Source: Okamejei kenojei (taxonomy: Eukaryota). From it: 64,000 nucleotides of DNA. Shown in pieces: positions 1 through 64,000 of the stretch. The translations under genes and the position numbers were made by a program. Where the stretch lies: positions 49,910,001 through 49,974,000 of the forward strand of contig CM069148.1 of assembly GCA_035221665.1 (NCBI GenBank), read 5' to 3'. Under the pieces are notes generated by a model that was not told where the DNA came from, made no database searches, and worked only from the letters and a program-made list of their open reading frames with translations. Every line of letters begins with the position of its first letter. Position 1 is the stretch's first letter.

Positions 1-1972
1 TAATTATACGAGGCATGGAGTAAATGAGGTGCTAGAGGAGTACAAAGAATGTAAAAAGAATCTTAAAGAAATTAGGAAGGCTAAAAGAAGATATGAGGTT
101 GCTTTGGCAAGAAAGGTGAAAGTAAATCCAAAGGTTTTCTACAGCTATATTAATAGCAAAAGGATAACGAGGGATAAAATTGGACCATTAGAGAGCCAGA
201 ATGGACAGCTATCTGCAGAGCCAAAAGAGATAGGGGAGATATTGAACAATTTATTTTCTTCGGTATTCACCAAGGAGAAGGATATTGAACTCTGTGAGGT
301 AAGGGAAAAAAGTAGAGCAGCTATGGAAACTATGAGATTCAAAGAGGAGGAAGTACTGACGCTTTTGAAAAATATAAAAGTGCATAAGTCTCCAGGTCCT
401 GACAGGATATTCCCTAGGACATTGAGGGAAGTTAGTGTAGAAATAGCAGGAGCTATGACAGAAATATTTCAAATGTCATTAGAAACTGGAACAGTGCCGG
501 AGGATTGGCGTATTGCGCATGTTGTCCCATTGTTTAAAAAAGGGTTCAAAGAATAAACCTAGCAATTATAGACCTGTTAGTTTGACGTCAGTGGTGGGCA
601 AATTAATCGAAAGGATACTTAGAGACAATATATAAGCATCTGGATAAACGGGGTCTGATCAGGAACAGTCAACATGGATTTGTGCCTGGAAGGTCATGTT
701 TGACAAACCTTCTTGAATTTTTTGAAGCGGTTACTAGGGAAATTGATGAGGGTAAAGCAGTGGATGTTGTCTATATGGATTTCAGTAAGGCCTTTGACAA
801 GGTTCCCCATGGAAGGTTGGTTAAGAAGGTTCAATCTTTGGGTGTTAATGGCAGAGTAGCAAGGTGGATTCAACAGTGGCTGAATGGGAGATGTCAGAGA
901 GTAATGGTGGATGGCTGTTTGTCAGGTTGGAAGCCGGTGACCAGTGGGGTGCCTCAGGGATCTGTGTTGGGTCCACTGTTGTTTGTCATGTACATCAATG
1001 ATCTGGATGATGGGGTGGAAAATTGGATAAGTAAGTATGCAGATGATACTAAGATAGGTGGTGATGTGGATGATGAAGTAGATTTTCAAAGTCTACAGAG
1101 GGATTTGGGCCATTTGGAAAAGTGGGCTGAAAGATGGCAGATGGAGTTTAATGCTGATAAGTGTGAAGTGCTACATCTTGGCAGCACAAATCAAAATAGG
1201 ACGTACATGGTAAATGGTAGGGAATTGAGGAATGCTGTGGAACAGAGAGATCTAAGAATAACTGTGCATAGTTCCCTGAAGGTGGAATCGCATGTAGATA
1301 GGGTGGTAAAGAAAGCCTTTGGTGTGCTGGCCTTTATAAATCAGAGCATTGAATATAGGAGTAGGGAAGTAATGTTAAAATTGTACAAGGCATTGGTAAG
1401 ACCAATTCTGGAGAATGGTGTACAATTTTGGTCGCCTAATTATAGGAAGGATGTCAACAAAATAGAGAGAGTATAGAGGAGATTTACTAGAATGTTGCCT
1501 GGGTTCCAGCAACTATGTTACAGAGAAAGGTTGAACAAGTTAGGTCTTTATTCTTTGGAGCGCAGAAGGTTAAAGGGGGGGGACTTGATTGAGGTCTTTA
1601 AAATGATGAAAGGGATAGACAGAGTTGACGTGGATACGCTTTTCCCATTGCGGGTAGGGTAGATTCAAACAAGAGGGCATGACATGAGAATTAAGGGACA
1701 GAAGTTTAGGGGTAACGTGAGGGGGAACCTCTTTACTCAGGGGATGGTGGCTGTGTGGAATGAGATTCCAGCAGAAGTGGTGGAGGCAGGATCGATTTTA
1801 ACATTTAAAAGTAAAGTGGATAGGTATATGGACGGGAAGGGAATGGATAGGTATGGTCTGAGTGCAGGTAGATGGGACTAGGGGAAAACAAATGGTCAGC
1901 ACGGACTGGAAGGGCCGAGAGGGCCTGTTTCCGTGCTGTAATTGTTATATGGTTATATGTTATATGGTTATA
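1..1972 (+). mobile_element. CR1 LINE family A, 3' part (RT with YADD, 3'UTR, (TATATGGT)n tail), inserted into CR1 family B
   Basis: ORFs 29-556 and 682-1476 have CR1 RT motifs (DFSKAFDKV, GVPQGSVLGP, YADD). 3' end gggcctgtttccgtgctgtaattgttatatggttata. Confidence 0.95.
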
Positions 1973-3660
1973 AGACACAAACAATCTCCCATATGTACTA
2001 GAGGACAGAGGATCCAAGGGGGTAGAAAAATTAAATAAATTTTCATTAGGCGAAAAATAGTATTGGGTAGTCTAATGGGACTGAAGGATGATAAATCCCC
2101 TGGACCTGATGGTCTGCATCCCAGGGTCCTCAGGTAGGTGGCTCTAGAAATAGTAGACACATTGGTGATCATTTTCCAATGTTCAATAGATTCAGGATCA
2201 GTTCCTGTGGATTGGAGGATAGCTAATGTTATCCCAATTTTCAAGAAAGGAGCGAGAGGGAAAACGGGGAATTACAGACCAGTTAGCCTGACTTCGGTGG
2301 AGTCAATAATTAAAGAGGTAATAATGGGGCATTTGGATAGCAGTAAAAGGATTAGTCCAAGTCAACATGGATTTATGAAAGGGAAATCATGCTTGACTAA
2401 TCTTCTGGAATTTTTTTGAGGATGTGACAAGTAAAATGGATGAAGGGGTGCCAGTGGATGTAGTGTATCTAGACTTTCAGAAAGCCTTTGATAAGGTCCC
2501 GCATGGGAGACTGGTGACTAAAATTAGAGCACATGGTATTGGGGGTAGGGTGTTGACATGGATAGAAAATTGGTTGGCAGACCGGAAGCAAATAGTAGGA
2601 GTGAACGGGTTCTCTTCAGAATGGCAGGCAGTGGCGAGTGGAGTGCCGCAAGGCTCGGTGTTGGGGCTGCAACTGTTTATCATATATATTAATGATTTAG
2701 AAGAGGGAATTAGGAGCAACGCTAGCAGGTTTGCGAATGTCACAAAGCTGGGTGGCAGTGTGAACTGTGAAGAGGACGTTAGGAGGTTGCAGGGTGACCT
2801 GGACAGGTTGAGTTAGTGGGCAGATGCGTGGCAGATGCAGTATAATATAGATAAATGTGAGGTTATCCACTTTGGCGGCAAAAACAAGGGAGCAGATTAT
2901 TATCTCAATGGGGTTAGGTTAGGTAAGGGGGAGGTACAGCGAGACCTGGGTGTCCTTGTATACCGGTCACTGAAAGTTGGCGTGCAGGTCCAGCAGGCAG
3001 TGAAGAAAGCTAATGGAAAGTTGACCTTCATAATAAGAGGATTTCAGTACAGGAGTAAAGAGGTTCTTCTGCAGTTGTATAGGGCTCTGGTGAGACCACA
3101 TCTGGAGTATTGTGTACTGTTTTGGTCTCCTAATTTGAGGAAGGACATCCTTGTGATTGGGATAGTGCAGCGTAGGCTCACGAGATTGATCTCTGGGATG
3201 GCGGGACTGTCATATGAGGAAAGATTGAAAAGGCTAGTCTTGTATTCACTGGAGTTTAGAAGGATGAGGGGGCATCTTATGGAAACATATAAAATTATAA
3301 AAGGAGTGGACAAGCCAGATACAAGAAAAATGTTCCCAATGTTGGGCGAGTCCAGAACCAGGGGCCACAGTGTTAGAATAAAGAGAAGGTCATTTAAGAC
3401 TGAGGTGAGAAAAAACTTGTTCACCTAGAGCGTTGTGAATTTATGGAATTCCCTGCCACAGAGGGCAGTGGAGGCCAAATCACTGGATGGATTTAAGAGA
3501 AATTGGATAGAGCTCTAGGGGCTAGTGGAGTCAAGGGATATGGGGAAAAGGCAGGCACGGGTTATTGATAGGGGATGATCAGCCACGATTACAATGAATG
3601 GTGGTGCTGGCTCGAAGGGCCGAATGGCCTCCTCCTGCACCTATGTTCTATGTTTCTATG
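1973..3660 (+). mobile_element. CR1 LINE family B, 3' part, (CTATGTTT)n tail
   Basis: RT fragments in ORFs 2138-2419, 2424-2816 and 2835-3428. 3'UTR gctcgaagggccgaatggcct followed by a microsatellite tail. Confidence 0.9.
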
Positions 3661-4198
3661 TCATGATGCAGCTCTGCAAACTTTGGTTGGGCTGTATTGC
3701 GTGCAGTTCTAGTCTCCCCATTGCAAATGTATTACTATTACTAATGTATTAGTTGTCATCAAGCAATTGAACCATCCTATTACCAACCAGAGAATGGTCC
3801 CGATTTAGTTTAGTTTAGTTTAGAAGTACAGGGTAGAAACAGGCCCTTCGGCCCATCGAGACATACACGATGAAAGGTAGGCAGTCAGAATATTTTTCCA
3901 AGGATAGAAATGTCAAAGACTGGAGGGCATAGCTTTAAGATTAGAGTGGCAAAGTTTAAAGGAGAGGTGAGGGGCATGTTTCATTTTTAAACACAGCGTG
4001 GAACACGATGCGAGGGGCGGTGGTGGAGGCAGAAACAATGGTGGTGTTTAAGAAGCTTTTAGATAGGCACATGAATATGCCGGGAATGGAGGGACATGGA
4101 GCGGAGATGAGTTTACCTTGGCATCATGACTCTGAAGACATTCAGAATGAAATCACAATATATAGACATTAATGATTAAGAAAACATTTATACTTTAC

Positions 4199-4639
4199 CT
4201 CCTACAACATCCAGTATTAAAGTCTTTGATATCGGCTGTTTCAGTGATTTATGTTGAACTTCAATGGTTAATTCAGCCCCTACATCCTTGTTAACATCTG
4301 GATATATTTCCACAATGATCGTCACACTGCAAATCCCATCTGCATTAATGTTATATTCGGGATCCAATGGTGTAAAAGATACATCAACGCAATTTGAATC
4401 CATAAGAATCATCGCTTCATTGCAACCCTCTCCGTTGATCATTCCATTTCTGTTTCCAGTAGATTTACATCTGCTGTTCCAATCTAAAATTGTATTTCTC
4501 TCTTGATCCCCCTTCCTCGTTAGGTATAAGTGAATTGTAATTTCACGAGGTCGGAATAGACACACCCTCCAAGTGATCGTTTCTTTTTCATGATGTTTCA
4601 TGGTTCGACGTCCATTGGGTCCATTGATCTCTGGAGGAA
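4199..4639 (-). CDS. Exon 5, post-transmembrane (putatively cytoplasmic) degenerate IgC1-like domain; gene continues beyond this exon
   Basis: Acceptor ctttgttttgtctag|TT, donor GGAG|gtaaag, 441 nt open, phase 1-1. VPP...TITWRVCLFRPREITI...NADGICSVT...ELTIEVQHKSL echoes the C1 motifs TCxVxGFYP, NxDGTFS and YTCxVxHxSL, with both disulfide Cys replaced (W, I). Confidence 0.8.
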
Positions 4640-4824
4640 CTAGACAAAACAAAGCAGGTAATTAAAACTTGGCAATCTAAATGTTCTTTCTGAAGATACA
4701 AATGTCTGAAGAAGGGTCTCGACCCAAAACGTCGCCTATTCCTTTTCTCCCGAGATGCTGCCTGACCCGCTGAGTAACTCCAGCATTTTGTGTCTATCTT
4801 CAGTGTGAACCAGCATCTGTTCCT

Positions 4825-5530
4825 TGGTAGACAAAAGTGCTGGAGAAACTCAGCAGGTGCAGCAGCATCTATGGAGCGAAGGAAAAATGATGCGATCCTC
4901 CTCTATAGTAGGGGAGGAGAACCCCCGTTCCCTGAAGAATGAGGACATTTCCGATGCCCTGGTGTGGAACACCTCATCCTGGGAGCAGATGGAGCATAGA
5001 TGGAGGAATTGGGAGTAGGCTATGGAGTCCCTACAGGAAGCAGGGTGGGAGGAAGAGTAGTCCAGATAGCTGTGGGAGTCAATGGGTTTATAATGGAATG
5101 TCGGTCAAAAGTCTATCACCTGCGATGGAGATAGTGAGGTCAAGAAATGGTAGGGAGTGTCGGAAATGGTCCAGGTGTATTTGAGTGCCGGATGGAAGTT
5201 AGTGATGAAGCGGATGGTCAGTTGTGTGTGGATGCAGGAGGTAGCACCAAAGCAATCATCGATGTAGCGGAGGTAGAGGTCGGGGATGGGGCCCTGGTAC
5301 GCCGCGAACAAGGACAGTTCGACGTACCCGACAAAGAGGCAGGCGTAGCTAGGGCCCATGCGTGTGCCCATAGCTACGCCTTGTATTTGGAAGAAATACA
5401 AAGGGGGGGGGGGGGGGGGGGGGGGGGGTGGAAGGGAGGGTGGCAGGGAGTGGGAGTCGATGAAGTCAGTGATGATGCTAGAGATAGTGGCCTGGTGCTC
5501 GTAGGTGGGGTCATGGTCCAGGGGTAAGTA
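4825..5530 (-). mobile_element. Penelope-like element RT fragment with adjacent PLE terminal fragment
   Basis: ORF 5105-5401 reads YFFQIQGVAMGTRMGPSYACLF...YLRYIDD, the PLE-type RT motifs QxxGxAMG and RYxDD. Confidence 0.8.
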
Positions 5531-6316
5531 GGAGGAGGTGTCCGAGAGTTGGCAACCAAAACTGCTACTTCACACCACCAGACACCCGAGTTCAATCCTG
5601 ACCTCGGGTGCTGTCTGTACGAAGTTTATACGTTCTCCCTGTGACCGCGTGGGTTTTCTCCCAGATTCCACAGACGTATAGGTTTGTGGGTTAATCGGCT
5701 TCTGTACATTGTCCCAAGTGAGAAGGAGTGAACTAGTATATGGGGCGATTACTGGTTGGCGCGGAAGGGCCTGTTTCCACACTGTATCTCTGAAATTATA
5801 ACTGAAACAAGTTATGCCCAGACGGCCATTCAAAGAGAAGCTCCAAGCCTGGCTGCCTGTCTGTATGGGTATACAATCATCACAGGGTCATCTGTGGTTG
5901 AAACTAAAAGATCACCAGCCCTCCATGTTGGGAAAATGTAACAAGAAGGAATCAAAGAATCACAAAAGCCACACAACTCCAGTACACAGCACACAGGCGG
6001 GGTTCAATGCCAACCTCCGATGTTGTCTATGTGGAGTTTGCATGTTCCCCATGTTGGGTGTTTTAGTTTCCTCCTGCACTCCAAAAAGTTAGGTTAATTA
6101 TGCCCTGTAACTTTCTGCTTGTGTGTGAGGAATATGGTCGGATCAGGTACAAGCTCATGGGAAAGTGGGCTGAATGAAATGCTATTTATGTATACGAGTG
6201 CTCGATGGTTGGCGTGGACGTTGTGGGCTGAATGGCCTGTTTCCGTGCTGTAGCTGCTATAACTCAAGGCAGACAATTACATCGCATTAAGGAACTTTCT
6301 CCATTTGTCATATTAC

Positions 6317-6430
6317 CTGGTCTCAATTTCACAAAGTAAACCCAGAGTCCAATGAAAATTAATGCGCATAGAAGTAATGCGGCAACTACAAGTCCAACAA
6401 TAGTCCCTGCTGACGAATATTCCACAGGTT
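6317..6430 (-). CDS. NCR3LG1: Exon 4, transmembrane segment of NCR3LG1/B7-H6-like protein
   Basis: Acceptor gttttacattccag|AA, donor CCAG|gtaata, 114 nt, phase 1-1. EPVEYSSAGTIVGLVVAALLLCALIFIGLWVYFVKLRP is a hydrophobic helix followed by K/R, indicating type I topology. Confidence 0.85.
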
Positions 6431-7127
6431 CTGGAATGTAAAACATTAAGAATCAGGCACACCCACAAAAACCACGCCACGTGAAATAACCTTTATTTGC
6501 AGACTCATTCATTTTTGCCAATAGTAAATAACAATACAAGTGGACAGGATTTTAAAGAGGCGACACAAGGAACTACAGATGCCAGAGTGTAGTGTAGAGC
6601 ACAGAGTGCTGGAGTAACTCAGCAGCTTCTCTGGAGAACATGGATAGGTGACGTTTCCGGTCGAGACCTTCCTTCAGTCTGATTGCAGTGGGGGAAAGAT
6701 GGAAAGAAAATGGGGGTTGGACAAAGTGATAGGTGAGGAGGGATTTTTACTGATTTGAGGATGGGTGGACAAAAGACTAGAGGTGAAAAGGAGACAAAAG
6801 ATGTCAGATAAGGAGCGAAGGGGAGGAGTGAAATGTAACATATAACAATTACAGCACGAAACTAACATGGAGGGAGGAATTTTGGTGGAAGGGGGGCGGG
6901 TGGTAAAGGGGAGCAAAATGGGAGGTGGGGGGACAGTTATTAAAAATTATTGAAACAATAATTGTGCAATTTATATCCCCTTTAATTAAAGGCCCAGGAA
7001 TTCCAATTAGTGATTCCATGACTTCTGCTGCAATCAGAAATAACTCAAGGGTTTAGAGGGCTATTCACACCTCAATTTCTGACTCGACTCACCCACAGAA
7101 GAGTCGTGTGTAATAGTTAGTTTTAGA

Positions 7128-7385
7128 TGCGGCACAGTGGCGCAGCAGTAGAGTTGTAGCCTTACAGCGCCAAAAACCCGGGATCAATCATGACTACAAA
7201 TGCAGTGTGTACGGAGTTTGTACGTTCTCCCTGTGACCTGTGTGGGTTTCTCTCGGTGCTCCAGTTTCATCCCACAATCCAAGACGTGCAGGTGTGTAAG
7301 TTAATTGGCTTTGGTAAGATTGTAAATTGTCCGTAATGGGGGTTTGGGGGGGGGGGGGCAGGGGGGGGATCGCTGGTCAGCGCAG
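7128..7385 (+). mobile_element. tRNA-derived V-SINE (HE1-like)
   Basis: Head gcggcacagtggcgcagcagtagag followed by the V-core gtttgtacgttctccctgtgacctgtgtgggtttctc. Related copies at about 5570-5790, 15190-15498(-), 35341-35612(+) and 36060-36710(+). Confidence 0.7.
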
Positions 7386-10356
7386 ATCCGAACTGGCAAT
7401 AAAATAAATTCTGCTGCTGCATTGCTGCATATTGGAAAGGAGAGATTAAGAGAATGTACATAAAAAGGGAAAAAGTGAGAAAAATATTACTCATGGCAAC
7501 TAGGCAACTGGAAAAAATAATACGTTAATGGCATATGGAAAGAACAAATTTAGAACAGTACAGCACAGGAACAGGCCCTTAGGCCCACAATGTCCATGAT
7601 GCTGAACATGATGACAAATTTAATTAATCTGCCTGTATATAATCCATATCCCTCCATTCCCTGCATATCATTGTGCTGATTTAAGCCTAGTTAATGCCAC
7701 TATGGTATCTGCCTCCACCACCATCCCTGGCAGCGTGCTCCAACAATTTCTGTGTAAAAAACTTGCTCTGCAAATCTTCTTTAATCTTTGCCCTGTTCAC
7801 CTTGAAGCTATGTCCTCGAGTCTTTGACATTTCCACTCTGGGAAAAAGGTTCTGACTTCTACACCTATCAATGCCTCTGATCATGTTAGATATTTCTATC
7901 AGGGTCTCCCAAAAGCTTGTACTGCCAGGGCCACAAAAATCTGCATGAAGTACTAGGTAGTCAGTGAAAGACCAGCACCAAACTTCCCCACCAAACCACA
8001 AATGTGCCAGGATTTTGTTCATTCTCAATGACTGAGACAGTATCTACTTGTGGTGGAATGGAGTCATACAGCATGAAATAGGCCCTTCAGCCCAACTTCG
8101 CCATGTTGACCAAGATGCCCCATCTATAGTAGTCCATCTAAGTAAGAATTTTCGGTACATGTCTATTAAACACTTGCAAGAATTTCATTGTCCTATCTGG
8201 GACACATGACAATAAACTCTGTTGACTTGACTTGACTTTTGACTCTTGACACCTAACCTTATTTACCCCATATCCTTCTAACCTCTCCAAATGTCTTTTA
8301 AATGTTGTCTCAACTACCTCCTCTGGCAGCTCCATCCATATACCCACCACCACTTTCTGAAAAAGTTATTCTCAAGTTTCCAATAACTCTTTCCCCTCTC
8401 ATCTTAAATCTTCTCGTTCTTATCTTGGTCAAAGGATAAACCCCAGTTAAAGCACTGCACATCTCAGTGAAGGATATGTATTAAGCACACACAAATATTT
8501 TCATATAGATTATTGGAAACATTTTAATAAAGTACGCTGTAAAATATCTCCAATGTTCCTATGAATAAATAACAAAATAAATTTGTCCTGCACCAGCCAC
8601 GTTGAAGCTCAGGCCAAGAAAGCACACCAATGCCTCTACTTCCTTGTACGGCTCAGAAGATCGGTATGTCCCAAACAACCCTCACAAGCTTCTACAGTTG
8701 TGACATAGAAAGCATCTTATTGGGAGACATAACATGGTTCGGGAACAGCTCCATCCAAGACAGCGAGAAATTACAGAGTTGTGTACTCAGCGCAGACCAT
8801 CGCGCAAACCAACCTCCCTTCCACTGACTCCATCTGCACTTCACGCTGCCTCGCAAGGCCACCAGCATAATCAAGGGTCTCACCCTGGCCACTCCCTCTT
8901 CTCCCCTCTTCCATCAGGCAAGAGATACAGAAGTTTAAAAGCAAAAACCTCCAGATTCTGGGACAGTTTCTTCCCAGCTGTTATCAGGCAACTGAATGTC
9001 CGTTTCATCAGCTAGATTGGGGTCCTGACCTCCCATCTACCTCATTGGAGACCTTTAAACAATCTTTAATCATAGAAACATAGAAATTAGGTGCAGGAGC
9101 AGGCCATTCGGCTTTCGAGCCTGCACCGCCATTCCATATGATCATGGCTGATCATCCAACTCAGTATCCTGTACCTGCCTTCTCTCCATACCCCCTGATC
9201 CTTTCAGCCACAAGGGCCACATCCAACTGGCCTCAACTACCTTCTGTGGCAGATGATTTCCAAAGATTCACCACTCTCTGTGTGAAAAACGATTTTCTCA
9301 TCTCGGTCCTAAAAGACTTCCCCCTTATCCTTAAACTGTGACCCCTTGTCCTGGACTTCCCCAACATCGGGAACAATCTTCCTGCATCTAGCCTGTCCAA
9401 CCCCTTAAGAATTTTGTAAGTCTCTATGAGATCACCCCTCAATCTTCTAAATTCCAGCGAGTATAAGGCGAGTCTATCCAGTCTTTCTTCATATGGAAGT
9501 TGTGCCATCCCAGGAATCAGTCTGGTGAACCTTCTCTGTACTCCCTCTATGGCAAGAATGTCTTTCCTCAGATTAGGAGATCAAAACTGTACGCAATACT
9601 CCAGGTGTGGCCTCATCAAGACCCTGTACAACTGCAGTAGAACCTCCCTGCTCTTGTACTCAAATCTTTTTGCTATGAATGCCAACATACCATTCGCTTT
9701 CTTCACAGCCTGCTGCACCTGCATGCGTACTTTCAATGACTGGTATACCATGACACCCAGGTCTCGCTGCATCTCCCCTTTTCCTAATCGGTCACCATTC
9801 AAATAATAGTCTACCTTCCTGTTTTTGCCACCAAAGTGGATAACCTCACATTTATCCACATTATATTGCATCTGCCATGCATTTGCCCACTCACCCAGTC
9901 TTGGATAAAGTCATCCTGCAGCCTCCTAGCATCCTCCTCACAGCTAACACTGCCCCCCAGCTTCATGTCATCCGCAAATTTCGAGATGTTGCATTTAATT
10001 CCCTCGTCCAAATCATTAATGTATATTGTAAATAGCTGGGGTCCTAGCACTGAGCCTTGCGGCACCCCACTAGTCACTGTCTGCCATCCTGAAAAGGACC
10101 CGGTCACTCCTACGCTTTGCTTCCTTTCTGCCAGCCAGTTCTCTATCCACATCAATACTGAACCACCAATACCGTGTGCTTTATGTTTGTATACCAATCT
10201 CTTGTGTGGGACCTTGTCGAAAGCCTTTTGAAAATCTAGATATAACACATCCACTGCTTCTCCCTTATCCACTCTTCCAGTTACATCCTCAAAAAATTGA
10301 ATAAGATTCGTCAGACTTGATTTACCCTATGTAAATCCATGCTGACTTTGTCCAAT

Positions 10357-13300
10357 AACCATATAACCATATAACAATTACAGCACGGAAACAGGCCCTC
10401 TCGGCCCTTCCAGTCCGTGCCGACCATTTGTTTTCCCCTAGTCCCATCTACCTGCACTCAGACCATACCTCTCCATTCCCTTCACGTCCATATACCTATC
10501 CACTTTACTCTTAAATGTTAAAATCGATCCTGCCTCCACCACTTCTGCTGGAAGCTGATTCCACACAGCCACCACCCTCTGAGTAAAGAAGTTCCCCCTC
10601 ACGTTACCCCGAAACCTCTGTCCCTTAATTCTCATGTCATGCCCTCTTGTTTGAATCTTCCCTACCCTCAATGGGAAAAACGTATCCACGTCAACTCTGT
10701 CTATCCCTTTCATCAACTCTGTCTATCCCTTTCATCATTACCCTCAATCAAGTCCCCCCTTAACCTTCTGCGCTCCAAAGAATAAAGACCTAACTTGTTC
10801 AACCTTTCTCTGTAACAAAGTTGCTGAAACCCTGGCAACATTCTAGTAAATCTCCTCTGTACTCTCTCTATTTTGTTGACATCCTTCCTATAACTAGGCG
10901 ACCAAAACTGTACACCATACTCCAGAATTGGTCTTACCAATGCCTTGTACAATTTTAACATTACTTCCCTACTCCTATATTCAATGCTCTGATTTATAAA
11001 GGCCAGCACACCAAAGGCTTTCTTTACCACCCTATCTACATGCGATTCCACCTTCAGGGAACTATGCACAGTTATTCCTAGATCCCTCTGTTCCACAGCA
11101 TTCCTCAATTCCCTACCATTTACCATGTACGTCCTATTTTGATTTGTCCTGCCAAGATGTAGAACTTCACACTTCTCAGCATTAAACTCCATCTGCCATC
11201 TTTCAGCCCACTTTTCCAAATGGCCCAAATCTCTCTGTAGACTTTGAAAATCTACTTCATTATCCACAACACCACCTATCTTAGTATCATCTGCATACTT
11301 ACTTATCCAATTTTCCACCCCATCATCCAGATCATTGATGTACATGACAAACAACAGTGGACCCAACACAGATCCCTGAGGCACCCCACTGGTCACCGGC
11401 TTCCAACCTGACAAACAGCCATCCACCATTACTCTCTGACATCTCCCATTCAGCCACTGTTGAATCCATCTTGCTACTCCGCCATTAACACCCAAAGATT
11501 GAACCTTCTGAACCAACCTTCCATGGGGAACCTTGTCAAAGGCCTTACTGAAATCCATATAGACAACATCCACTGCTTTACCCTCATCAATTTCCCTGGT
11601 TACCGCTTCAAAATATTCAAGAAGGTTTGTCAAACATGACCTTCCAGGCACAAATCCATGTTGACTGTTCCTGATCAGACCCTGTTTATCCAGATGCTTA
11701 TATATATTATCTCTAAGTATCCTTTCGATTAATTTGCCCACCACTGACGTCAAAATAATAGGTCTATAATTGCTAGGTTTATTCTTTGAACCCTTTTTAA
11801 ACAATGGAACAACATGCGCAGTACGCCAATCCTCCGGCACTATTCCCGTTTCTAATGACATTTGAAATATTTCTGTCATAGCTCCTGCTATTTCTACACT
11901 AACTTCCCTCAATGTCCTAGGGAATATCCTGTCAGGACCTGGAGACTTATCCACTTTTATATTTTTCAAAAGTGTCAGTACTTCCTCCTCTTTGAATCTC
12001 ATAGTTTCCATAGCTACTCTACTCTTTCCCCTTAACTCACCGAGTTCAATATCCTTCTCCTTGGTGAATACCGAAGAAAATAAATTGTTCAATATCTCCC
12101 CCATCTCTTTTGGCTCTGCAGATAGCTGTCCATTCTGGTTCTCTAATGGTCCAATTTTATCCCTCGTTATCCTTTTGCTATTAATATAGCTGTAGAAACC
12201 CTTTGGGTTTACTTTCACCTTTCTTGCCAAAGCAACCTCATATCTTCTTTTAGCCTTCCTAATTTCTTTCTTAAGATTCTTCTTACATTCTTTATACTCC
12301 TCTAGCACCTCATTTACTCCATGCCTCCTATAATAATTGTAGATATCTCTCTTTTTTCGAAACAAGTGTCCAATTTCCCTTGAAAACCATGGCTCTTTCC
12401 AATTTTTACTATTTCCTTTCAACCTAACAGGGACATAAAGATTCTGTACTCTTACAATTTCCCCTTTAAATGTCCTCCATTTCTCTTCTGCATCCTTCCC
12501 ATGAAACAAAGTGTCCCAATTCACTCCTTTAAAATCCTTACGCATTCCCTCAAAGTTAGCTTTTCTCCAATCAAAAATCTCCACCCTAGGTCCAGTTCTG
12601 ACTCTCTCCATAATTATATTGAAACTAATGGTATTGAGATCACTGGTCCCGAAGTGCTCACCAACGCATACCTCCGTCACCTGCCCTGCCTCATTTCCTA
12701 ACAGGAGGTCCAGCACTGCCCCTTCTCTGGTCGATACCTCTATGTACTGCTGCAAAAAACTATCCTGCACACATTTTACAAACTCCAAACCATCCAGCCC
12801 ATTTACAGAATGTGTTTCCCAGTCTATTTTTGGAAAATTGAAATCTCCCACAATCACTACCTTGTGCTTACTACTAATATCTACTATCTCCTTACATATT
12901 TGCTCTTCCAATTCACGCTCCCCATTTGGCGGTCTATAATACATCCCTAAAAGTGTTGCTACACCGTTCCCACTTCTCAGTTCCACCCAAATAGCCTCCT
13001 AGACGAGCCCTCTAATCTATCCTGCCAAAGCACTGCTGTAATATCTTCTCTGACAAGCAATGCAACACCTCCCCCTCTGGTCCCTCCAATTCTATCACAC
13101 CTGAAGCAACGAAATCCTGGAATATTTAGTTTCCAATCACAGCCCTCCTGCAACCATGTTTCACTGATTGCCACAACATCATATTTCCAGGTGTCAATCC
13201 AGGCTCTAAGTTCGTCCACCTTACTTACAATGCTCCTAGCATTAAAATATACACATTTTAGAAACCCACCATCCCTTATTCTCGGTCTATTATCTTTGTC

Positions 13301-13852
13301 ATCTTTCTCGCCTACATTTTGAATCCGAGTGCTTCCCTTCTCTGCCTCTTGCCCCACACCCTGACCCCCTAGCCCCCTCTACCCGAGTCCCTCCCCCCAG
13401 CCTTTCTAGTTTAAAGTCTCCCCAGTAGCCTTTGCAAATCTCCCTGCCATGATATTTGTCCCCCTCGGGCTCAAGTGCAACCCGTCCTTTGTGTACAGAT
13501 CATGCCTTCCCCAAAAGAGGTCCCAGTGATCAATAAAACTTGAATCCCTGCCCACTGCACCAGTCCCTCAGCCACGCATTTATCCTCCACCTCATTTCAT
13601 TCCTACTCCCACTGTCACGCGGCACAGGCAGTAATCCTGAAATCGTTACCCTTTTGGTCCTTCTCCTTAACTTTCCCCCCCAACTCCCTAAATTCTCCCT
13701 TCAGGACCTCATCACTTTTTCTGCCTATGTCATTGGTACCTATGTGTACCACAACATCAGGCTCCTCTCCCTCCCTTATCAGAATCTTTTGTACACGTTC
13801 TGACACATGCGAGACCCTGGCACCAGGGAGGCAAACTACCATCCGGGTGAAA
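10357..13852 (-). mobile_element. CR1 LINE family A, long copy: 3' part of ORF1 (SGNH/esterase-like) plus ORF2 (APE endonuclease + RT)
   Basis: ORF 13615-13869 has VVCLPGA...VVVHIGTNDIG; ORF 12977-13357 has YFNARS...ISETWL; ORF 10713-12986 is a 757-aa RT. TSD tccaat at 10351-10356 and 13853-13858. Confidence 0.95.
10713..12986 (-). CDS. CR1 ORF2 (endonuclease C-terminal part + reverse transcriptase), frameshifted at both ends
   Basis: 757-aa open frame with GDFN, DFSKAFDKV, GVPQGSVLGP and YADD. There is a frameshift near 12980 and a 22-bp tandem duplication at 10691-10734. Confidence 0.85.
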   Translation of the reverse strand: MELRSGNGVATLLGMYYRPPNGERELEEQICKEIVDISSKHKVVIVGDFNFPKIDWETHSVNGLDGLEFVKCVQDSFLQQYIEVSTREGAVLDLLLGNEAGQVTEVCVGEHFGTSDLNTISFNIIMERVRTGPRVEIFDWRKANFEGMRKDFKGVNWDTLFHGKDAEEKWRTFKGEIVRVQNLYVPVRLKGNSKNWKEPWFSREIGHLFRKKRDIYNYYRRHGVNEVLEEYKECKKNLKKEIRKAKRRYEVALARKVKVNPKGFYSYINSKRITRDKIGPLENQNGQLSAEPKEMGEILNNLFSSVFTKEKDIELGELRGKSRVAMETMRFKEEEVLTLLKNIKVDKSPGPDRIFPRTLREVSVEIAGAMTEIFQMSLETGIVPEDWRTAHVVPLFKKGSKNKPSNYRPIILTSVVGKLIERILRDNIYKHLDKQGLIRNSQHGFVPGRSCLTNLLEYFEAVTREIDEGKAVDVVYMDFSKAFDKVPHGRLVQKVQSLGVNGGVARWIQQWLNGRCQRVMVDGCLSGWKPVTSGVPQGSVLGPLLFVMYINDLDDGVENWISKYADDTKIGGVVDNEVDFQSLQRDLGHLEKWAERWQMEFNAEKCEVLHLGRTNQNRTYMVNGRELRNAVEQRDLGITVHSSLKVESHVDRVVKKAFGVLAFINQSIEYRSREVMLKLYKALVRPILEYGVQFWSPSYRKDVNKIERVQRRFTRMLPGFQQLCYRERLNKLGLYSLERRRLRGDLIEGNDERDRQS

Positions 13853-14700
13853 TCCAATGATTTCACCACTTTCCAAATGCGCTGCTATCCCACCTTTAAT
13901 AATTGACTCTAGCAGTTACCGCTCTACCGATGTTAGACTAACTGGTCTGTAATTCCCCATTTCCTTTCTCCCTCCCTTTTTAAAAAGTGGGGTTACATTA
14001 GCTACCCTCCAATCCTCAGGAACTACTGCAGAATCATTTTAATCGGACTTTACGGGATGTTATCTTGCACTTAATGTTATTCTCTTTGTCATGGATCTGT
14101 ACTGTGAATGAATCAATTGTAATCATGTAAAGTCTTTCCGCTGACTGGTTAACATACAACTAAAGCTTTTCACAGCAGTTTGGTACGCGTGACAATAAAC
14201 TAAACCAAACTAATCTTTTCTGGACTACTATTCACTGGAATTTAGAAGGATGAGAGGGGATCTTAAATTCTTAAAGGATTGGACAGATGCAGGAAAAATG
14301 TTCCCGATGTTGGGGAGTCCAGAACCAGGCGTCACAGTTTAAGAATAAAGGGTAGGTCATTTAGGACTGAGTTAAGGAAAAACTTCTTCGTTGTGAATCG
14401 GTGGAATTCTCTGCCACAGAAGGCAGTGGAGGTCAATTCACTGGATGTTTTCAAGAGAGTTAGATGATCAGCCATGATCATGCTGGCTCGAAGGGCCGAA
14501 TGGCCTACTCCTGCACCTACTTTTCGATGTTTCTGAGACTCGATAGCATGCAAACAAAAGCTTTTCACTTTACCTTGGTAAACTAAAACTAAACTAATCT
14601 TTTCTGAACTCGAGAGCACACAAACAAAAGCTTTTAACTGTCAGTCGGTAGCTTTGGCAATAACAAACTGAACCAAACTTTTCCAAAGGTTGTAACATAC

Positions 14701-15021
14701 CGTTGACTGTGAGTTTCAACTCGAGCGAGGGAGGGTCAGGATATGATTTATGCTCCACGACACACTTGTACACATTGCCATTATCAACTATAGTTGGTTC
14801 AATTCTCATTGCACTGGAGACATTAAAGGTTTTATCCGGATTATCAACTGGAGATGTGATGAAGACATCGTGGATTATTTTCTCAGTCTTATTCTTGGAT
14901 ACTTTTTCCCAGTAGATGTTATGTGCTTGAGGGTAAAATCCCGTAGCATCACACGTCACCAGCTTCTCCGCACCATTCTCAATGGTAACATGTTGTGTGG
15001 ATAAATGCAGCTTCGGCTGAG
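14701..15021 (-). CDS. NCR3LG1: Exon 3, IgC1 domain of NCR3LG1/B7-H6-like protein
   Basis: Acceptor tctttaatacag|CT, donor AACG|gtatgt, 321 nt, phase 1-1. AQPKLHL...VTCDATGFYPQAHNIYWEK...NPDKTFNVSS...YKCVVEHKS carries the C1-set motifs CxxxGFYP, W, NxDxTF and YxCxVxH, plus two N-glycosylation sequons (NKT, NVS). Confidence 0.9.
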
Positions 15022-16009
15022 CTGTATTAAAGACAAGTGCAACCTCGGGTTAGTTGCCATGCAGTGTATTACCAGAAATAACTGTCACATTAGAAGACTC
15101 TTAAGTCTAAGGGTCAGCGCATACAGCACAGAAGCAGACCCTTCAGCCCAATTTGCCCACAATGACCAAAGTGCCCCATCTACACTAGTTTAGACTTTAG
15201 ACATGCAGCGTGGAAACTGGCCCTTCAGCCCAACGAGTCCACACCATACAGCGATCGCCCTGTGCACTAGCACGATCTACTCTATGGACAATTTACAATT
15301 TTATTTTGCACAAGTCAATTAACTTAAACTTGCACGTCTTTGGAGTCTGTGGAGAGGAAACCGGAGCACCTGGAGAAAACCCACGTGGTCACAGGGAGAA
15401 CGTACAACCCCCATACAGACAGCACCCATGGTCAGGATTGAACCCGGGTCTCCTGCATTGTGAGGCAGCAACTCTACCAGATGTGCCACTGTGCCATCCT
15501 AATCCCACCTGCCCGTGTTGGACCAGAACACTCTAAACCTTTCCTATCCATGTACAAATGTCTTTTAAATGTTGTTATAGTACCTGCCTCAACTACCTCA
15601 TGAGGCAGCGTCTTCCATACACTCACCACCTTCTCTGTGAAAAAGTTGCTCCTCTGGTTCCTATTAAATATTTCCCCTCTCACCTTAAACCTATGTCCTA
15701 TATTAACCTATTGATGGGCTAATACAAAATGGACCACTTTCCTTCCTTCAACTGATTTACAGAGGGCCAATTCACCTTAAAACCTATGCCCTCTGGTCCT
15801 CGATCCCCCTACTCTGGGCAAGAGACTCTGTGTGTCTACACGATCTATCCCTCTCATAATTTTATACACCTCCATAAGATCACCCCTCATCCTCCTGCGC
15901 CGCAATAAAATCCCAGGCTGCTCAACGTCTTCCTGTAGCCCGGAACCTCGAATTCATTTTTACCACCAAGATCCAATAATAACTGGTTATAACTGGTTAA
16001 CTGGTTATA

Positions 16010-17550
16010 AGAAGGAACTGCAGATGCTGGAAAATCGAACATTGATAAAAGTGCTGGAGAAACTCAGCGGGTGCAGCAGCATCTAGGGAGCGAAGGAAAC
16101 AGGCAACGTTTCGGGCCAAAACCCTCCTTCAGACTGATGTAAGGTGGGGGTGCGAGAAGAAAGGAGAAAGGAAGAGGAGGAGCCAGAGGGCTGATGGAGA
16201 GCTAAGAAGGGGAGGAGACAGCAAGGGCTACCGGAAATTGGAGACGTCAATGTTCATGCCGCTAGGGTGCAAACTGCCCAAGCGGAATATGAGGTACTGC
16301 TTCTCCAATTTCCGGTGGTGCTCACTCTGGCCATGGAGGAGGCCCAGGACCGAAAGGTCGGATTCGGAATGGGAGGGGGAGTTGAAGTGCCGAGCCACAG
16401 GGATATCAGGTTGGTTAATGCGGACCGAGCGGAGGTGTTCAGCGAAACGATCGCCAAGCCTACGCTTGGTCTCACCGATGTACATTAGCTGACATCTAGA
16501 GCAGCGGATGTAGTAGATGAGGTTGGAGGAGGTGCAGGTGAACCTGTGTCGCACCTGGAACGACTGCCTCAGTCCTTGAATGGAGTGGAGGGGGGAGGTA
16601 AAGCGACAAGTGTAGCATCTCTTGCGGTTGCAAGGGAAGGTGCCTGGGGAGGGGGTGATACGGGAGGGAAGGGAAGAATTGACGAGGGAGTTACGGAGGG
16701 AGCGGTCTTTGCGGAAGGCAGACAGGGGGGGGAGATGGGAAGATGTGGCGAGTGGTGGGGTCACGTTGGAGGTAGCGAAAATGACGGAGGACTATTTGTT
16801 GTATGTGACGGCTAGTGAGGTGAAAGGTGAGGACCAGTCCTCCGTCATTTTCGCCACCTCCAACGTGACCCCACCACTCGCCATATCTTCCCATCTCCCC
16901 CCGTCTGCTTTCCACAAAGACCGCTCCCTCCATAACTCCCTCGTCAATTCTTCCCTTCCCTCCCGTATCACCCCCTCCCCAGGCACCTTCCCTTGCAACC
17001 GCAAGAGATGCTACACTTGTCGCTTTACCTCCCCCCTCGACTCCATTCAAGGACCCAAGCAGTCGTTCTATGTGCAACAGAGGTTCACCTGTACCTCCTC
17101 CAACCTCATCTATTTCATCAGCTGCTCTAGATGTCAGCTGAGCTACGTCGGTGAGACCAAGCATAGGCTTGGCGATCGTTTCGCCGAACACCTCCGCTCG
17201 GTCCACATTAACCAACCTGATCTCCCTGTGGCTCAGCACTTCAACTCCCCCTCCCATTCCGAATCTGACCTTTCTGTCCTGGGACTCCTCCATGGCCAGA
17301 GTGAGCACCACCGGGAATTGGAGGAGCAGCACCTCATATTCCGCTTGGGCAGTCTGCACCCTAGCAGTATAAACATTGACCTGCAATTTCCGGTAGCCCT
17401 TGCTGTCTCCTCCCCTTCTCAGCTCTCCCTCAGCCCTCTGGCTCCTCCTCTTCCTTTCTCCTTTCTTCTCCACGCCCCCCCCCCCCCTCTTTACATCAGT
17501 CTGAAGAAGTGTTTTGGCCAGAAACGTTGCCTATTTCCTTCGCTCCATAG
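16010..17550. mobile_element. Penelope-like element 3' regions (GIY-YIG endonuclease) arranged as an inverted repeat
   Basis: CTSSNLIYYIRCSRCQLMYIGETKRRLGDRFAEHL is on the - strand (16228-16764), with a near-identical copy on + (within 16836-17550). Arms are about 16082-16793 and 16836-17550. Confidence 0.85.
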
Positions 17551-18312
17551 ATAGAAAAATAGAAACATAGAAATTAGGTGCAGGAGCAGGCCATTCGGCC
17601 CTTCAAGCCAGCACCACCATTCAATATGATCATGGCTGATCATCCAACTCAGTATCCTGTACCTGCCTTCTCTCCATACCCCGATCCCTTCAGCCACAAG
17701 GGCCACATCCAACTCCCTCTTAAATATGGCCAACGAACTGGCCTCAACTACCTTCTGTGGCAGAGAATTCCACAGATTCACCACTCTCTGTGTGAAAAAT
17801 GATTTTCTCATCTCGGTCCTAAAAGACTTCCCCCTTATCCAGAGATGCCAACCCTAAATTTAGTTCTGTGTACAAATGGGGTTAAATGCATTTCTCTCCG
17901 TAACATACTCACTGACTGGTGCAGATCAGCGGGCTGCGGCCACATCGGGCGGGTGCGGCATGCGGGCAAGGTTGCAATCCGGCTCCTGATCGCGAGCTCG
18001 AGCAAACTCCAACCCCTTAAGAATTTTGTAAGTCTCTATGAGATCACCCCTCAATCTTCTAAATTCCAGCGAGTACAAGCCAAGTCTGGACTGGACAACG
18101 GACTGGAAGGGCCGAGAGGGCCTGTTTCCGTGCTGTAATTGTTATAAGTCTATCCAGTCTTTCTTCATATGGAAGTCGTGCTCTCCCAGGAATCAGTCTG
18201 GTGAGCCTTCTTTGTACGGATGCTGCTGCACCCGCTGAGTTTATCCAGCACTTTTGTCTACCTCCAGTAATAACAGTGCAGATCACCCCGGGTAATGTTG
18301 AAGGTCTTTTAC

Positions 18313-18648
18313 CTAAAACTCGCAGTTCTGAACTTTTTTCTGCCTTTTCAGGAGTAACAAACACAATGCAAGTATATTTCCCTTCGTTGTCCACTCCGAC
18401 ATTATTAAGCAGAAGTGAAGCATCTCCTTTGGATAGTTCACCGGATATTTCTATGCCAGCATTCTTGGACTTATGTTCACCCTTTTCAAAAAGATAGATT
18501 TCTTCCTGGAGTGGTCCGAACAACCACCGCACACCTACATTTGTCATGTCAAGCGGTGCTTTAAACCCAGTAAATTTACATTCCAACAAAACCTCTGTAT
18601 TCAAAAATACTTTCTTCGGACTGGCAAAAATGTTCATATCCAACGAAT
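18313..18648 (-). CDS. NCR3LG1: Exon 2, IgV domain of NCR3LG1/B7-H6-like protein
   Basis: Acceptor ttccatttag|AT, donor TTAG|gtaaaa, 336 nt, phase 1-1. Protein DSLDMNIFASP...LLECKF...VGVRW...GDASLLLNNVGVDNEGKYTCIVFVTPEKAE has the V-set C, W and YxC. GDASL and C-x-V-x-VTP-x-KA match B7-H6 as I recall it. Confidence 0.9.
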
Positions 18649-19975
18649 CTAAATGGAAATCAAAAACATGAAGTTCAGTTTAGTTTATTATTATCACGCG
18701 TACCGAGGTACAGTGAACACCTTTTTGTTTGCGTGTTATCCAGTCAAAAAAAGACTATACATGAATACAATCGATTAGAAGATTACATGATTACAAGAGT
18801 CTGAAAATGGGTCTCGACCCGAAACGTTTCTTCTGTCCAGAGGTGCCGCCTGTCCCACTGAGTTACTCCAGCATTTTGTGTCAATCTTCGGTGTAAACCA
18901 GCATCTGCACTTTCTTCCAACACACACATGATTATAATCAAGCCACCCACAGTGCACACATAGAAGATAAAGGGTATGGTATTTGTTGGTTTCCATTGTA
19001 GACACAAAATGCTGGAGTAACACAGCGGGACAGGCAGCAACTTTGGTGAGAAGAATGTTGACGTTTCAGGTCTTCAGACGTCTGAAGTAAGGTCTCGACC
19101 TGAAAAGTCACCCATTCCTTCTCTCCAGTAATGCTGCCTGTCCCTCTGAGTTACTCCATCATTTTGTGTCTACCTTAGGTTGGTTTGCATGATGGTCGGG
19201 GCTACGTCCACGGCTCTCTGAAATTTCTGGCGGTCTTGGATAGAGTTGTTCCTAAACCTGGCTGTGTTGAATCCCAACTTCCAATTCCCTCTTAGGAAGT
19301 GAAGGCGTGGTTTGTTTCTTGGCCAAACCGACAATGTGACTGGTCCACGAAAAATTGCTGGTGATACTTATTCCTAGGAACTTGAAGCTTTCGACCAATC
19401 TACTTTGGCACTGTCAATGTATACCGAGGTGTGTGTACCTGGAGTCAATCACTATCTCATTTTTCTTGCTGACATTGAGAGAAAGGTTGTTGCCTTGGCA
19501 CCAGGTTACAAGGTTCTCAATCTCCTATCTATACTCCATCTCATCATTATTTGATATGCAGCCCACTATGATGGTGTCATCTGTGAACTTATAGATCGAG
19601 TCTAATTGGTTTAGTTTAGTTTAGTCATCAAGCACGGAAACAGGCCCTTCTGCCCACCAAGGCCGCACCGACCAGCGATCCCTGCACATTAACACTATCC
19701 GACACACACTAGGGACAATTTACCTTTACACCAAGCAGGGCTCTCACTTAAATTGTTTTCACTGTTGCCAGCCGGGCAACCTAGGCAGTTTTTTAGGTTG
19801 CCGAATGACAGTTCAGGTGGTCATTTAAGACGGCTTGCATGACGCGTGCGATAATGTGCTCGGACGAAGTGCGTAGTTACTAGTCGGAATTATCCTCAAT
19901 GAAGCATTCACATATTATTTCTGCTTCAATCAAAGTCACAAACTAAACATATTCACAAATCAAGACATGATATAT

Positions 19976-20850
19976 TAAATAATTTTGTGAAGATTTCAAA
20001 AATGTCAGTCCAAATTTTTACATTTTTGTACAAAAGACAAATGAGTGCACTATAGTAGCTTCTTGAGACTGACATTTATCACAAATTGGTGAGACGTTGG
20101 GAAAAAGTTTACTTATTTTAGTTTTTGAATAGTATAATCTGTGTAAAGTTTTAAATTGTATTAAAGTGTGTCTTACATTAATTGAGCAAATAAAACTGAC
20201 ACCAAAGGCAGATTGGATTATCTTTGGAACAACGGAAGGTAGCCCTGAATTAAATGTGTTTCAAAAGAATCTATTTGAATACGGCTTAATAACAGGAAAA
20301 AAGCTAATCTTAAAATTCTGGAAAAATGCTCCCATACCAACAGTAAATATGTGGATTTCAACTATGTTTGAAACATTACATCTGGAAGATATGAGACTCC
20401 GCCTGGCAGGAAAATCAGATCGTTTCTATCATACGTGGTCTGCATTTATAGATCTACTACAAGGATAGGGGGCAGGAGTACCTCAAAAAGGTACCGGCGT
20501 CGGGTCTTGGTAAAGGGGGATGAAAAACTGTCGAGTTGGTAGATTCCTTTAGCGTGATTTTTATAATAAAGTAACTGGCTTTTCCTTTTCTCTTCTCTCT
20601 TTCCTTTTTTCTAGGGTCTATCACTTAATCTCCTTTCTCGAACTCTTTGACCAAGGGCTTTTTTTAAATTTCCCTTTGGCACGCTTCTTCACTTTCACAA
20701 CTCCTTTTCACTTTCTGTACTTTCTCTGTTTCTATTCTTTTTTTTCTCAAAGCCTTAAAAAATTAAGGGGTACAATGATTGTAATAATATATACGGGATG
20801 TACACTGATATAACTTATTGTACCTCTAATAAATAAAAATGAAAAAAAAA
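19976..20850 (+). mobile_element. 5'-truncated L1 with 5' inversion, poly(A) tail and 14-bp TSD
   Basis: Forward part 20188-20850 has the ORF2 C-terminus (KLTPKADWIIFG...KKLILKFWK), AATAAA and an A tail. The inverted part 19976-20187 encodes the preceding CCHC region. TSD aagacatgatatat at 19962-19975 and 20849-20862. Confidence 0.85.
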
Positions 20851-21824
20851 GACATGATATATACCACAATGACATGCAGCAAAATTATAATCTCAACTCT
20901 TTTACACGTTGCAATTAATGCAATTTCTATTTTTTTCTTTCCACTTCCAAACAAAAATGTGGTTGGATTATTCAGCGTGTGTCAATAAATCCTGGACCAT
21001 GGTAACATATATGCTTAACCATGCACACTCCAGAATGATGCAAGCATGCTTTCCGTGAAGGACCGAAAATTATCATGACATGGCCATGGCATGGGTCGTT
21101 ATTGCTATTGGCACAGAAACACTCTGGCTTCCCACATAATTTATCCATAACAAAATATACAGGTTGCAAGGAAATTTCTAAAGGCATTTTATGATAATAG
21201 CTGTTAAAACCGACTATACCCATCTGACAGGTTAAACATTACACTAACTGACAAGAGATGGCTAAAGGACAGAACTGCAACAAATGTTCATTTGGCAATA
21301 TGTTTAAAGGTGTCAAAACGCCACATTACCAGACATTCAAATTAGATGTACGTGTTGCGAACAGCAATGAAGATACCCAGTTTGTATGCACCAGATTTAA
21401 GCAAAGTTATTGATAAACGCTGTTTCCATCATTCCCACTTCAGAATTAGCGTTAAAATTTCAACTGAAGTATCTCCTGACCAAATTTGTGATGTATATGA
21501 CCGACTGTAGTAGTAAAACCTGGATAAATCCAACGTATAGTTGTGAATGTTGCTCATGAAATAACTATAGTACTGATACTCCATATTAAGAGCATTGATT
21601 TGTCGTTAAAATGAATTCTGTAATAACGTGTCAACGGTAGCAGTGACAATCGAACACTGTGGTTTTAATGTTTCACGTGCTCACAATTTAATTAATCCAT
21701 CGTTATGGACTAAAACAAATAATAACATCTGGAATTAAAACCCATTTGATTGCATTCCGTTATCAAACATAGTCAATGTTCACTCTGAAGACATTTCCAG
21801 CACAGTAGGGTCAGCGGGGGGGGG

Positions 21825-22425
21825 GGGGGGGGGGGGGGGGGAAATCAGTGCGGGATGGATGGATTGATTGAGGCAGGGGAATTAGTGCGTGTTGGATGGA
21901 GTAGGTATGGGGAGAGGGGAGAGCGTGGGGGATGTCAGTGGGGGATTGAATGGGGGGGATCAGTACAGGATGGAGGGGGGGGGGGGGGGGGGGGCAGTTA
22001 CAGGATGGAGGTGGGGTGTTCAGTGCAGGATGAATGGGGGTTCACTACAGGACGGATGGGAGGGATCACTGCAGGATGGATGGGGGGGGGGGATCAGTGC
22101 AGGATGAATGGGGGGCTACAGGAAGAATCACTGCAGGATGGATGGGAGGGATCAGTGCAGGATGGATGGGGGGGGGGGGATGGGGATGGATGGTGTGGGT
22201 TGTGGGTGTGTGGGTGGGTGGGTTGTGGTTGGGTGTTTGGGTTGGGTTGGGTTGTGGGTTGTTTTTTGTTGTGTGGGGTGGGTGGTGGGTGTTTGGGTTG
22301 GGTGGTGGGTGTTTGTGTGGGGTGGGTTTTTGGGTGGGTGGGATTGGGGTTGGGTGGTGGGTGGCGTGTGGGTGGATGGGTGGGTTGGTGTGGTTGGGTT
22401 TTGGGTGGGGTGGATGGGTGGGATC
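21825..22425. repeat. G-rich degenerate minisatellite (ggatcagtgcaggatggatggggg) and GT-rich low-complexity tract inside the DNA transposon
   Basis: Repeated units are visible. The same units recur at about 25040-25180 and, reverse-complemented, at about 34080-34195. Confidence 0.75.
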
Positions 22426-24950
22426 ATAGAAACATAGAAAATAGGTGCAGGAGGTGGCCATTCGAGCCAGCACCGCCATTCATTGTGATCATCGCTGATC
22501 GTCCTCTAACAATAACCCGTGCCTGCCTTCTCCCTATATCCCTTGACTCCACTAGCCCCTAGAACTCTATCTAACTCTCTCTTAAATCCATCCAGTGATT
22601 TGGCCTCCACTGCTCTCTGTGGCAGGGAATTCCATAAATTCACAACTCTCTGGGTAAAAAAGTTTTTCCTCACCTCAGTCTTAAATGACCTCCTCTTTAT
22701 TCTAAGGCTGTGGCCCCCGGTTCTGCTCACCCAACATTTGGGAACATTTTTCATGCATCTAGCTTGTCCAGTCCTTTTATAATTTTATATGTTCCTATAA
22801 GATCCCCCCTCATCCTTCCAAACTCCAGTGAATACAAGCCTAGTCTTTTCAATCTTTCCTCATATGACAGTCCCGCCATCCTAGGGATCAATTTCGTGAA
22901 CCTACGCTGCACTGCCTCAATTACAATTCTCAAATTAAGAGACCAAAACTGTACACAATACTCCAGATGTGGTCCCACCAGAGCCCTATACAACTGCAGA
23001 AGAACCTCTTTACTCCTGTACTGAAATCCAGTACTGGATCAGTACGAAATGAATAGAAACATAGAAACATAGAAATTAGGTGCAGGAGTAGGCCATTCAG
23101 CCCTTCGAGTCTGCACCGCCATTCAATATGATCATGGCTGATCATCCAACTCAGTATCCCGTACCTGCCTTCTCTCCATACCCTCTGATCCCCTTAGCCA
23201 CAAGGGCCACATCCAACTCACTCTTAAATATAGCCAATGAACTGGCCTCAACTACCCTCTGTGGCAGAGAGTTCCAGAGACTCACCACTCTCTCGTGTGA
23301 AAATAGTCTTTTCTCATCTCGGGTCTTAAAGGATTTGCCCCTATATCCTTAAGCTGTGACCCTTGTCCTGGACTTCCCCAACTTCGGGAACAATCTTCTG
23401 CATCTAGCCTGTCCAACCCCTTAAGAATTTTGTAAGTTTCTATTAAGATCCCCTCTCAATCTCTCTAAATTCCAGAGAGTATAACACCGAGTCTATCCAG
23501 TCTTTCTTCATAAGACAGTTCCTGACATCCAGGAATAGTCTGGTGAACCTTCTCTGCACTCCTCCCTCTATGGCAATAATGTCCTTCCTCAGATTTGGAG
23601 ACCAAAACAGTACGGCAATACTCCAGGTGTGGTCTCACCCCAAGACCCTGTACAACTGAAGTAGAACCTCCCTGCTCCTTGTACTCAAATCATTTTGCTA
23701 TGATAAGCTAACATACATACCATTTCGCTTTTTTCACTGCCTGCTGCTACATGCATAGCCTACTTTCAATGACTGTGTACCATGACACCCAGGTCTCGCT
23801 GCATTCTCCCCTTTTCCTAATCGGCCACTATTTAAATAATTAGTCTTCATTTCCTGTTTTTCGGCCACCAAAGTGGATAACCTCATACATTTATCCACAT
23901 TATACTGCATCTGCCAAACATTTGCCCACTACCAGCCTATCCAAGTCATCTTGCAGTCTCCTCCTAGCATCCTCCTCACAGCTAACACTGCCCCCAGCTT
24001 AGTGTCATCCGCAAAACTTGGAGATATTGCCTTCAATTCCAATCAGAGCATTAATATTATATTGTAATAGCTGGGGTCCCAGCACTGAGCCCCTGCGGTA
24101 AGACCCCACTAGTCACTGCCTGCCATTGGTGAAAAGGACCCGTTTACTCTACTCTTTTCTTTGCTTCCTGTTTGCAAGCCCAGTTCTCTATCCACATCAA
24201 TACTGAACCAACTAATACCGTATGCTTTAAGTTTGTATACTAATCTCTTATGTGGGACCTTGTCGAAAAGCCTTCTGGAAGTCCAGATATACCACATCCA
24301 CTGGTTCTCACCGTATCCAACGCTACTAGTTACATCCTCCTCGAAAAATTCCACAAGATTCGTCAGACATGATTTATCCCTTTCGTAAAATCCATGCTGA
24401 CTTTGTCAATGATTTTACACTTTCCCAAATGTTGCTGCATCCCATCTTTAATAAATGTCTCTAGCAGTTTACCCACTACCGATGTTAGACTAAAGTGGTC
24501 TGTTATTCCCCGTTTTCTCTCTCCCTCCCTTCTTAAAAAGAGGGGTACAATTGCTACCCGCAATCCTCAGGAATATCCAGTATCTAAAGAGTTTGGCAAA
24601 GATTATCACTAATGCATCCACATTTCCTGAGCTACTTCCTACTAAGTACTTGGGCTGCAGCCTATCTGGGCCCCCTGGGGATTTATCGGCCTTTAATCTT
24701 CAATTACCAACACCACTTCCCGACTGACCTGGATTTCATCAATTCTCTTTGACCCACAGTCCCTGCTATTTCCGGCAGATTATTTATGTCTTCCTTAGTG
24801 AAGACGGGAACCAAGTAGTTATTCAATTGGTTCTCCATATCTTGTTCACATGATCAAACTACCTTGTTCTGATGCAAGGGACCTACTTTTGTTTTAACTA
24901 ACCTCTTTCTCTTCACATATCTTATTTACAAACTTTTGCAGTCAGTTTCC
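22425..24950 (-). mobile_element. Two adjacent 5'-truncated CR1 copies (family B about 22425-23020; family C about 23055-24950)
   Basis: Each starts with a (tagaaaca)n tail on + and aligns with the copies at 1973-3660 and 9072-10356. Many small indels. Confidence 0.8.
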
Positions 24951-25448
24951 TCACTCTCTTCCCCCCCCCTCTCTCTCTTCACTTCTTCCCCTCCCCTCTC
25001 CCTCTTCCCTCTCTCTTTCCCCCCCCTCCCTGTCTCTTGGTGGGGATCAGTACAGAATGAATGGGAAAGAGGGGGTCAGTAGAGGATGAATTTGGGACCA
25101 GGTGTAGGGTGGATGAGGAGTGGCAGGAGAATCAATGTGAGGTGTAATGGATGATCAGTGCAGGATGAATAGTCGGGGTATAGGGGGGGGGGGGGTAGAC
25201 GGGGGGAGGGGAAGAGCACAGGAGTGTCAGTGAGGGAACTGATAGAGGCGGGGGGAATGGGGCTCAGGTGGGGATGGAGAGGCGGGGTCCAGGATACGGG
25301 GATGGGGGGGGGGGGGGGAGAGTGAGGAAGCGGGGGAGGGGGGGAAAGAGAGAGGGAGAGGGGGACGGGAAGAGAGGACAGGAGGGGGGAAAAGAGAGGG
25401 GGAGAGGGGAGGGGGAGGGGGAAAGAGGAGAGAGAGGGCGGGGCGCGG

Positions 25449-25602
25449 NNNNNNNNNNNNNNNNNNNNNNNNNNNNNNNNNNNNNNNNNNNNNNNNNNNN
25501 NNNNNNNNNNNNNNNNNNNNNNNNNNNNNNNNNNNNNNNNNNNNNNNNNNNNNNNNNNNNNNNNNNNNNNNNNNNNNNNNNNNNNNNNNNNNNNNNNNNN
25601 NN
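25449..25602. other. Assembly gap (N run)
   Basis: 154 consecutive N. Confidence 1.
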
Positions 25603-26094
25603 ACAACATCGCCCGCTGCCTTGGGCCGTCATGTTCCCAGTGCCACCGCCCAAAGGGGGAGGCAGTTGGGATCTCCTCGTCCCGCCTTCCCTTCCTCCGC
25701 ATCCAACCCGAAAGGTGTGGGGGCCCGGAGGTGCAGGTGCTTCAGACAAGCGGAAGGGAGTTCTCCTCCCTCTCACGGCCTCGGGCATGCGGAGGATTAG
25801 TTTCTAAAAGCGATTATGCCATTGGCGGGAGTGGCACGCAGCGGCCGGGTACAGGAGGCGGGCGGGGTGGGGTTCCCCAATTGGGGCAGTCGGGGGAAAA
25901 ATGGGGGGGGGGGTTTGGAGAAGGGAGGAAGACGTGGCGGGGGGTGAGAAGGTGATGTGCGGGGAGTGGGGGGGACTTTGAGGTGGGTAAGGGAATGAAG
26001 AGTGGAGTGGGGGGGGCGAAGGGAGGAAGAGGGGGGAAAGGAAGTAGAAGAAGGGAAAAAGAAGCGGCTCAGGCACGCGACAAGCGTTGCAAAT

Positions 26095-26970
26095 TAGACC
26101 AATAGACAACATTGCCTGGACGGAGTAGGCATTCGGTCCTTTTGAGCAGTCACCGCATTCATGTGATCAGGCTGTTCATCCCCAATCATTAACCCCCGTT
26201 CTGCCTTCTCCGTATCTCAGACTCCGCTATCCTCTATCTAGCTCTCTCTTGAAAGTATCCAGATAAACTGGCCTCCACCGCCCTCTGAGGCAGGGAATTC
26301 CAACAGGACCACAACTCTCTGTGCGGAGAAAAAAGGTTTCCTCGTTCTCTTGTTCTAAATGGCTTACTCCTTATTCGTAAAACTTGTGGCCCCTGGTTCT
26401 GGACTCCCCACTTCGGGAACTGTTTCCTGCCTCTGGCGTGTTCCAAACCCTTTAAATCTTGTAAGTTCAATGAGATCCCCTCTCTCTTTCCAAACACCAG
26501 TGTACAAGCCCAGCCGCTATTCTTCAGCATATGACGTCCCGCCATCCGGGGGAATTTACCTTGTAAACCTCGTGCATCCCTCAATAGCAAGAATGTCCTT
26601 CCTCAAATTAGGGGACTCACAAAACTGAACTCAATACTGCAGGTGTGGTCTCACTAAGGCCCCTGTAAACTGTAGAAGGACCTTTTGCGCCTATACCGAT
26701 CCTCTTGTTTTTTAAGGCCAACATGCCCATTCGCTTTCTTCACTACATGCTTACGGGCATGCTTTACTTTCATAGACTGATGTCAAGGACCCCCAGATCC
26801 CGTTGTACTTCCCCTTTTCCCAACTTGCCGCCATTTAGACAGTAATCTGCCTTACCTCACATTTATCCGCATTAAACTTCATCTGCCATGCATATGACAC
26901 TCCCCCAACTGTCAAGTCATGCAGCCTCCTCACTGTTAACACTGCACCCAGCATGGAGTCACTGCAAATT
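26095..26970 (-). mobile_element. Degenerate CR1 3' fragment (family D-like)
   Basis: Reverse-complement similarity to 39580-40627, with an (aatagac) tail remnant. Confidence 0.65.
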
Positions 26971-27329
26971 TGCTAATTTTGATTCTGTTGTGTTGTTCCC
27001 ATAAAGGGCCTGTCCCACGTTATGGATTCTTTGGTGCGACTGACGGCTTTTTAAAACCGTCATGATGCTCCGCAGTCGCAGTAAGAAATTGCAAAGTAGG
27101 ACAGGCCTTTTCAGGAACACCAGCCCCGCCCCCCAAATTTGCAGCGGTGTCGGGTTTACATCACAAACACGCTGAACTCCACAGGGCAAGGCAGAGAACA
27201 AGATAAGGCAGGAGCTCTCTAAGAAACACAGGACACAAGTTTGTCAGTCCATCGCTGTCCCACATCAGCCAGCTTTTCCTTCGCTTGCAAGCGGGCAAAA
27301 TTGGGCCAAAATGATGTGAAAGGTGAGAT

Positions 27330-30300
27330 GCGTTATGGAATAAAAGTATAGTATATAAATGCGCACAAGGATAAGAAGTAAAGTAGATGAGCTTGAGGTT
27401 CAGTTAAAAGTTGGTAGATATGACATTGTGGGGATTACTGAGGTCGTGGCTGCAGGAGGATCCGGGCCTGGGAACATAATATTCAGGGTTTTATACATCC
27501 TTTAGAAAGGACCCCCACTGGCAGGTGGGCTGAGGAAGGGAGGGTAGCTCTGCGGTGGGAATGGAATTTCAGTCCCTTGCGGAGGGAAGACCTACGGACT
27601 GACGAGGTAGAGCCACTGTGGATTGAGTTGAGGATTGTAAAGGCAAGAAGACACTACTTGGTGTTTTCTACAGACCCCAAATGTAGTTGGGATGTAGATG
27701 TAGTTGCAGTCAGGAGTTAAAAACTGGCATGGTAACAAAGGGTAATGCCACTGTGGTGATGGGGGATTTCAATATGAGGTAGACTGGGAAAATCAGGATT
27801 GTTCAGGACCAAGAAAGAGCGTTTGTAGAATGTCTCCGAGATGGATTCTTAGAGCAGCTTTTGTAATGAGCCGACCAGAGAAAAGGCACATTCTGGTTTA
27901 TTGTTGTCCAATGAAACAGATATGATAAGAACCGAGGTAAGGAAAACCGCTTGGGAGGTTGTGATCATAATATGATTAGTTTTAATCGCAATTTGAGAAG
28001 GAGACGTTAAATTGGAAGTGACGTGATGCAGGTTTGAACAAAGAGGGACTATGGAAGGGCATGAGAGGGGAGCTGGCCAAAGTAGATGGAAAGGGATTCC
28101 TAGCAGGATGAATGGTGAATTTCAGGGCATAATCCAGGAAGCCAGGATATTTCATTCCAAATAGGAAGAAAGATTCTAAGCGGACTAGCAACCTGTGGAT
28201 GACATAGAGAGTTAGGGAGAGAATAAAAAACTAAATGTAAGATGTTAAAACAGCAAAGAGTAGCCGGAAGCAGAGGAGTGGAAACTTTTAATAGGACAAC
28301 AGAAGGAAAACTATATGGGCACAATACGGCTGAAAAGAGGATGTATGGGGAACTGGACAGAATATAACGATGGACAGTAAAAGCTTCTTTATATATGTTA
28401 AGGGAAAAAGTGTAGCAAAGGTAAATGGGTGGGTTCACTTGACGCAGAACGGGTGAAATTATTATGGGCAACAAGGGAAATGGCAGAAGAGTTGAAACAG
28501 ATATTTTGGATCTGTCTACACTAACGAGGACCACAAACAATACCAGCTGTATGGAGGAGAGAAGATCTGAGGGGGTAAAGGAATGAAAGACAATTTTCAT
28601 TGGCTGAGAAATAGTATTGGTAGGCATAATGGGGACTGGAGGATGATAAATCCTGGCTGATGGTCTGCATCCAGGGTCCTTCGAGGGGGTGCTTAGGAAA
28701 ATAGTGGATGCATTTGGTGTTCATTTTTCCAAAGTCAAATTGATTTCAGGAATCGTTCCTGTGGAATTGGCGGATAGCTAATGTCATCCCATTTTCAAGA
28801 CAGGAGCGAGAAGAAAACGGGGAATTACTGACTAGTTAGCCTGACTTCGGTTGGTGGGAACGATGGTGGCGTTTTATTAAGGAGGTAATAATGGGCCATT
28901 TGGTTAGCAGTAAAAAGGATATAGACCAAGTCAAACATGGATTTATGAAACGGGAAAATCTTGCTTGAATAATCTTCTCGAATTTTTTGAGAATGTGACA
29001 AGAGTAAAATGGATGAAGGGTGCAGTGGATGTAGTGTATCTTAGNNNNNNNNNNNNNNNNNNNNNNNNNNNNNNNNNNNNNNNNNNNNNNNNNNNNNNNN
29101 NNNNNNNNNNNNNNNNNNNNNNNNNNNNNNNNNNNNNNNNNNNNNNNNNNNNNNNNNNNNNNNNNNNNNNNNNNNNNNNNNNNNNNNNNNNNNNNNNNNN
29201 NNNNNNNNNNNNNNNNNNNNNNNNNNNNNNNNNNNNNNNNNNNNNNNNNNNNNNNNNNNNNNNNNNNNNNNNNNNNNNNNNNNNNNNNNNNNNNNNNNNN
29301 NNNNNNNNNNNNNNNNNNNNNNNNNNNNNNNNNNNNNNNNNNNNNNNNNNNNNNNNNNNNNNNNNNNNNNNNNNNNNNNNNNNNNNNNNNNNNNNNNNNN
29401 NNNNNNNNNNNNNNNNNNNNNNNNNNNNNNNNNNNNNNNNNNNNNNNNNNNNNNNNNNNNNNNNNNNNNNNNNNNNNNNNNNNNNNNNNNNNNNNNNNNN
29501 NNNNNNNNNNNNNNNNNNNNNNNNNNNNNNNNNNNNNNNNNNNNNNNNNNNNNNNNNNNNNNNNNNNNNNNNNNNNNNNNNNNNNNNNNNNNNNNNNNNN
29601 NNNNNNNNNNNNNNNNNNNNNNNNNNNNNNNNNNNNNNNNNNNNNNNNNNNNNNNNNNNNNNNNNNNNNNNNNNNNNNNNNNNNNNNNNNNNNNNNNNNN
29701 NNNNNNNNNNNNNNNNNNNNNAGTCCCTTGCGAGGGGAAGACATACGGGACTGACTGGGTAGAGCCCACTGTGGATTGAGTTGAGGAATTGTAAAGGCAA
29801 GAAGACACTAATTGTGTTTTTCTTACAGACCCCCCAAATAGTTGCCCGGATGTAGGCTGTAAGTTGCCAGCAGGAGTTAAAATGGCATGACTAACAAAGG
29901 TAATGCCACACTGTGGTGATGGGGGATTTCCAATATGCAGGTAGATGGGCCAAAATCAGGGGTGGCTTCAGTGACCCCAAGAAAGAGAGTTGTGTTAGAA
30001 TGTCTCCGAGCATGGATTCTTAGAGCAGACTTGTAACTGGAGCCGACCCAGAGATAAGAAAAAGGCAATTCTGGTTTTTTAGTGTTGTCCAATGAACCTG
30101 ATATATGATAGAGAACCCGAGGTTAAAGGCACCGCTTGTAGGTTGTGATCATAATATGTTAGTTTTATCTGGCAATTTGAGAAGGAGAACGTTAATGGAA
30201 GTGACAAGTGATGCAGTTGACAAATGGGGACTATGAAGGCATGGAGAGGGGAGCTGGCCAAAGTAGACCTGGGAAAGGTGATCCTAGCAGAATGAGGTGG

Positions 30301-32686
30301 AATTTCTGGGCAAATCCAGAAGACCCAGGATCATTTCTTTCCATATAGGAAGAAAGATTCTAAGCGGACTGCAACTGTCTGACAAGAGAATTCGGGATAG
30401 AAAAAACTAAAAGAAAAGATGTATAACAACAGCAAAGAGTAGCCGAAGCCAGAGGATGGGAAACTTTCATAGGGACAACAGAAGTAAACAAAATGGGCAA
30501 TACGGCTTGAAAGAGGAAGTTTAAAAAATATGAAGGGGGGGGAAACTGGCCAGGAATATAACGAAGGACAGAAAAGCTTCTTTATATATGTAAAGGGAAA
30601 AAAGTAAAGCAACGTCAAATGGTGGGCCCCTGAAGGCAGACACGGGTGAAATTATTATGGTCAACAATGAAAATGCAGAAGATTTTGAACAGATAATTTG
30701 GATCTGTCTCACTAACAGAGGATAGTATTTTCACAAACAATACAAACAATCACCCAGATGTACTGGAGGAAGAGAAGATCTGAGGGGGTAAAGAACTGAA
30801 CGAGAAGGAGTTTCATTAGGCGAGAAATAGTATTGGGTAGGCTAATGGACTGGAGGATGATAAATCCCCTGGGCCTGATGTTGTGACGCTGCATTGGGGG
30901 GGGGTACCCCCCTGTTTTAGGGTTGGTTGTAACCATCATCTTTTTAAGACAGGGAGAAAGAATACAGGGAAATTATAGGCCAGTTAGCCTCACATTGGTA
31001 GAAATAGTGGATGCTGATCGATTATTACAGATGTAATTGCAGAGCATTGGAAAGCATGACAGGATCGGGTTCAAAGACACATGATTATGTGAAAGGGAAA
31101 TCGCTTAACAAATCTTCTGGAATATTTTGAGGATGGGGTTGTTGTATTCTGCATCGTCCTTCGGAGGCTGCTCTAGAAATAGTGGACCATTTTCCAATGT
31201 TCAAAGAGATCAGGATCATTCCTGTGTATTGGAGGATAGCTAATGTCATCCCACTTTTCAAGAAAGGAAGCGAGACAGAAAACGGGGAATTACAGACCAT
31301 TAGCCTGAACTTTCGTTGGTGGGAAAGATGGTGGAGTCCCTATTATTTAAAGAGGTAATAATGGGCCATTTGGATAGCAGTAAAAGGATTAGTCCAAGTC
31401 AACATGGATTTATGAAACGGAAATCTTGCTTGAATAATCTTCTCGAATTTTTTGAGAATGTGACAAGTAAAATGGATGAAGGGGTGCCAGTGGATGTAGT
31501 GTATCTAGACTTTCAGATAGCCTTTCCTAAGGTCCCGCACGGGAGACTGGTGACTAAAATTAGAGCACATGGTATTGGGGGAAGGGTGTTGGATAGAAAA
31601 TTGGTTGGCAGACCGGAAGCAAAGAGTAGGAGTGAACGGGTCCTTTTCAGAATAGCAGGCAGTGGCGAGTGGAGTACCGCAAGGCTCAGTGTTGGGGCCG
31701 CAACTGTTTACCATATATATTAATGATTTGGAAAAGGGAATTAGGAGCAACACTAAGGGGGAAAGTTTGCAGATGACACAAAGCTGGGTGGCAGTGTGAA
31801 CTGTGAAGCGGATGTTAGGAGGTTGCAGGGGGACCTGGACAGGTTGAGTGAGTGGGCAGATGCGTGAGATGCAGTATAATTAAGATAAATGTGAGGTTAT
31901 CCACTTTGGCGGCAAAAACAAGGGGGCAGATTATTACCTCAATGGGGTTAGGTTAGGTAAAGGGGAGGTACAGCGAGATCTGGGTGTCCTTGTACCCCGG
32001 TCACTGAAAGTTGGCTTACAGGTACAGCAGGCAGTGAAGAAAGCTAATGGAATGTTGGCCTTCATAACAAGAGATTTCTGTACACTGAGTAAAGAGGTTC
32101 TTCTGCAGTTGTATAGGGCTCTGTGAGACCACATCTGGAGTATTGTGTACAGTTTGGTCTCCTAATTTGAGAAGGACATCCTTGTGATTGAGGCAGTGCG
32201 GCGTAGGTTCACGAGATTGATCCCTGGGATGGCGGGACTGTCATATGAGGAAAGATTGAAAAGACTATGCTTGTATTCACTGGAATTTAGAAGGATGAGG
32301 GGATATCTTATAGAAACATATACAATTATAAAAGGACTGGACAAGCCAGATGCAGTAAAAATGTTCCCAATGTTGGGTGAGTTCAGAACCAGAGGCCACA
32401 GTCTTAGAATAAAGGGGAAGTCATTTAAGACTGAGCTGAGAAAAATACTTTTTTACCCAGAGTTGTGAATTTATGGAATTCCCAGCCACAGAGGGCAGTG
32501 GAGGCCAAATCACTGGATGGATTTAAGAGAGAATTGGATAGAGCTCTAGGGGCTAGTGGAGTATGGGGAGAAGGCAGGCATGAGTTATTGATAGCGGACA
32601 GTCAGCCATGAACACAATGAATGGCGGTGCTGGCTCGAAGGGCCGAATGGCCTCCTCCTGCACCTATTTTCTATGTCTCTATGTTT
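27330..32686 (+). mobile_element. CR1 family B ORF2 (APE to RT to 3' tail), indel-rich and duplicated across an N gap
   Basis: Degenerate APE start near 27350 and RT fragments at 31316-31723 and 32184-32468. Tail ctatgtctctatg at about 32671-32683. Confidence 0.8.
29045..29721. other. Assembly gap (N run)
   Basis: 677 consecutive N. Confidence 1.
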
Positions 32687-33119
32687 AGGTTGCACGGCGG
32701 GACTTTAGGTGGCCATTGGCACCCGGACAACCGTTAATTTTGAGTCCTGCCAAGCAAATTAAACTACAAACTTGTATGTGTTTGGAGTGTGGGAAGAAAT
32801 CCAAAGATCTCGGAGAAAACCCACATGGTCACGGGGAGAACGTACAAACTCTGTACAGACAGCACATGTAGTTAGGATTGAACCTGGGTCTCAGCCGCTG
32901 TAAGTGTTTTAAAGCAATACAACTGTACTGCCACCATGCCGCCCCTAATTGGTATTTGGCTGCACAGTCGTGAGTGTATAAGGATTATAGAAGGGGGCTG
33001 AGAACACATCCATGCAGGGCACCAGTGTTGAGGGTTATTGTAGTGGATGATTTGTCACCGTTCCTTACTGATTGTGGTCTGTCGGTCAGGAAGTAGAAGA
33101 TCTAGTTCAGATGGTTCTA

Positions 33120-34504
33120 CAGGGCTCGAAATTAGCGGTTGCCCGGGTGCCAATGACCACCCAAAGTGCCGTTGGGCAACCTAAACGCCGACTCATTTTG
33201 CCTGGCTTGGCACGCAAATACTGGTTTATACCGATTGACACAAAAAACTGGAGTAACTCTGCGGGTCAGGCAGCATCTCTGGAGAATAGGAGCGTGACGT
33301 TTCGTGTTAACGGCGGCGGCTGTATTCCTCTAGTATCTTTGTTTGTGGGGCAAAGATACTAGGTGCAGGGTGACGAAGGATCGGAGCGAATGATGGGTCT
33401 CGAACAGTGGCAACAGCCCCCGCACCCCGCCCGGCGGAAGGAGGCCTCCCTCTCTCTCCCTCCCTTCCTCCTCCCGGCCTCGGTGTGCGAGATGGGTTGT
33501 TTTGAAAGCGCAGTTGGTGGATTTGCAGCAGTATCTTTTGATCTGCAGACAACGGCCGCTATCGCCTTGATAACGTGCGCTGCCTGCAAACCTGCTAACG
33601 GCGCTTTCAAAACAACCCCTCTCGCATGCCGAGCGAGAGAGAGGGAGGCGGAGGCCTCCTTCCGCCGTGTGAAGCAGCTGTACCAAAGATCCTATAGCTA
33701 TAGGATCTTTGAGCTGCACCGCTCGGCCCTGCACCTTGCTGTTGGCTGGCGGAGGAGGGGAGCGGATGCAACGAGTTCCCAACCACCTCCCCCTTTGGCG
33801 GCATCACTTTGGCGTTGGACAGGACGGCCAAGGCAGCGGGCGATGTTGTCTGAGGAGCACTGACCTTCCTTCCTCCCCACCTCCTCTGCCCCTTCCCCCC
33901 CCCCCCTCTCTCTCTCTCTCTGTGTCGTACGCCCATCCTCTCCATCCCGCACTGATCCTCATTCCCGCCTCTATTCAGTTCTCACTGACATCCCCTGTGC
34001 TCCCCTCCCCATCTACCCCACCCCCCCCCAATCTATTAATCACCCTACCCACCTCGCATTGATTCTCCTGCCACCCCCCCTCATCCATTCCTACACTGGT
34101 CCCCCAATTCATCCTGTACTGACCCCCCATCCCATCCATCCTGCACTTCTCCCCCCCATTCATCCTGTACTGATCTTCCCCCATTCATCCTGTTCAACCA
34201 TTCTTCAGACTGATGGGTTTCGGCCTGAAACGTTGCCTATTTCCTTCGCTCCGTAGATGCTGAGTTTCTCCAGCACTTTTGTCTACCTTCGATTTTCCAG
34301 CATCTGCAGTTCTTTCTTGAACATAATATGTGAATGCTTCATTGAGCATAATTCTGACTGGTAACTACGCACTTCGTCCGAGCACATTATCGCACACGTC
34401 ATGCAAACCGCCTTAAATGACCACCTAAACTGTCATTTGGCAGCCTAAAAAGCTGTCAAGGTTGCCCGGCTGCAACAGGGAAAAAAAGTTAAGCGAGAGC
34501 CCTG
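33120..34504 (-). mobile_element. Second, shorter copy of the CAGGGCTC 5-bp-TSD DNA transposon, opposite orientation
   Basis: Ends cagggctcgaaatt...ttaagcgagagccctg. TSD ttcta at 33115-33119 and 34505-34509. 34323-34504 is the reverse complement of about 19736-19918. Confidence 0.8.
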
Positions 34505-36225
34505 TTCTACCTCTGTTCAAGAAATGCAAGAGGTTGAGCAGGCTAGGACTTTATTCCTTGGTGCACAGGAGTATGAGCGTGATATTATAGAGGTGTACAA
34601 ATTCATAAGAGGAATAGATCAAGTAAATTCACAGACTCTTGTGCCCAAAGTAGAGGAATCAAGAACCCAAGGACATGGGTTTCAGGTGAGGGGGAAAGAT
34701 TTAATAGGAATCGGATGGGTATTTTTATTTTACACAAAGGGTGGTTGGTGTATGGAACGAGCAGTTGGAGGAGGTAGTTGAGGCAGGTGCTATCACAACA
34801 TTTAAGAAACATTTCACAGGTACTCGGATAGGACAGGTTTAGAGGGATATCGGCCAAACGCACGCAGCTGGGACTAGTGTAGATGGGCATGTTGATAGGG
34901 ATGATAGATTGGGCCGAAGGGCCTGTTTCCATGCTGTGTGACTCTAAGTGGACATGCAACAGACTCCACTGGTGGTGCAGGATATGGTTTATCTGGGAAC
35001 AAAGCAGAAGCAGCCTGGAGGACGAGCACTTCATAAATAAAACTTGGATAACTTGCAACCCAGCGGTATGAATATTGAGACTCAAGGAACTGCAGATGCT
35101 GGTTTACAAAAAAACTTCCACAAAGTGCTGGAGTACTCAGCCGGTCAGACAGCATCTCTGGAGAACATGGATAGGCAACGTTTTGGGTCGAAACCGTTCT
35201 TCAATGGAAATTGAAATCTCAAATTTCCCTGTCCAATGACCTGGCTTTTGTCTTGCTTTTACCTCCAGCCTATGTCCACATATCTGCCAATCACCCCCCC
35301 CCCCCCCCCCCCCCCACCACCACCACCACCTTCACCTTTAGGGCGGCCCAATGGTGCAACGGTGGAGTTACCGCCTCCAGCGCCAGAGACCCAGGTTAAA
35401 TCCCTACGGGTACTGTCTGTACGTAAATTGTACGTTCTCCCCGTGACCTGTTCAGGTTTTCTCCGAGAACTTTGGTTTCCTCCCACACTTCAAGGACGTA
35501 CAGGTTTGTAGGTTAATTGGTTTGGTGTAGATGTGAATTGTCCCTGGTGTGTGTAGGATAGTGATAATGTGCGGGGATCGCTGGTCGGTGCACTCGCTGG
35601 GCCTGTTTCCTTGAGTTTAAGCAATACCTAATTATCTGGTAGATTACTGAAGTGCCTGATCACAAATACCAACACTAACCCTTCAACATTCTAAAATGAA
35701 CACATAAAATCACTCATCACTATTAAAGAGGGTCCCTATCATCTACCCACTAGTGAAGCCGCAACCAACATCAGTGACAACAAATTTCCTCTCCATGATC
35801 TCGTGGTCTTTGTGAGATTTTCCATGTGCAAACTAGATCACTGTGTTTCTAATATTGCAACTGTGATCATGCTTAAAAAATACTAACAATTCAAGGAAAT
35901 CAGGGACATTTTACGGAAGAGATAGATTGATAAGTACGGGTGTCAGGGTTATGGGAAGAAGGCAGGAGAATGGGGTTGAGGGGGCGAGTTAGATCAGCCA
36001 TGATTGAATGGTGGGGTAGACTTGATGGGCCAAAAGACTGCTTCAAATCCTTTCAAATCTGGGCAGCACGGTGGCGTAGCAGCAGAGCTACTGATTTACA
36101 GTGTCAGAGACCTGGGTTCAATGAAGTACGTTCTCCCTGTGACCTGCGTGGGTTTTCTCCGGCAGCTCCGGTTTCCTCCCACACTCCAAAGACATACAGG
36201 TTAATTGTGTAGTTGAGTAGTGTTA

Positions 36226-36629
36226 TGCCCCTGTCCCACTTAGGAAATCTGAACAGAAACCTCTGGAGACTTTGCGCCCCACCCAAGGTTTCCATGCGGT
36301 TCCTGTAGGTTTTGTCAGTCCCCTCTTTCCCTAATGGTTGAAAGTGGTTGCCGCTTCTATGTTCCGGCGATTATTTCAAAAAATTCAAAACCGGCCATGA
36401 CTAAAAATAGGTTGCCGTTTTTAAAATCGGTAATTTTTTAGTCGAAGTGGGTTGCAATGCTAGTTGAAGGTGGTTGCCGGAGGTTGCAGGTTGTGGAAGG
36501 TAAGACCTTTTTTTCACCCAGTTTTATTAAGGGGACTGACAAAAACCTCCGGGAACTGCACAGAATCCTTGGGTGGGGAGCAAAGTCTCCAGAGGTTTCC
36601 GTTCAGGTTTCCTAAGTGGGACAGGGGCA
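36226..36629. mobile_element. PIF/Harbinger-type MITE inserted in a V-SINE
   Basis: Long TIRs tgcccctgtcccacttaggaaa...tttcctaagtgggacaggggca. 3-bp TSD TTA at 36223-36225 and 36630-36632. Confidence 0.85.
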
Positions 36630-37970
36630 TTAGTGTGCGGTGATCACTGGTCGGTGCAGACTCGGTGGGTTAAAGAGCCTGCTTCCACGCCAAATCTCTA
36701 AACTAAACAAAAAAACTAAACTGTCATTGCAAATGTGTAACTGAAACGGGGTTAATGACCAGAAAGTTGGAAAAGGATATACTGACTGCAAAAGCTGCAA
36801 TAGTGTCATTAAGCACAAATGGTTGACTAATAATCTTCCGGAAGAGATACCTTACTCCGTTTTGCTAGTCTGTGCCCGACCCTAGACCTACACCACAGTG
36901 CTTCTCTGTGGTAATGTAACAAGCCACTACTGCCACTTTCAAACAGAATAAAACTGGTTGTGTGAAGATAGAATCACATTGCTGGAGTAGCTGAGTATAA
37001 CAGGTATACTGAGATGCCATATCCATGGACAGGTACGTGCATAAGTAAGGTTAGACCGATATAGTCCAAACGCAGGCAATTGGGACCAGCGTAGATAGGA
37101 CATCATGGTCGGCAAGGACGACTTGGCCCAAATGCGAGCTGGAGAAACAACACGTCATATGAACATTGAATTCTTCAATTGTAAGTAACCAATAATACCA
37201 CTCCCTTCTCCCCCACCCCTCCCCTCTGCCCCACCTCAACTTGTCTCACACCTTCTGTCTTTTCATCTCTGGCCTTTGACTAACCATCTGCCTTGGCTTG
37301 TACCTCCTCTCTTTCAGCATTCTCTCCACCCCCCACGCCCCACTTGTCTGAAGAAGGGTCCCAACGCAAAACATCGCCCAACCATGATCTCCAGAGATTT
37401 GTGGGAAGGAACTGCAGATGCTGGTTTACACTATAGATACAAAAAGCTGCAGTACCTCAGCGGGACAGGCAGCATCTCTGGAGAGAAGTTTTGGGTTGTG
37501 TCTCCTCCTTTGGTGTCAACTAGGTCGAAAATAGACGCAAAATGCTGGAGTAACTCGTGACAGATCGCCCTGTTTCAGTAGTTCTTAGTTATTTTAGTAT
37601 TCCTTCACACGTCTAAAATATTTCCACTCCTTCACAAAATATATCTACTTAGCAAAAACAAATCAAACGATAATTACATTACATTATATAACCTGCAATA
37701 CGTTTCTGGACAACGTTTTTGGGCGCGGCTCTCTGAGCTTCGATAATCACATTTGAAACTGCAAGGACTGCACTCTGCAAAGAGCCCGCGCATTGTCAGC
37801 GTTGCAAAGAATAATGAGATGCCATAGAGTTTTTATGGTTGAATGGAAAGTGCAACTTGCAGGGAAAAGAGTGTTTGAGGGAGAGAGGGAGAGAGAGAGC
37901 GAGGTGGAGAGGGCATTGGAGAGAGAGAGGGAGAGGGAGAGATAGAGAGGGGGTGGGCATTGGCCGTTAC

Positions 37971-38106
37971 CTGCCGCAGGTAGCAGCCACACCAGCGCCA
38001 GCGCCAGTAACAGGGTGGACAGCCGGGTTCCCGGAGAGGAGCAGCAACCCCTCGGCCCCAAGACAGTCCTCGTCCGGCCGCAGCCAGCGCCCTGCCCCGC
38101 CACCAT
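37971..38106 (-). CDS. NCR3LG1: Exon 1 (signal peptide) of NCR3LG1/B7-H6-like Ig-superfamily gene
   Basis: ATG at 38106-38104 in AAGATGG context. Encodes MVAGQG...RLSTLLLALALVWLLPAA with a hydrophobic leader core. Ends GCAG|gtaacg, a phase-1 donor, 136 nt, in frame with the IgV exon. Confidence 0.75.
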
Positions 38107-38122
38107 CTTGCAGAGATTAATT

Positions 38123-38134
38123 ACTTTCGTTTTC
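38123..38134 (-). promoter_or_regulatory. ISRE/IRF-binding motif next to the start of the B7-H6-like gene
   Basis: Minus strand reads GAAAACGAAAGT (GAAAnnGAAA), 17 bp upstream of the ATG. A TATA-like TAATAAATAA lies at about 38186-38195. Confidence 0.5.
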
Positions 38135-38281
38135 GTGTCCTCGCGTTGTTTCCCGGCTGTACAGCCGCTGGCTTTGAATATGTAGTTATTTATTACAGCG
38201 GTAATTAGACGTCTATCGAGGTGGCTCTGTTCAATAAAACAGATGCAGCTGACACACAGTGCTGGAGTAACTCAGCAGAGT

Positions 38282-39338
38282 AGCAATGTTACAACATTTT
38301 GAGATTTAAAAAATCAAGTCTGCAATTTATCCCATCAGATAAAGCATACGAAGAAGTTTAATTTGACACCTAATTCACTTTCATATCTTCAGTAATAAAA
38401 AAGCTATGGCCATTTTCATACTCGGAAATTAGCATCTTGTCCCCCATTGCCTTTCCATTGACTTAACATAAAAGTTGTGATCGAGGACAGTCAAAAGCCC
38501 ATGACTTTCTTAAAAATTAAGAGAACTGAAAGAAATGTTCAGTTATTATAGATTGAAGCATTCTGAAATTAATATGAACCTATCTTACTTGGATGACCTG
38601 AAATTAAAACATATAATTAGTGAGTTACCCAATTGTAGCTAATTACAAAATGCAATTACTAGATCTAAACATCTATCCATTTCTTAAGAAAATATTAACT
38701 TTTTTTTAAAGCCTAACTGTCCAAATAACATTCACAAAAGAATTCACAATATAACATGATTTTTAAATCTCATTGTTATGAATTCATTTGGCCCAAGGCT
38801 TCATAATTGAAGGAATTTAGTGTTTAATGCCTGTAAATTAATGGGCATTTTAAACAGCTTGCGAGTGGGATTTTCTGGAACGCGATGTATTGGAACGGTG
38901 CGGTTGCGGTGAATTTAAACCCAATATCGGCAGGAAAACACTGCCGGTTCATATGGGGAATAAATCACCATTTCGCAACATGAAATATTAATTAAAGTCA
39001 CCTAAACAAGCAAGTTTATATGAAAAAATAAACAGCTTTCACTTACCTGTCCCCTATGTAAAATCCGTCCCCGTTGTCGGCGTTCTCAGCATTAGGAGCT
39101 CATTTTTATTTTACTGCAACGCTGAAATTGTCAGGTGATTAAAAAAAAATTAACTTACCGGCAGTCGGAACGAATCGCCAGAAATAGCTCGCACTCCGAG
39201 AAAATATAATTCCGGTGGCAAGGGGAAAACTGCATTTTAACCCCGCTCCCCCCCCCCCCCCCTTAAAGGCGCCAAAGTCGCGCACACGGCCAGCGGCAGA
39301 ACTGCAGCACCGCTGAAGGTAAGTTTTGTAACATACCT
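38282..39338. mobile_element. Putative non-autonomous DNA transposon directly upstream of the B7-H6-like promoter
   Basis: Imperfect 13-bp terminal inverted repeats agcaatgttacaa / ttgtaacatacct. No clear TSD. Confidence 0.4.
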
Positions 39339-39579
39339 TCATAGAGTCAGTGTGAAAACAGACATTTCGGCCCAACTTGCCCGCATCGGCTAACATGTCC
39401 CAGTTTCACTAATCCCACCTGCCTGTATTTGGCCCATATCCCTGCAAATTTGTCCGATCCATGTACCTGTCTAATTGTTTCTTAAACGTAACGATAGTCC
39501 CTGCCTCAACGACCTCCTCCGACAGCTCTGATTCCTATTAATTTTTTTCCCCTTCACCTTAAACCTATGTCCTCTAGTT

Positions 39580-40627
39580 CAGAATTGCAGGCAGTGACTA
39601 GTGGGGTACCGCAAGGCTCGTTGCTGGGACCGCAGCTATTTACAATGTATCATTGATTTCGATGAAGGGATTCAAAGTAACATTAGCAAATTTGCAATGA
39701 CACAAAGCTGGGTGGCAGTGTGAACTGTGATGCGATGCTATGAGAATGCAGGGTGACTTGGACAGGTTGGGGGAGGGCAGATGCATGGCAGATGAAGTTT
39801 AATGCGGATAAATGTGAGGTTATCCACTTTGGTAGCAAAAACAGGAAGGCAGATTACTATCTAAATGGTGTCAAGTTGGGAAAAGGGGAAGTACAACGGG
39901 ATCTGGGGGTCCTTGTACATCAGTCTATGAAAGTAAGCATGCAGGTACAGCAGGCAGTGAAGAAAGTGAATGGCATGTTGGCCTTTATAACAAGAGGAAT
40001 TGACTGTAGGAGCAAAGAGGTCCTACAGAGGTCCTTCTGCAGTTGTACAGAGCCCTATTGAGACCACACCTGGAGTATTGTGTGCAGATTTGGCCCCCTA
40101 ATTTGAGGAAGGACATTCTTGCTATTGAGGGAGTGCAGCGTAGGTTTACAAGGTTAATTCCCGGGATGGAGGGACTGTCATATGCTGAGAGAATGGAGCA
40201 GCTGGGCTTGTACACTCTGGAGTTTAGAATGATGAGAGGAGATCTCATTGAAACATATAAGATTATTAAGGGCTTGGACACGCTAGAGGCAGGAAACATG
40301 CTCCCGATGTTGGGGGAGTCCAGAACCAGGGGCCACAGTTTAAGAATAAGGAGTAAGCCATTCAGAACGGAGACGAGGAAACACTTTTTCTCACAAAGGG
40401 TGGTGAGTCTGTGGAATTCTCTGCCTCAGAGGGCGGTGGAGGCAGGTTCTCTGGATGCTTTCAAGAAAGAGCTGGATAGGGCTCTTAAAAATAGCAGTCA
40501 GGGGATATGGGGAGAAGGCAGGAACGGGGTCCAGATTGGGGATGATCAGCCATGATCACATTGAATGGCGGTGCTGGCTCAAAGGGCTGAATGGCCTACT
40601 CCTGCACCTATTGTCTATTGTCTATTG
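39580..40627 (+). mobile_element. CR1 LINE family D 3' part, (CTATTGT)n tail
   Basis: GVPQGSLLGP region and ORFs 39753-40061 and 40043-40555. Tail ctattgtctattgtctattgt. Confidence 0.9.
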
Positions 40628-41259
40628 TCCTCGATACCTCTGCTCCATGCATCTACCCGACCTATGCCTCATGGATATATACACCTCTATAAGTTCACCC
40701 ATCATCCTCCTGCGCTCCAAGGAATAGAGTTCCAGCCTGTTTAACCTGTCCCTGTAGCTCACGCCTGGCAATGTCCTTGTAAATCTTCTCCATACCCATT
40801 CCAGCTTGACACCATCTTTCCCATAACATGGTGCCGAGAACTGAACACAATGTTGTAAATGCGGCCTCACCGTCATCTTATATAACTGCACATGTTCCCT
40901 ATGTTGGGGGAGTCCAGAACTAGGGCTCACAGTTTAAGAGTAAGGGGTAGGCATGTAGGACTGAGATGAGGAAAAACGTTTTCACCCAGAGAGTTGTGAA
41001 TCTGTGGAATTAACTGCCACGGAAGCCAGTGTAGGCTAATTCACTGGATATTTTCAAGAAAGAGTTAGATTTAGCTCTAAGGGCTAAAGGAATCGAGGAA
41101 GATGGGGAAAAAGCAGGAATGGGGTACTGATTTTAGATGATCAGCCATGATCTTATTGAATGGCAGTGCTGGCTCGAAGGGCCGAGTGGCCTACTCCTGC
41201 ACCTATTTTTCTATGTTTCTATGTTCTATGTGTCTATGACCTCCCAACTTCCATTTGTA

Positions 41260-41955
41260 GGAAGGAACTGCAGATGCTGGTATACACTGAAAATAGACAC
41301 AAAATAAATGCTGGAGTAACTCAACGGGAAAGGCAGCATCTCTGGAGAGAAGAAGTAGGTGACATTTTGGGTGTCGACCCTTCTTCAGACTGAGAGTCAG
41401 GGGAGAGATATGGAAGGGTAAGATGAGAAAATGACAGATGAAAGCAGATGATAAGGAAATGTAGAATGCTTCATTGTTCATTGTTCACTGAGGGGAAGGT
41501 GACAACGAGGCTTACAATCAGTAAAATTAATCATGACAGTGAAACTAATCAAAGAACCAGGGTGGGGGAGGGACGGGGTGAGAGGGAAAGCAAGGGTTAT
41601 TTGAAGAAATCAATATTCATACCACTGGAGTGTAAGCTGCCCAAGCAAAATATGACACGCTGTATCTCCAAGTTGCGTTAGTCCACACTCTGACAATGGA
41701 GGAGGCCCAGGACAGAAAGGTCAGTGTGAGAATGGGAGGTGCCAGGTGTTGCATCTCCTGCGGTTGCAGGGGTGAGTAGCTGGGGAGGGGGTGGCTTGGG
41801 CCTTTGTCACCCACTCCACCCATCTGCCACTCACTCCCCTCCCACACTTGTATCCACATATCACTTGCCAGGCTTTGTCCCACCACAACTTTCTTTTCAA
41901 GCTTTCACCCAACTACTACAATTAGTCTGAAGAAAGGTTCCGACCTGAAACCTTG
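41260..41955. mobile_element. Degenerate Penelope-like 3' fragments in inverted arrangement
   Basis: Similar to 16010-16400 (aagctgcccaagc, ggaggaggcccagga). HHR-like motifs on opposite strands at 41361-41388 and 41927-41954. Confidence 0.55.
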
Positions 41956-43393
41956 TGCTAATTCCAGAGGGAATGAACCAATCTGATCAGTAGAATACAT
42001 TAGTAACTTAGAATAAGTTACATTCTGTAGAATATTGTACACAAATCAAAGTGCTGGAGCAACTCAGCGGGTCAGGCAGCATCTGTGGATGGCATGGACA
42101 AGTGACGTTCTCGACCCGAAACGTCTTCTGTCCATTCCCTCCACAGACGCTGTCTGACCTGAGTTCCAGATGCACTTTGTGCATTGCTCAGGATTACAGC
42201 ATCTGCAGTTTAATACTGAGGCTGCAGGTTGGGGTTGGGGGGGGATGGAAGTGGGGGCCGGGTCCAGGATATTGAGCTGTAGCAGTTCAGAGCTACTGTT
42301 CGTGGTGGGACTTGAAGTGTCAGGAATGGAGACAAGTGTGCGGGTGTGGATACAGCATGGAAACAGGCCTTTCTTCCCACAAAGTCCACGCCGAACAACG
42401 CTTACCGGTTCACACTATTTCTATGTGATCCCACTTACAGAAGGGACAGAAGATTGAAAGTGTGCACCACCAGACTCAGGAACAGCTTCTTCCCCTCTGT
42501 TATCAGGCTTCTGAATGATCCTTCCATAAGCTAGGGTACCAGAGGTTTCACCTCTACCTCATTGCGGACATTGGACTTTGTCTCTGGAACTGACTCTGCA
42601 CTCTGTATCTTCTTCTGTGTGGTATATCTGATATGTTTGGATAGCATGTAAAACTAAGCTTTTCACTGCACTTTGGTACAGGTGACAATAATAAACATAA
42701 TAGTAAACCTATATACAAGTCCACCACCGATTTTCCAGCAACTGGTGGTCCGGCACCTCCTTTGATCCAGACAAAATTACAAGAATGCATTTGAAATCCT
42801 CCTCGGAAGTCCCCTGGAAAATGTGGCACCTAGGCTGGGTCAGGCGGCCGATCTTGACCTCATCGGGACTTTCATGCCGATCAGTGGGTCGGATTTTGGC
42901 CCCTGTGGCCGGGGCTCTGGAACTCCAGCCTGGCCGGAGCCGGCATCTGAGGCCGACTATGCAGACTAGTATCTCAGCCCCTCCCTCCTTCCCGAGGCCA
43001 TGACCTCTGTTATTTTGGCAAACCAGACAATACGGGAAGTCTGGGTGCTGGAACATAGGTGGTGGACCCTGACAAAGTAGTCATACAATTCAGAACAAAA
43101 CTATAAATAGCTGAAGCAGAAAATATCACTGATCTCAGATCACTGGGTTAATTTGTTTTGGGATTAATTGTGAGATATATTTGAATACATTTATTATTTG
43201 AGACATTGCAATATAGAATAAAAACAATCTGTGATAGCAACAATACATAATTAATACTGCAGGAATATATCGAGGGTACCAATAAAATTATTTTATAAAA
43301 TTATAGAAATAAACTATGGTTGTTATCTTGGTTCAAAATATTTCTTCTAATTTTGTGCAATTCACATGTTGCTGAAATATAATTTTCGTTGAA

Positions 43394-45252
43394 TCTAGAC
43401 CAAGTGCAGACCCGTTAGGTCTGCTCCCCCAACGGTGTTGTCCCCGATGCAATATTCTACCACTCACCCATTCCCCCAATGCAACTGAAGGCATTCCTGA
43501 ACGTAAGATTCCAGCACTCCCCTACCTACCTCAGCAGTGGACTTTAAAAAAAAAATACAATTGCACCTCCCTTGCCTGCTGCAGCAGTTCCAATTGCAAT
43601 ACCAAATAACCCCTCCTGTTGAAATATCCCATTGAGGTGAAATTCAGAGTGTTCCTGTCTTGCAACTTTGTATCGATGTGTTGGAAACAGGGAGAAAGGA
43701 TTTTGACAGTAAAAATGTAGTTAAAGTTGGCATTTTTAAAGCTTTAATCGTGAATAACTTCGGAAATATAGGTGTAAATGCGCCAGGAGGATGTTTATCG
43801 CCACCGCAGGAAAACTGTGAGTAGGATGTGTGAAAATGGGAAGGATGTGGCCTCGCGTTTGGAAGAAGATAGGAAATAACCAGATTGACACGGAGACGCA
43901 GGCAGAGACACATCGTGGGCACAAACAAGACGAAGACTTTTAGTTATCTATGTTACTAAAAGTTTGATCTTGACCACTTCCTGTTGTTCTGTATATTGAT
44001 TTTAGAAAAAGCGCTGCCACTTATGGCTTTGATTTTTGGCTATCTTACTCAGAGTCCCCCCTCCGCTGCGCAGAACAAGAGGATTTTTCCCATTGATGAA
44101 ATATAAAAGAGTTATTAGTGTTTTAAAAATGTTGAGATTCTCTCTCCTGAAGGCCACACCCCTTCCAGAGGTGCTATAAAACCCGGACGTGTTGAGTGCC
44201 TCAGTCAGTCTTTGCAAGATGGGGGAGCGAGAGGGTCACGTCTCTCAGCCTGAGCTGTGACTAACACTGAACACATGAGTGGTTTTACTGATCTGTCAGT
44301 GCCCTTAATGTGGTTTAAAAATATGGTTTGGAAATGCTAAAGCTGTGTGGCGTTTGGTATGGTAATGCTAAAGCTGTGTTGCATTTGGTTTGGAAATGCT
44401 AAAGCTGTGTTGCCTTTGGTTTGGAAATGCTAAAGCTGTGTTGCCTTTGGTTTGAAATGCTAAAGCTGTGTTGCCTAATTAAAGTTGCCTTGCCTAATTA
44501 AAGATGCCTTGCCTGATTAAAGTTGCCTTGCCTAATTAAAGTTGCCTTGCCTAATTAAAGTTGCCTTGCCTTCTATATAATTAAAAGTCTAATCTTGACC
44601 ACTTCCTGTTTGCGCTTTATATCGATTTTAGAAAAAAACGCTACCACGTACGGCTGTGATTTTAGGCCATCTTACTCAGAGTCCCCCTCCGCTCATCAGG
44701 TGCTGAGGATTTTTCTCATTAATGAAAAATAAAAGAGTTATCAGTGTTTAAAAAATGTTGAGATTCTCTATCCTGTCAATCACGCCATGAAGGCCACGCC
44801 CCTTCTGTTTGGGAGGGGGGGATATAAAACCCAGAAGTGTGGGCGTGGCTCAGTCTCTGCAAGATGGAGGAGGGAGAGGTCACGATTTGCTGTCTTTGGT
44901 GGCCTTGCACCCTGCTTGAAATAGTATGAAACTGCACTTAACTTTGGTGGCCTTGCACCCTGCTTGAAGTGGTAAGAAACTGCACTTGAATTTGGTGGCC
45001 TTGAGTCAACCGCCAGCCCACCAAGTGTGAGTGACTGAGCTACCAGCCCAAGAATCCATTGGCCCACAATGTCCATACTAGTCCTCTGGAAACCAGTCCC
45101 TTCAGGCCACAACACTCATACTAGTGCTCCAGAAAGCCCCCCCCCCCCCCCCCCCCCGCCCCCCGCCCACCGCCCACCAATATTGGAATATTGCATTGGG
45201 TGACCATCCCTCCCGTGTGATGCTGGGACCCAACGGGTCCCACTTAGTCTAG
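43394..45252 (+). mobile_element. Helitron-like non-autonomous element with internal tandem repeats
   Basis: A|TC start. 3' hairpin tgggacccaacgggtccca followed by CTAG|T. No TSD. Internal direct duplication of about 290 bp and minisatellites. Confidence 0.6.
44325..44570. repeat. Minisatellites: about 30-bp unit (tttggtttggaaatgctaaagctgtgttgc) x about 5, then 19-bp unit (ctaattaaagttgccttgc) x about 5
   Basis: Direct tandem units read from the sequence, with no unique spacers. Confidence 0.9.
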
Positions 45253-45602
45253 TGCATAGATAGATGTTGGGCCATTTGCGCAGTCACTTTGTCTCATTTG
45301 TAAAACGTATTAATTTATCAGGATTTCTTTATACAATAATGCCTTTCATCATTGAGTTCCACTCCATTACTTTTCTTTTTTTTTTAATACTTATTTTATT
45401 AGAAGCAATTGTACAAAGATAAAGTAATCGACATAACAGTTACAATTTTCATAGTGTTTCAATTTTAACATTTTATAAATTAATAATTAAATCGGAAAAA
45501 AGGTAAAAGGAAAAAAGGGAAAGAAAGAAAAGAAAAAGAAAAGAAAGAATTTCGAGAGAGACACGAAAAAGAAAAACCCCAGAACTAATGAAGAAGAATA
45601 AG

Positions 45603-46034
45603 GTTGAACAAGTTAGGTCTTTATTCTTTGGAGTGCAGAAGGTTAAGGGGGGACTTGATTGAGGTCTTTAAAATGATGAAAGGGATAGACAGAGTTGACG
45701 TGGATACGTTTTTTCCCCATTGAGGGTAGGGAAGATTCAAACAAGAGGGCATGACATGAGAATTAAGGGACAGAGGTTTCGGGGTAACGTGAGGGGGAAC
45801 TTCTTTACTCAGAGGGTGGTGGCTGTGTGGAATGAGCTTCCAGCAGAAGTGGTGGAGGCAGGATCGATTTTAACATTTAAGAGTAAAGTGGATAGGTATA
45901 TGGACGTGAAGGGAATGGAGGGGTATGGTCTGAGTGCAGGTAGATGGGACTAGGGGAAAACAAATGGTCAGCACGGACTGGAAGGGCCGAGAGGGCCTGT
46001 TTCCGTGCTGTAATTGTTATATGGTTATATGGTT
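45603..46034 (+). mobile_element. 5'-truncated CR1-A inserted in L1 3'UTR
   Basis: Matches 1530-1972. ataag is duplicated at 45598-45602 and 46035-46039. Confidence 0.9.
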
Positions 46035-47363
46035 ATAAGTGAAAGAAGTGGAGATATATCCCACTGCCCTTCCATATGCCCGCTCACCCGACCCTAGCGT
46101 CGGTTTTGTGTTTGTGTACAACCATTATGTTGTTGAAGAAATTCAATAAAAGGAGACCATATTTTGGAAAATTGATCTGGTTTGTTAGTCAAGACAAGCC
46201 TTATTTTTTCCAGATGTATTGTCTGTGATCCACACCTTCACTGTGGGGACTGTTGTCTTTTTCCAGAATTTAAGTATACGTTTTTTCGCAGTTATTAAAC
46301 CATAGTCAAGGAAGCAGCTTTGAGATATCGTTAGATTAGGGCAGTCCTCTGCCATGCCTTATATTGTTAGTTTTGAATCTGGCTCCAATTGAATTTTAAG
46401 TGTTTTAGAAATTATATTGAATATTTCCGTCCAGACGTTTTGATACAAAAGAATGAGTTAGGGTGGCTTCTTGAAAGTGACATTTATCACAGAGAGGAGA
46501 GACAGTTGGGAAGATCTTGTTCAATTTTGTCTTTGAGTAGTATAAGCTATGCAATACTTTAAATGGTATCAGGCAATGCCTGGCATTTAAAGAACAGTAG
46601 TGTATGTATTTGTAGGCTTTCCTCACATATATCTTTCGAAATGGGTGAACCCAGCTCATCCTCCCATGCTCGCCTATAAATCTCAGACGGTGGGGTGTCA
46701 ATATTTAGAAGAGTGTTATAAATGTAAGATATCAACTTACTTGTATTGGCATGTCTATTCAAACAATCATCTAATATATCTGGAGCCATAAGAGGACAGT
46801 TTTGTGTATATGTTTTCACGTAATCTCGGATTTGAAGGTATCTAAATTGGCATTCAAGTCATATTTCTCCTGTAGTTCTTGAAAAGAAGAGAGAGTCCCC
46901 TTCTTATAGAGGTCTCCCACAGTATTGATTCCCAAGTTCTTCCATTGAACAAACACCACATCTAAAGTAGACGGTTTAAACAAGGGATTATTTGCAATAG
47001 GAAGAAGGAGAGACATTTTTCTGAAATTTCAGCTGTTTCCAGACACAGATAGTATTATGTATTATCGGATTTTGCTCATATGTTGACATTCAAATGTATT
47101 GGAGATAGGAGGATCGAGCCTATGCAAAAAGGCAAACAATCTCCCCTCTCCATTTTTAACCAATTTACATGGTGACATGTATCGTCCAACCAGAAAATTA
47201 TATTTTTAATATTAGTTGCCCAGTAATAAAAAAGAAAATTAGGTGGAGCTAATCCTCCATTTTCTTTGGATTTGCACAAATGTCTTTTGTGTATTCTGTG
47301 GGTTTTGTAATCCCAAATAAAGTTAGTGACAATAGACTGTATTATTTTTTAAAAGCTTTTAGG

Positions 47364-47635
47364 GAGATTAAGGGACAGAAGTTTAGGGATAACATGAGGG
47401 GGAACTTCTTTACTCAGAGAGTGGTAGCTGTGTGGAATGAGCTTCCAGTGGAAGTGGTGGAGGCAGGTTCGATTTTATCATTTAAAAATACATTGGATAG
47501 GTATATGGACAGGAAAGGAATGGAGGGTTATGGTCTGAGTGCAGGTAGATGGGACTAGGTGAGAATAAGTGTTCGGCACGGACTAGAAGGGCCGAGATGG
47601 CCTGTTTCCGTGCTGTAATTGTTATATGGTTATAT
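47364..47635 (+). mobile_element. 5'-truncated CR1-A-related copy inside L1
   Basis: IKGQKFR...AGRWD and the same 3' end, with a variant UTR (gtgagaataagtgttcggcacg). Confidence 0.85.
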
Positions 47636-48965
47636 CAGTATTGATATAACCATATAGCTTTCTCCCAATTGGAATTTTTCCAACACTGAAACGATAAGAC
47701 CATTGCACTTGGTCGAAAGCCTTTTCTGCATCTAGAGAAATAATTGTTAGATCTTTGTTTGGCATTCTCTGCGAATATATTATGTTAAACAAACATCTCA
47801 AATTATAAAATGAATGTCGTTTAGGTATAAACCCAGTTTGATCTGGATGTATTAATTTACCGATAACTAGGCTTAATCTACGAGCCAAAGTCTTAGCTAG
47901 TATTTTCTAATTGGTCAATCTTATTTTCCTTATTTTGAAAAGCTTGGTATGCGATAACATAGCCTCTGACATAGGCTTTAAAAGTTTTCCACAGCAAAGA
48001 TGGAGAAATACTGGAGGTGTCGTTTGTCTCAAAAAATGTTTTCATCTGTAGCTTCAGATAGTCACAACAACTTGCCTCAGCTAGTATTTGTGGATTAAAT
48101 CTCCAAAACGGTTGTTTATTATACATTTCTTCCAATTTTACTGAAAAGGTAAGACAGTGATCCGAAATAATAACGTTGTGATATTTTTGGTTTTAGGTAA
48201 AAGGGATAAGTTTGGCGTCAACCAAGAAATAGTCAATTTGTGTGTAAACTTTATAAACACCTGAATAAAAAGAGTATTCTCTTCCAGACGGATTGGCAAT
48301 CTCCATACCTCTTATGTTTGTGTTGTTTATGTGAGTGTTTAAAAGGTCACTCGATTTTGATGTACTTTTCCTTTGAAGTGAAGATTTATCCAAGTATTGA
48401 TCTAATACACAATTTAAATCAAATTGGGTCCCCCGCCCAAGGGGGCCCCGCGTTTATTTTCCGTATTTCATATGGTAATACAAATTCACTTTGTTAAATA
48501 AAGATTTTTAAAAAAACATTCGCCATACGGATTTTTTTACAAAACTTACATTGTTTTGTACATGGAATACAAGCGCTGTACAGTCATCAGACATAAACGA
48601 TGTGTTACCCACTGTAGCACGTGTTAACAGCCAGTAGTGTTAACAGCCAGATGTGTTAACAGCCAGTAGTTAACAAGTAGTTATCCAATGCGTCATCAAT
48701 GCATCCATCCACATTCCTCAGTAAATGTGTAATTGTGTTTTAGAAGAAGTATTAATGACGCTGCGTTCCTTTGAATACAATTCACGCAGCGTCATTAACA
48801 CTTCTTCAAAACATAATTACATTTTACTGAGGAATGTAGATTGATGCATTAATGACACATTGAGAATTTCTTAGAACACACCATCATGATTGAGAACTTC
48901 TTCTTGGTGAGATTCTTGGTCTGCAGGTTAGTCATTCAATTTACCTCAGGATCATTTCTATAGTC

Positions 48966-48997
48966 TACTTTACCTGGCAGGGGAGAAACAGTGATCA
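48966..48997 (+). pseudogene. U1 snRNA 5' fragment (about nt 2-32)
   Basis: tactttacctggcaggggagaaacagtgatca versus vertebrate U1 ATACTTACCTGGCAGGGGAGATACCATGATCA. Confidence 0.8.
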
Positions 48998-49001
48998 AAA
49001 A

Positions 49002-49074
49002 CTTCTCGGCCTTTTGGCTAAGATCAAGTGTAGTATCTGTTCTTTTTGTGAAAGAGACTATCTGTTCTTATCAG
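49002..49074 (+). pseudogene. U2 snRNA 5' fragment (nt 5-47) plus a repeated piece (nt 37-52)
   Basis: cttctcggccttttggctaagatcaagtgtagtatctgttctt (49002-49044) matches vertebrate U2 as I recall it. tatctgttcttatcag follows at 49059-49074. Confidence 0.9.
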
Positions 49075-52000
49075 AACAGTTCTGGCGGTTCCTTGGGGAC
49101 AAGGGCCGTGGATTGTGGAGCGAAATCGTTGAGGAGTCGGTCGGCTGCAGGCTTAGAGGTGGATCCATGCTGGTTGGGAAACCAACCTAACACCTTATTC
49201 AGCGACAATGTCAGCAGGAGCAGGAGCAGGAGTGCAGGGTATTCGGAATACCCTGCGAATAAGCGTCAAGGACCTCAGCAAGGGGACCCCCTTCTCACGA
49301 GACCTTCGTGAAGAAGGTCTTGCTAGAGGCCTGCAAATTTGAGGCCAAGGACATCTATTGCCTCCCAGGATTTTTCCGGGTAACGGATATTTTGATGTTA
49401 CCTTCAAGTATCCAACGGGATGGCAGAAGGTGATGGAAGTCTTCCGGGAGAGGGGAAATGAAGCTCCGCTGTCGCTGCTGAAAGTGCAGCCGCTCTTCAC
49501 CCCCCCCACCCAAGAAGGAAAGGTTCATTACGGTGCACATGTTTAAACCCACATGTGCCCGTAGTGGATGTCCTCCACCTTCCTTGCTCGCTACGTGGAG
49601 GGAACAGGAGACTGTGTGGATGTGAAGGACATGCACGGGTTTGGACCAGCAAGCGGCAAGTCAAGGTAAAGCTGAGGGTGGACAAGGATGGGAGAAATCG
49701 TCCACCCCCCTCGGTTTTCGCGATTGGAGGAAACGAGGGTACTTGAGCTATGTAGGGCAACCCAGGCTGTGCAGGAAAAAACTGCAACAAGCCTGGGCAT
49801 GTGATGGCCCAATGCACTGCAGTTGTCTGCAAAAATGCAAGATTGGAGGGCCATGAGACAAAGGACCGTCAGGCGCACAGAACTGCAACCTGTGCGGGGA
49901 GGCAGGCCACCTTTACAATGGGCCATTGCCCTAAAAGAGCCTGCACCTACGCACAGGCAACAAGAGAGGCTGCTGCCAGCACCCCAAAGGGGGTGAGGCA
50001 CCCCCCACCACTGCCAAGACCCCAGCTCAGAAAGAGGGAACAACGGACGAGGACAGCCCGACCACCTTGAGGCCCCAAGTGCCAGAAGAGACGCCCAGCA
50101 TCCTGCCCAGGAGGGAGAGTCGATGGAGGAGGGGGAACAGCAGGAGAAATGGACAATGGTGAAGTATAAGAAGAGGGTTTAGCCCAAAGAGCCAAGGCCC
50201 AGAAAAGAGTGGTAAGTCCAAAAGAAAATCACAAAAAAAGGTGTCCTTTCTCTTACAGAAGGCAGCAACCTCTCCTCCTCGTCGGAGGATGAGGCGACCG
50301 GAAGTCCCTACGAGGGAGGCAGAGGAAGAAAACGGGAGGAAAAGGAGACCGAGAGCAGAGAAGTGTCCGAGAGGCTCCAGCCCCAGGACATCGGGAGCAG
50401 CGAAGTGGTTGAGGGGCTCCAGCCCCCGGAAACAGGAATCATCACAACGCAATGACCCCAGCTCCAGGGGACTGGGAGCAGTGTAACGGCCGATGGGCCC
50501 AAAGCTTCCGGGCGACCGGGAGCATTGCAGTGGCCGATGGGCCCCAGCTCCGGGAGACCGGGAAGCATTGCAAGCGGCCCATGGGCCCCAGCTCCGGGCG
50601 ACCGGGAGCATTGCAGAGGCATTGGGCCCTCAGCTCGGGCGACCGGAGCAAGCGCAGAGGCTATTGGGCCCCACTACAGAAGACAAAGGAATAGCGGCAT
50701 GCCCAAAAGGGGGTGGAACGAGAAGCCCCCCCGCAACGACAACTTTTGGTTACGCCACCTGATACTCACTCTCACCGCTGGATTCCCTGAGCCCAGGAAA
50801 TCTGAGGCAATTTCACCGAAGCGGTGGGATGATGGGACATGGAAATGGTCAGTGAACTCTAAGACAATGGAGCTCAAACTGGCATCTTTAAACGTGCGCA
50901 GTACAAAGAGCACTGCGCGATGTGTTAATGCCTTACAGTAACCTGGCAAGGTCAAGGCAGATATGACTTTTCTTCAGGAGTGCGGGCTGCCACACCTCAC
51001 TGCTACGGGAGGTGGTCGCGATGGTGGCCCCACGGACTGTCTGTGTGGTCGGGGGGTGGAAATGACTGTCGTGCTTCCTCCGGCCTGGGATTTTTGCTGC
51101 GGGGAGGGAACTTCACCATCACTGAGGTCAAGGAAGTGGTTGGAGGGCGTCTCCTTGTGGTGGACGTTATTGTACCGTGGCTCTCCGCTCCGGCTGACAA
51201 ATGTGTATGCCTCACCCACGCAGAGCGAGCGGCTGGCCGTTCTCCAGCAGCTCCCAGTGCTTGCTGGCCACGTCCCGGCAGCTCGTTCGGCCGGTGACGG
51301 ATTCAACTGCATCATTGATGCGTCTAGCTGGGTGGGGTGCACGATCCGGCAGTGCCGACAGCAGACTGGACAACACGTACCAAGTTTACTGATGGAGGTG
51401 GTAAAAGACGCGCGCAAAGCTGCGTGACGCCTTCAGCGACCCTGCAGGCGGGTCCCAGCCGCAGTTCACTAGGTCGAGATCGGACGGTTTAGCCCGATCT
51501 CGATAGACTTTGTCTTCACGACGAAGGCCGTCACGGTGAGAACACACTGACCTCACGCCAGTGTTCTTCTCCGACCACTGCCTCCTTCAGGCTTCCTGTC
51601 ACCTACGGAGGACCGGAAGGCAGGCAGAGGGACGGGGAAGTAAAACACAAAACCCCAGAGAATGTCGAGGAGCTAAAGAGGGACTACGCATGTTGGAGAA
51701 CGGTGAAGCCCCTCTTTGACTCCCCCACACTCTGGTGGGAAGCAACCAAGGAGAACATTAAGAGGTTCTTCATAATTAAAGGGGTTCAGAGAGCAAGACA
51801 GAGTCAGAGGGAATTGTGCCAACTCCAGACAGATTTGCAGCAACTGCTCCTTCTGCAGTCGAGCGGGTGGATGTGAGGGAGGAACTTAGAGAGTTGAAGG
51901 ACCGGCAAGCTCAGCTCTTCACCTCTGAATCCTCCAAGATCATCTACCGATCCAGGGTCCGCCATGTGGAGCAGGATGAGACGTGCTCACGTTTCTTCTT

Positions 52001-55000
52001 CCATAAGGTTCACAGGGGGAGCTCTGTGATGAACAGCCTTAGGGAGGAGGACGGCACGGTAGCATCCTCACAGACAGACGTGCTGAGGATCTGCAAATCC
52101 TTTTACACAGATTTGTATGACCAAAAGACCACAGACAGTACCTCCTCCCAGAACTTCCTGTCCTCAATCACGGAGGTCTTGGAGGACAGCAAGCGGGAGA
52201 GTCTGGACCAACCACTGACCCTAGAGGTGCTGACTGGCTCCATCCGTTCCTTTGAGTCGAATAAAACTCCCGGAAGCGATGGCTTACCGGCCGAGTTGTA
52301 TTTGGCTCTGTGGGACTGCATGGGCCCAGACCTGCTAGAAGTGTACAACGACATGCTTCTGGCTGGTAGCATGTCAGACTCCATGAGGAAGGGCAACATC
52401 ACCCTAATCTACAAGCAGAAGGGGGAGACGAAGGACATAAAGAATTGGAGACCCATAACACTTTTGAATGTAGACTACAAGATCCTGTCCAAGGCCATCG
52501 CCAATCGGGTCAAGTCTGCTCTGGGACAGGTGATCCACCCGGACCAAACCTATGCTGTACCTGGCAGGAAAATCTCAGACAGCCTAGCCCTGCTGAGAGA
52601 TACAATTGCCTACGTGCAGGACAGACGGGTGGATGCCTGCCTAGTCAGCTTGGACCAGGAGAAGGCCTTCGACAGGATTTCGCACACATACATGAGGGAC
52701 GTGCTCTCCAAAATGGGTTTTGGGGAGGGAATCAGAAATTGGATCAAACTGCTCTACACCAACATCGTAGTGCAGTCCAAAATCAATGGGTGGGAATCAG
52801 ACAGTTTCCCTGTAAGGTCTGGAGTCAGGCAGGGTTGCCCTCTCTCTCCTGTCTTGTTTGTCCTGCTGTATTGAACCTTTTGCTGAATCCATCAGGAAAG
52901 GCATGCGAGCATAAGAGGAGTGACATTGCCAGGCAGTGGGGGCATTCAAGTAAAGACCTCCCTGTACATGGACGATGTCGCTGTCTTCTGCTCGGACCCA
53001 GGGTCGGTTCGCAGACTGATTAGTATCTGCGACCAGTTTGAGTCGGCCACGGGAGCCAGGGTGAACCGCAGGAAGAGCGAGGCCATGCTCTTTGGCAACT
53101 GGCCCGACAGATCTTCCGTCCCCTTCACCATCAAGCCTGACTTCTTGAAGGTGCTGGGGATCTGGTTCGGGGGGGCTGAGGCATGTAACAAAAATTGGCT
53201 GAGCGGATAGCCAGGGTGGGAGGAAGCTGGAGGCTGTGGAGGCAACGCTCCCTCTCCATAACGGGAAAGAATTTGGTCATCAGTGTGAGGTGCTCTCGGC
53301 TGCTGTACTTGGCACGTGTGGCCTGTCCCTCCCTCATACGCCACAGGGATCACCCGGGCCATCTTTCAGTTCATCTGGGGGTCGAGGATGGATCGGGTGC
53401 GACGGGCCACAATGTACAAGTCGGCAGACAACGGGTAAAAGCGTGCCCAACGTCGCCCTCATTCTGATGGCCACCTTCGTGTGTGGCTGCATCGGGCGGA
53501 GGTAGAGCCAAGGCACGTGGGCACCAAGTGTCACTACCTGCTGAGGTTCTACCTGTCCCCGTGTGTTGAGAAGGATGGGCCTGGCGCAGGTGCCACGCAA
53601 TGTGCCAGTCAAGCTGGACATTGCCGCCCCATCTGTCGTCGGTGGAAGGTTCTTCCGGACCAACACCTTTGAACACATGTCCATCGGGCAGTGATCAGCA
53701 CAGAATGTCCTGCAGGCACTGCAGGGAAAGGACTCGATGGACCCGGTGGCGTGGTTCCCTGAGCAGACTGCCCAGCTTGTCTGGCAAAATGCCTCATCGC
53801 CAGAACTCACCAACAAGCACCAAGACCTGCTTGGCTGGCGGTGAGGGGAGCCCTCCCAGTCGGATCCTTCCTGCACCGTCGGAACCTCACTGCCAGCGCA
53901 CGCTGCCCTCGGGACGGCTGCTATGGCGAGGAGACGGTTGCCCACCTCTTTACAGAGTTGTGGGTTTGCTAAAAAGAGTCTGGAGAAAAATGCAAGGGTC
54001 CCTGGTCGCTTTATCCCGAACAGCTCCGTCACAGAGGACTCGGCGATTTACGGACTGTTCCCAGGACACATTCAGAGACTGACATCGAGTGCTGCTGGAG
54101 GGTCATCAACTCAGTAAACGACGCCCTTTGGTCTGCCCGAGCATTGTTCACCACCCATCAGAGCGAGATGTTCTTTTCGTCAGGGAATGTTGCCGACTGG
54201 CCCACTGCAGACTGCAGGAGTACGTGCTGAGGGACGCACTGAAGCTCGGTGCAGCCAACGCCAAGGCTCGGTGGGGGAGGGCCACAGTCTAACGCCCTTC
54301 CGCTGCTGGACATGGGGGGTGCGGTATGGTGGAGACGCCCCTCAATATAAGGGAAGGTATCCCACGCCACTGTGGCACGAGTGGGGGACTGATTTGTGGA
54401 AATTTGGGGGAAAGAAATGTCTAAACTGTATTGATCTATTGTACAGCCTCCGAAAATGTCGGATGGATTTTCCGCAAGGTTAATGTATTGTATATATTTA
54501 TCATTCGAATAAAGTATATTTTGAAATATTAAAAAAAAAAGTCATTCAATTTACCTACCGACCCACGTTGTGTCTCTCTGTCTTTTGCTCTCTCCCTCCC
54601 TCTCTCTCTCTCTCTCTCGTGCTCTCTCTCTCTCCCGTGCGCGCGCTCTCTCTCTCTCTAGCTCTCTCGGCATTCCTGGAATCATTGATGTTTTGCGGTA
54701 TACAAAAATGCTGGAGCAACTTAGCGGGTGAGGCATCATCTATGGAGCAAAGGAAATATGCAACGTTTCGGTTCGAAACCCTTCTTCAGACCCGGCTATT
54801 TCCTTCGCTCCATAGATGTTGCCTTAAGCCCTGTCCCACTGTGTGAGTTCACCCAAGAGCTTAAAATCTCTGTGTAGCATCTGTGTCCCTATCTTCAAAT
54901 TCCCACTTTGAAATAAAATAGTAAGATTCAATGAGAACTTACCAGTTTGAAGTTTGATCGTTATTTTATGAGGAGTTACGTTGAGGGATTACATGAAGAA

Positions 55001-55965
55001 GGCCGTCCCCACGCATGCGCGTCAATTTCCAACAAGCGATGTGAAGTCACAGAAAAGTTGTTGAACTAAAATAGTAAGACTATAGTTGACTATAACTTAC
55101 AGAAAGATTTTTATGTTACGAGGGTAGGGAGCAGAGGACACATAATCCCTCAACGTAACTCCTCATAAAATAACGATGAAACTTCAAACTGGTAAGTTCT
55201 TGTTTTACCAGTTAAACTTTACCAGTAAGTTACTATTTTACTTCGGAGTCACGTGAGTGACTATGTGAAGACTTTGAAGGTCTGTGATTTCATGCCGAGG
55301 AAAGGGTCCACGTGTCACAGCTGCATCAATTGACCAGGACGAGTGAGAAAATTAAAGCATTCAAAACATGACATGTTTAACAATACTAATGCTTTAATAA
55401 CAAGAAAGAAAATAAACAGTGACCCTTCTCGCCCAGGGGGAAACTGTGAAACAGAACTTAAAAAAGAATCAGCAAAAATCCCGGGTCTGGCGATAGTCTT
55501 ATTATAAAACCTCTGGTATGTCCTCTCATTCGACCATCCCGCAGCCGCTAGAATGTGGTCAAGAGGGACGTCCATATCCCTTGCTGCTGATGTCGATGCA
55601 GCCCTGGTGGAATGAGGTTTAAAAGTGTCAGTGTCGGACTTCCGGTGGCGCTATGGAGGGCTAGAAAGCAATGCCAGCCAGCTCCATGAAAAAAAACGAG
55701 GAAAAACCGGGGAGAAAAGACCTACCTGCTGCCTGCTGTTTTTGCACCGGCTGCCGTGAGTGACGTCATCAGGCGCGCGACTCGTAATGGCAACACAGCG
55801 CAGCCCACGCGCAGATAAAACAAAACTCCGGTATACAAGGAAAACGGCAAAACAAGAACAAGGCCCGACTGAAGCCTCGGCCTCAGGTAGGACACTATCC
55901 CCAGAAGATGTGTTGAAAAACTGAAGAAAAAATCGGAAATTGAAGAAGTTTTTGTTGTACAAGAA

Positions 55966-56847
55966 ATGGCTGAGTTAAAGTTGGAATTAAAACTGAATTG
56001 GCAAAAAATTAATATTAAGGAAGAAATAGAAAAAATCAAGGAGGAGATGAAGAAGTTAAAGTCTGAAATTAATACCTCGGCCACGGAATTATCTGACAAA
56101 CTCCGAAAGGAAATTGCAGAACTATTGACAGATCAATCTGCAAGTATAGTGGAAGAGATGAATGAAAAAATCGAAAATAAGGTGGAAATAGAAATGGAAC
56201 CTGTGGTGGAAGAAATCAAGGAGCAGTCGACAGCCATAAAGAACCTTGAAGAACTAGTCGAAACAAGTACTCAGACTACGAAAACACTCCTCAAGGAAAA
56301 TCAACGTTTATCTGACTTACTGGGCAAAATTACTGATAAGTGTACTGAGTTGGAAGGACGCCAGAGAAGGCAGAACCTAAGGATCGTGGGTATTCGAGAA
56401 GGGAGAGAAAAGAATCAAGATACCCGAGAGTTTACTGCAAACTTACTGCAAAAGGTTTTATCTCTGGAGCAAAAGCCTTTACTAGCCCCAGCACACAGAG
56501 TAATGAGACATTATACAAAGCAAGACGCCCCTCCAAGACAAATGACAGTAAATGTCCAGTATGATCATGTCCTGGAGGAGATGATGAAGAAAATTATAAA
56601 AAGTAGAAATCTTACATATGAAGAAGATTCGATCAGCATCTACCGAGACTATCCAGCAGAGGTCTCCAAGAAACGAAATGCGTTCAAGGAGACCAAAAGA
56701 ATTTTGAGGGAATTGAAGAATCTGAAGTACAGTCTGAGGTACCCAGCCACCCTGAGAATTACCTACAACCAGGAAGAACATCATTTCAAAAACCCAGCGG
56801 ATGCAATGAGCTTTGCCCAAGGGATTAAGGTGCGAGAGGTAGACTGA
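55966..56847 (+). CDS. L1 ORF1p (coiled coil, RRM, CTD)
   Basis: 293 aa with a heptad-rich N-terminus, LEGRQRRQNLRIVGIREG, ISIYRDY and YPATLRIT. The true start may be upstream and frameshifted. Confidence 0.85.
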   Translation: MAELKLELKLNWQKINIKEEIEKIKEEMKKLKSEINTSATELSDKLRKEIAELLTDQSASIVEEMNEKIENKVEIEMEPVVEEIKEQSTAIKNLEELVETSTQTTKTLLKENQRLSDLLGKITDKCTELEGRQRRQNLRIVGIREGREKNQDTREFTANLLQKVLSLEQKPLLAPAHRVMRHYTKQDAPPRQMTVNVQYDHVLEEMMKKIIKSRNLTYEEDSISIYRDYPAEVSKKRNAFKETKRILRELKNLKYSLRYPATLRITYNQEEHHFKNPADAMSFAQGIKVREVD

Positions 56848-59240
56848 ATGAAAGTTTCAAAGATGAACTATAACAACAATTAAATTGTATTTTCAAATTG
56901 GAATGGACTATGGACTATGGACTTGTTTCATTTAAAGAAGATGGAGAAGGATGCGGATGGGAGATTCGGGGAGATACGGATTGGAGACGCTCCTATGGAT
57001 ACTAATAATTAGAATAGTAACACTACTAAAACCGGTACTTTTTATTTTTTTTTACTTTTTCTATATTTTCTTCCCTTTTTCTTATTTTTTCTTATTACTT
57101 TATTTTCTTATTATTATTGCTTTTAATAAGTATTAAGTATAGATATTATCAAATACTTGACTGATGGATTTTGTACACATCAGAGTTTAATACTCCCGGT
57201 TAAATATTTGTATGGAATAACAATTTTAATGAATCATGGAATTGGATAAATTAGTAACATCGACTACGGAAGTCTATAGATTGCTGGCCATGGTAGTATG
57301 GCTAACACTAACTACACCAATATTAGATGTAGTTTTTTCTTTCTTTGTGCACCCTATTAATCTCTTAATCTATCCTTTTTTTTTAAATATTATCTCTGTG
57401 TATTATTATTTTACTTTTGAATGGAGTTATAAATTAATGCAAAGGAGGTATATACGTGAGAGATACTCAAGGGTCTTGAAATTCATCTATTCGGAATTTG
57501 GGTGTAAAGTCGGGTATGTCGAGCTGAACCATTTGCCCTATTATATATTCCTTTAGATAAAAGATGCAAGACTTACAAATGAATATGGGGAATGGAGGAA
57601 TAGTGTTTTGTAGCTGGAATGTTAAAGGTATTAATAAACCAATTAAGAGAGGTAAAGTATTAGCACACTTAAAAGCACTTAAAGCAGATGTGGTATTCAT
57701 CCAAGAGACACATCTAAAAAAAGAGGCAGAACATAGATTAAAAGCTAACTGGATTGACAAAGTGTATCATTCTTCTTTCACACACAAATCTAGAGGTGTA
57801 GCAATATTAATTCGTAAAGGCACTTCATTTAAATACACTTCAACAATAATCGATAATGATGGTAGATACATTATTGTAATAGGAGAATTATACACACAAA
57901 AAATGATTTTTGTCAATGTATACGGCCCAAATTTTGACAGCCCACTGTTTTTAAAAAAAAAATATTTAATACTATTCCGGAATTATCACAACACAACTTA
58001 ATAATTGGAGGAGATTTAAATTGTACACCAGATCCTTATTTGGACAGATCATCAAAACAACGGAAACTTAAATCGCATTCCAGTGATCTAATAAATACAT
58101 ATATAGATACTAGTAATATTAAAGATGTTTGGAGAATGCAAAACCCAGCTGGACGGGAATACTAATTTTACTCACCTGTGCATAAAACTTATTCAAGAAT
58201 AGATTATTTTTTGGTAGATTCAAAACTTATCCCATTCACTTATAATTCAAAATATCATAATATTATAATTTCAGATCATGCACCTTTAACTTTTATGATG
58301 AAAATAACTGGTAAATTGGAAAAACAGGGACAATGGAGATTTAACCCATAAATTTTAAAAGACAAAATAACTCAAGAATACATCACAAAACAGATCAAGA
58401 TTTTCTTTGAAATAAATGATACACCAGAAATATATTCGTCCCTATTATGGGAAACTTGTAAAGCGTATCTTCGGGGAATTATGATATCCTCTCAAGCATT
58501 TTATAATAAAGAGAATCGGAGGGAACAACAAGCATTGGAAAAGGAGATCAAACAATTAGATACAGAAAACGCTGTTAACCCAACCATAATAAAACATAAT
58601 AAAATCTTTGCATTGAAATATAAATTAAAATAAAATACAGTCAGACCAAGTTGTAAAACTATACCAATATACTAAACAAATACAATTTGAATTTGGAGAT
58701 AAACCACAAAAATTATTGGCTCGTCAATTATGAAAATTGGAAGGAGAAAAATTAATCCATAGGATTAAATCAGACAACGGGGAATTATTAGTACAAACTA
58801 AAGATATAAATGAGAGATTTTTGCAATATTATAAAAAATTATATTCAGCCAAAACGACAAAATCGAATAGGAGTAGAAACATTTTTAAAAAATTGTAATC
58901 TAAAAGGACTGGATTCAGAAAATAGAGAATCACTCAACGCTGAAATAACTACTAAAGAAATCGAAGAAGCTATTAGGTCATTAAAAAATGGTAAAACTCC
59001 AGGACCGGATGGTATTGGATCAGAATTTTATAAAACATTCTATGATATGATAGCTCCACGTTTGAAGACACTTGATGAACACATTTATGCACAACAGAAG
59101 TTACCAGAAACATTAAATGAATCTATTATAACACTTATACCTAAGTTAGGTAAAAATCTGGATGATCCAGGGTCGTATAGAGCCATAGCTCTTTTAAATA
59201 CTGATCAAAAAATATTAACCAAAATACTAGCACAAAGACT

Positions 59241-59330
59241 ATATAACCATATAACAATTACAGCACGGAAACAGGCCCTCTCGGCCCTTCCAGTCCGTGC
59301 CGACCATTTGTTTTCCCCTAGTCCCATCTA
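59241..59330 (-). mobile_element. About 90-bp CR1-A 3' tail inserted in L1 ORF2
   Basis: Near-identical to 10360-10450. It splits LAQRL / STVINKVIHSDQTGF. Confidence 0.9.
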
Positions 59331-61942
59331 CAGTGATTAATAAAGTAATTCATTCAGATCAAACAGGATTTATACCAAAACAATACTCCTCAAACAACCT
59401 GAGAAGATTATTCAATATTATATACTCGAAAAGAAACATTAATAAAGATTTATCAATTATTTCATTGGACGCAGAGAAAGCTTTCGATCAGATTGAATGG
59501 TCTTATTTATTTTCGGTTATGGAAACTTTTCAGTTGGGAGAGAATGTTATAACATGGGTTAAGCTACTATATACCAAGCCATCAGCTAGAATATTAATAA
59601 ATCAAATGTTAACGACTAAATTTATTTTATTCCGTGGCTGTAGACAAGGTTGTCCTCTATCTCTACTACTGTTCGCACTGGCAATTGAACCATTAGCACA
59701 GCGCGTCAGATTACATCTTGAAATATACGGGTATGAATGCAAAGAAACTGAAAATAACATCTCTTTATACGCAGATGATGTATTACTTTATATTATGCAC
59801 ATGATGGATTTGGCACAAAAAGCCTTGAACCCATAAAGTGCTCCCAACGACTCTAAATAGTTAATACCGTGTGACTGAAGCATGGATGCTTCCTGCAGAT
59901 CCCATCTACCACCGCAGCTCGAGGTGGTTTTGGTAGCACCCATCCTAGTGCACTGGCATCTGTCTGCAGGATAACTGATAGTGTATTGACTAAAATGGTA
60001 CTAGAGCAACACTGAATATTGGCAATAACTCAGCCAGAGCCTCAGCTGGCAACTGCATGGGTCTATCGAAACAACCTCTCTGAAGCTTGAGTGCCTGTTC
60101 CTTTGCATACTGTAAGTTTTGGTAGTGCAAAGGCCCGAACTGAGCAGCTGGGAACGCTGCCACTAATTTTCCAATTATACGAGCCACATGTCTAATACAA
60201 GGGTGATTATCAACAATGAGTTTCCTGCAGGCTACAATTAACTCCAATTGCTTGCCCCGAGGCAGAGTCACTGACATGTGTACTGAGTTAATGGTGAATC
60301 CCAAATAGTCAATATCGTAGATGGCACCAATTTAGACTTAACTGGATGGATTAAGAACCCTAGCTTTTCAAAAACGAGTTTTGTAGCTGACACAGCTAAT
60401 TCGAAAGTCCTCCCAATGTCTAAAATGTCATCCAAATATGCCATGACAATATAAATATGTGCCCTGAGTAACTCCGGGACTGGTTTTAGCTATTTTGTGA
60501 ATAGTCTGAGGTTAATCCATTAGGCAATGCCTTAAACCGCCACAACTGATCCATCCAGTTAAACTTCAAAAATCTCCTGTGATTTTCATGAATGGCCACT
60601 GAATAGTAAGCATCTTTGAGGTCAATGCTTGCCATAGAACATCTCTTGGAAAGCAGTTATTTAGCAGTGACAAAAGTTTCAATTTTAAAGAGTTTATACT
60701 GCACAAAGGTGTTAAGCTCTGTCAAATCAAGGATAATTCACCATCCTCCATCCTCCATCCTAATAAATATGTTGGACACAAACTGATGTGACTCACGACC
60801 CGCCCTCTCAATTACCCCTTTTTTGAACAAAGAGTCAAGTTCTCTTTGTGCACTCATACACTCCTGTTGTGAAAACACAAAAGTACGGCCAGGTGTATGC
60901 TGAGTGGGTGGAGGCAAGTCAGAAATGAACTCAAATTGGAAACCTTGAATACTTGGGTACAGTCTCCAGAAAGACGATACTTTTGGAGGTGCCTTCATGA
61001 GGCTAACAGTCTTTGCCTCCTCATCGAGCTCTTTTTCCTGTTTAGACAAGTCCTCTCCAAACAGGAGGTTTGGGGGTTGTACATTCCCCGGCTTACATAG
61101 CCCAGCAAATTTAGGATTTATAGCAGGACGGATGCAATTCTCTCTAATGCAATTGATTTCAAAATATGCATTGCATATTAATGCCATCGCGTCCTGCTGT
61201 GTCTCCGAGAGGGACGCCCCATCCACTGACCTAGCAAAGGCCGTGATGCCCGAGGCGAGTAGCCTGAGTACTCTTTGGATTTTCACCTCTTGGGCTCTGA
61301 CGCCCCCTCCAATGTGTCCCCAAATAGATTGGTTAACAACCGGTACACTTAGTGGAATGTTATACCTGGCAGTTGTCTCCTCCATCGTTTGTTCTTGAAG
61401 TTGATGGCAAGCCAGATAATTAATGGTCATTGCGAACTCTTCATCCAATGGCTCACCTGTGAGGGCAGGGACTGCAAATCTGGATGCCATAGATGGTACA
61501 CCCGATGTTTCCTCTTACCCAACTGTGCCTCCGTACTCTGGGTCAGTATAGCACTGACCTCGTTCGCTCCCTTCATATGATAGGGAGATATAATGCAGCC
61601 CTGAAACAGGTGCTGCTGCCTACGTTTCTCTACACTCCCCGGGCTCTGATAGCTCCGTCTTTTGGAGCATATCGTGCTGGAGTAACCTCTCCACTAGGTT
61701 CTCCATGTGGGTCAGCCTGCCAATAATGCTGCCCATAGTGGAGTAGCCAAGGTGCTTTCTGGCAGCACCAAGTCTGTAGCTGCTGGCTGCTCTGCCAGCG
61801 GCCCTGTAGACGAAATCGGCGGCCGCACGCTGCCCGTAGTCCCACGGACTTCGGCAGCTGGTTTGGTCGCAGCTCGCCTCTTCACTTTAGACATGTCTCC
61901 CGCAATCCGAAGCTGAAAAAATGTTAAAAAAAAAAAAAAAAC

Positions 61943-62875
61943 AGTGGTGCACTTGAAACGCTATATGGACGTCACGAAGAGGCTCAGAGGCTCCGAGGTA
62001 GCACTATTTATCAGCCGCAAAAAGCCACATAACCCAGTGTCATCTCAGCCCATTTCACGATGGCTGAAGCAAGTCCTGGGGTGTGCAGGAGTTATACTCA
62101 AAACTTTAAATCTCACTCCACCAGGGCAGCATCAATGTCAGCGGCGAGGGAAATGGACGTCCCTCTAGACCACATACTCGCGGCCGCAGGATGGTCAAAT
62201 GAATCGACTTTTCAAGAGATTCTACAACAAGCGCTTGTTGAATCCGGGGTGTTCGCCCACTCTGTGTTAACCTTAGGTTTATATTATTTTTGGCGGTGCT
62301 GGTTCGAAGGGCCGAATGGCCTCCTCCTGCACCTATTTCTATGTTTCTATTTTCTATGTTTCTCCCTGGGAGAGAGGAGTCGCTATTGTACATATTTTGT
62401 TATATGTGAATTAAAGCATTAACATGTTAATCAGTATCATGAATCAATGTTGTTACTAATTCACTCCTCTCGAGTCAACTGCTTGCAGTGTGAAACGCCT
62501 GGATTTGGATCGGCGTGAAATCACAGACCTTTAAAGTCTTCACGGATTCACTCACGTGACTACGAAGTAAAATAGTAAGATTAAACGAGAACTTGCCAGT
62601 TTGAAGTTTGATCTTTATTTTATGAGGAGTTACGATGAGCGATTACGTGCCCACCGCTCCCAACCCTCATATCACGAAGCTTATCTGGTAGTTATCTTTA
62701 GAGTTATAATCTTACTATAATACTTCAATTGTTGTTCTGTGATTTCACACCGCTGCTTTGAAGATTGACACGCATGCGGACTGGTGGGGTTCTTCACGTA
62801 ATCGCTCATCGTAACGCCTCATAAAATAAAGATCAAACTCCAAACTGGTAAGTTCTCATTTAATCTTACTATTTT
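61943..62875 (+). mobile_element. Second DIRS1-like 3' fragment (YR C-terminus plus ICR/ITR fold-back)
   Basis: LFISRKKPH...ISRWLK and HSTRAASMSAA...LAAAGWS. 81-bp inverted repeat at 62569-62649 / 62795-62875. Confidence 0.85.
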
Positions 62876-62931
62876 GTTGGATATGGATTATTGTACATGC
62901 TCGTAAAATTAGTCAAACAAATGTTCATTAA

Positions 62932-63917
62932 GTACATCAATGATCTGGATGATGGGGTGGGAAATTGGATAAGTAAGTATGCAGATGATACTAAGATAGG
63001 TGGCCTTGTGGATAATTAAGTAGATTTTCAAAGTCTACAGAGAGATTTGGGCCATTTGGAAAAGTGGGCTGAAAGATGGCAGGTGGAGTTTAATGCTGAT
63101 AAGTGTGAAGTGCTACATCTTGGCAGGACAAATCAAAATAGGATGTACATGGTAAATGGTAGGGAATTGAGGAATGCTGTGGAACAGAGAGATCTAGGAA
63201 TAACTGTGCATAGTTCCCTGAAGGTGGAATCGCATGTAGATAGGGTGGTAAAGAAAGCCTTTGGTGTGCTGGCCTTTATAAATCAGAGCACTGAATATAG
63301 GAGTAGGGAAGTAATGTTAAAATTGTACAAGGCATTGGTAAGACCAATTCTGGAGTATGGTGTACAATTTTGGTCGCCTAGTTATAGGAAGGATGTCAAC
63401 AAAATAGAGAGAGTACAGAGGAGATTTACTAGAATGTTGCCAGGGTTTCAGCAACTATGTTACAGAGAAAGGTTGAACAAGTTAGGTCTTTATTCTTTGG
63501 AGCGCAGAAGGTTAAGGGGGGACTTGATTGAGGTCTTTAAAATGATGAAAGGGATAGACAAGAGTTGACGGGGATAAGCTTTTCGCATTGAGGGTAGGGA
63601 AGATTCAAACAAGAGGGCATGACATGAGAATTAAGGGACAGAAGTTTAAGGGTAACGTGAGGGAGAACTTCTTTACTCAGAGGGTGGTGGCTGTGTGGAA
63701 TGAGCTTCCAGCAGAAGTGGTGGAGGCAGGATCGATTTTAACACTTAAAAGTAAAGTGGAGAGGTATTTGGACGGGAAGGGAATGGAGGGGTATGGTCTG
63801 AGTGCAGGGAGATGGGACTAGGGGAAAACAAATGGTCGGCACGGACTGGAAGGGCAGAGAGGGCCTGTTTCCATGCTGTAATTGTTATATGGTTATATGG
63901 TTATATGGTTATATGGT
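62932..63917 (+). mobile_element. 5'-truncated CR1-A
   Basis: Matches 990-1972, with a (atatggtt)n tail. A CR1-D fragment follows and runs off the window end. Confidence 0.95.
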
Positions 63918-64000
63918 GGTACTGTCATATGCTGAGAGAATGGAGCAGCTGGGCTTGTACACTCTGGAGTTTAGAAGGATGAGAGGCAATCTCATTGAAA

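Follow-up and report, generated by a model that had tools for sequence, protein, structure and literature searches.

A skate B7-H6 orthologue predicted to carry a cytosolic tail of C1-type immunoglobulin domains

Textbooks place C1-set domains outside the cell, as disulfide-pinned components of adaptive immunity. In non-mammalian vertebrates, type I receptors whose Ig domain is intracellular ("icIg") have reportedly been found, and this report may already include NCR3LG1 homologues. Human B7-H6 is a 454 aa protein with a Gag-like tail (PMC2715080). No description of an Ig tail in B7-H6 was found in the literature searched, which did not extend to two papers on B7-H6 evolution (Flajnik 2012; Ohta and Flajnik 2015). 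Here we describe a B7-H6-like gene of Okamejei kenojei in a window of 64,000 nucleotides (GCA_035221665.1, CM069148.1, positions 49,910,001 to 49,974,000).

By best PDB match, ectodomain tree and partial synteny, the skate gene is assigned as the B7-H6/NCR3LG1 orthologue. Exon 2 matches the Pfam V-set (E 2.4e-9) and exon 3 the C1-set (E 2.3e-12); the best PDB match of exon 2 is human B7-H6 (E 2.8e-10), and the B7-H6 match reached E 3.5e-32 versus 1e-17 for B7-H3. The B7-H6 identity proposed at the outset is thus upheld by the PDB match, by this gap in E-values and by the tree. Exon 2 also shares 6 of the 11 residues with which the human protein contacts NKp30 (Table II of PMC3135353), including the T-P-x-K FG loop, and the V-C1 ectodomain is likely to bind NKp30. 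In the ectodomain tree, which has a midpoint root and contains neither a B7-H3 outgroup nor a human row, the skate gene falls into a 25-row clade (89/84) together with Alligator, kiwi, turtle and a peccary row, the last identified by its likeness to the human sequence. This mammal-like row sits within tail-bearing reptiles (96/96 and 98/96). We take the neighbours of human B7-H6 to be RPS13, PIK3C2A and NUCB2 on the 5' side and KCNJ11 on the 3' side. On the 5' side of the skate gene, on the opposite strand, lie an RPS13 exon at C18:50.687 Mb and, at 50.560 Mb, a Ras-binding exon of a PI3K of unassigned class; as a 3' neighbour, a Kir-channel gene was not adjacent, the nearest match being 23 Mb away.

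Within the window, five minus-strand exons form one stop-free frame of 449 codons, with canonical GT-AG borders and phase 1 at every junction, exactly as the initial annotation had described them (Table 1). The leader of exon 1 is also present in skate orthologues. The joined protein has, by hydropathy, a leader and one transmembrane (TM) segment, with a peak of 3.09 in exon 4, which confirms the single TM followed by K/R. The expectation that more domains would follow outside the window was correct: four more Ig exons were found to the left, where the gene continues from C18:49909388 down to 49856136; three of them are C1 exons and one is a terminal Ig exon, and acidic mini-exons are also present. 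The full protein, of a predicted 975 aa, has a V-C1-TM part and a tail of about 675 residues, made up of five C1-like domains and the acidic repeats encoded by the mini-exons. It contains no second TM. A neighbouring paralogue has the same V-C1-TM-tail order.

Table 1. Features of the skate gene; positions are counted from the first letter of the window.
Feature	Positions	Strand	Basis or remark
Exon 1 (45 codons): start ATG, leader with a hydrophobic core, phase-1 donor	37971..38106	-	
Exon 2: IgV domain, B7-H6 type	18313..18648	-	Pfam V-set, PDB match
Exon 3: IgC1 of the ectodomain with both cysteines and two sequons	14701..15021	-	Pfam; in spliced contigs
Exon 4: single TM segment, then K and R; 114 nt	6317..6430	-	Hydropathy, contig gap
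Exon 5: first Ig domain after the TM, a degenerate C1 without B-F disulfide and with a long variable insert	4199..4639	-	
Acidic dileucine-type motif E-A-M-I-L-M, end of exon 5 low-confidence insert	4401..4418	-	Candidate clathrin-adaptor sorting signal

Exon 5 alone gave no Pfam match and no PDB sequence match, and its single-sequence AlphaFold model (pLDDT 57, no Foldseek match at E<=0.001) was replaced by a model based on a 19-row alignment (pLDDT 81). The latter matched Ig domains in Foldseek (E 2.8e-6) and in VIA (Z 11.9, rmsd 2.0, 102 aligned), with the top VIA rows tied between C-type and V-type domains. By this model, exon 5 has the Ig beta-sandwich fold that had been proposed for it. 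The C1-set profile matched 3 of the 19 aligned relatives (best E 7.8e-5) and not exon 5 itself, and the PDB matches of the exon 5 family profile were IgH C, beta-2-microglobulin and MHC II. Scores for exon 5 in the ESM Atlas were all <0.8; the alligator tail returned generic C1-set clusters. The highest scores of tail domain 3 were with C1 domains of Ig heavy chains, SIRP and MHC, and do not show the suggested descent of the tail from a duplicate of the gene's own ectodomain C1.

Relatives with such a tail occur in chimaera, sharks, reedfish, coelacanth, lungfish, amphibians and reptiles. Among 146 further representatives, full-length exon-5-type matches lay after the TM in 65 and before it in none, and no TM was called in 18. 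Instead of the single redeployed C1 exon of the initial annotation, there is an array of 5-7 domains common to jawed vertebrates. This spread from chimaera to reptiles makes it probable that the Ig tail is the ancestral state and the Gag-like tail of the human protein a derived one; therian mammals likely lost the Ig tail.

One TM, a leader and a disulfide-bonded, glycosylated B7-H6 ectodomain together imply a C-terminus in the cytosol, and the Ig domains that follow the TM are predicted to be cytosolic. The cytoplasmic side given earlier for exon 5 is supported as a predicted location, from the single TM. The pattern of cysteines is mixed. In exon 5 the B-strand Cys is replaced by W, the F-strand Cys by I and the C-strand Trp by Y, confirming the losses already noted, and five Cys are kept at other positions. 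Across relatives, the ectodomain pairs are intact in 22/22 rows; the F-Cys is found in 0/22 rows in tail domain 1, 0/22 in domain 4 and 2 of the 19 rows having domain 5, and the B-Cys of domain 6 in 0/18. By contrast, wherever tail domain 2 or 3 is intact, both of its cysteines are present (18/18 and 21/21 rows). The description "disulfide-free" therefore stands for tail domains 1, 4, 5, 6 and often 7, but as a general statement about the tail it is ruled out by the intact pairs of domains 2 and 3. The sequon counts were exact (0 of the 12 Asn of exon 5), but such an outcome has a chance of about 0.15 by our own arithmetic from residue composition, and sequon Asn across relatives number 98/736 in the tail versus 45/247 in the ectodomain, with about 14% expected. 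This depletion is at chance level and the difference is not significant, so we rejected it as proof of topology. One tail sequon column is retained in 11/22 rows; this column and the cysteine pairs of domains 2 and 3 are lumenal-like and count against a cytosolic location.

Among the functional clues for the tail, the best positive one points to trafficking. The pattern [DE]xxxL[LIMV] occurs in the exon-5 insert of 37/60 relatives (shuffles: mean 6.2, max 14) and is absent from 23/60, and the strict dileucine form occurs in 23/60 (shuffle mean 3.8), all in rows related by descent. D/E stands four residues ahead of 40/64 dipeptides, with a background of 15% and an ectodomain control of 3%. The skate motif fits the loose L-M form only, and its dileucine pair lies at 4401-4406 of the window. 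The acidic dileucine motif is a candidate clathrin-adaptor sorting signal, and its conservation suggests trafficking control of B7-H6. The model shows residues 72-79 as a helix, and the leucines may therefore be structural.

We hold with moderate confidence that the skate B7-H6 orthologue combines a V-C1 ectodomain with a cytosolic five-domain tail, which serves in trafficking and docking and restricts display at the surface. Of the five post-membrane C1-type domains, the one next to the membrane has the dileucine motif in its flexible loop. The motif would engage AP clathrin adaptors and send the protein to endosomes or lysosomes, reducing display; stress or infection would mask the motif, and the ligand would no longer be diverted. 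The other tail domains would form an extended rod of binding surfaces, their lone buried cysteines being tolerated in a reducing compartment. More tentatively, and somewhat short of what we would call probable, ancestral jawed-vertebrate B7-H6 may have had about seven cytosolic Ig domains of the C1-set, a fold otherwise associated with extracellular antibodies, TCRs and MHC, with a dileucine switch in the first; this array would have been kept from chimaera to crocodilians, replaced in the human lineage by a retroviral Gag-derived tail, and left undescribed in print.

The same topology would allow the tail to act mainly as a reverse-signalling scaffold, in which NKp30 engagement clusters the protein, the tyrosines of the acidic mini-exons are phosphorylated, and SH2/SH3 proteins dock there and on the Ig surfaces. 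Five intact mini-exons do carry D/G-Y-G-K-I in an acidic context, spaced 15 residues, several sharks have an acidic Tyr in the same place, and the human tail carries ITIM, SH2 and SH3 motifs (PMC2715080). However, the mini-exon tyrosine is Cys in Rhinoraja, position Y+3 is not hydrophobic in Amblyraja or Leucoraja, conservation is lowest in the acidic region (0.17), and gene B lacks this region, which makes a scaffold unlikely as the main role. An ITAM-like reading of the mini-exons was weak and not conserved, and was set aside.

Distinctly less likely is an intracellular sensor or decoy array, which pathogen proteins would bind or cut, altering the surface display of the NK ligand. Such a role would suit the number of tail domains, which varies from 1 to about 10 via tandem exon gain and loss, the occurrence in relatives of this domain type fused with a tachylectin domain (P0094) or, in a model without a called TM, with a PYRIN domain (P0154), and the local duplication of the gene, one duplicate of which is broken, with a 3-nt deletion and a broken C1. 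However, each fusion is a single, unverified gene model, and divergence in the tail domains does not exceed that in the ectodomain (mean identity over 12 lineages 0.30-0.41 and 0.38-0.43, respectively).

Every exon is symmetric (phase 1-1), so skipping of the TM exon would preserve the reading frame, and the domains could act mainly outside the cell in a secreted isoform. C1 is joined directly to the tail without a TM in four database models (P0040, P0063, P0081 and P0101), and the cysteine pairs of tail domains 2 and 3 would fit a secreted product. The spliced contigs, which come from 3 of 4 runs in two studies (contigs X18, X1 and X2), argue otherwise: in 3/3 contigs spanning exons 3 and 5, the two are exactly 114 nt apart, the length of the TM exon. 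The TM exon sequence and the 6317-4639 joint were not among the matches listed, and the join between the TM exon and exon 5, which agrees with the splicing proposed earlier, is inferred from this length. No run is recorded as RNA; the contigs were treated as RNA because both introns are skipped. Contigs lose rare variants, and a minor TM-skipped isoform could go unseen in them. An origin of X1 and X2 from the broken duplicate was rejected; they have three listed variants in common with it, but no gaps at its 3-nt deletion or broken C1. The TM is retained in 22/22 NCBI skate isoforms, and exactly one internal hydrophobic segment is present in 19/20 elasmobranch relatives. Together with the lone cysteines of most tail domains and a sorting motif of cytosolic type, these data leave a mainly extracellular role very improbable. 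That exon 5 onward is a separate downstream gene, joined by an annotation artefact, is hardly credible, for although exon 5 has neither its own leader nor a Pfam match and the joint is not among the matches listed, single contigs hold exons 3 and 5, and the order recurs in the paralogue and in the 65 representatives.

If the trafficking and docking reading is correct, how healthy cells stay free of B7-H6 becomes a testable question, for which the dileucine motif singles out two residues. A conserved cytoplasmic C1 array on a known NK ligand would show that the fold is usable in the cytosol and would provide C1 scaffolds that naturally lack the disulfide; the Gag-like tail of human B7-H6 would then be recast as a late replacement.

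Compared with known systems, the skate protein resembles the icIg receptors in being single-pass with a (here predicted) cytoplasmic Ig fold; as in them, one transcript encodes the only TM and an Ig domain C-terminal to it. Those receptors reportedly have single adaptor-docking domains, whereas the skate has a tandem C1-set array with an embedded candidate sorting motif. Titin, obscurin, palladin and filamin have tandem Ig domains that are stable without the B-F disulfide, as in the skate tail; they are soluble and of I-set or filamin type, while the skate tail is C1-set and membrane-anchored behind an immune ectodomain. Non-mammalian NCR3LG1 models (Alligator and Lacerta so named; skates, sharks, chimaera and coelacanth "uncharacterized") have the same V-C1-TM-(C1)n layout, cysteine-loss pattern and motif, under record names that are silent on tail topology. 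In the Okamejei kenojei copy, domains 5 and 6 of the seven-domain tail are missing, and they were not found above 39% identity in the locus or elsewhere in the genome. Its V-C1 pair is single, whereas two pairs are present in most isoforms of Amblyraja and Leucoraja. The Gag-like tail is a human feature that the reptile records named NCR3LG1 do not have. Human B7-H6 (PDB 3PV6, 4ZSO, 6YJP) shares the leader, the V-C1 ectodomain and one TM with the skate protein; beyond the membrane, the 454 aa human protein has a Gag-homologous tail (PMC2715080), and the skate protein has instead a tail of C1-set Ig domains.

In agreement with the initial annotation, the window holds five minus-strand exons of the skate B7-H6-like gene, with AG/GT borders and phase-1 junctions, open over 449 codons. 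Pfam assigned exon 2 to the V-set and exon 3 to the C1-set, and hydropathy revealed a leader and the single transmembrane segment (TM) that had been claimed, followed by K and R. Exon 5 on its own gave no match in Pfam or PDB sequence searches. The Ig fold proposed for it was borne out by structure prediction with 19 aligned relatives, which yielded a model (pLDDT 81, pTM 0.78; insert at residues 59-72 of low confidence) whose best Foldseek rows were Ig domains (SYG-2, E 2.8e-6; MHC II; beta-2-microglobulin). By VIA, the model scored Z 11.9 (rmsd 2.0, 102 residues), and Z 10.8 against the B7-H6 C domain.

To examine the splicing of the TM exon to exon 5, contigs from four sequencing runs (X18, X1, X2 and X5) were aligned to window positions 4000-15100. 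One 2005-nt contig of X18 carried exon 3 at 414-736 and exon 5 at 851-1291, with 2 differences in each, separated by 114 nt, the length of the TM exon. X1 and X2 showed the identical gap, with 10 differences in exon 5 and contigs extending 1177 nt past it; in X5 the exons lay in separate pieces. The gap is thus supported by three of the four runs, from two studies. The TM piece and its joint are not among the alignments listed, and we infer the predicted join because the gap length equals the TM exon. No run is recorded as RNA, and X2 is marked as probably DNA; nevertheless, the contigs skip both introns.

As had been foreseen, further domains follow outside the window: four more Ig-type exons were found to its left. 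The 15 exons joined give 975 codons with no internal stop, the use of each acidic mini-exon being predicted. Six of the eight mini-exon copies are intact; the other two (one frameshift, one stop) may reflect decay or assembly error.

Features of the gene, its continuation and its surroundings on contig CM069148.1 (C18; window at C18:49910001-49974000)
Feature	Position	Strand or relation	Remarks
Exons 1-5	window 38106-37971, 18648-18313, 15021-14701, 6430-6317, 4639-4199	-	leader, IgV, IgC1, TM, Ig (tail domain 1)
LINE	window 10716-12998	-	intron 3; 761-aa open frame, endonuclease and reverse transcriptase
Presumed Penelope-like fragments	window 16231-16791 and 4853-5569	-	introns 2 and 4; GIY-YIG E 7e-4, below cut-off
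Retroelement remnants	window 46400-48450 (-), 51780-52874 (+), 55891-56847 (+), 55318-55650 and 59800-61514 (-)	upstream of gene	
C1-set exon	C18:49909388	gene continuation	Pfam C1-set E 1.9e-13
C1-set exon	C18:49908115	gene continuation	Pfam C1-set E 4.1e-16
C1-set exon	C18:49904503	gene continuation	Pfam C1-set E 4.5e-7
Terminal Ig-like exon	C18:49856437-49856136	ends in stop	weak match, Ig_3 E 5.7e-4
Acidic mini-exons, 33-47 nt, 8 copies	C18:49902993-49864142		repeated pairs ~11 kb apart
Gene B, intact tandem paralogue	C18:49833463-49801455 (L010, L021, L022, L023)		V-C1-TM + six tail domains
Broken partial duplicate of gene	C18:50009801-49999828 (L013, L014)		C1, TM, exon 5, exon 6; ~91-97% DNA identity
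Lone open exon, exon-5 type	C18:50024673-50024240 (L016)		E 4e-13

Many fragments elsewhere we take to be CR1-like. The remnants upstream presumably derive from the RT and ORF1 of L1/Tx1-like elements and from DIRS-like elements; among them Pfam confirmed one RT match only.

The B7-H6 identity of the gene was examined by similarity, gene order and phylogeny. Human B7-H6 was the first match both of the V exon (E 2.8e-10) and of a whole skate orthologue of the gene (E 3.5e-32, versus 1e-17 for B7-H3). On the opposite strand, 0.6-0.75 Mb to the 5' side of the gene, are an exon of RPS13 and a Ras-binding exon of a PI3K, which we take to be the arrangement 5' of NCR3LG1 at the human locus; KCNJ11, presumably the human 3' neighbour, is not adjacent to the skate gene. 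Of the 11 NKp30-contact residues of human B7-H6 listed in PMC3135353 (Table II), six are identical in the V-exon alignment. In an ectodomain tree of 33 rows with a midpoint root only, the skate protein groups with Leucoraja and Rhinoraja (100/100), and it shares a 25-row clade (89/84) with a peccary row nested among reptiles and birds (96/96, 98/96).

The leader, the B7-H6 ectodomain (both cysteine pairs present in 22/22 rows), the single TM trailed by basic residues and the lack of any later TM in the predicted protein place the tail, the Ig-type domains after the TM, in the cytosol, by the established logic of type I membrane proteins. We consider this predicted topology very probable. The cysteine losses in the tail agree with it: the F-Cys is absent from domains 1 and 4 (22/22 each) and present in only 2/19 rows having domain 5 and 6/19 for domain 7, and the B-Cys is absent from domain 6 in 18/18. 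The loss of the disulfide claimed earlier holds for domain 1, but domains 2 and 3 retain both cysteines, which speaks against a cytosolic location, as do one tail sequon column kept in 11/22 rows and four relatives' models without a TM. The argument from missing sequons carries no weight, because 13% of Asn in the tail stand in sequons versus 18% outside it, with ~14% expected. A rival reading is a secreted isoform carrying the tail domains; the TM is kept in 22/22 NCBI skate isoforms, the 23rd record being a fragment.

In conservation the tail domains roughly match the ectodomain, and they are therefore under selection. Among 60 representatives with a full exon-5 match within 20 residues of the TM, the motif [DE]xxxL[LIMV], which we take to be a signal for AP-1/2/3 clathrin adaptors, occurs in the variable insert of domain 1 in 37, and its strict form in 23 (1000 shuffles: means 6.2 and 3.8, maxima 14 and 11, respectively). 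D/E stands four residues before the dipeptide in 40/64 cases versus a 15% background; control windows of the ectodomain gave 3%. As the rows share ancestry, this frequency is to be read as conservation, not independent origin. Acidic dileucine-type adaptor signals work only in the cytosol. On sequence grounds, the best reading is that the candidate signal would be recognized by AP adaptors and the ligand thereby removed from the surface, while the tail would also offer docking surfaces. A structural rather than sorting role of the motif in this gene is possible, because it has the loose L-M form and the predicted model draws it as a helix. Signalling via the acidic tyrosine repeats of the tail and a sensor or decoy role are, besides the secreted isoform, the rival readings.

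The candidate sorting motif is kept in its strict form in gene B, the neighbouring paralogue, which is orthologous to sawfish P0051 (support 100/99) and is without acidic repeats and a seventh domain; its leader exon was not located. In the partial duplicate, a probable pseudogene for which no V exon was found, C1 has a frameshift, exon 6 contains a stop and the dileucine region is missing 3 nt. The lone exon resembles a horn-shark subfamily with this domain in tandem repeats (P0042), and no partner exons were found in 50.02-50.17 Mb.

To define the range of the tail, a word search returned 21 relatives, all from elasmobranchs except for one frog protein; 19 of the 20 elasmobranch proteins have exactly one internal hydrophobic segment. 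A profile search with exon 5 gave 221 representatives at E<=0.001, of which 150 were listed. Among the matches listed, 146 representatives were new: full-length matches lay after the TM in 65 and before it in none, with no TM called in 18; for partial matches the counts were 35, 7 and 21. The 20 representatives looked up came from chimaera, horn shark, sawfish, reedfish, coelacanth, lungfish, newt, frogs, lizards, turtles and alligator, and the database records named NCR3LG1 were those of Alligator and Lacerta. Exon-5-type sequence also follows the TM in kiwi and box turtle records; none follows it in the peccary record, which looks incomplete.

Related architectures were also seen. A second tetrapod lineage (P0158, P0171 and P0157, from Xenopus, Pogona and Caretta) has V-C1-TM and tandem post-TM Ig domains; it falls outside the main clade of the ectodomain tree, two of the three are named SIRP-like, and the Xenopus model is without a clear TM. 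P0094 of Xenopus laevis has V-C1-TM, one tail Ig domain and then a tachylectin domain. In P0154, a single gene model with no TM called, a PYRIN domain is joined to C1 domains of this type, possibly making a soluble cytosolic Ig protein.

Overall, the initial observation is confirmed and its interpretation partly supported. Type I receptors of non-mammalian vertebrates have reportedly been found to carry intracellular Ig domains, and the receptor class is therefore probably already known. The tail is undescribed in the literature found, with no mention in the available parts of PMC2715080, PMC3135353, PMC6514059, PMC10751288, PMC11599192, PMC4536121, PMC13262535 and PMC11926128; Flajnik 2012 and Ohta and Flajnik 2015 may cover it. 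Parsimony suggests that the Ig tail is the ancestral state and that humans, in lacking it, show a derived one: the tail of human B7-H6 is Gag-homologous, according to PMC2715080, whereas that of the skate gene is built of Ig domains.
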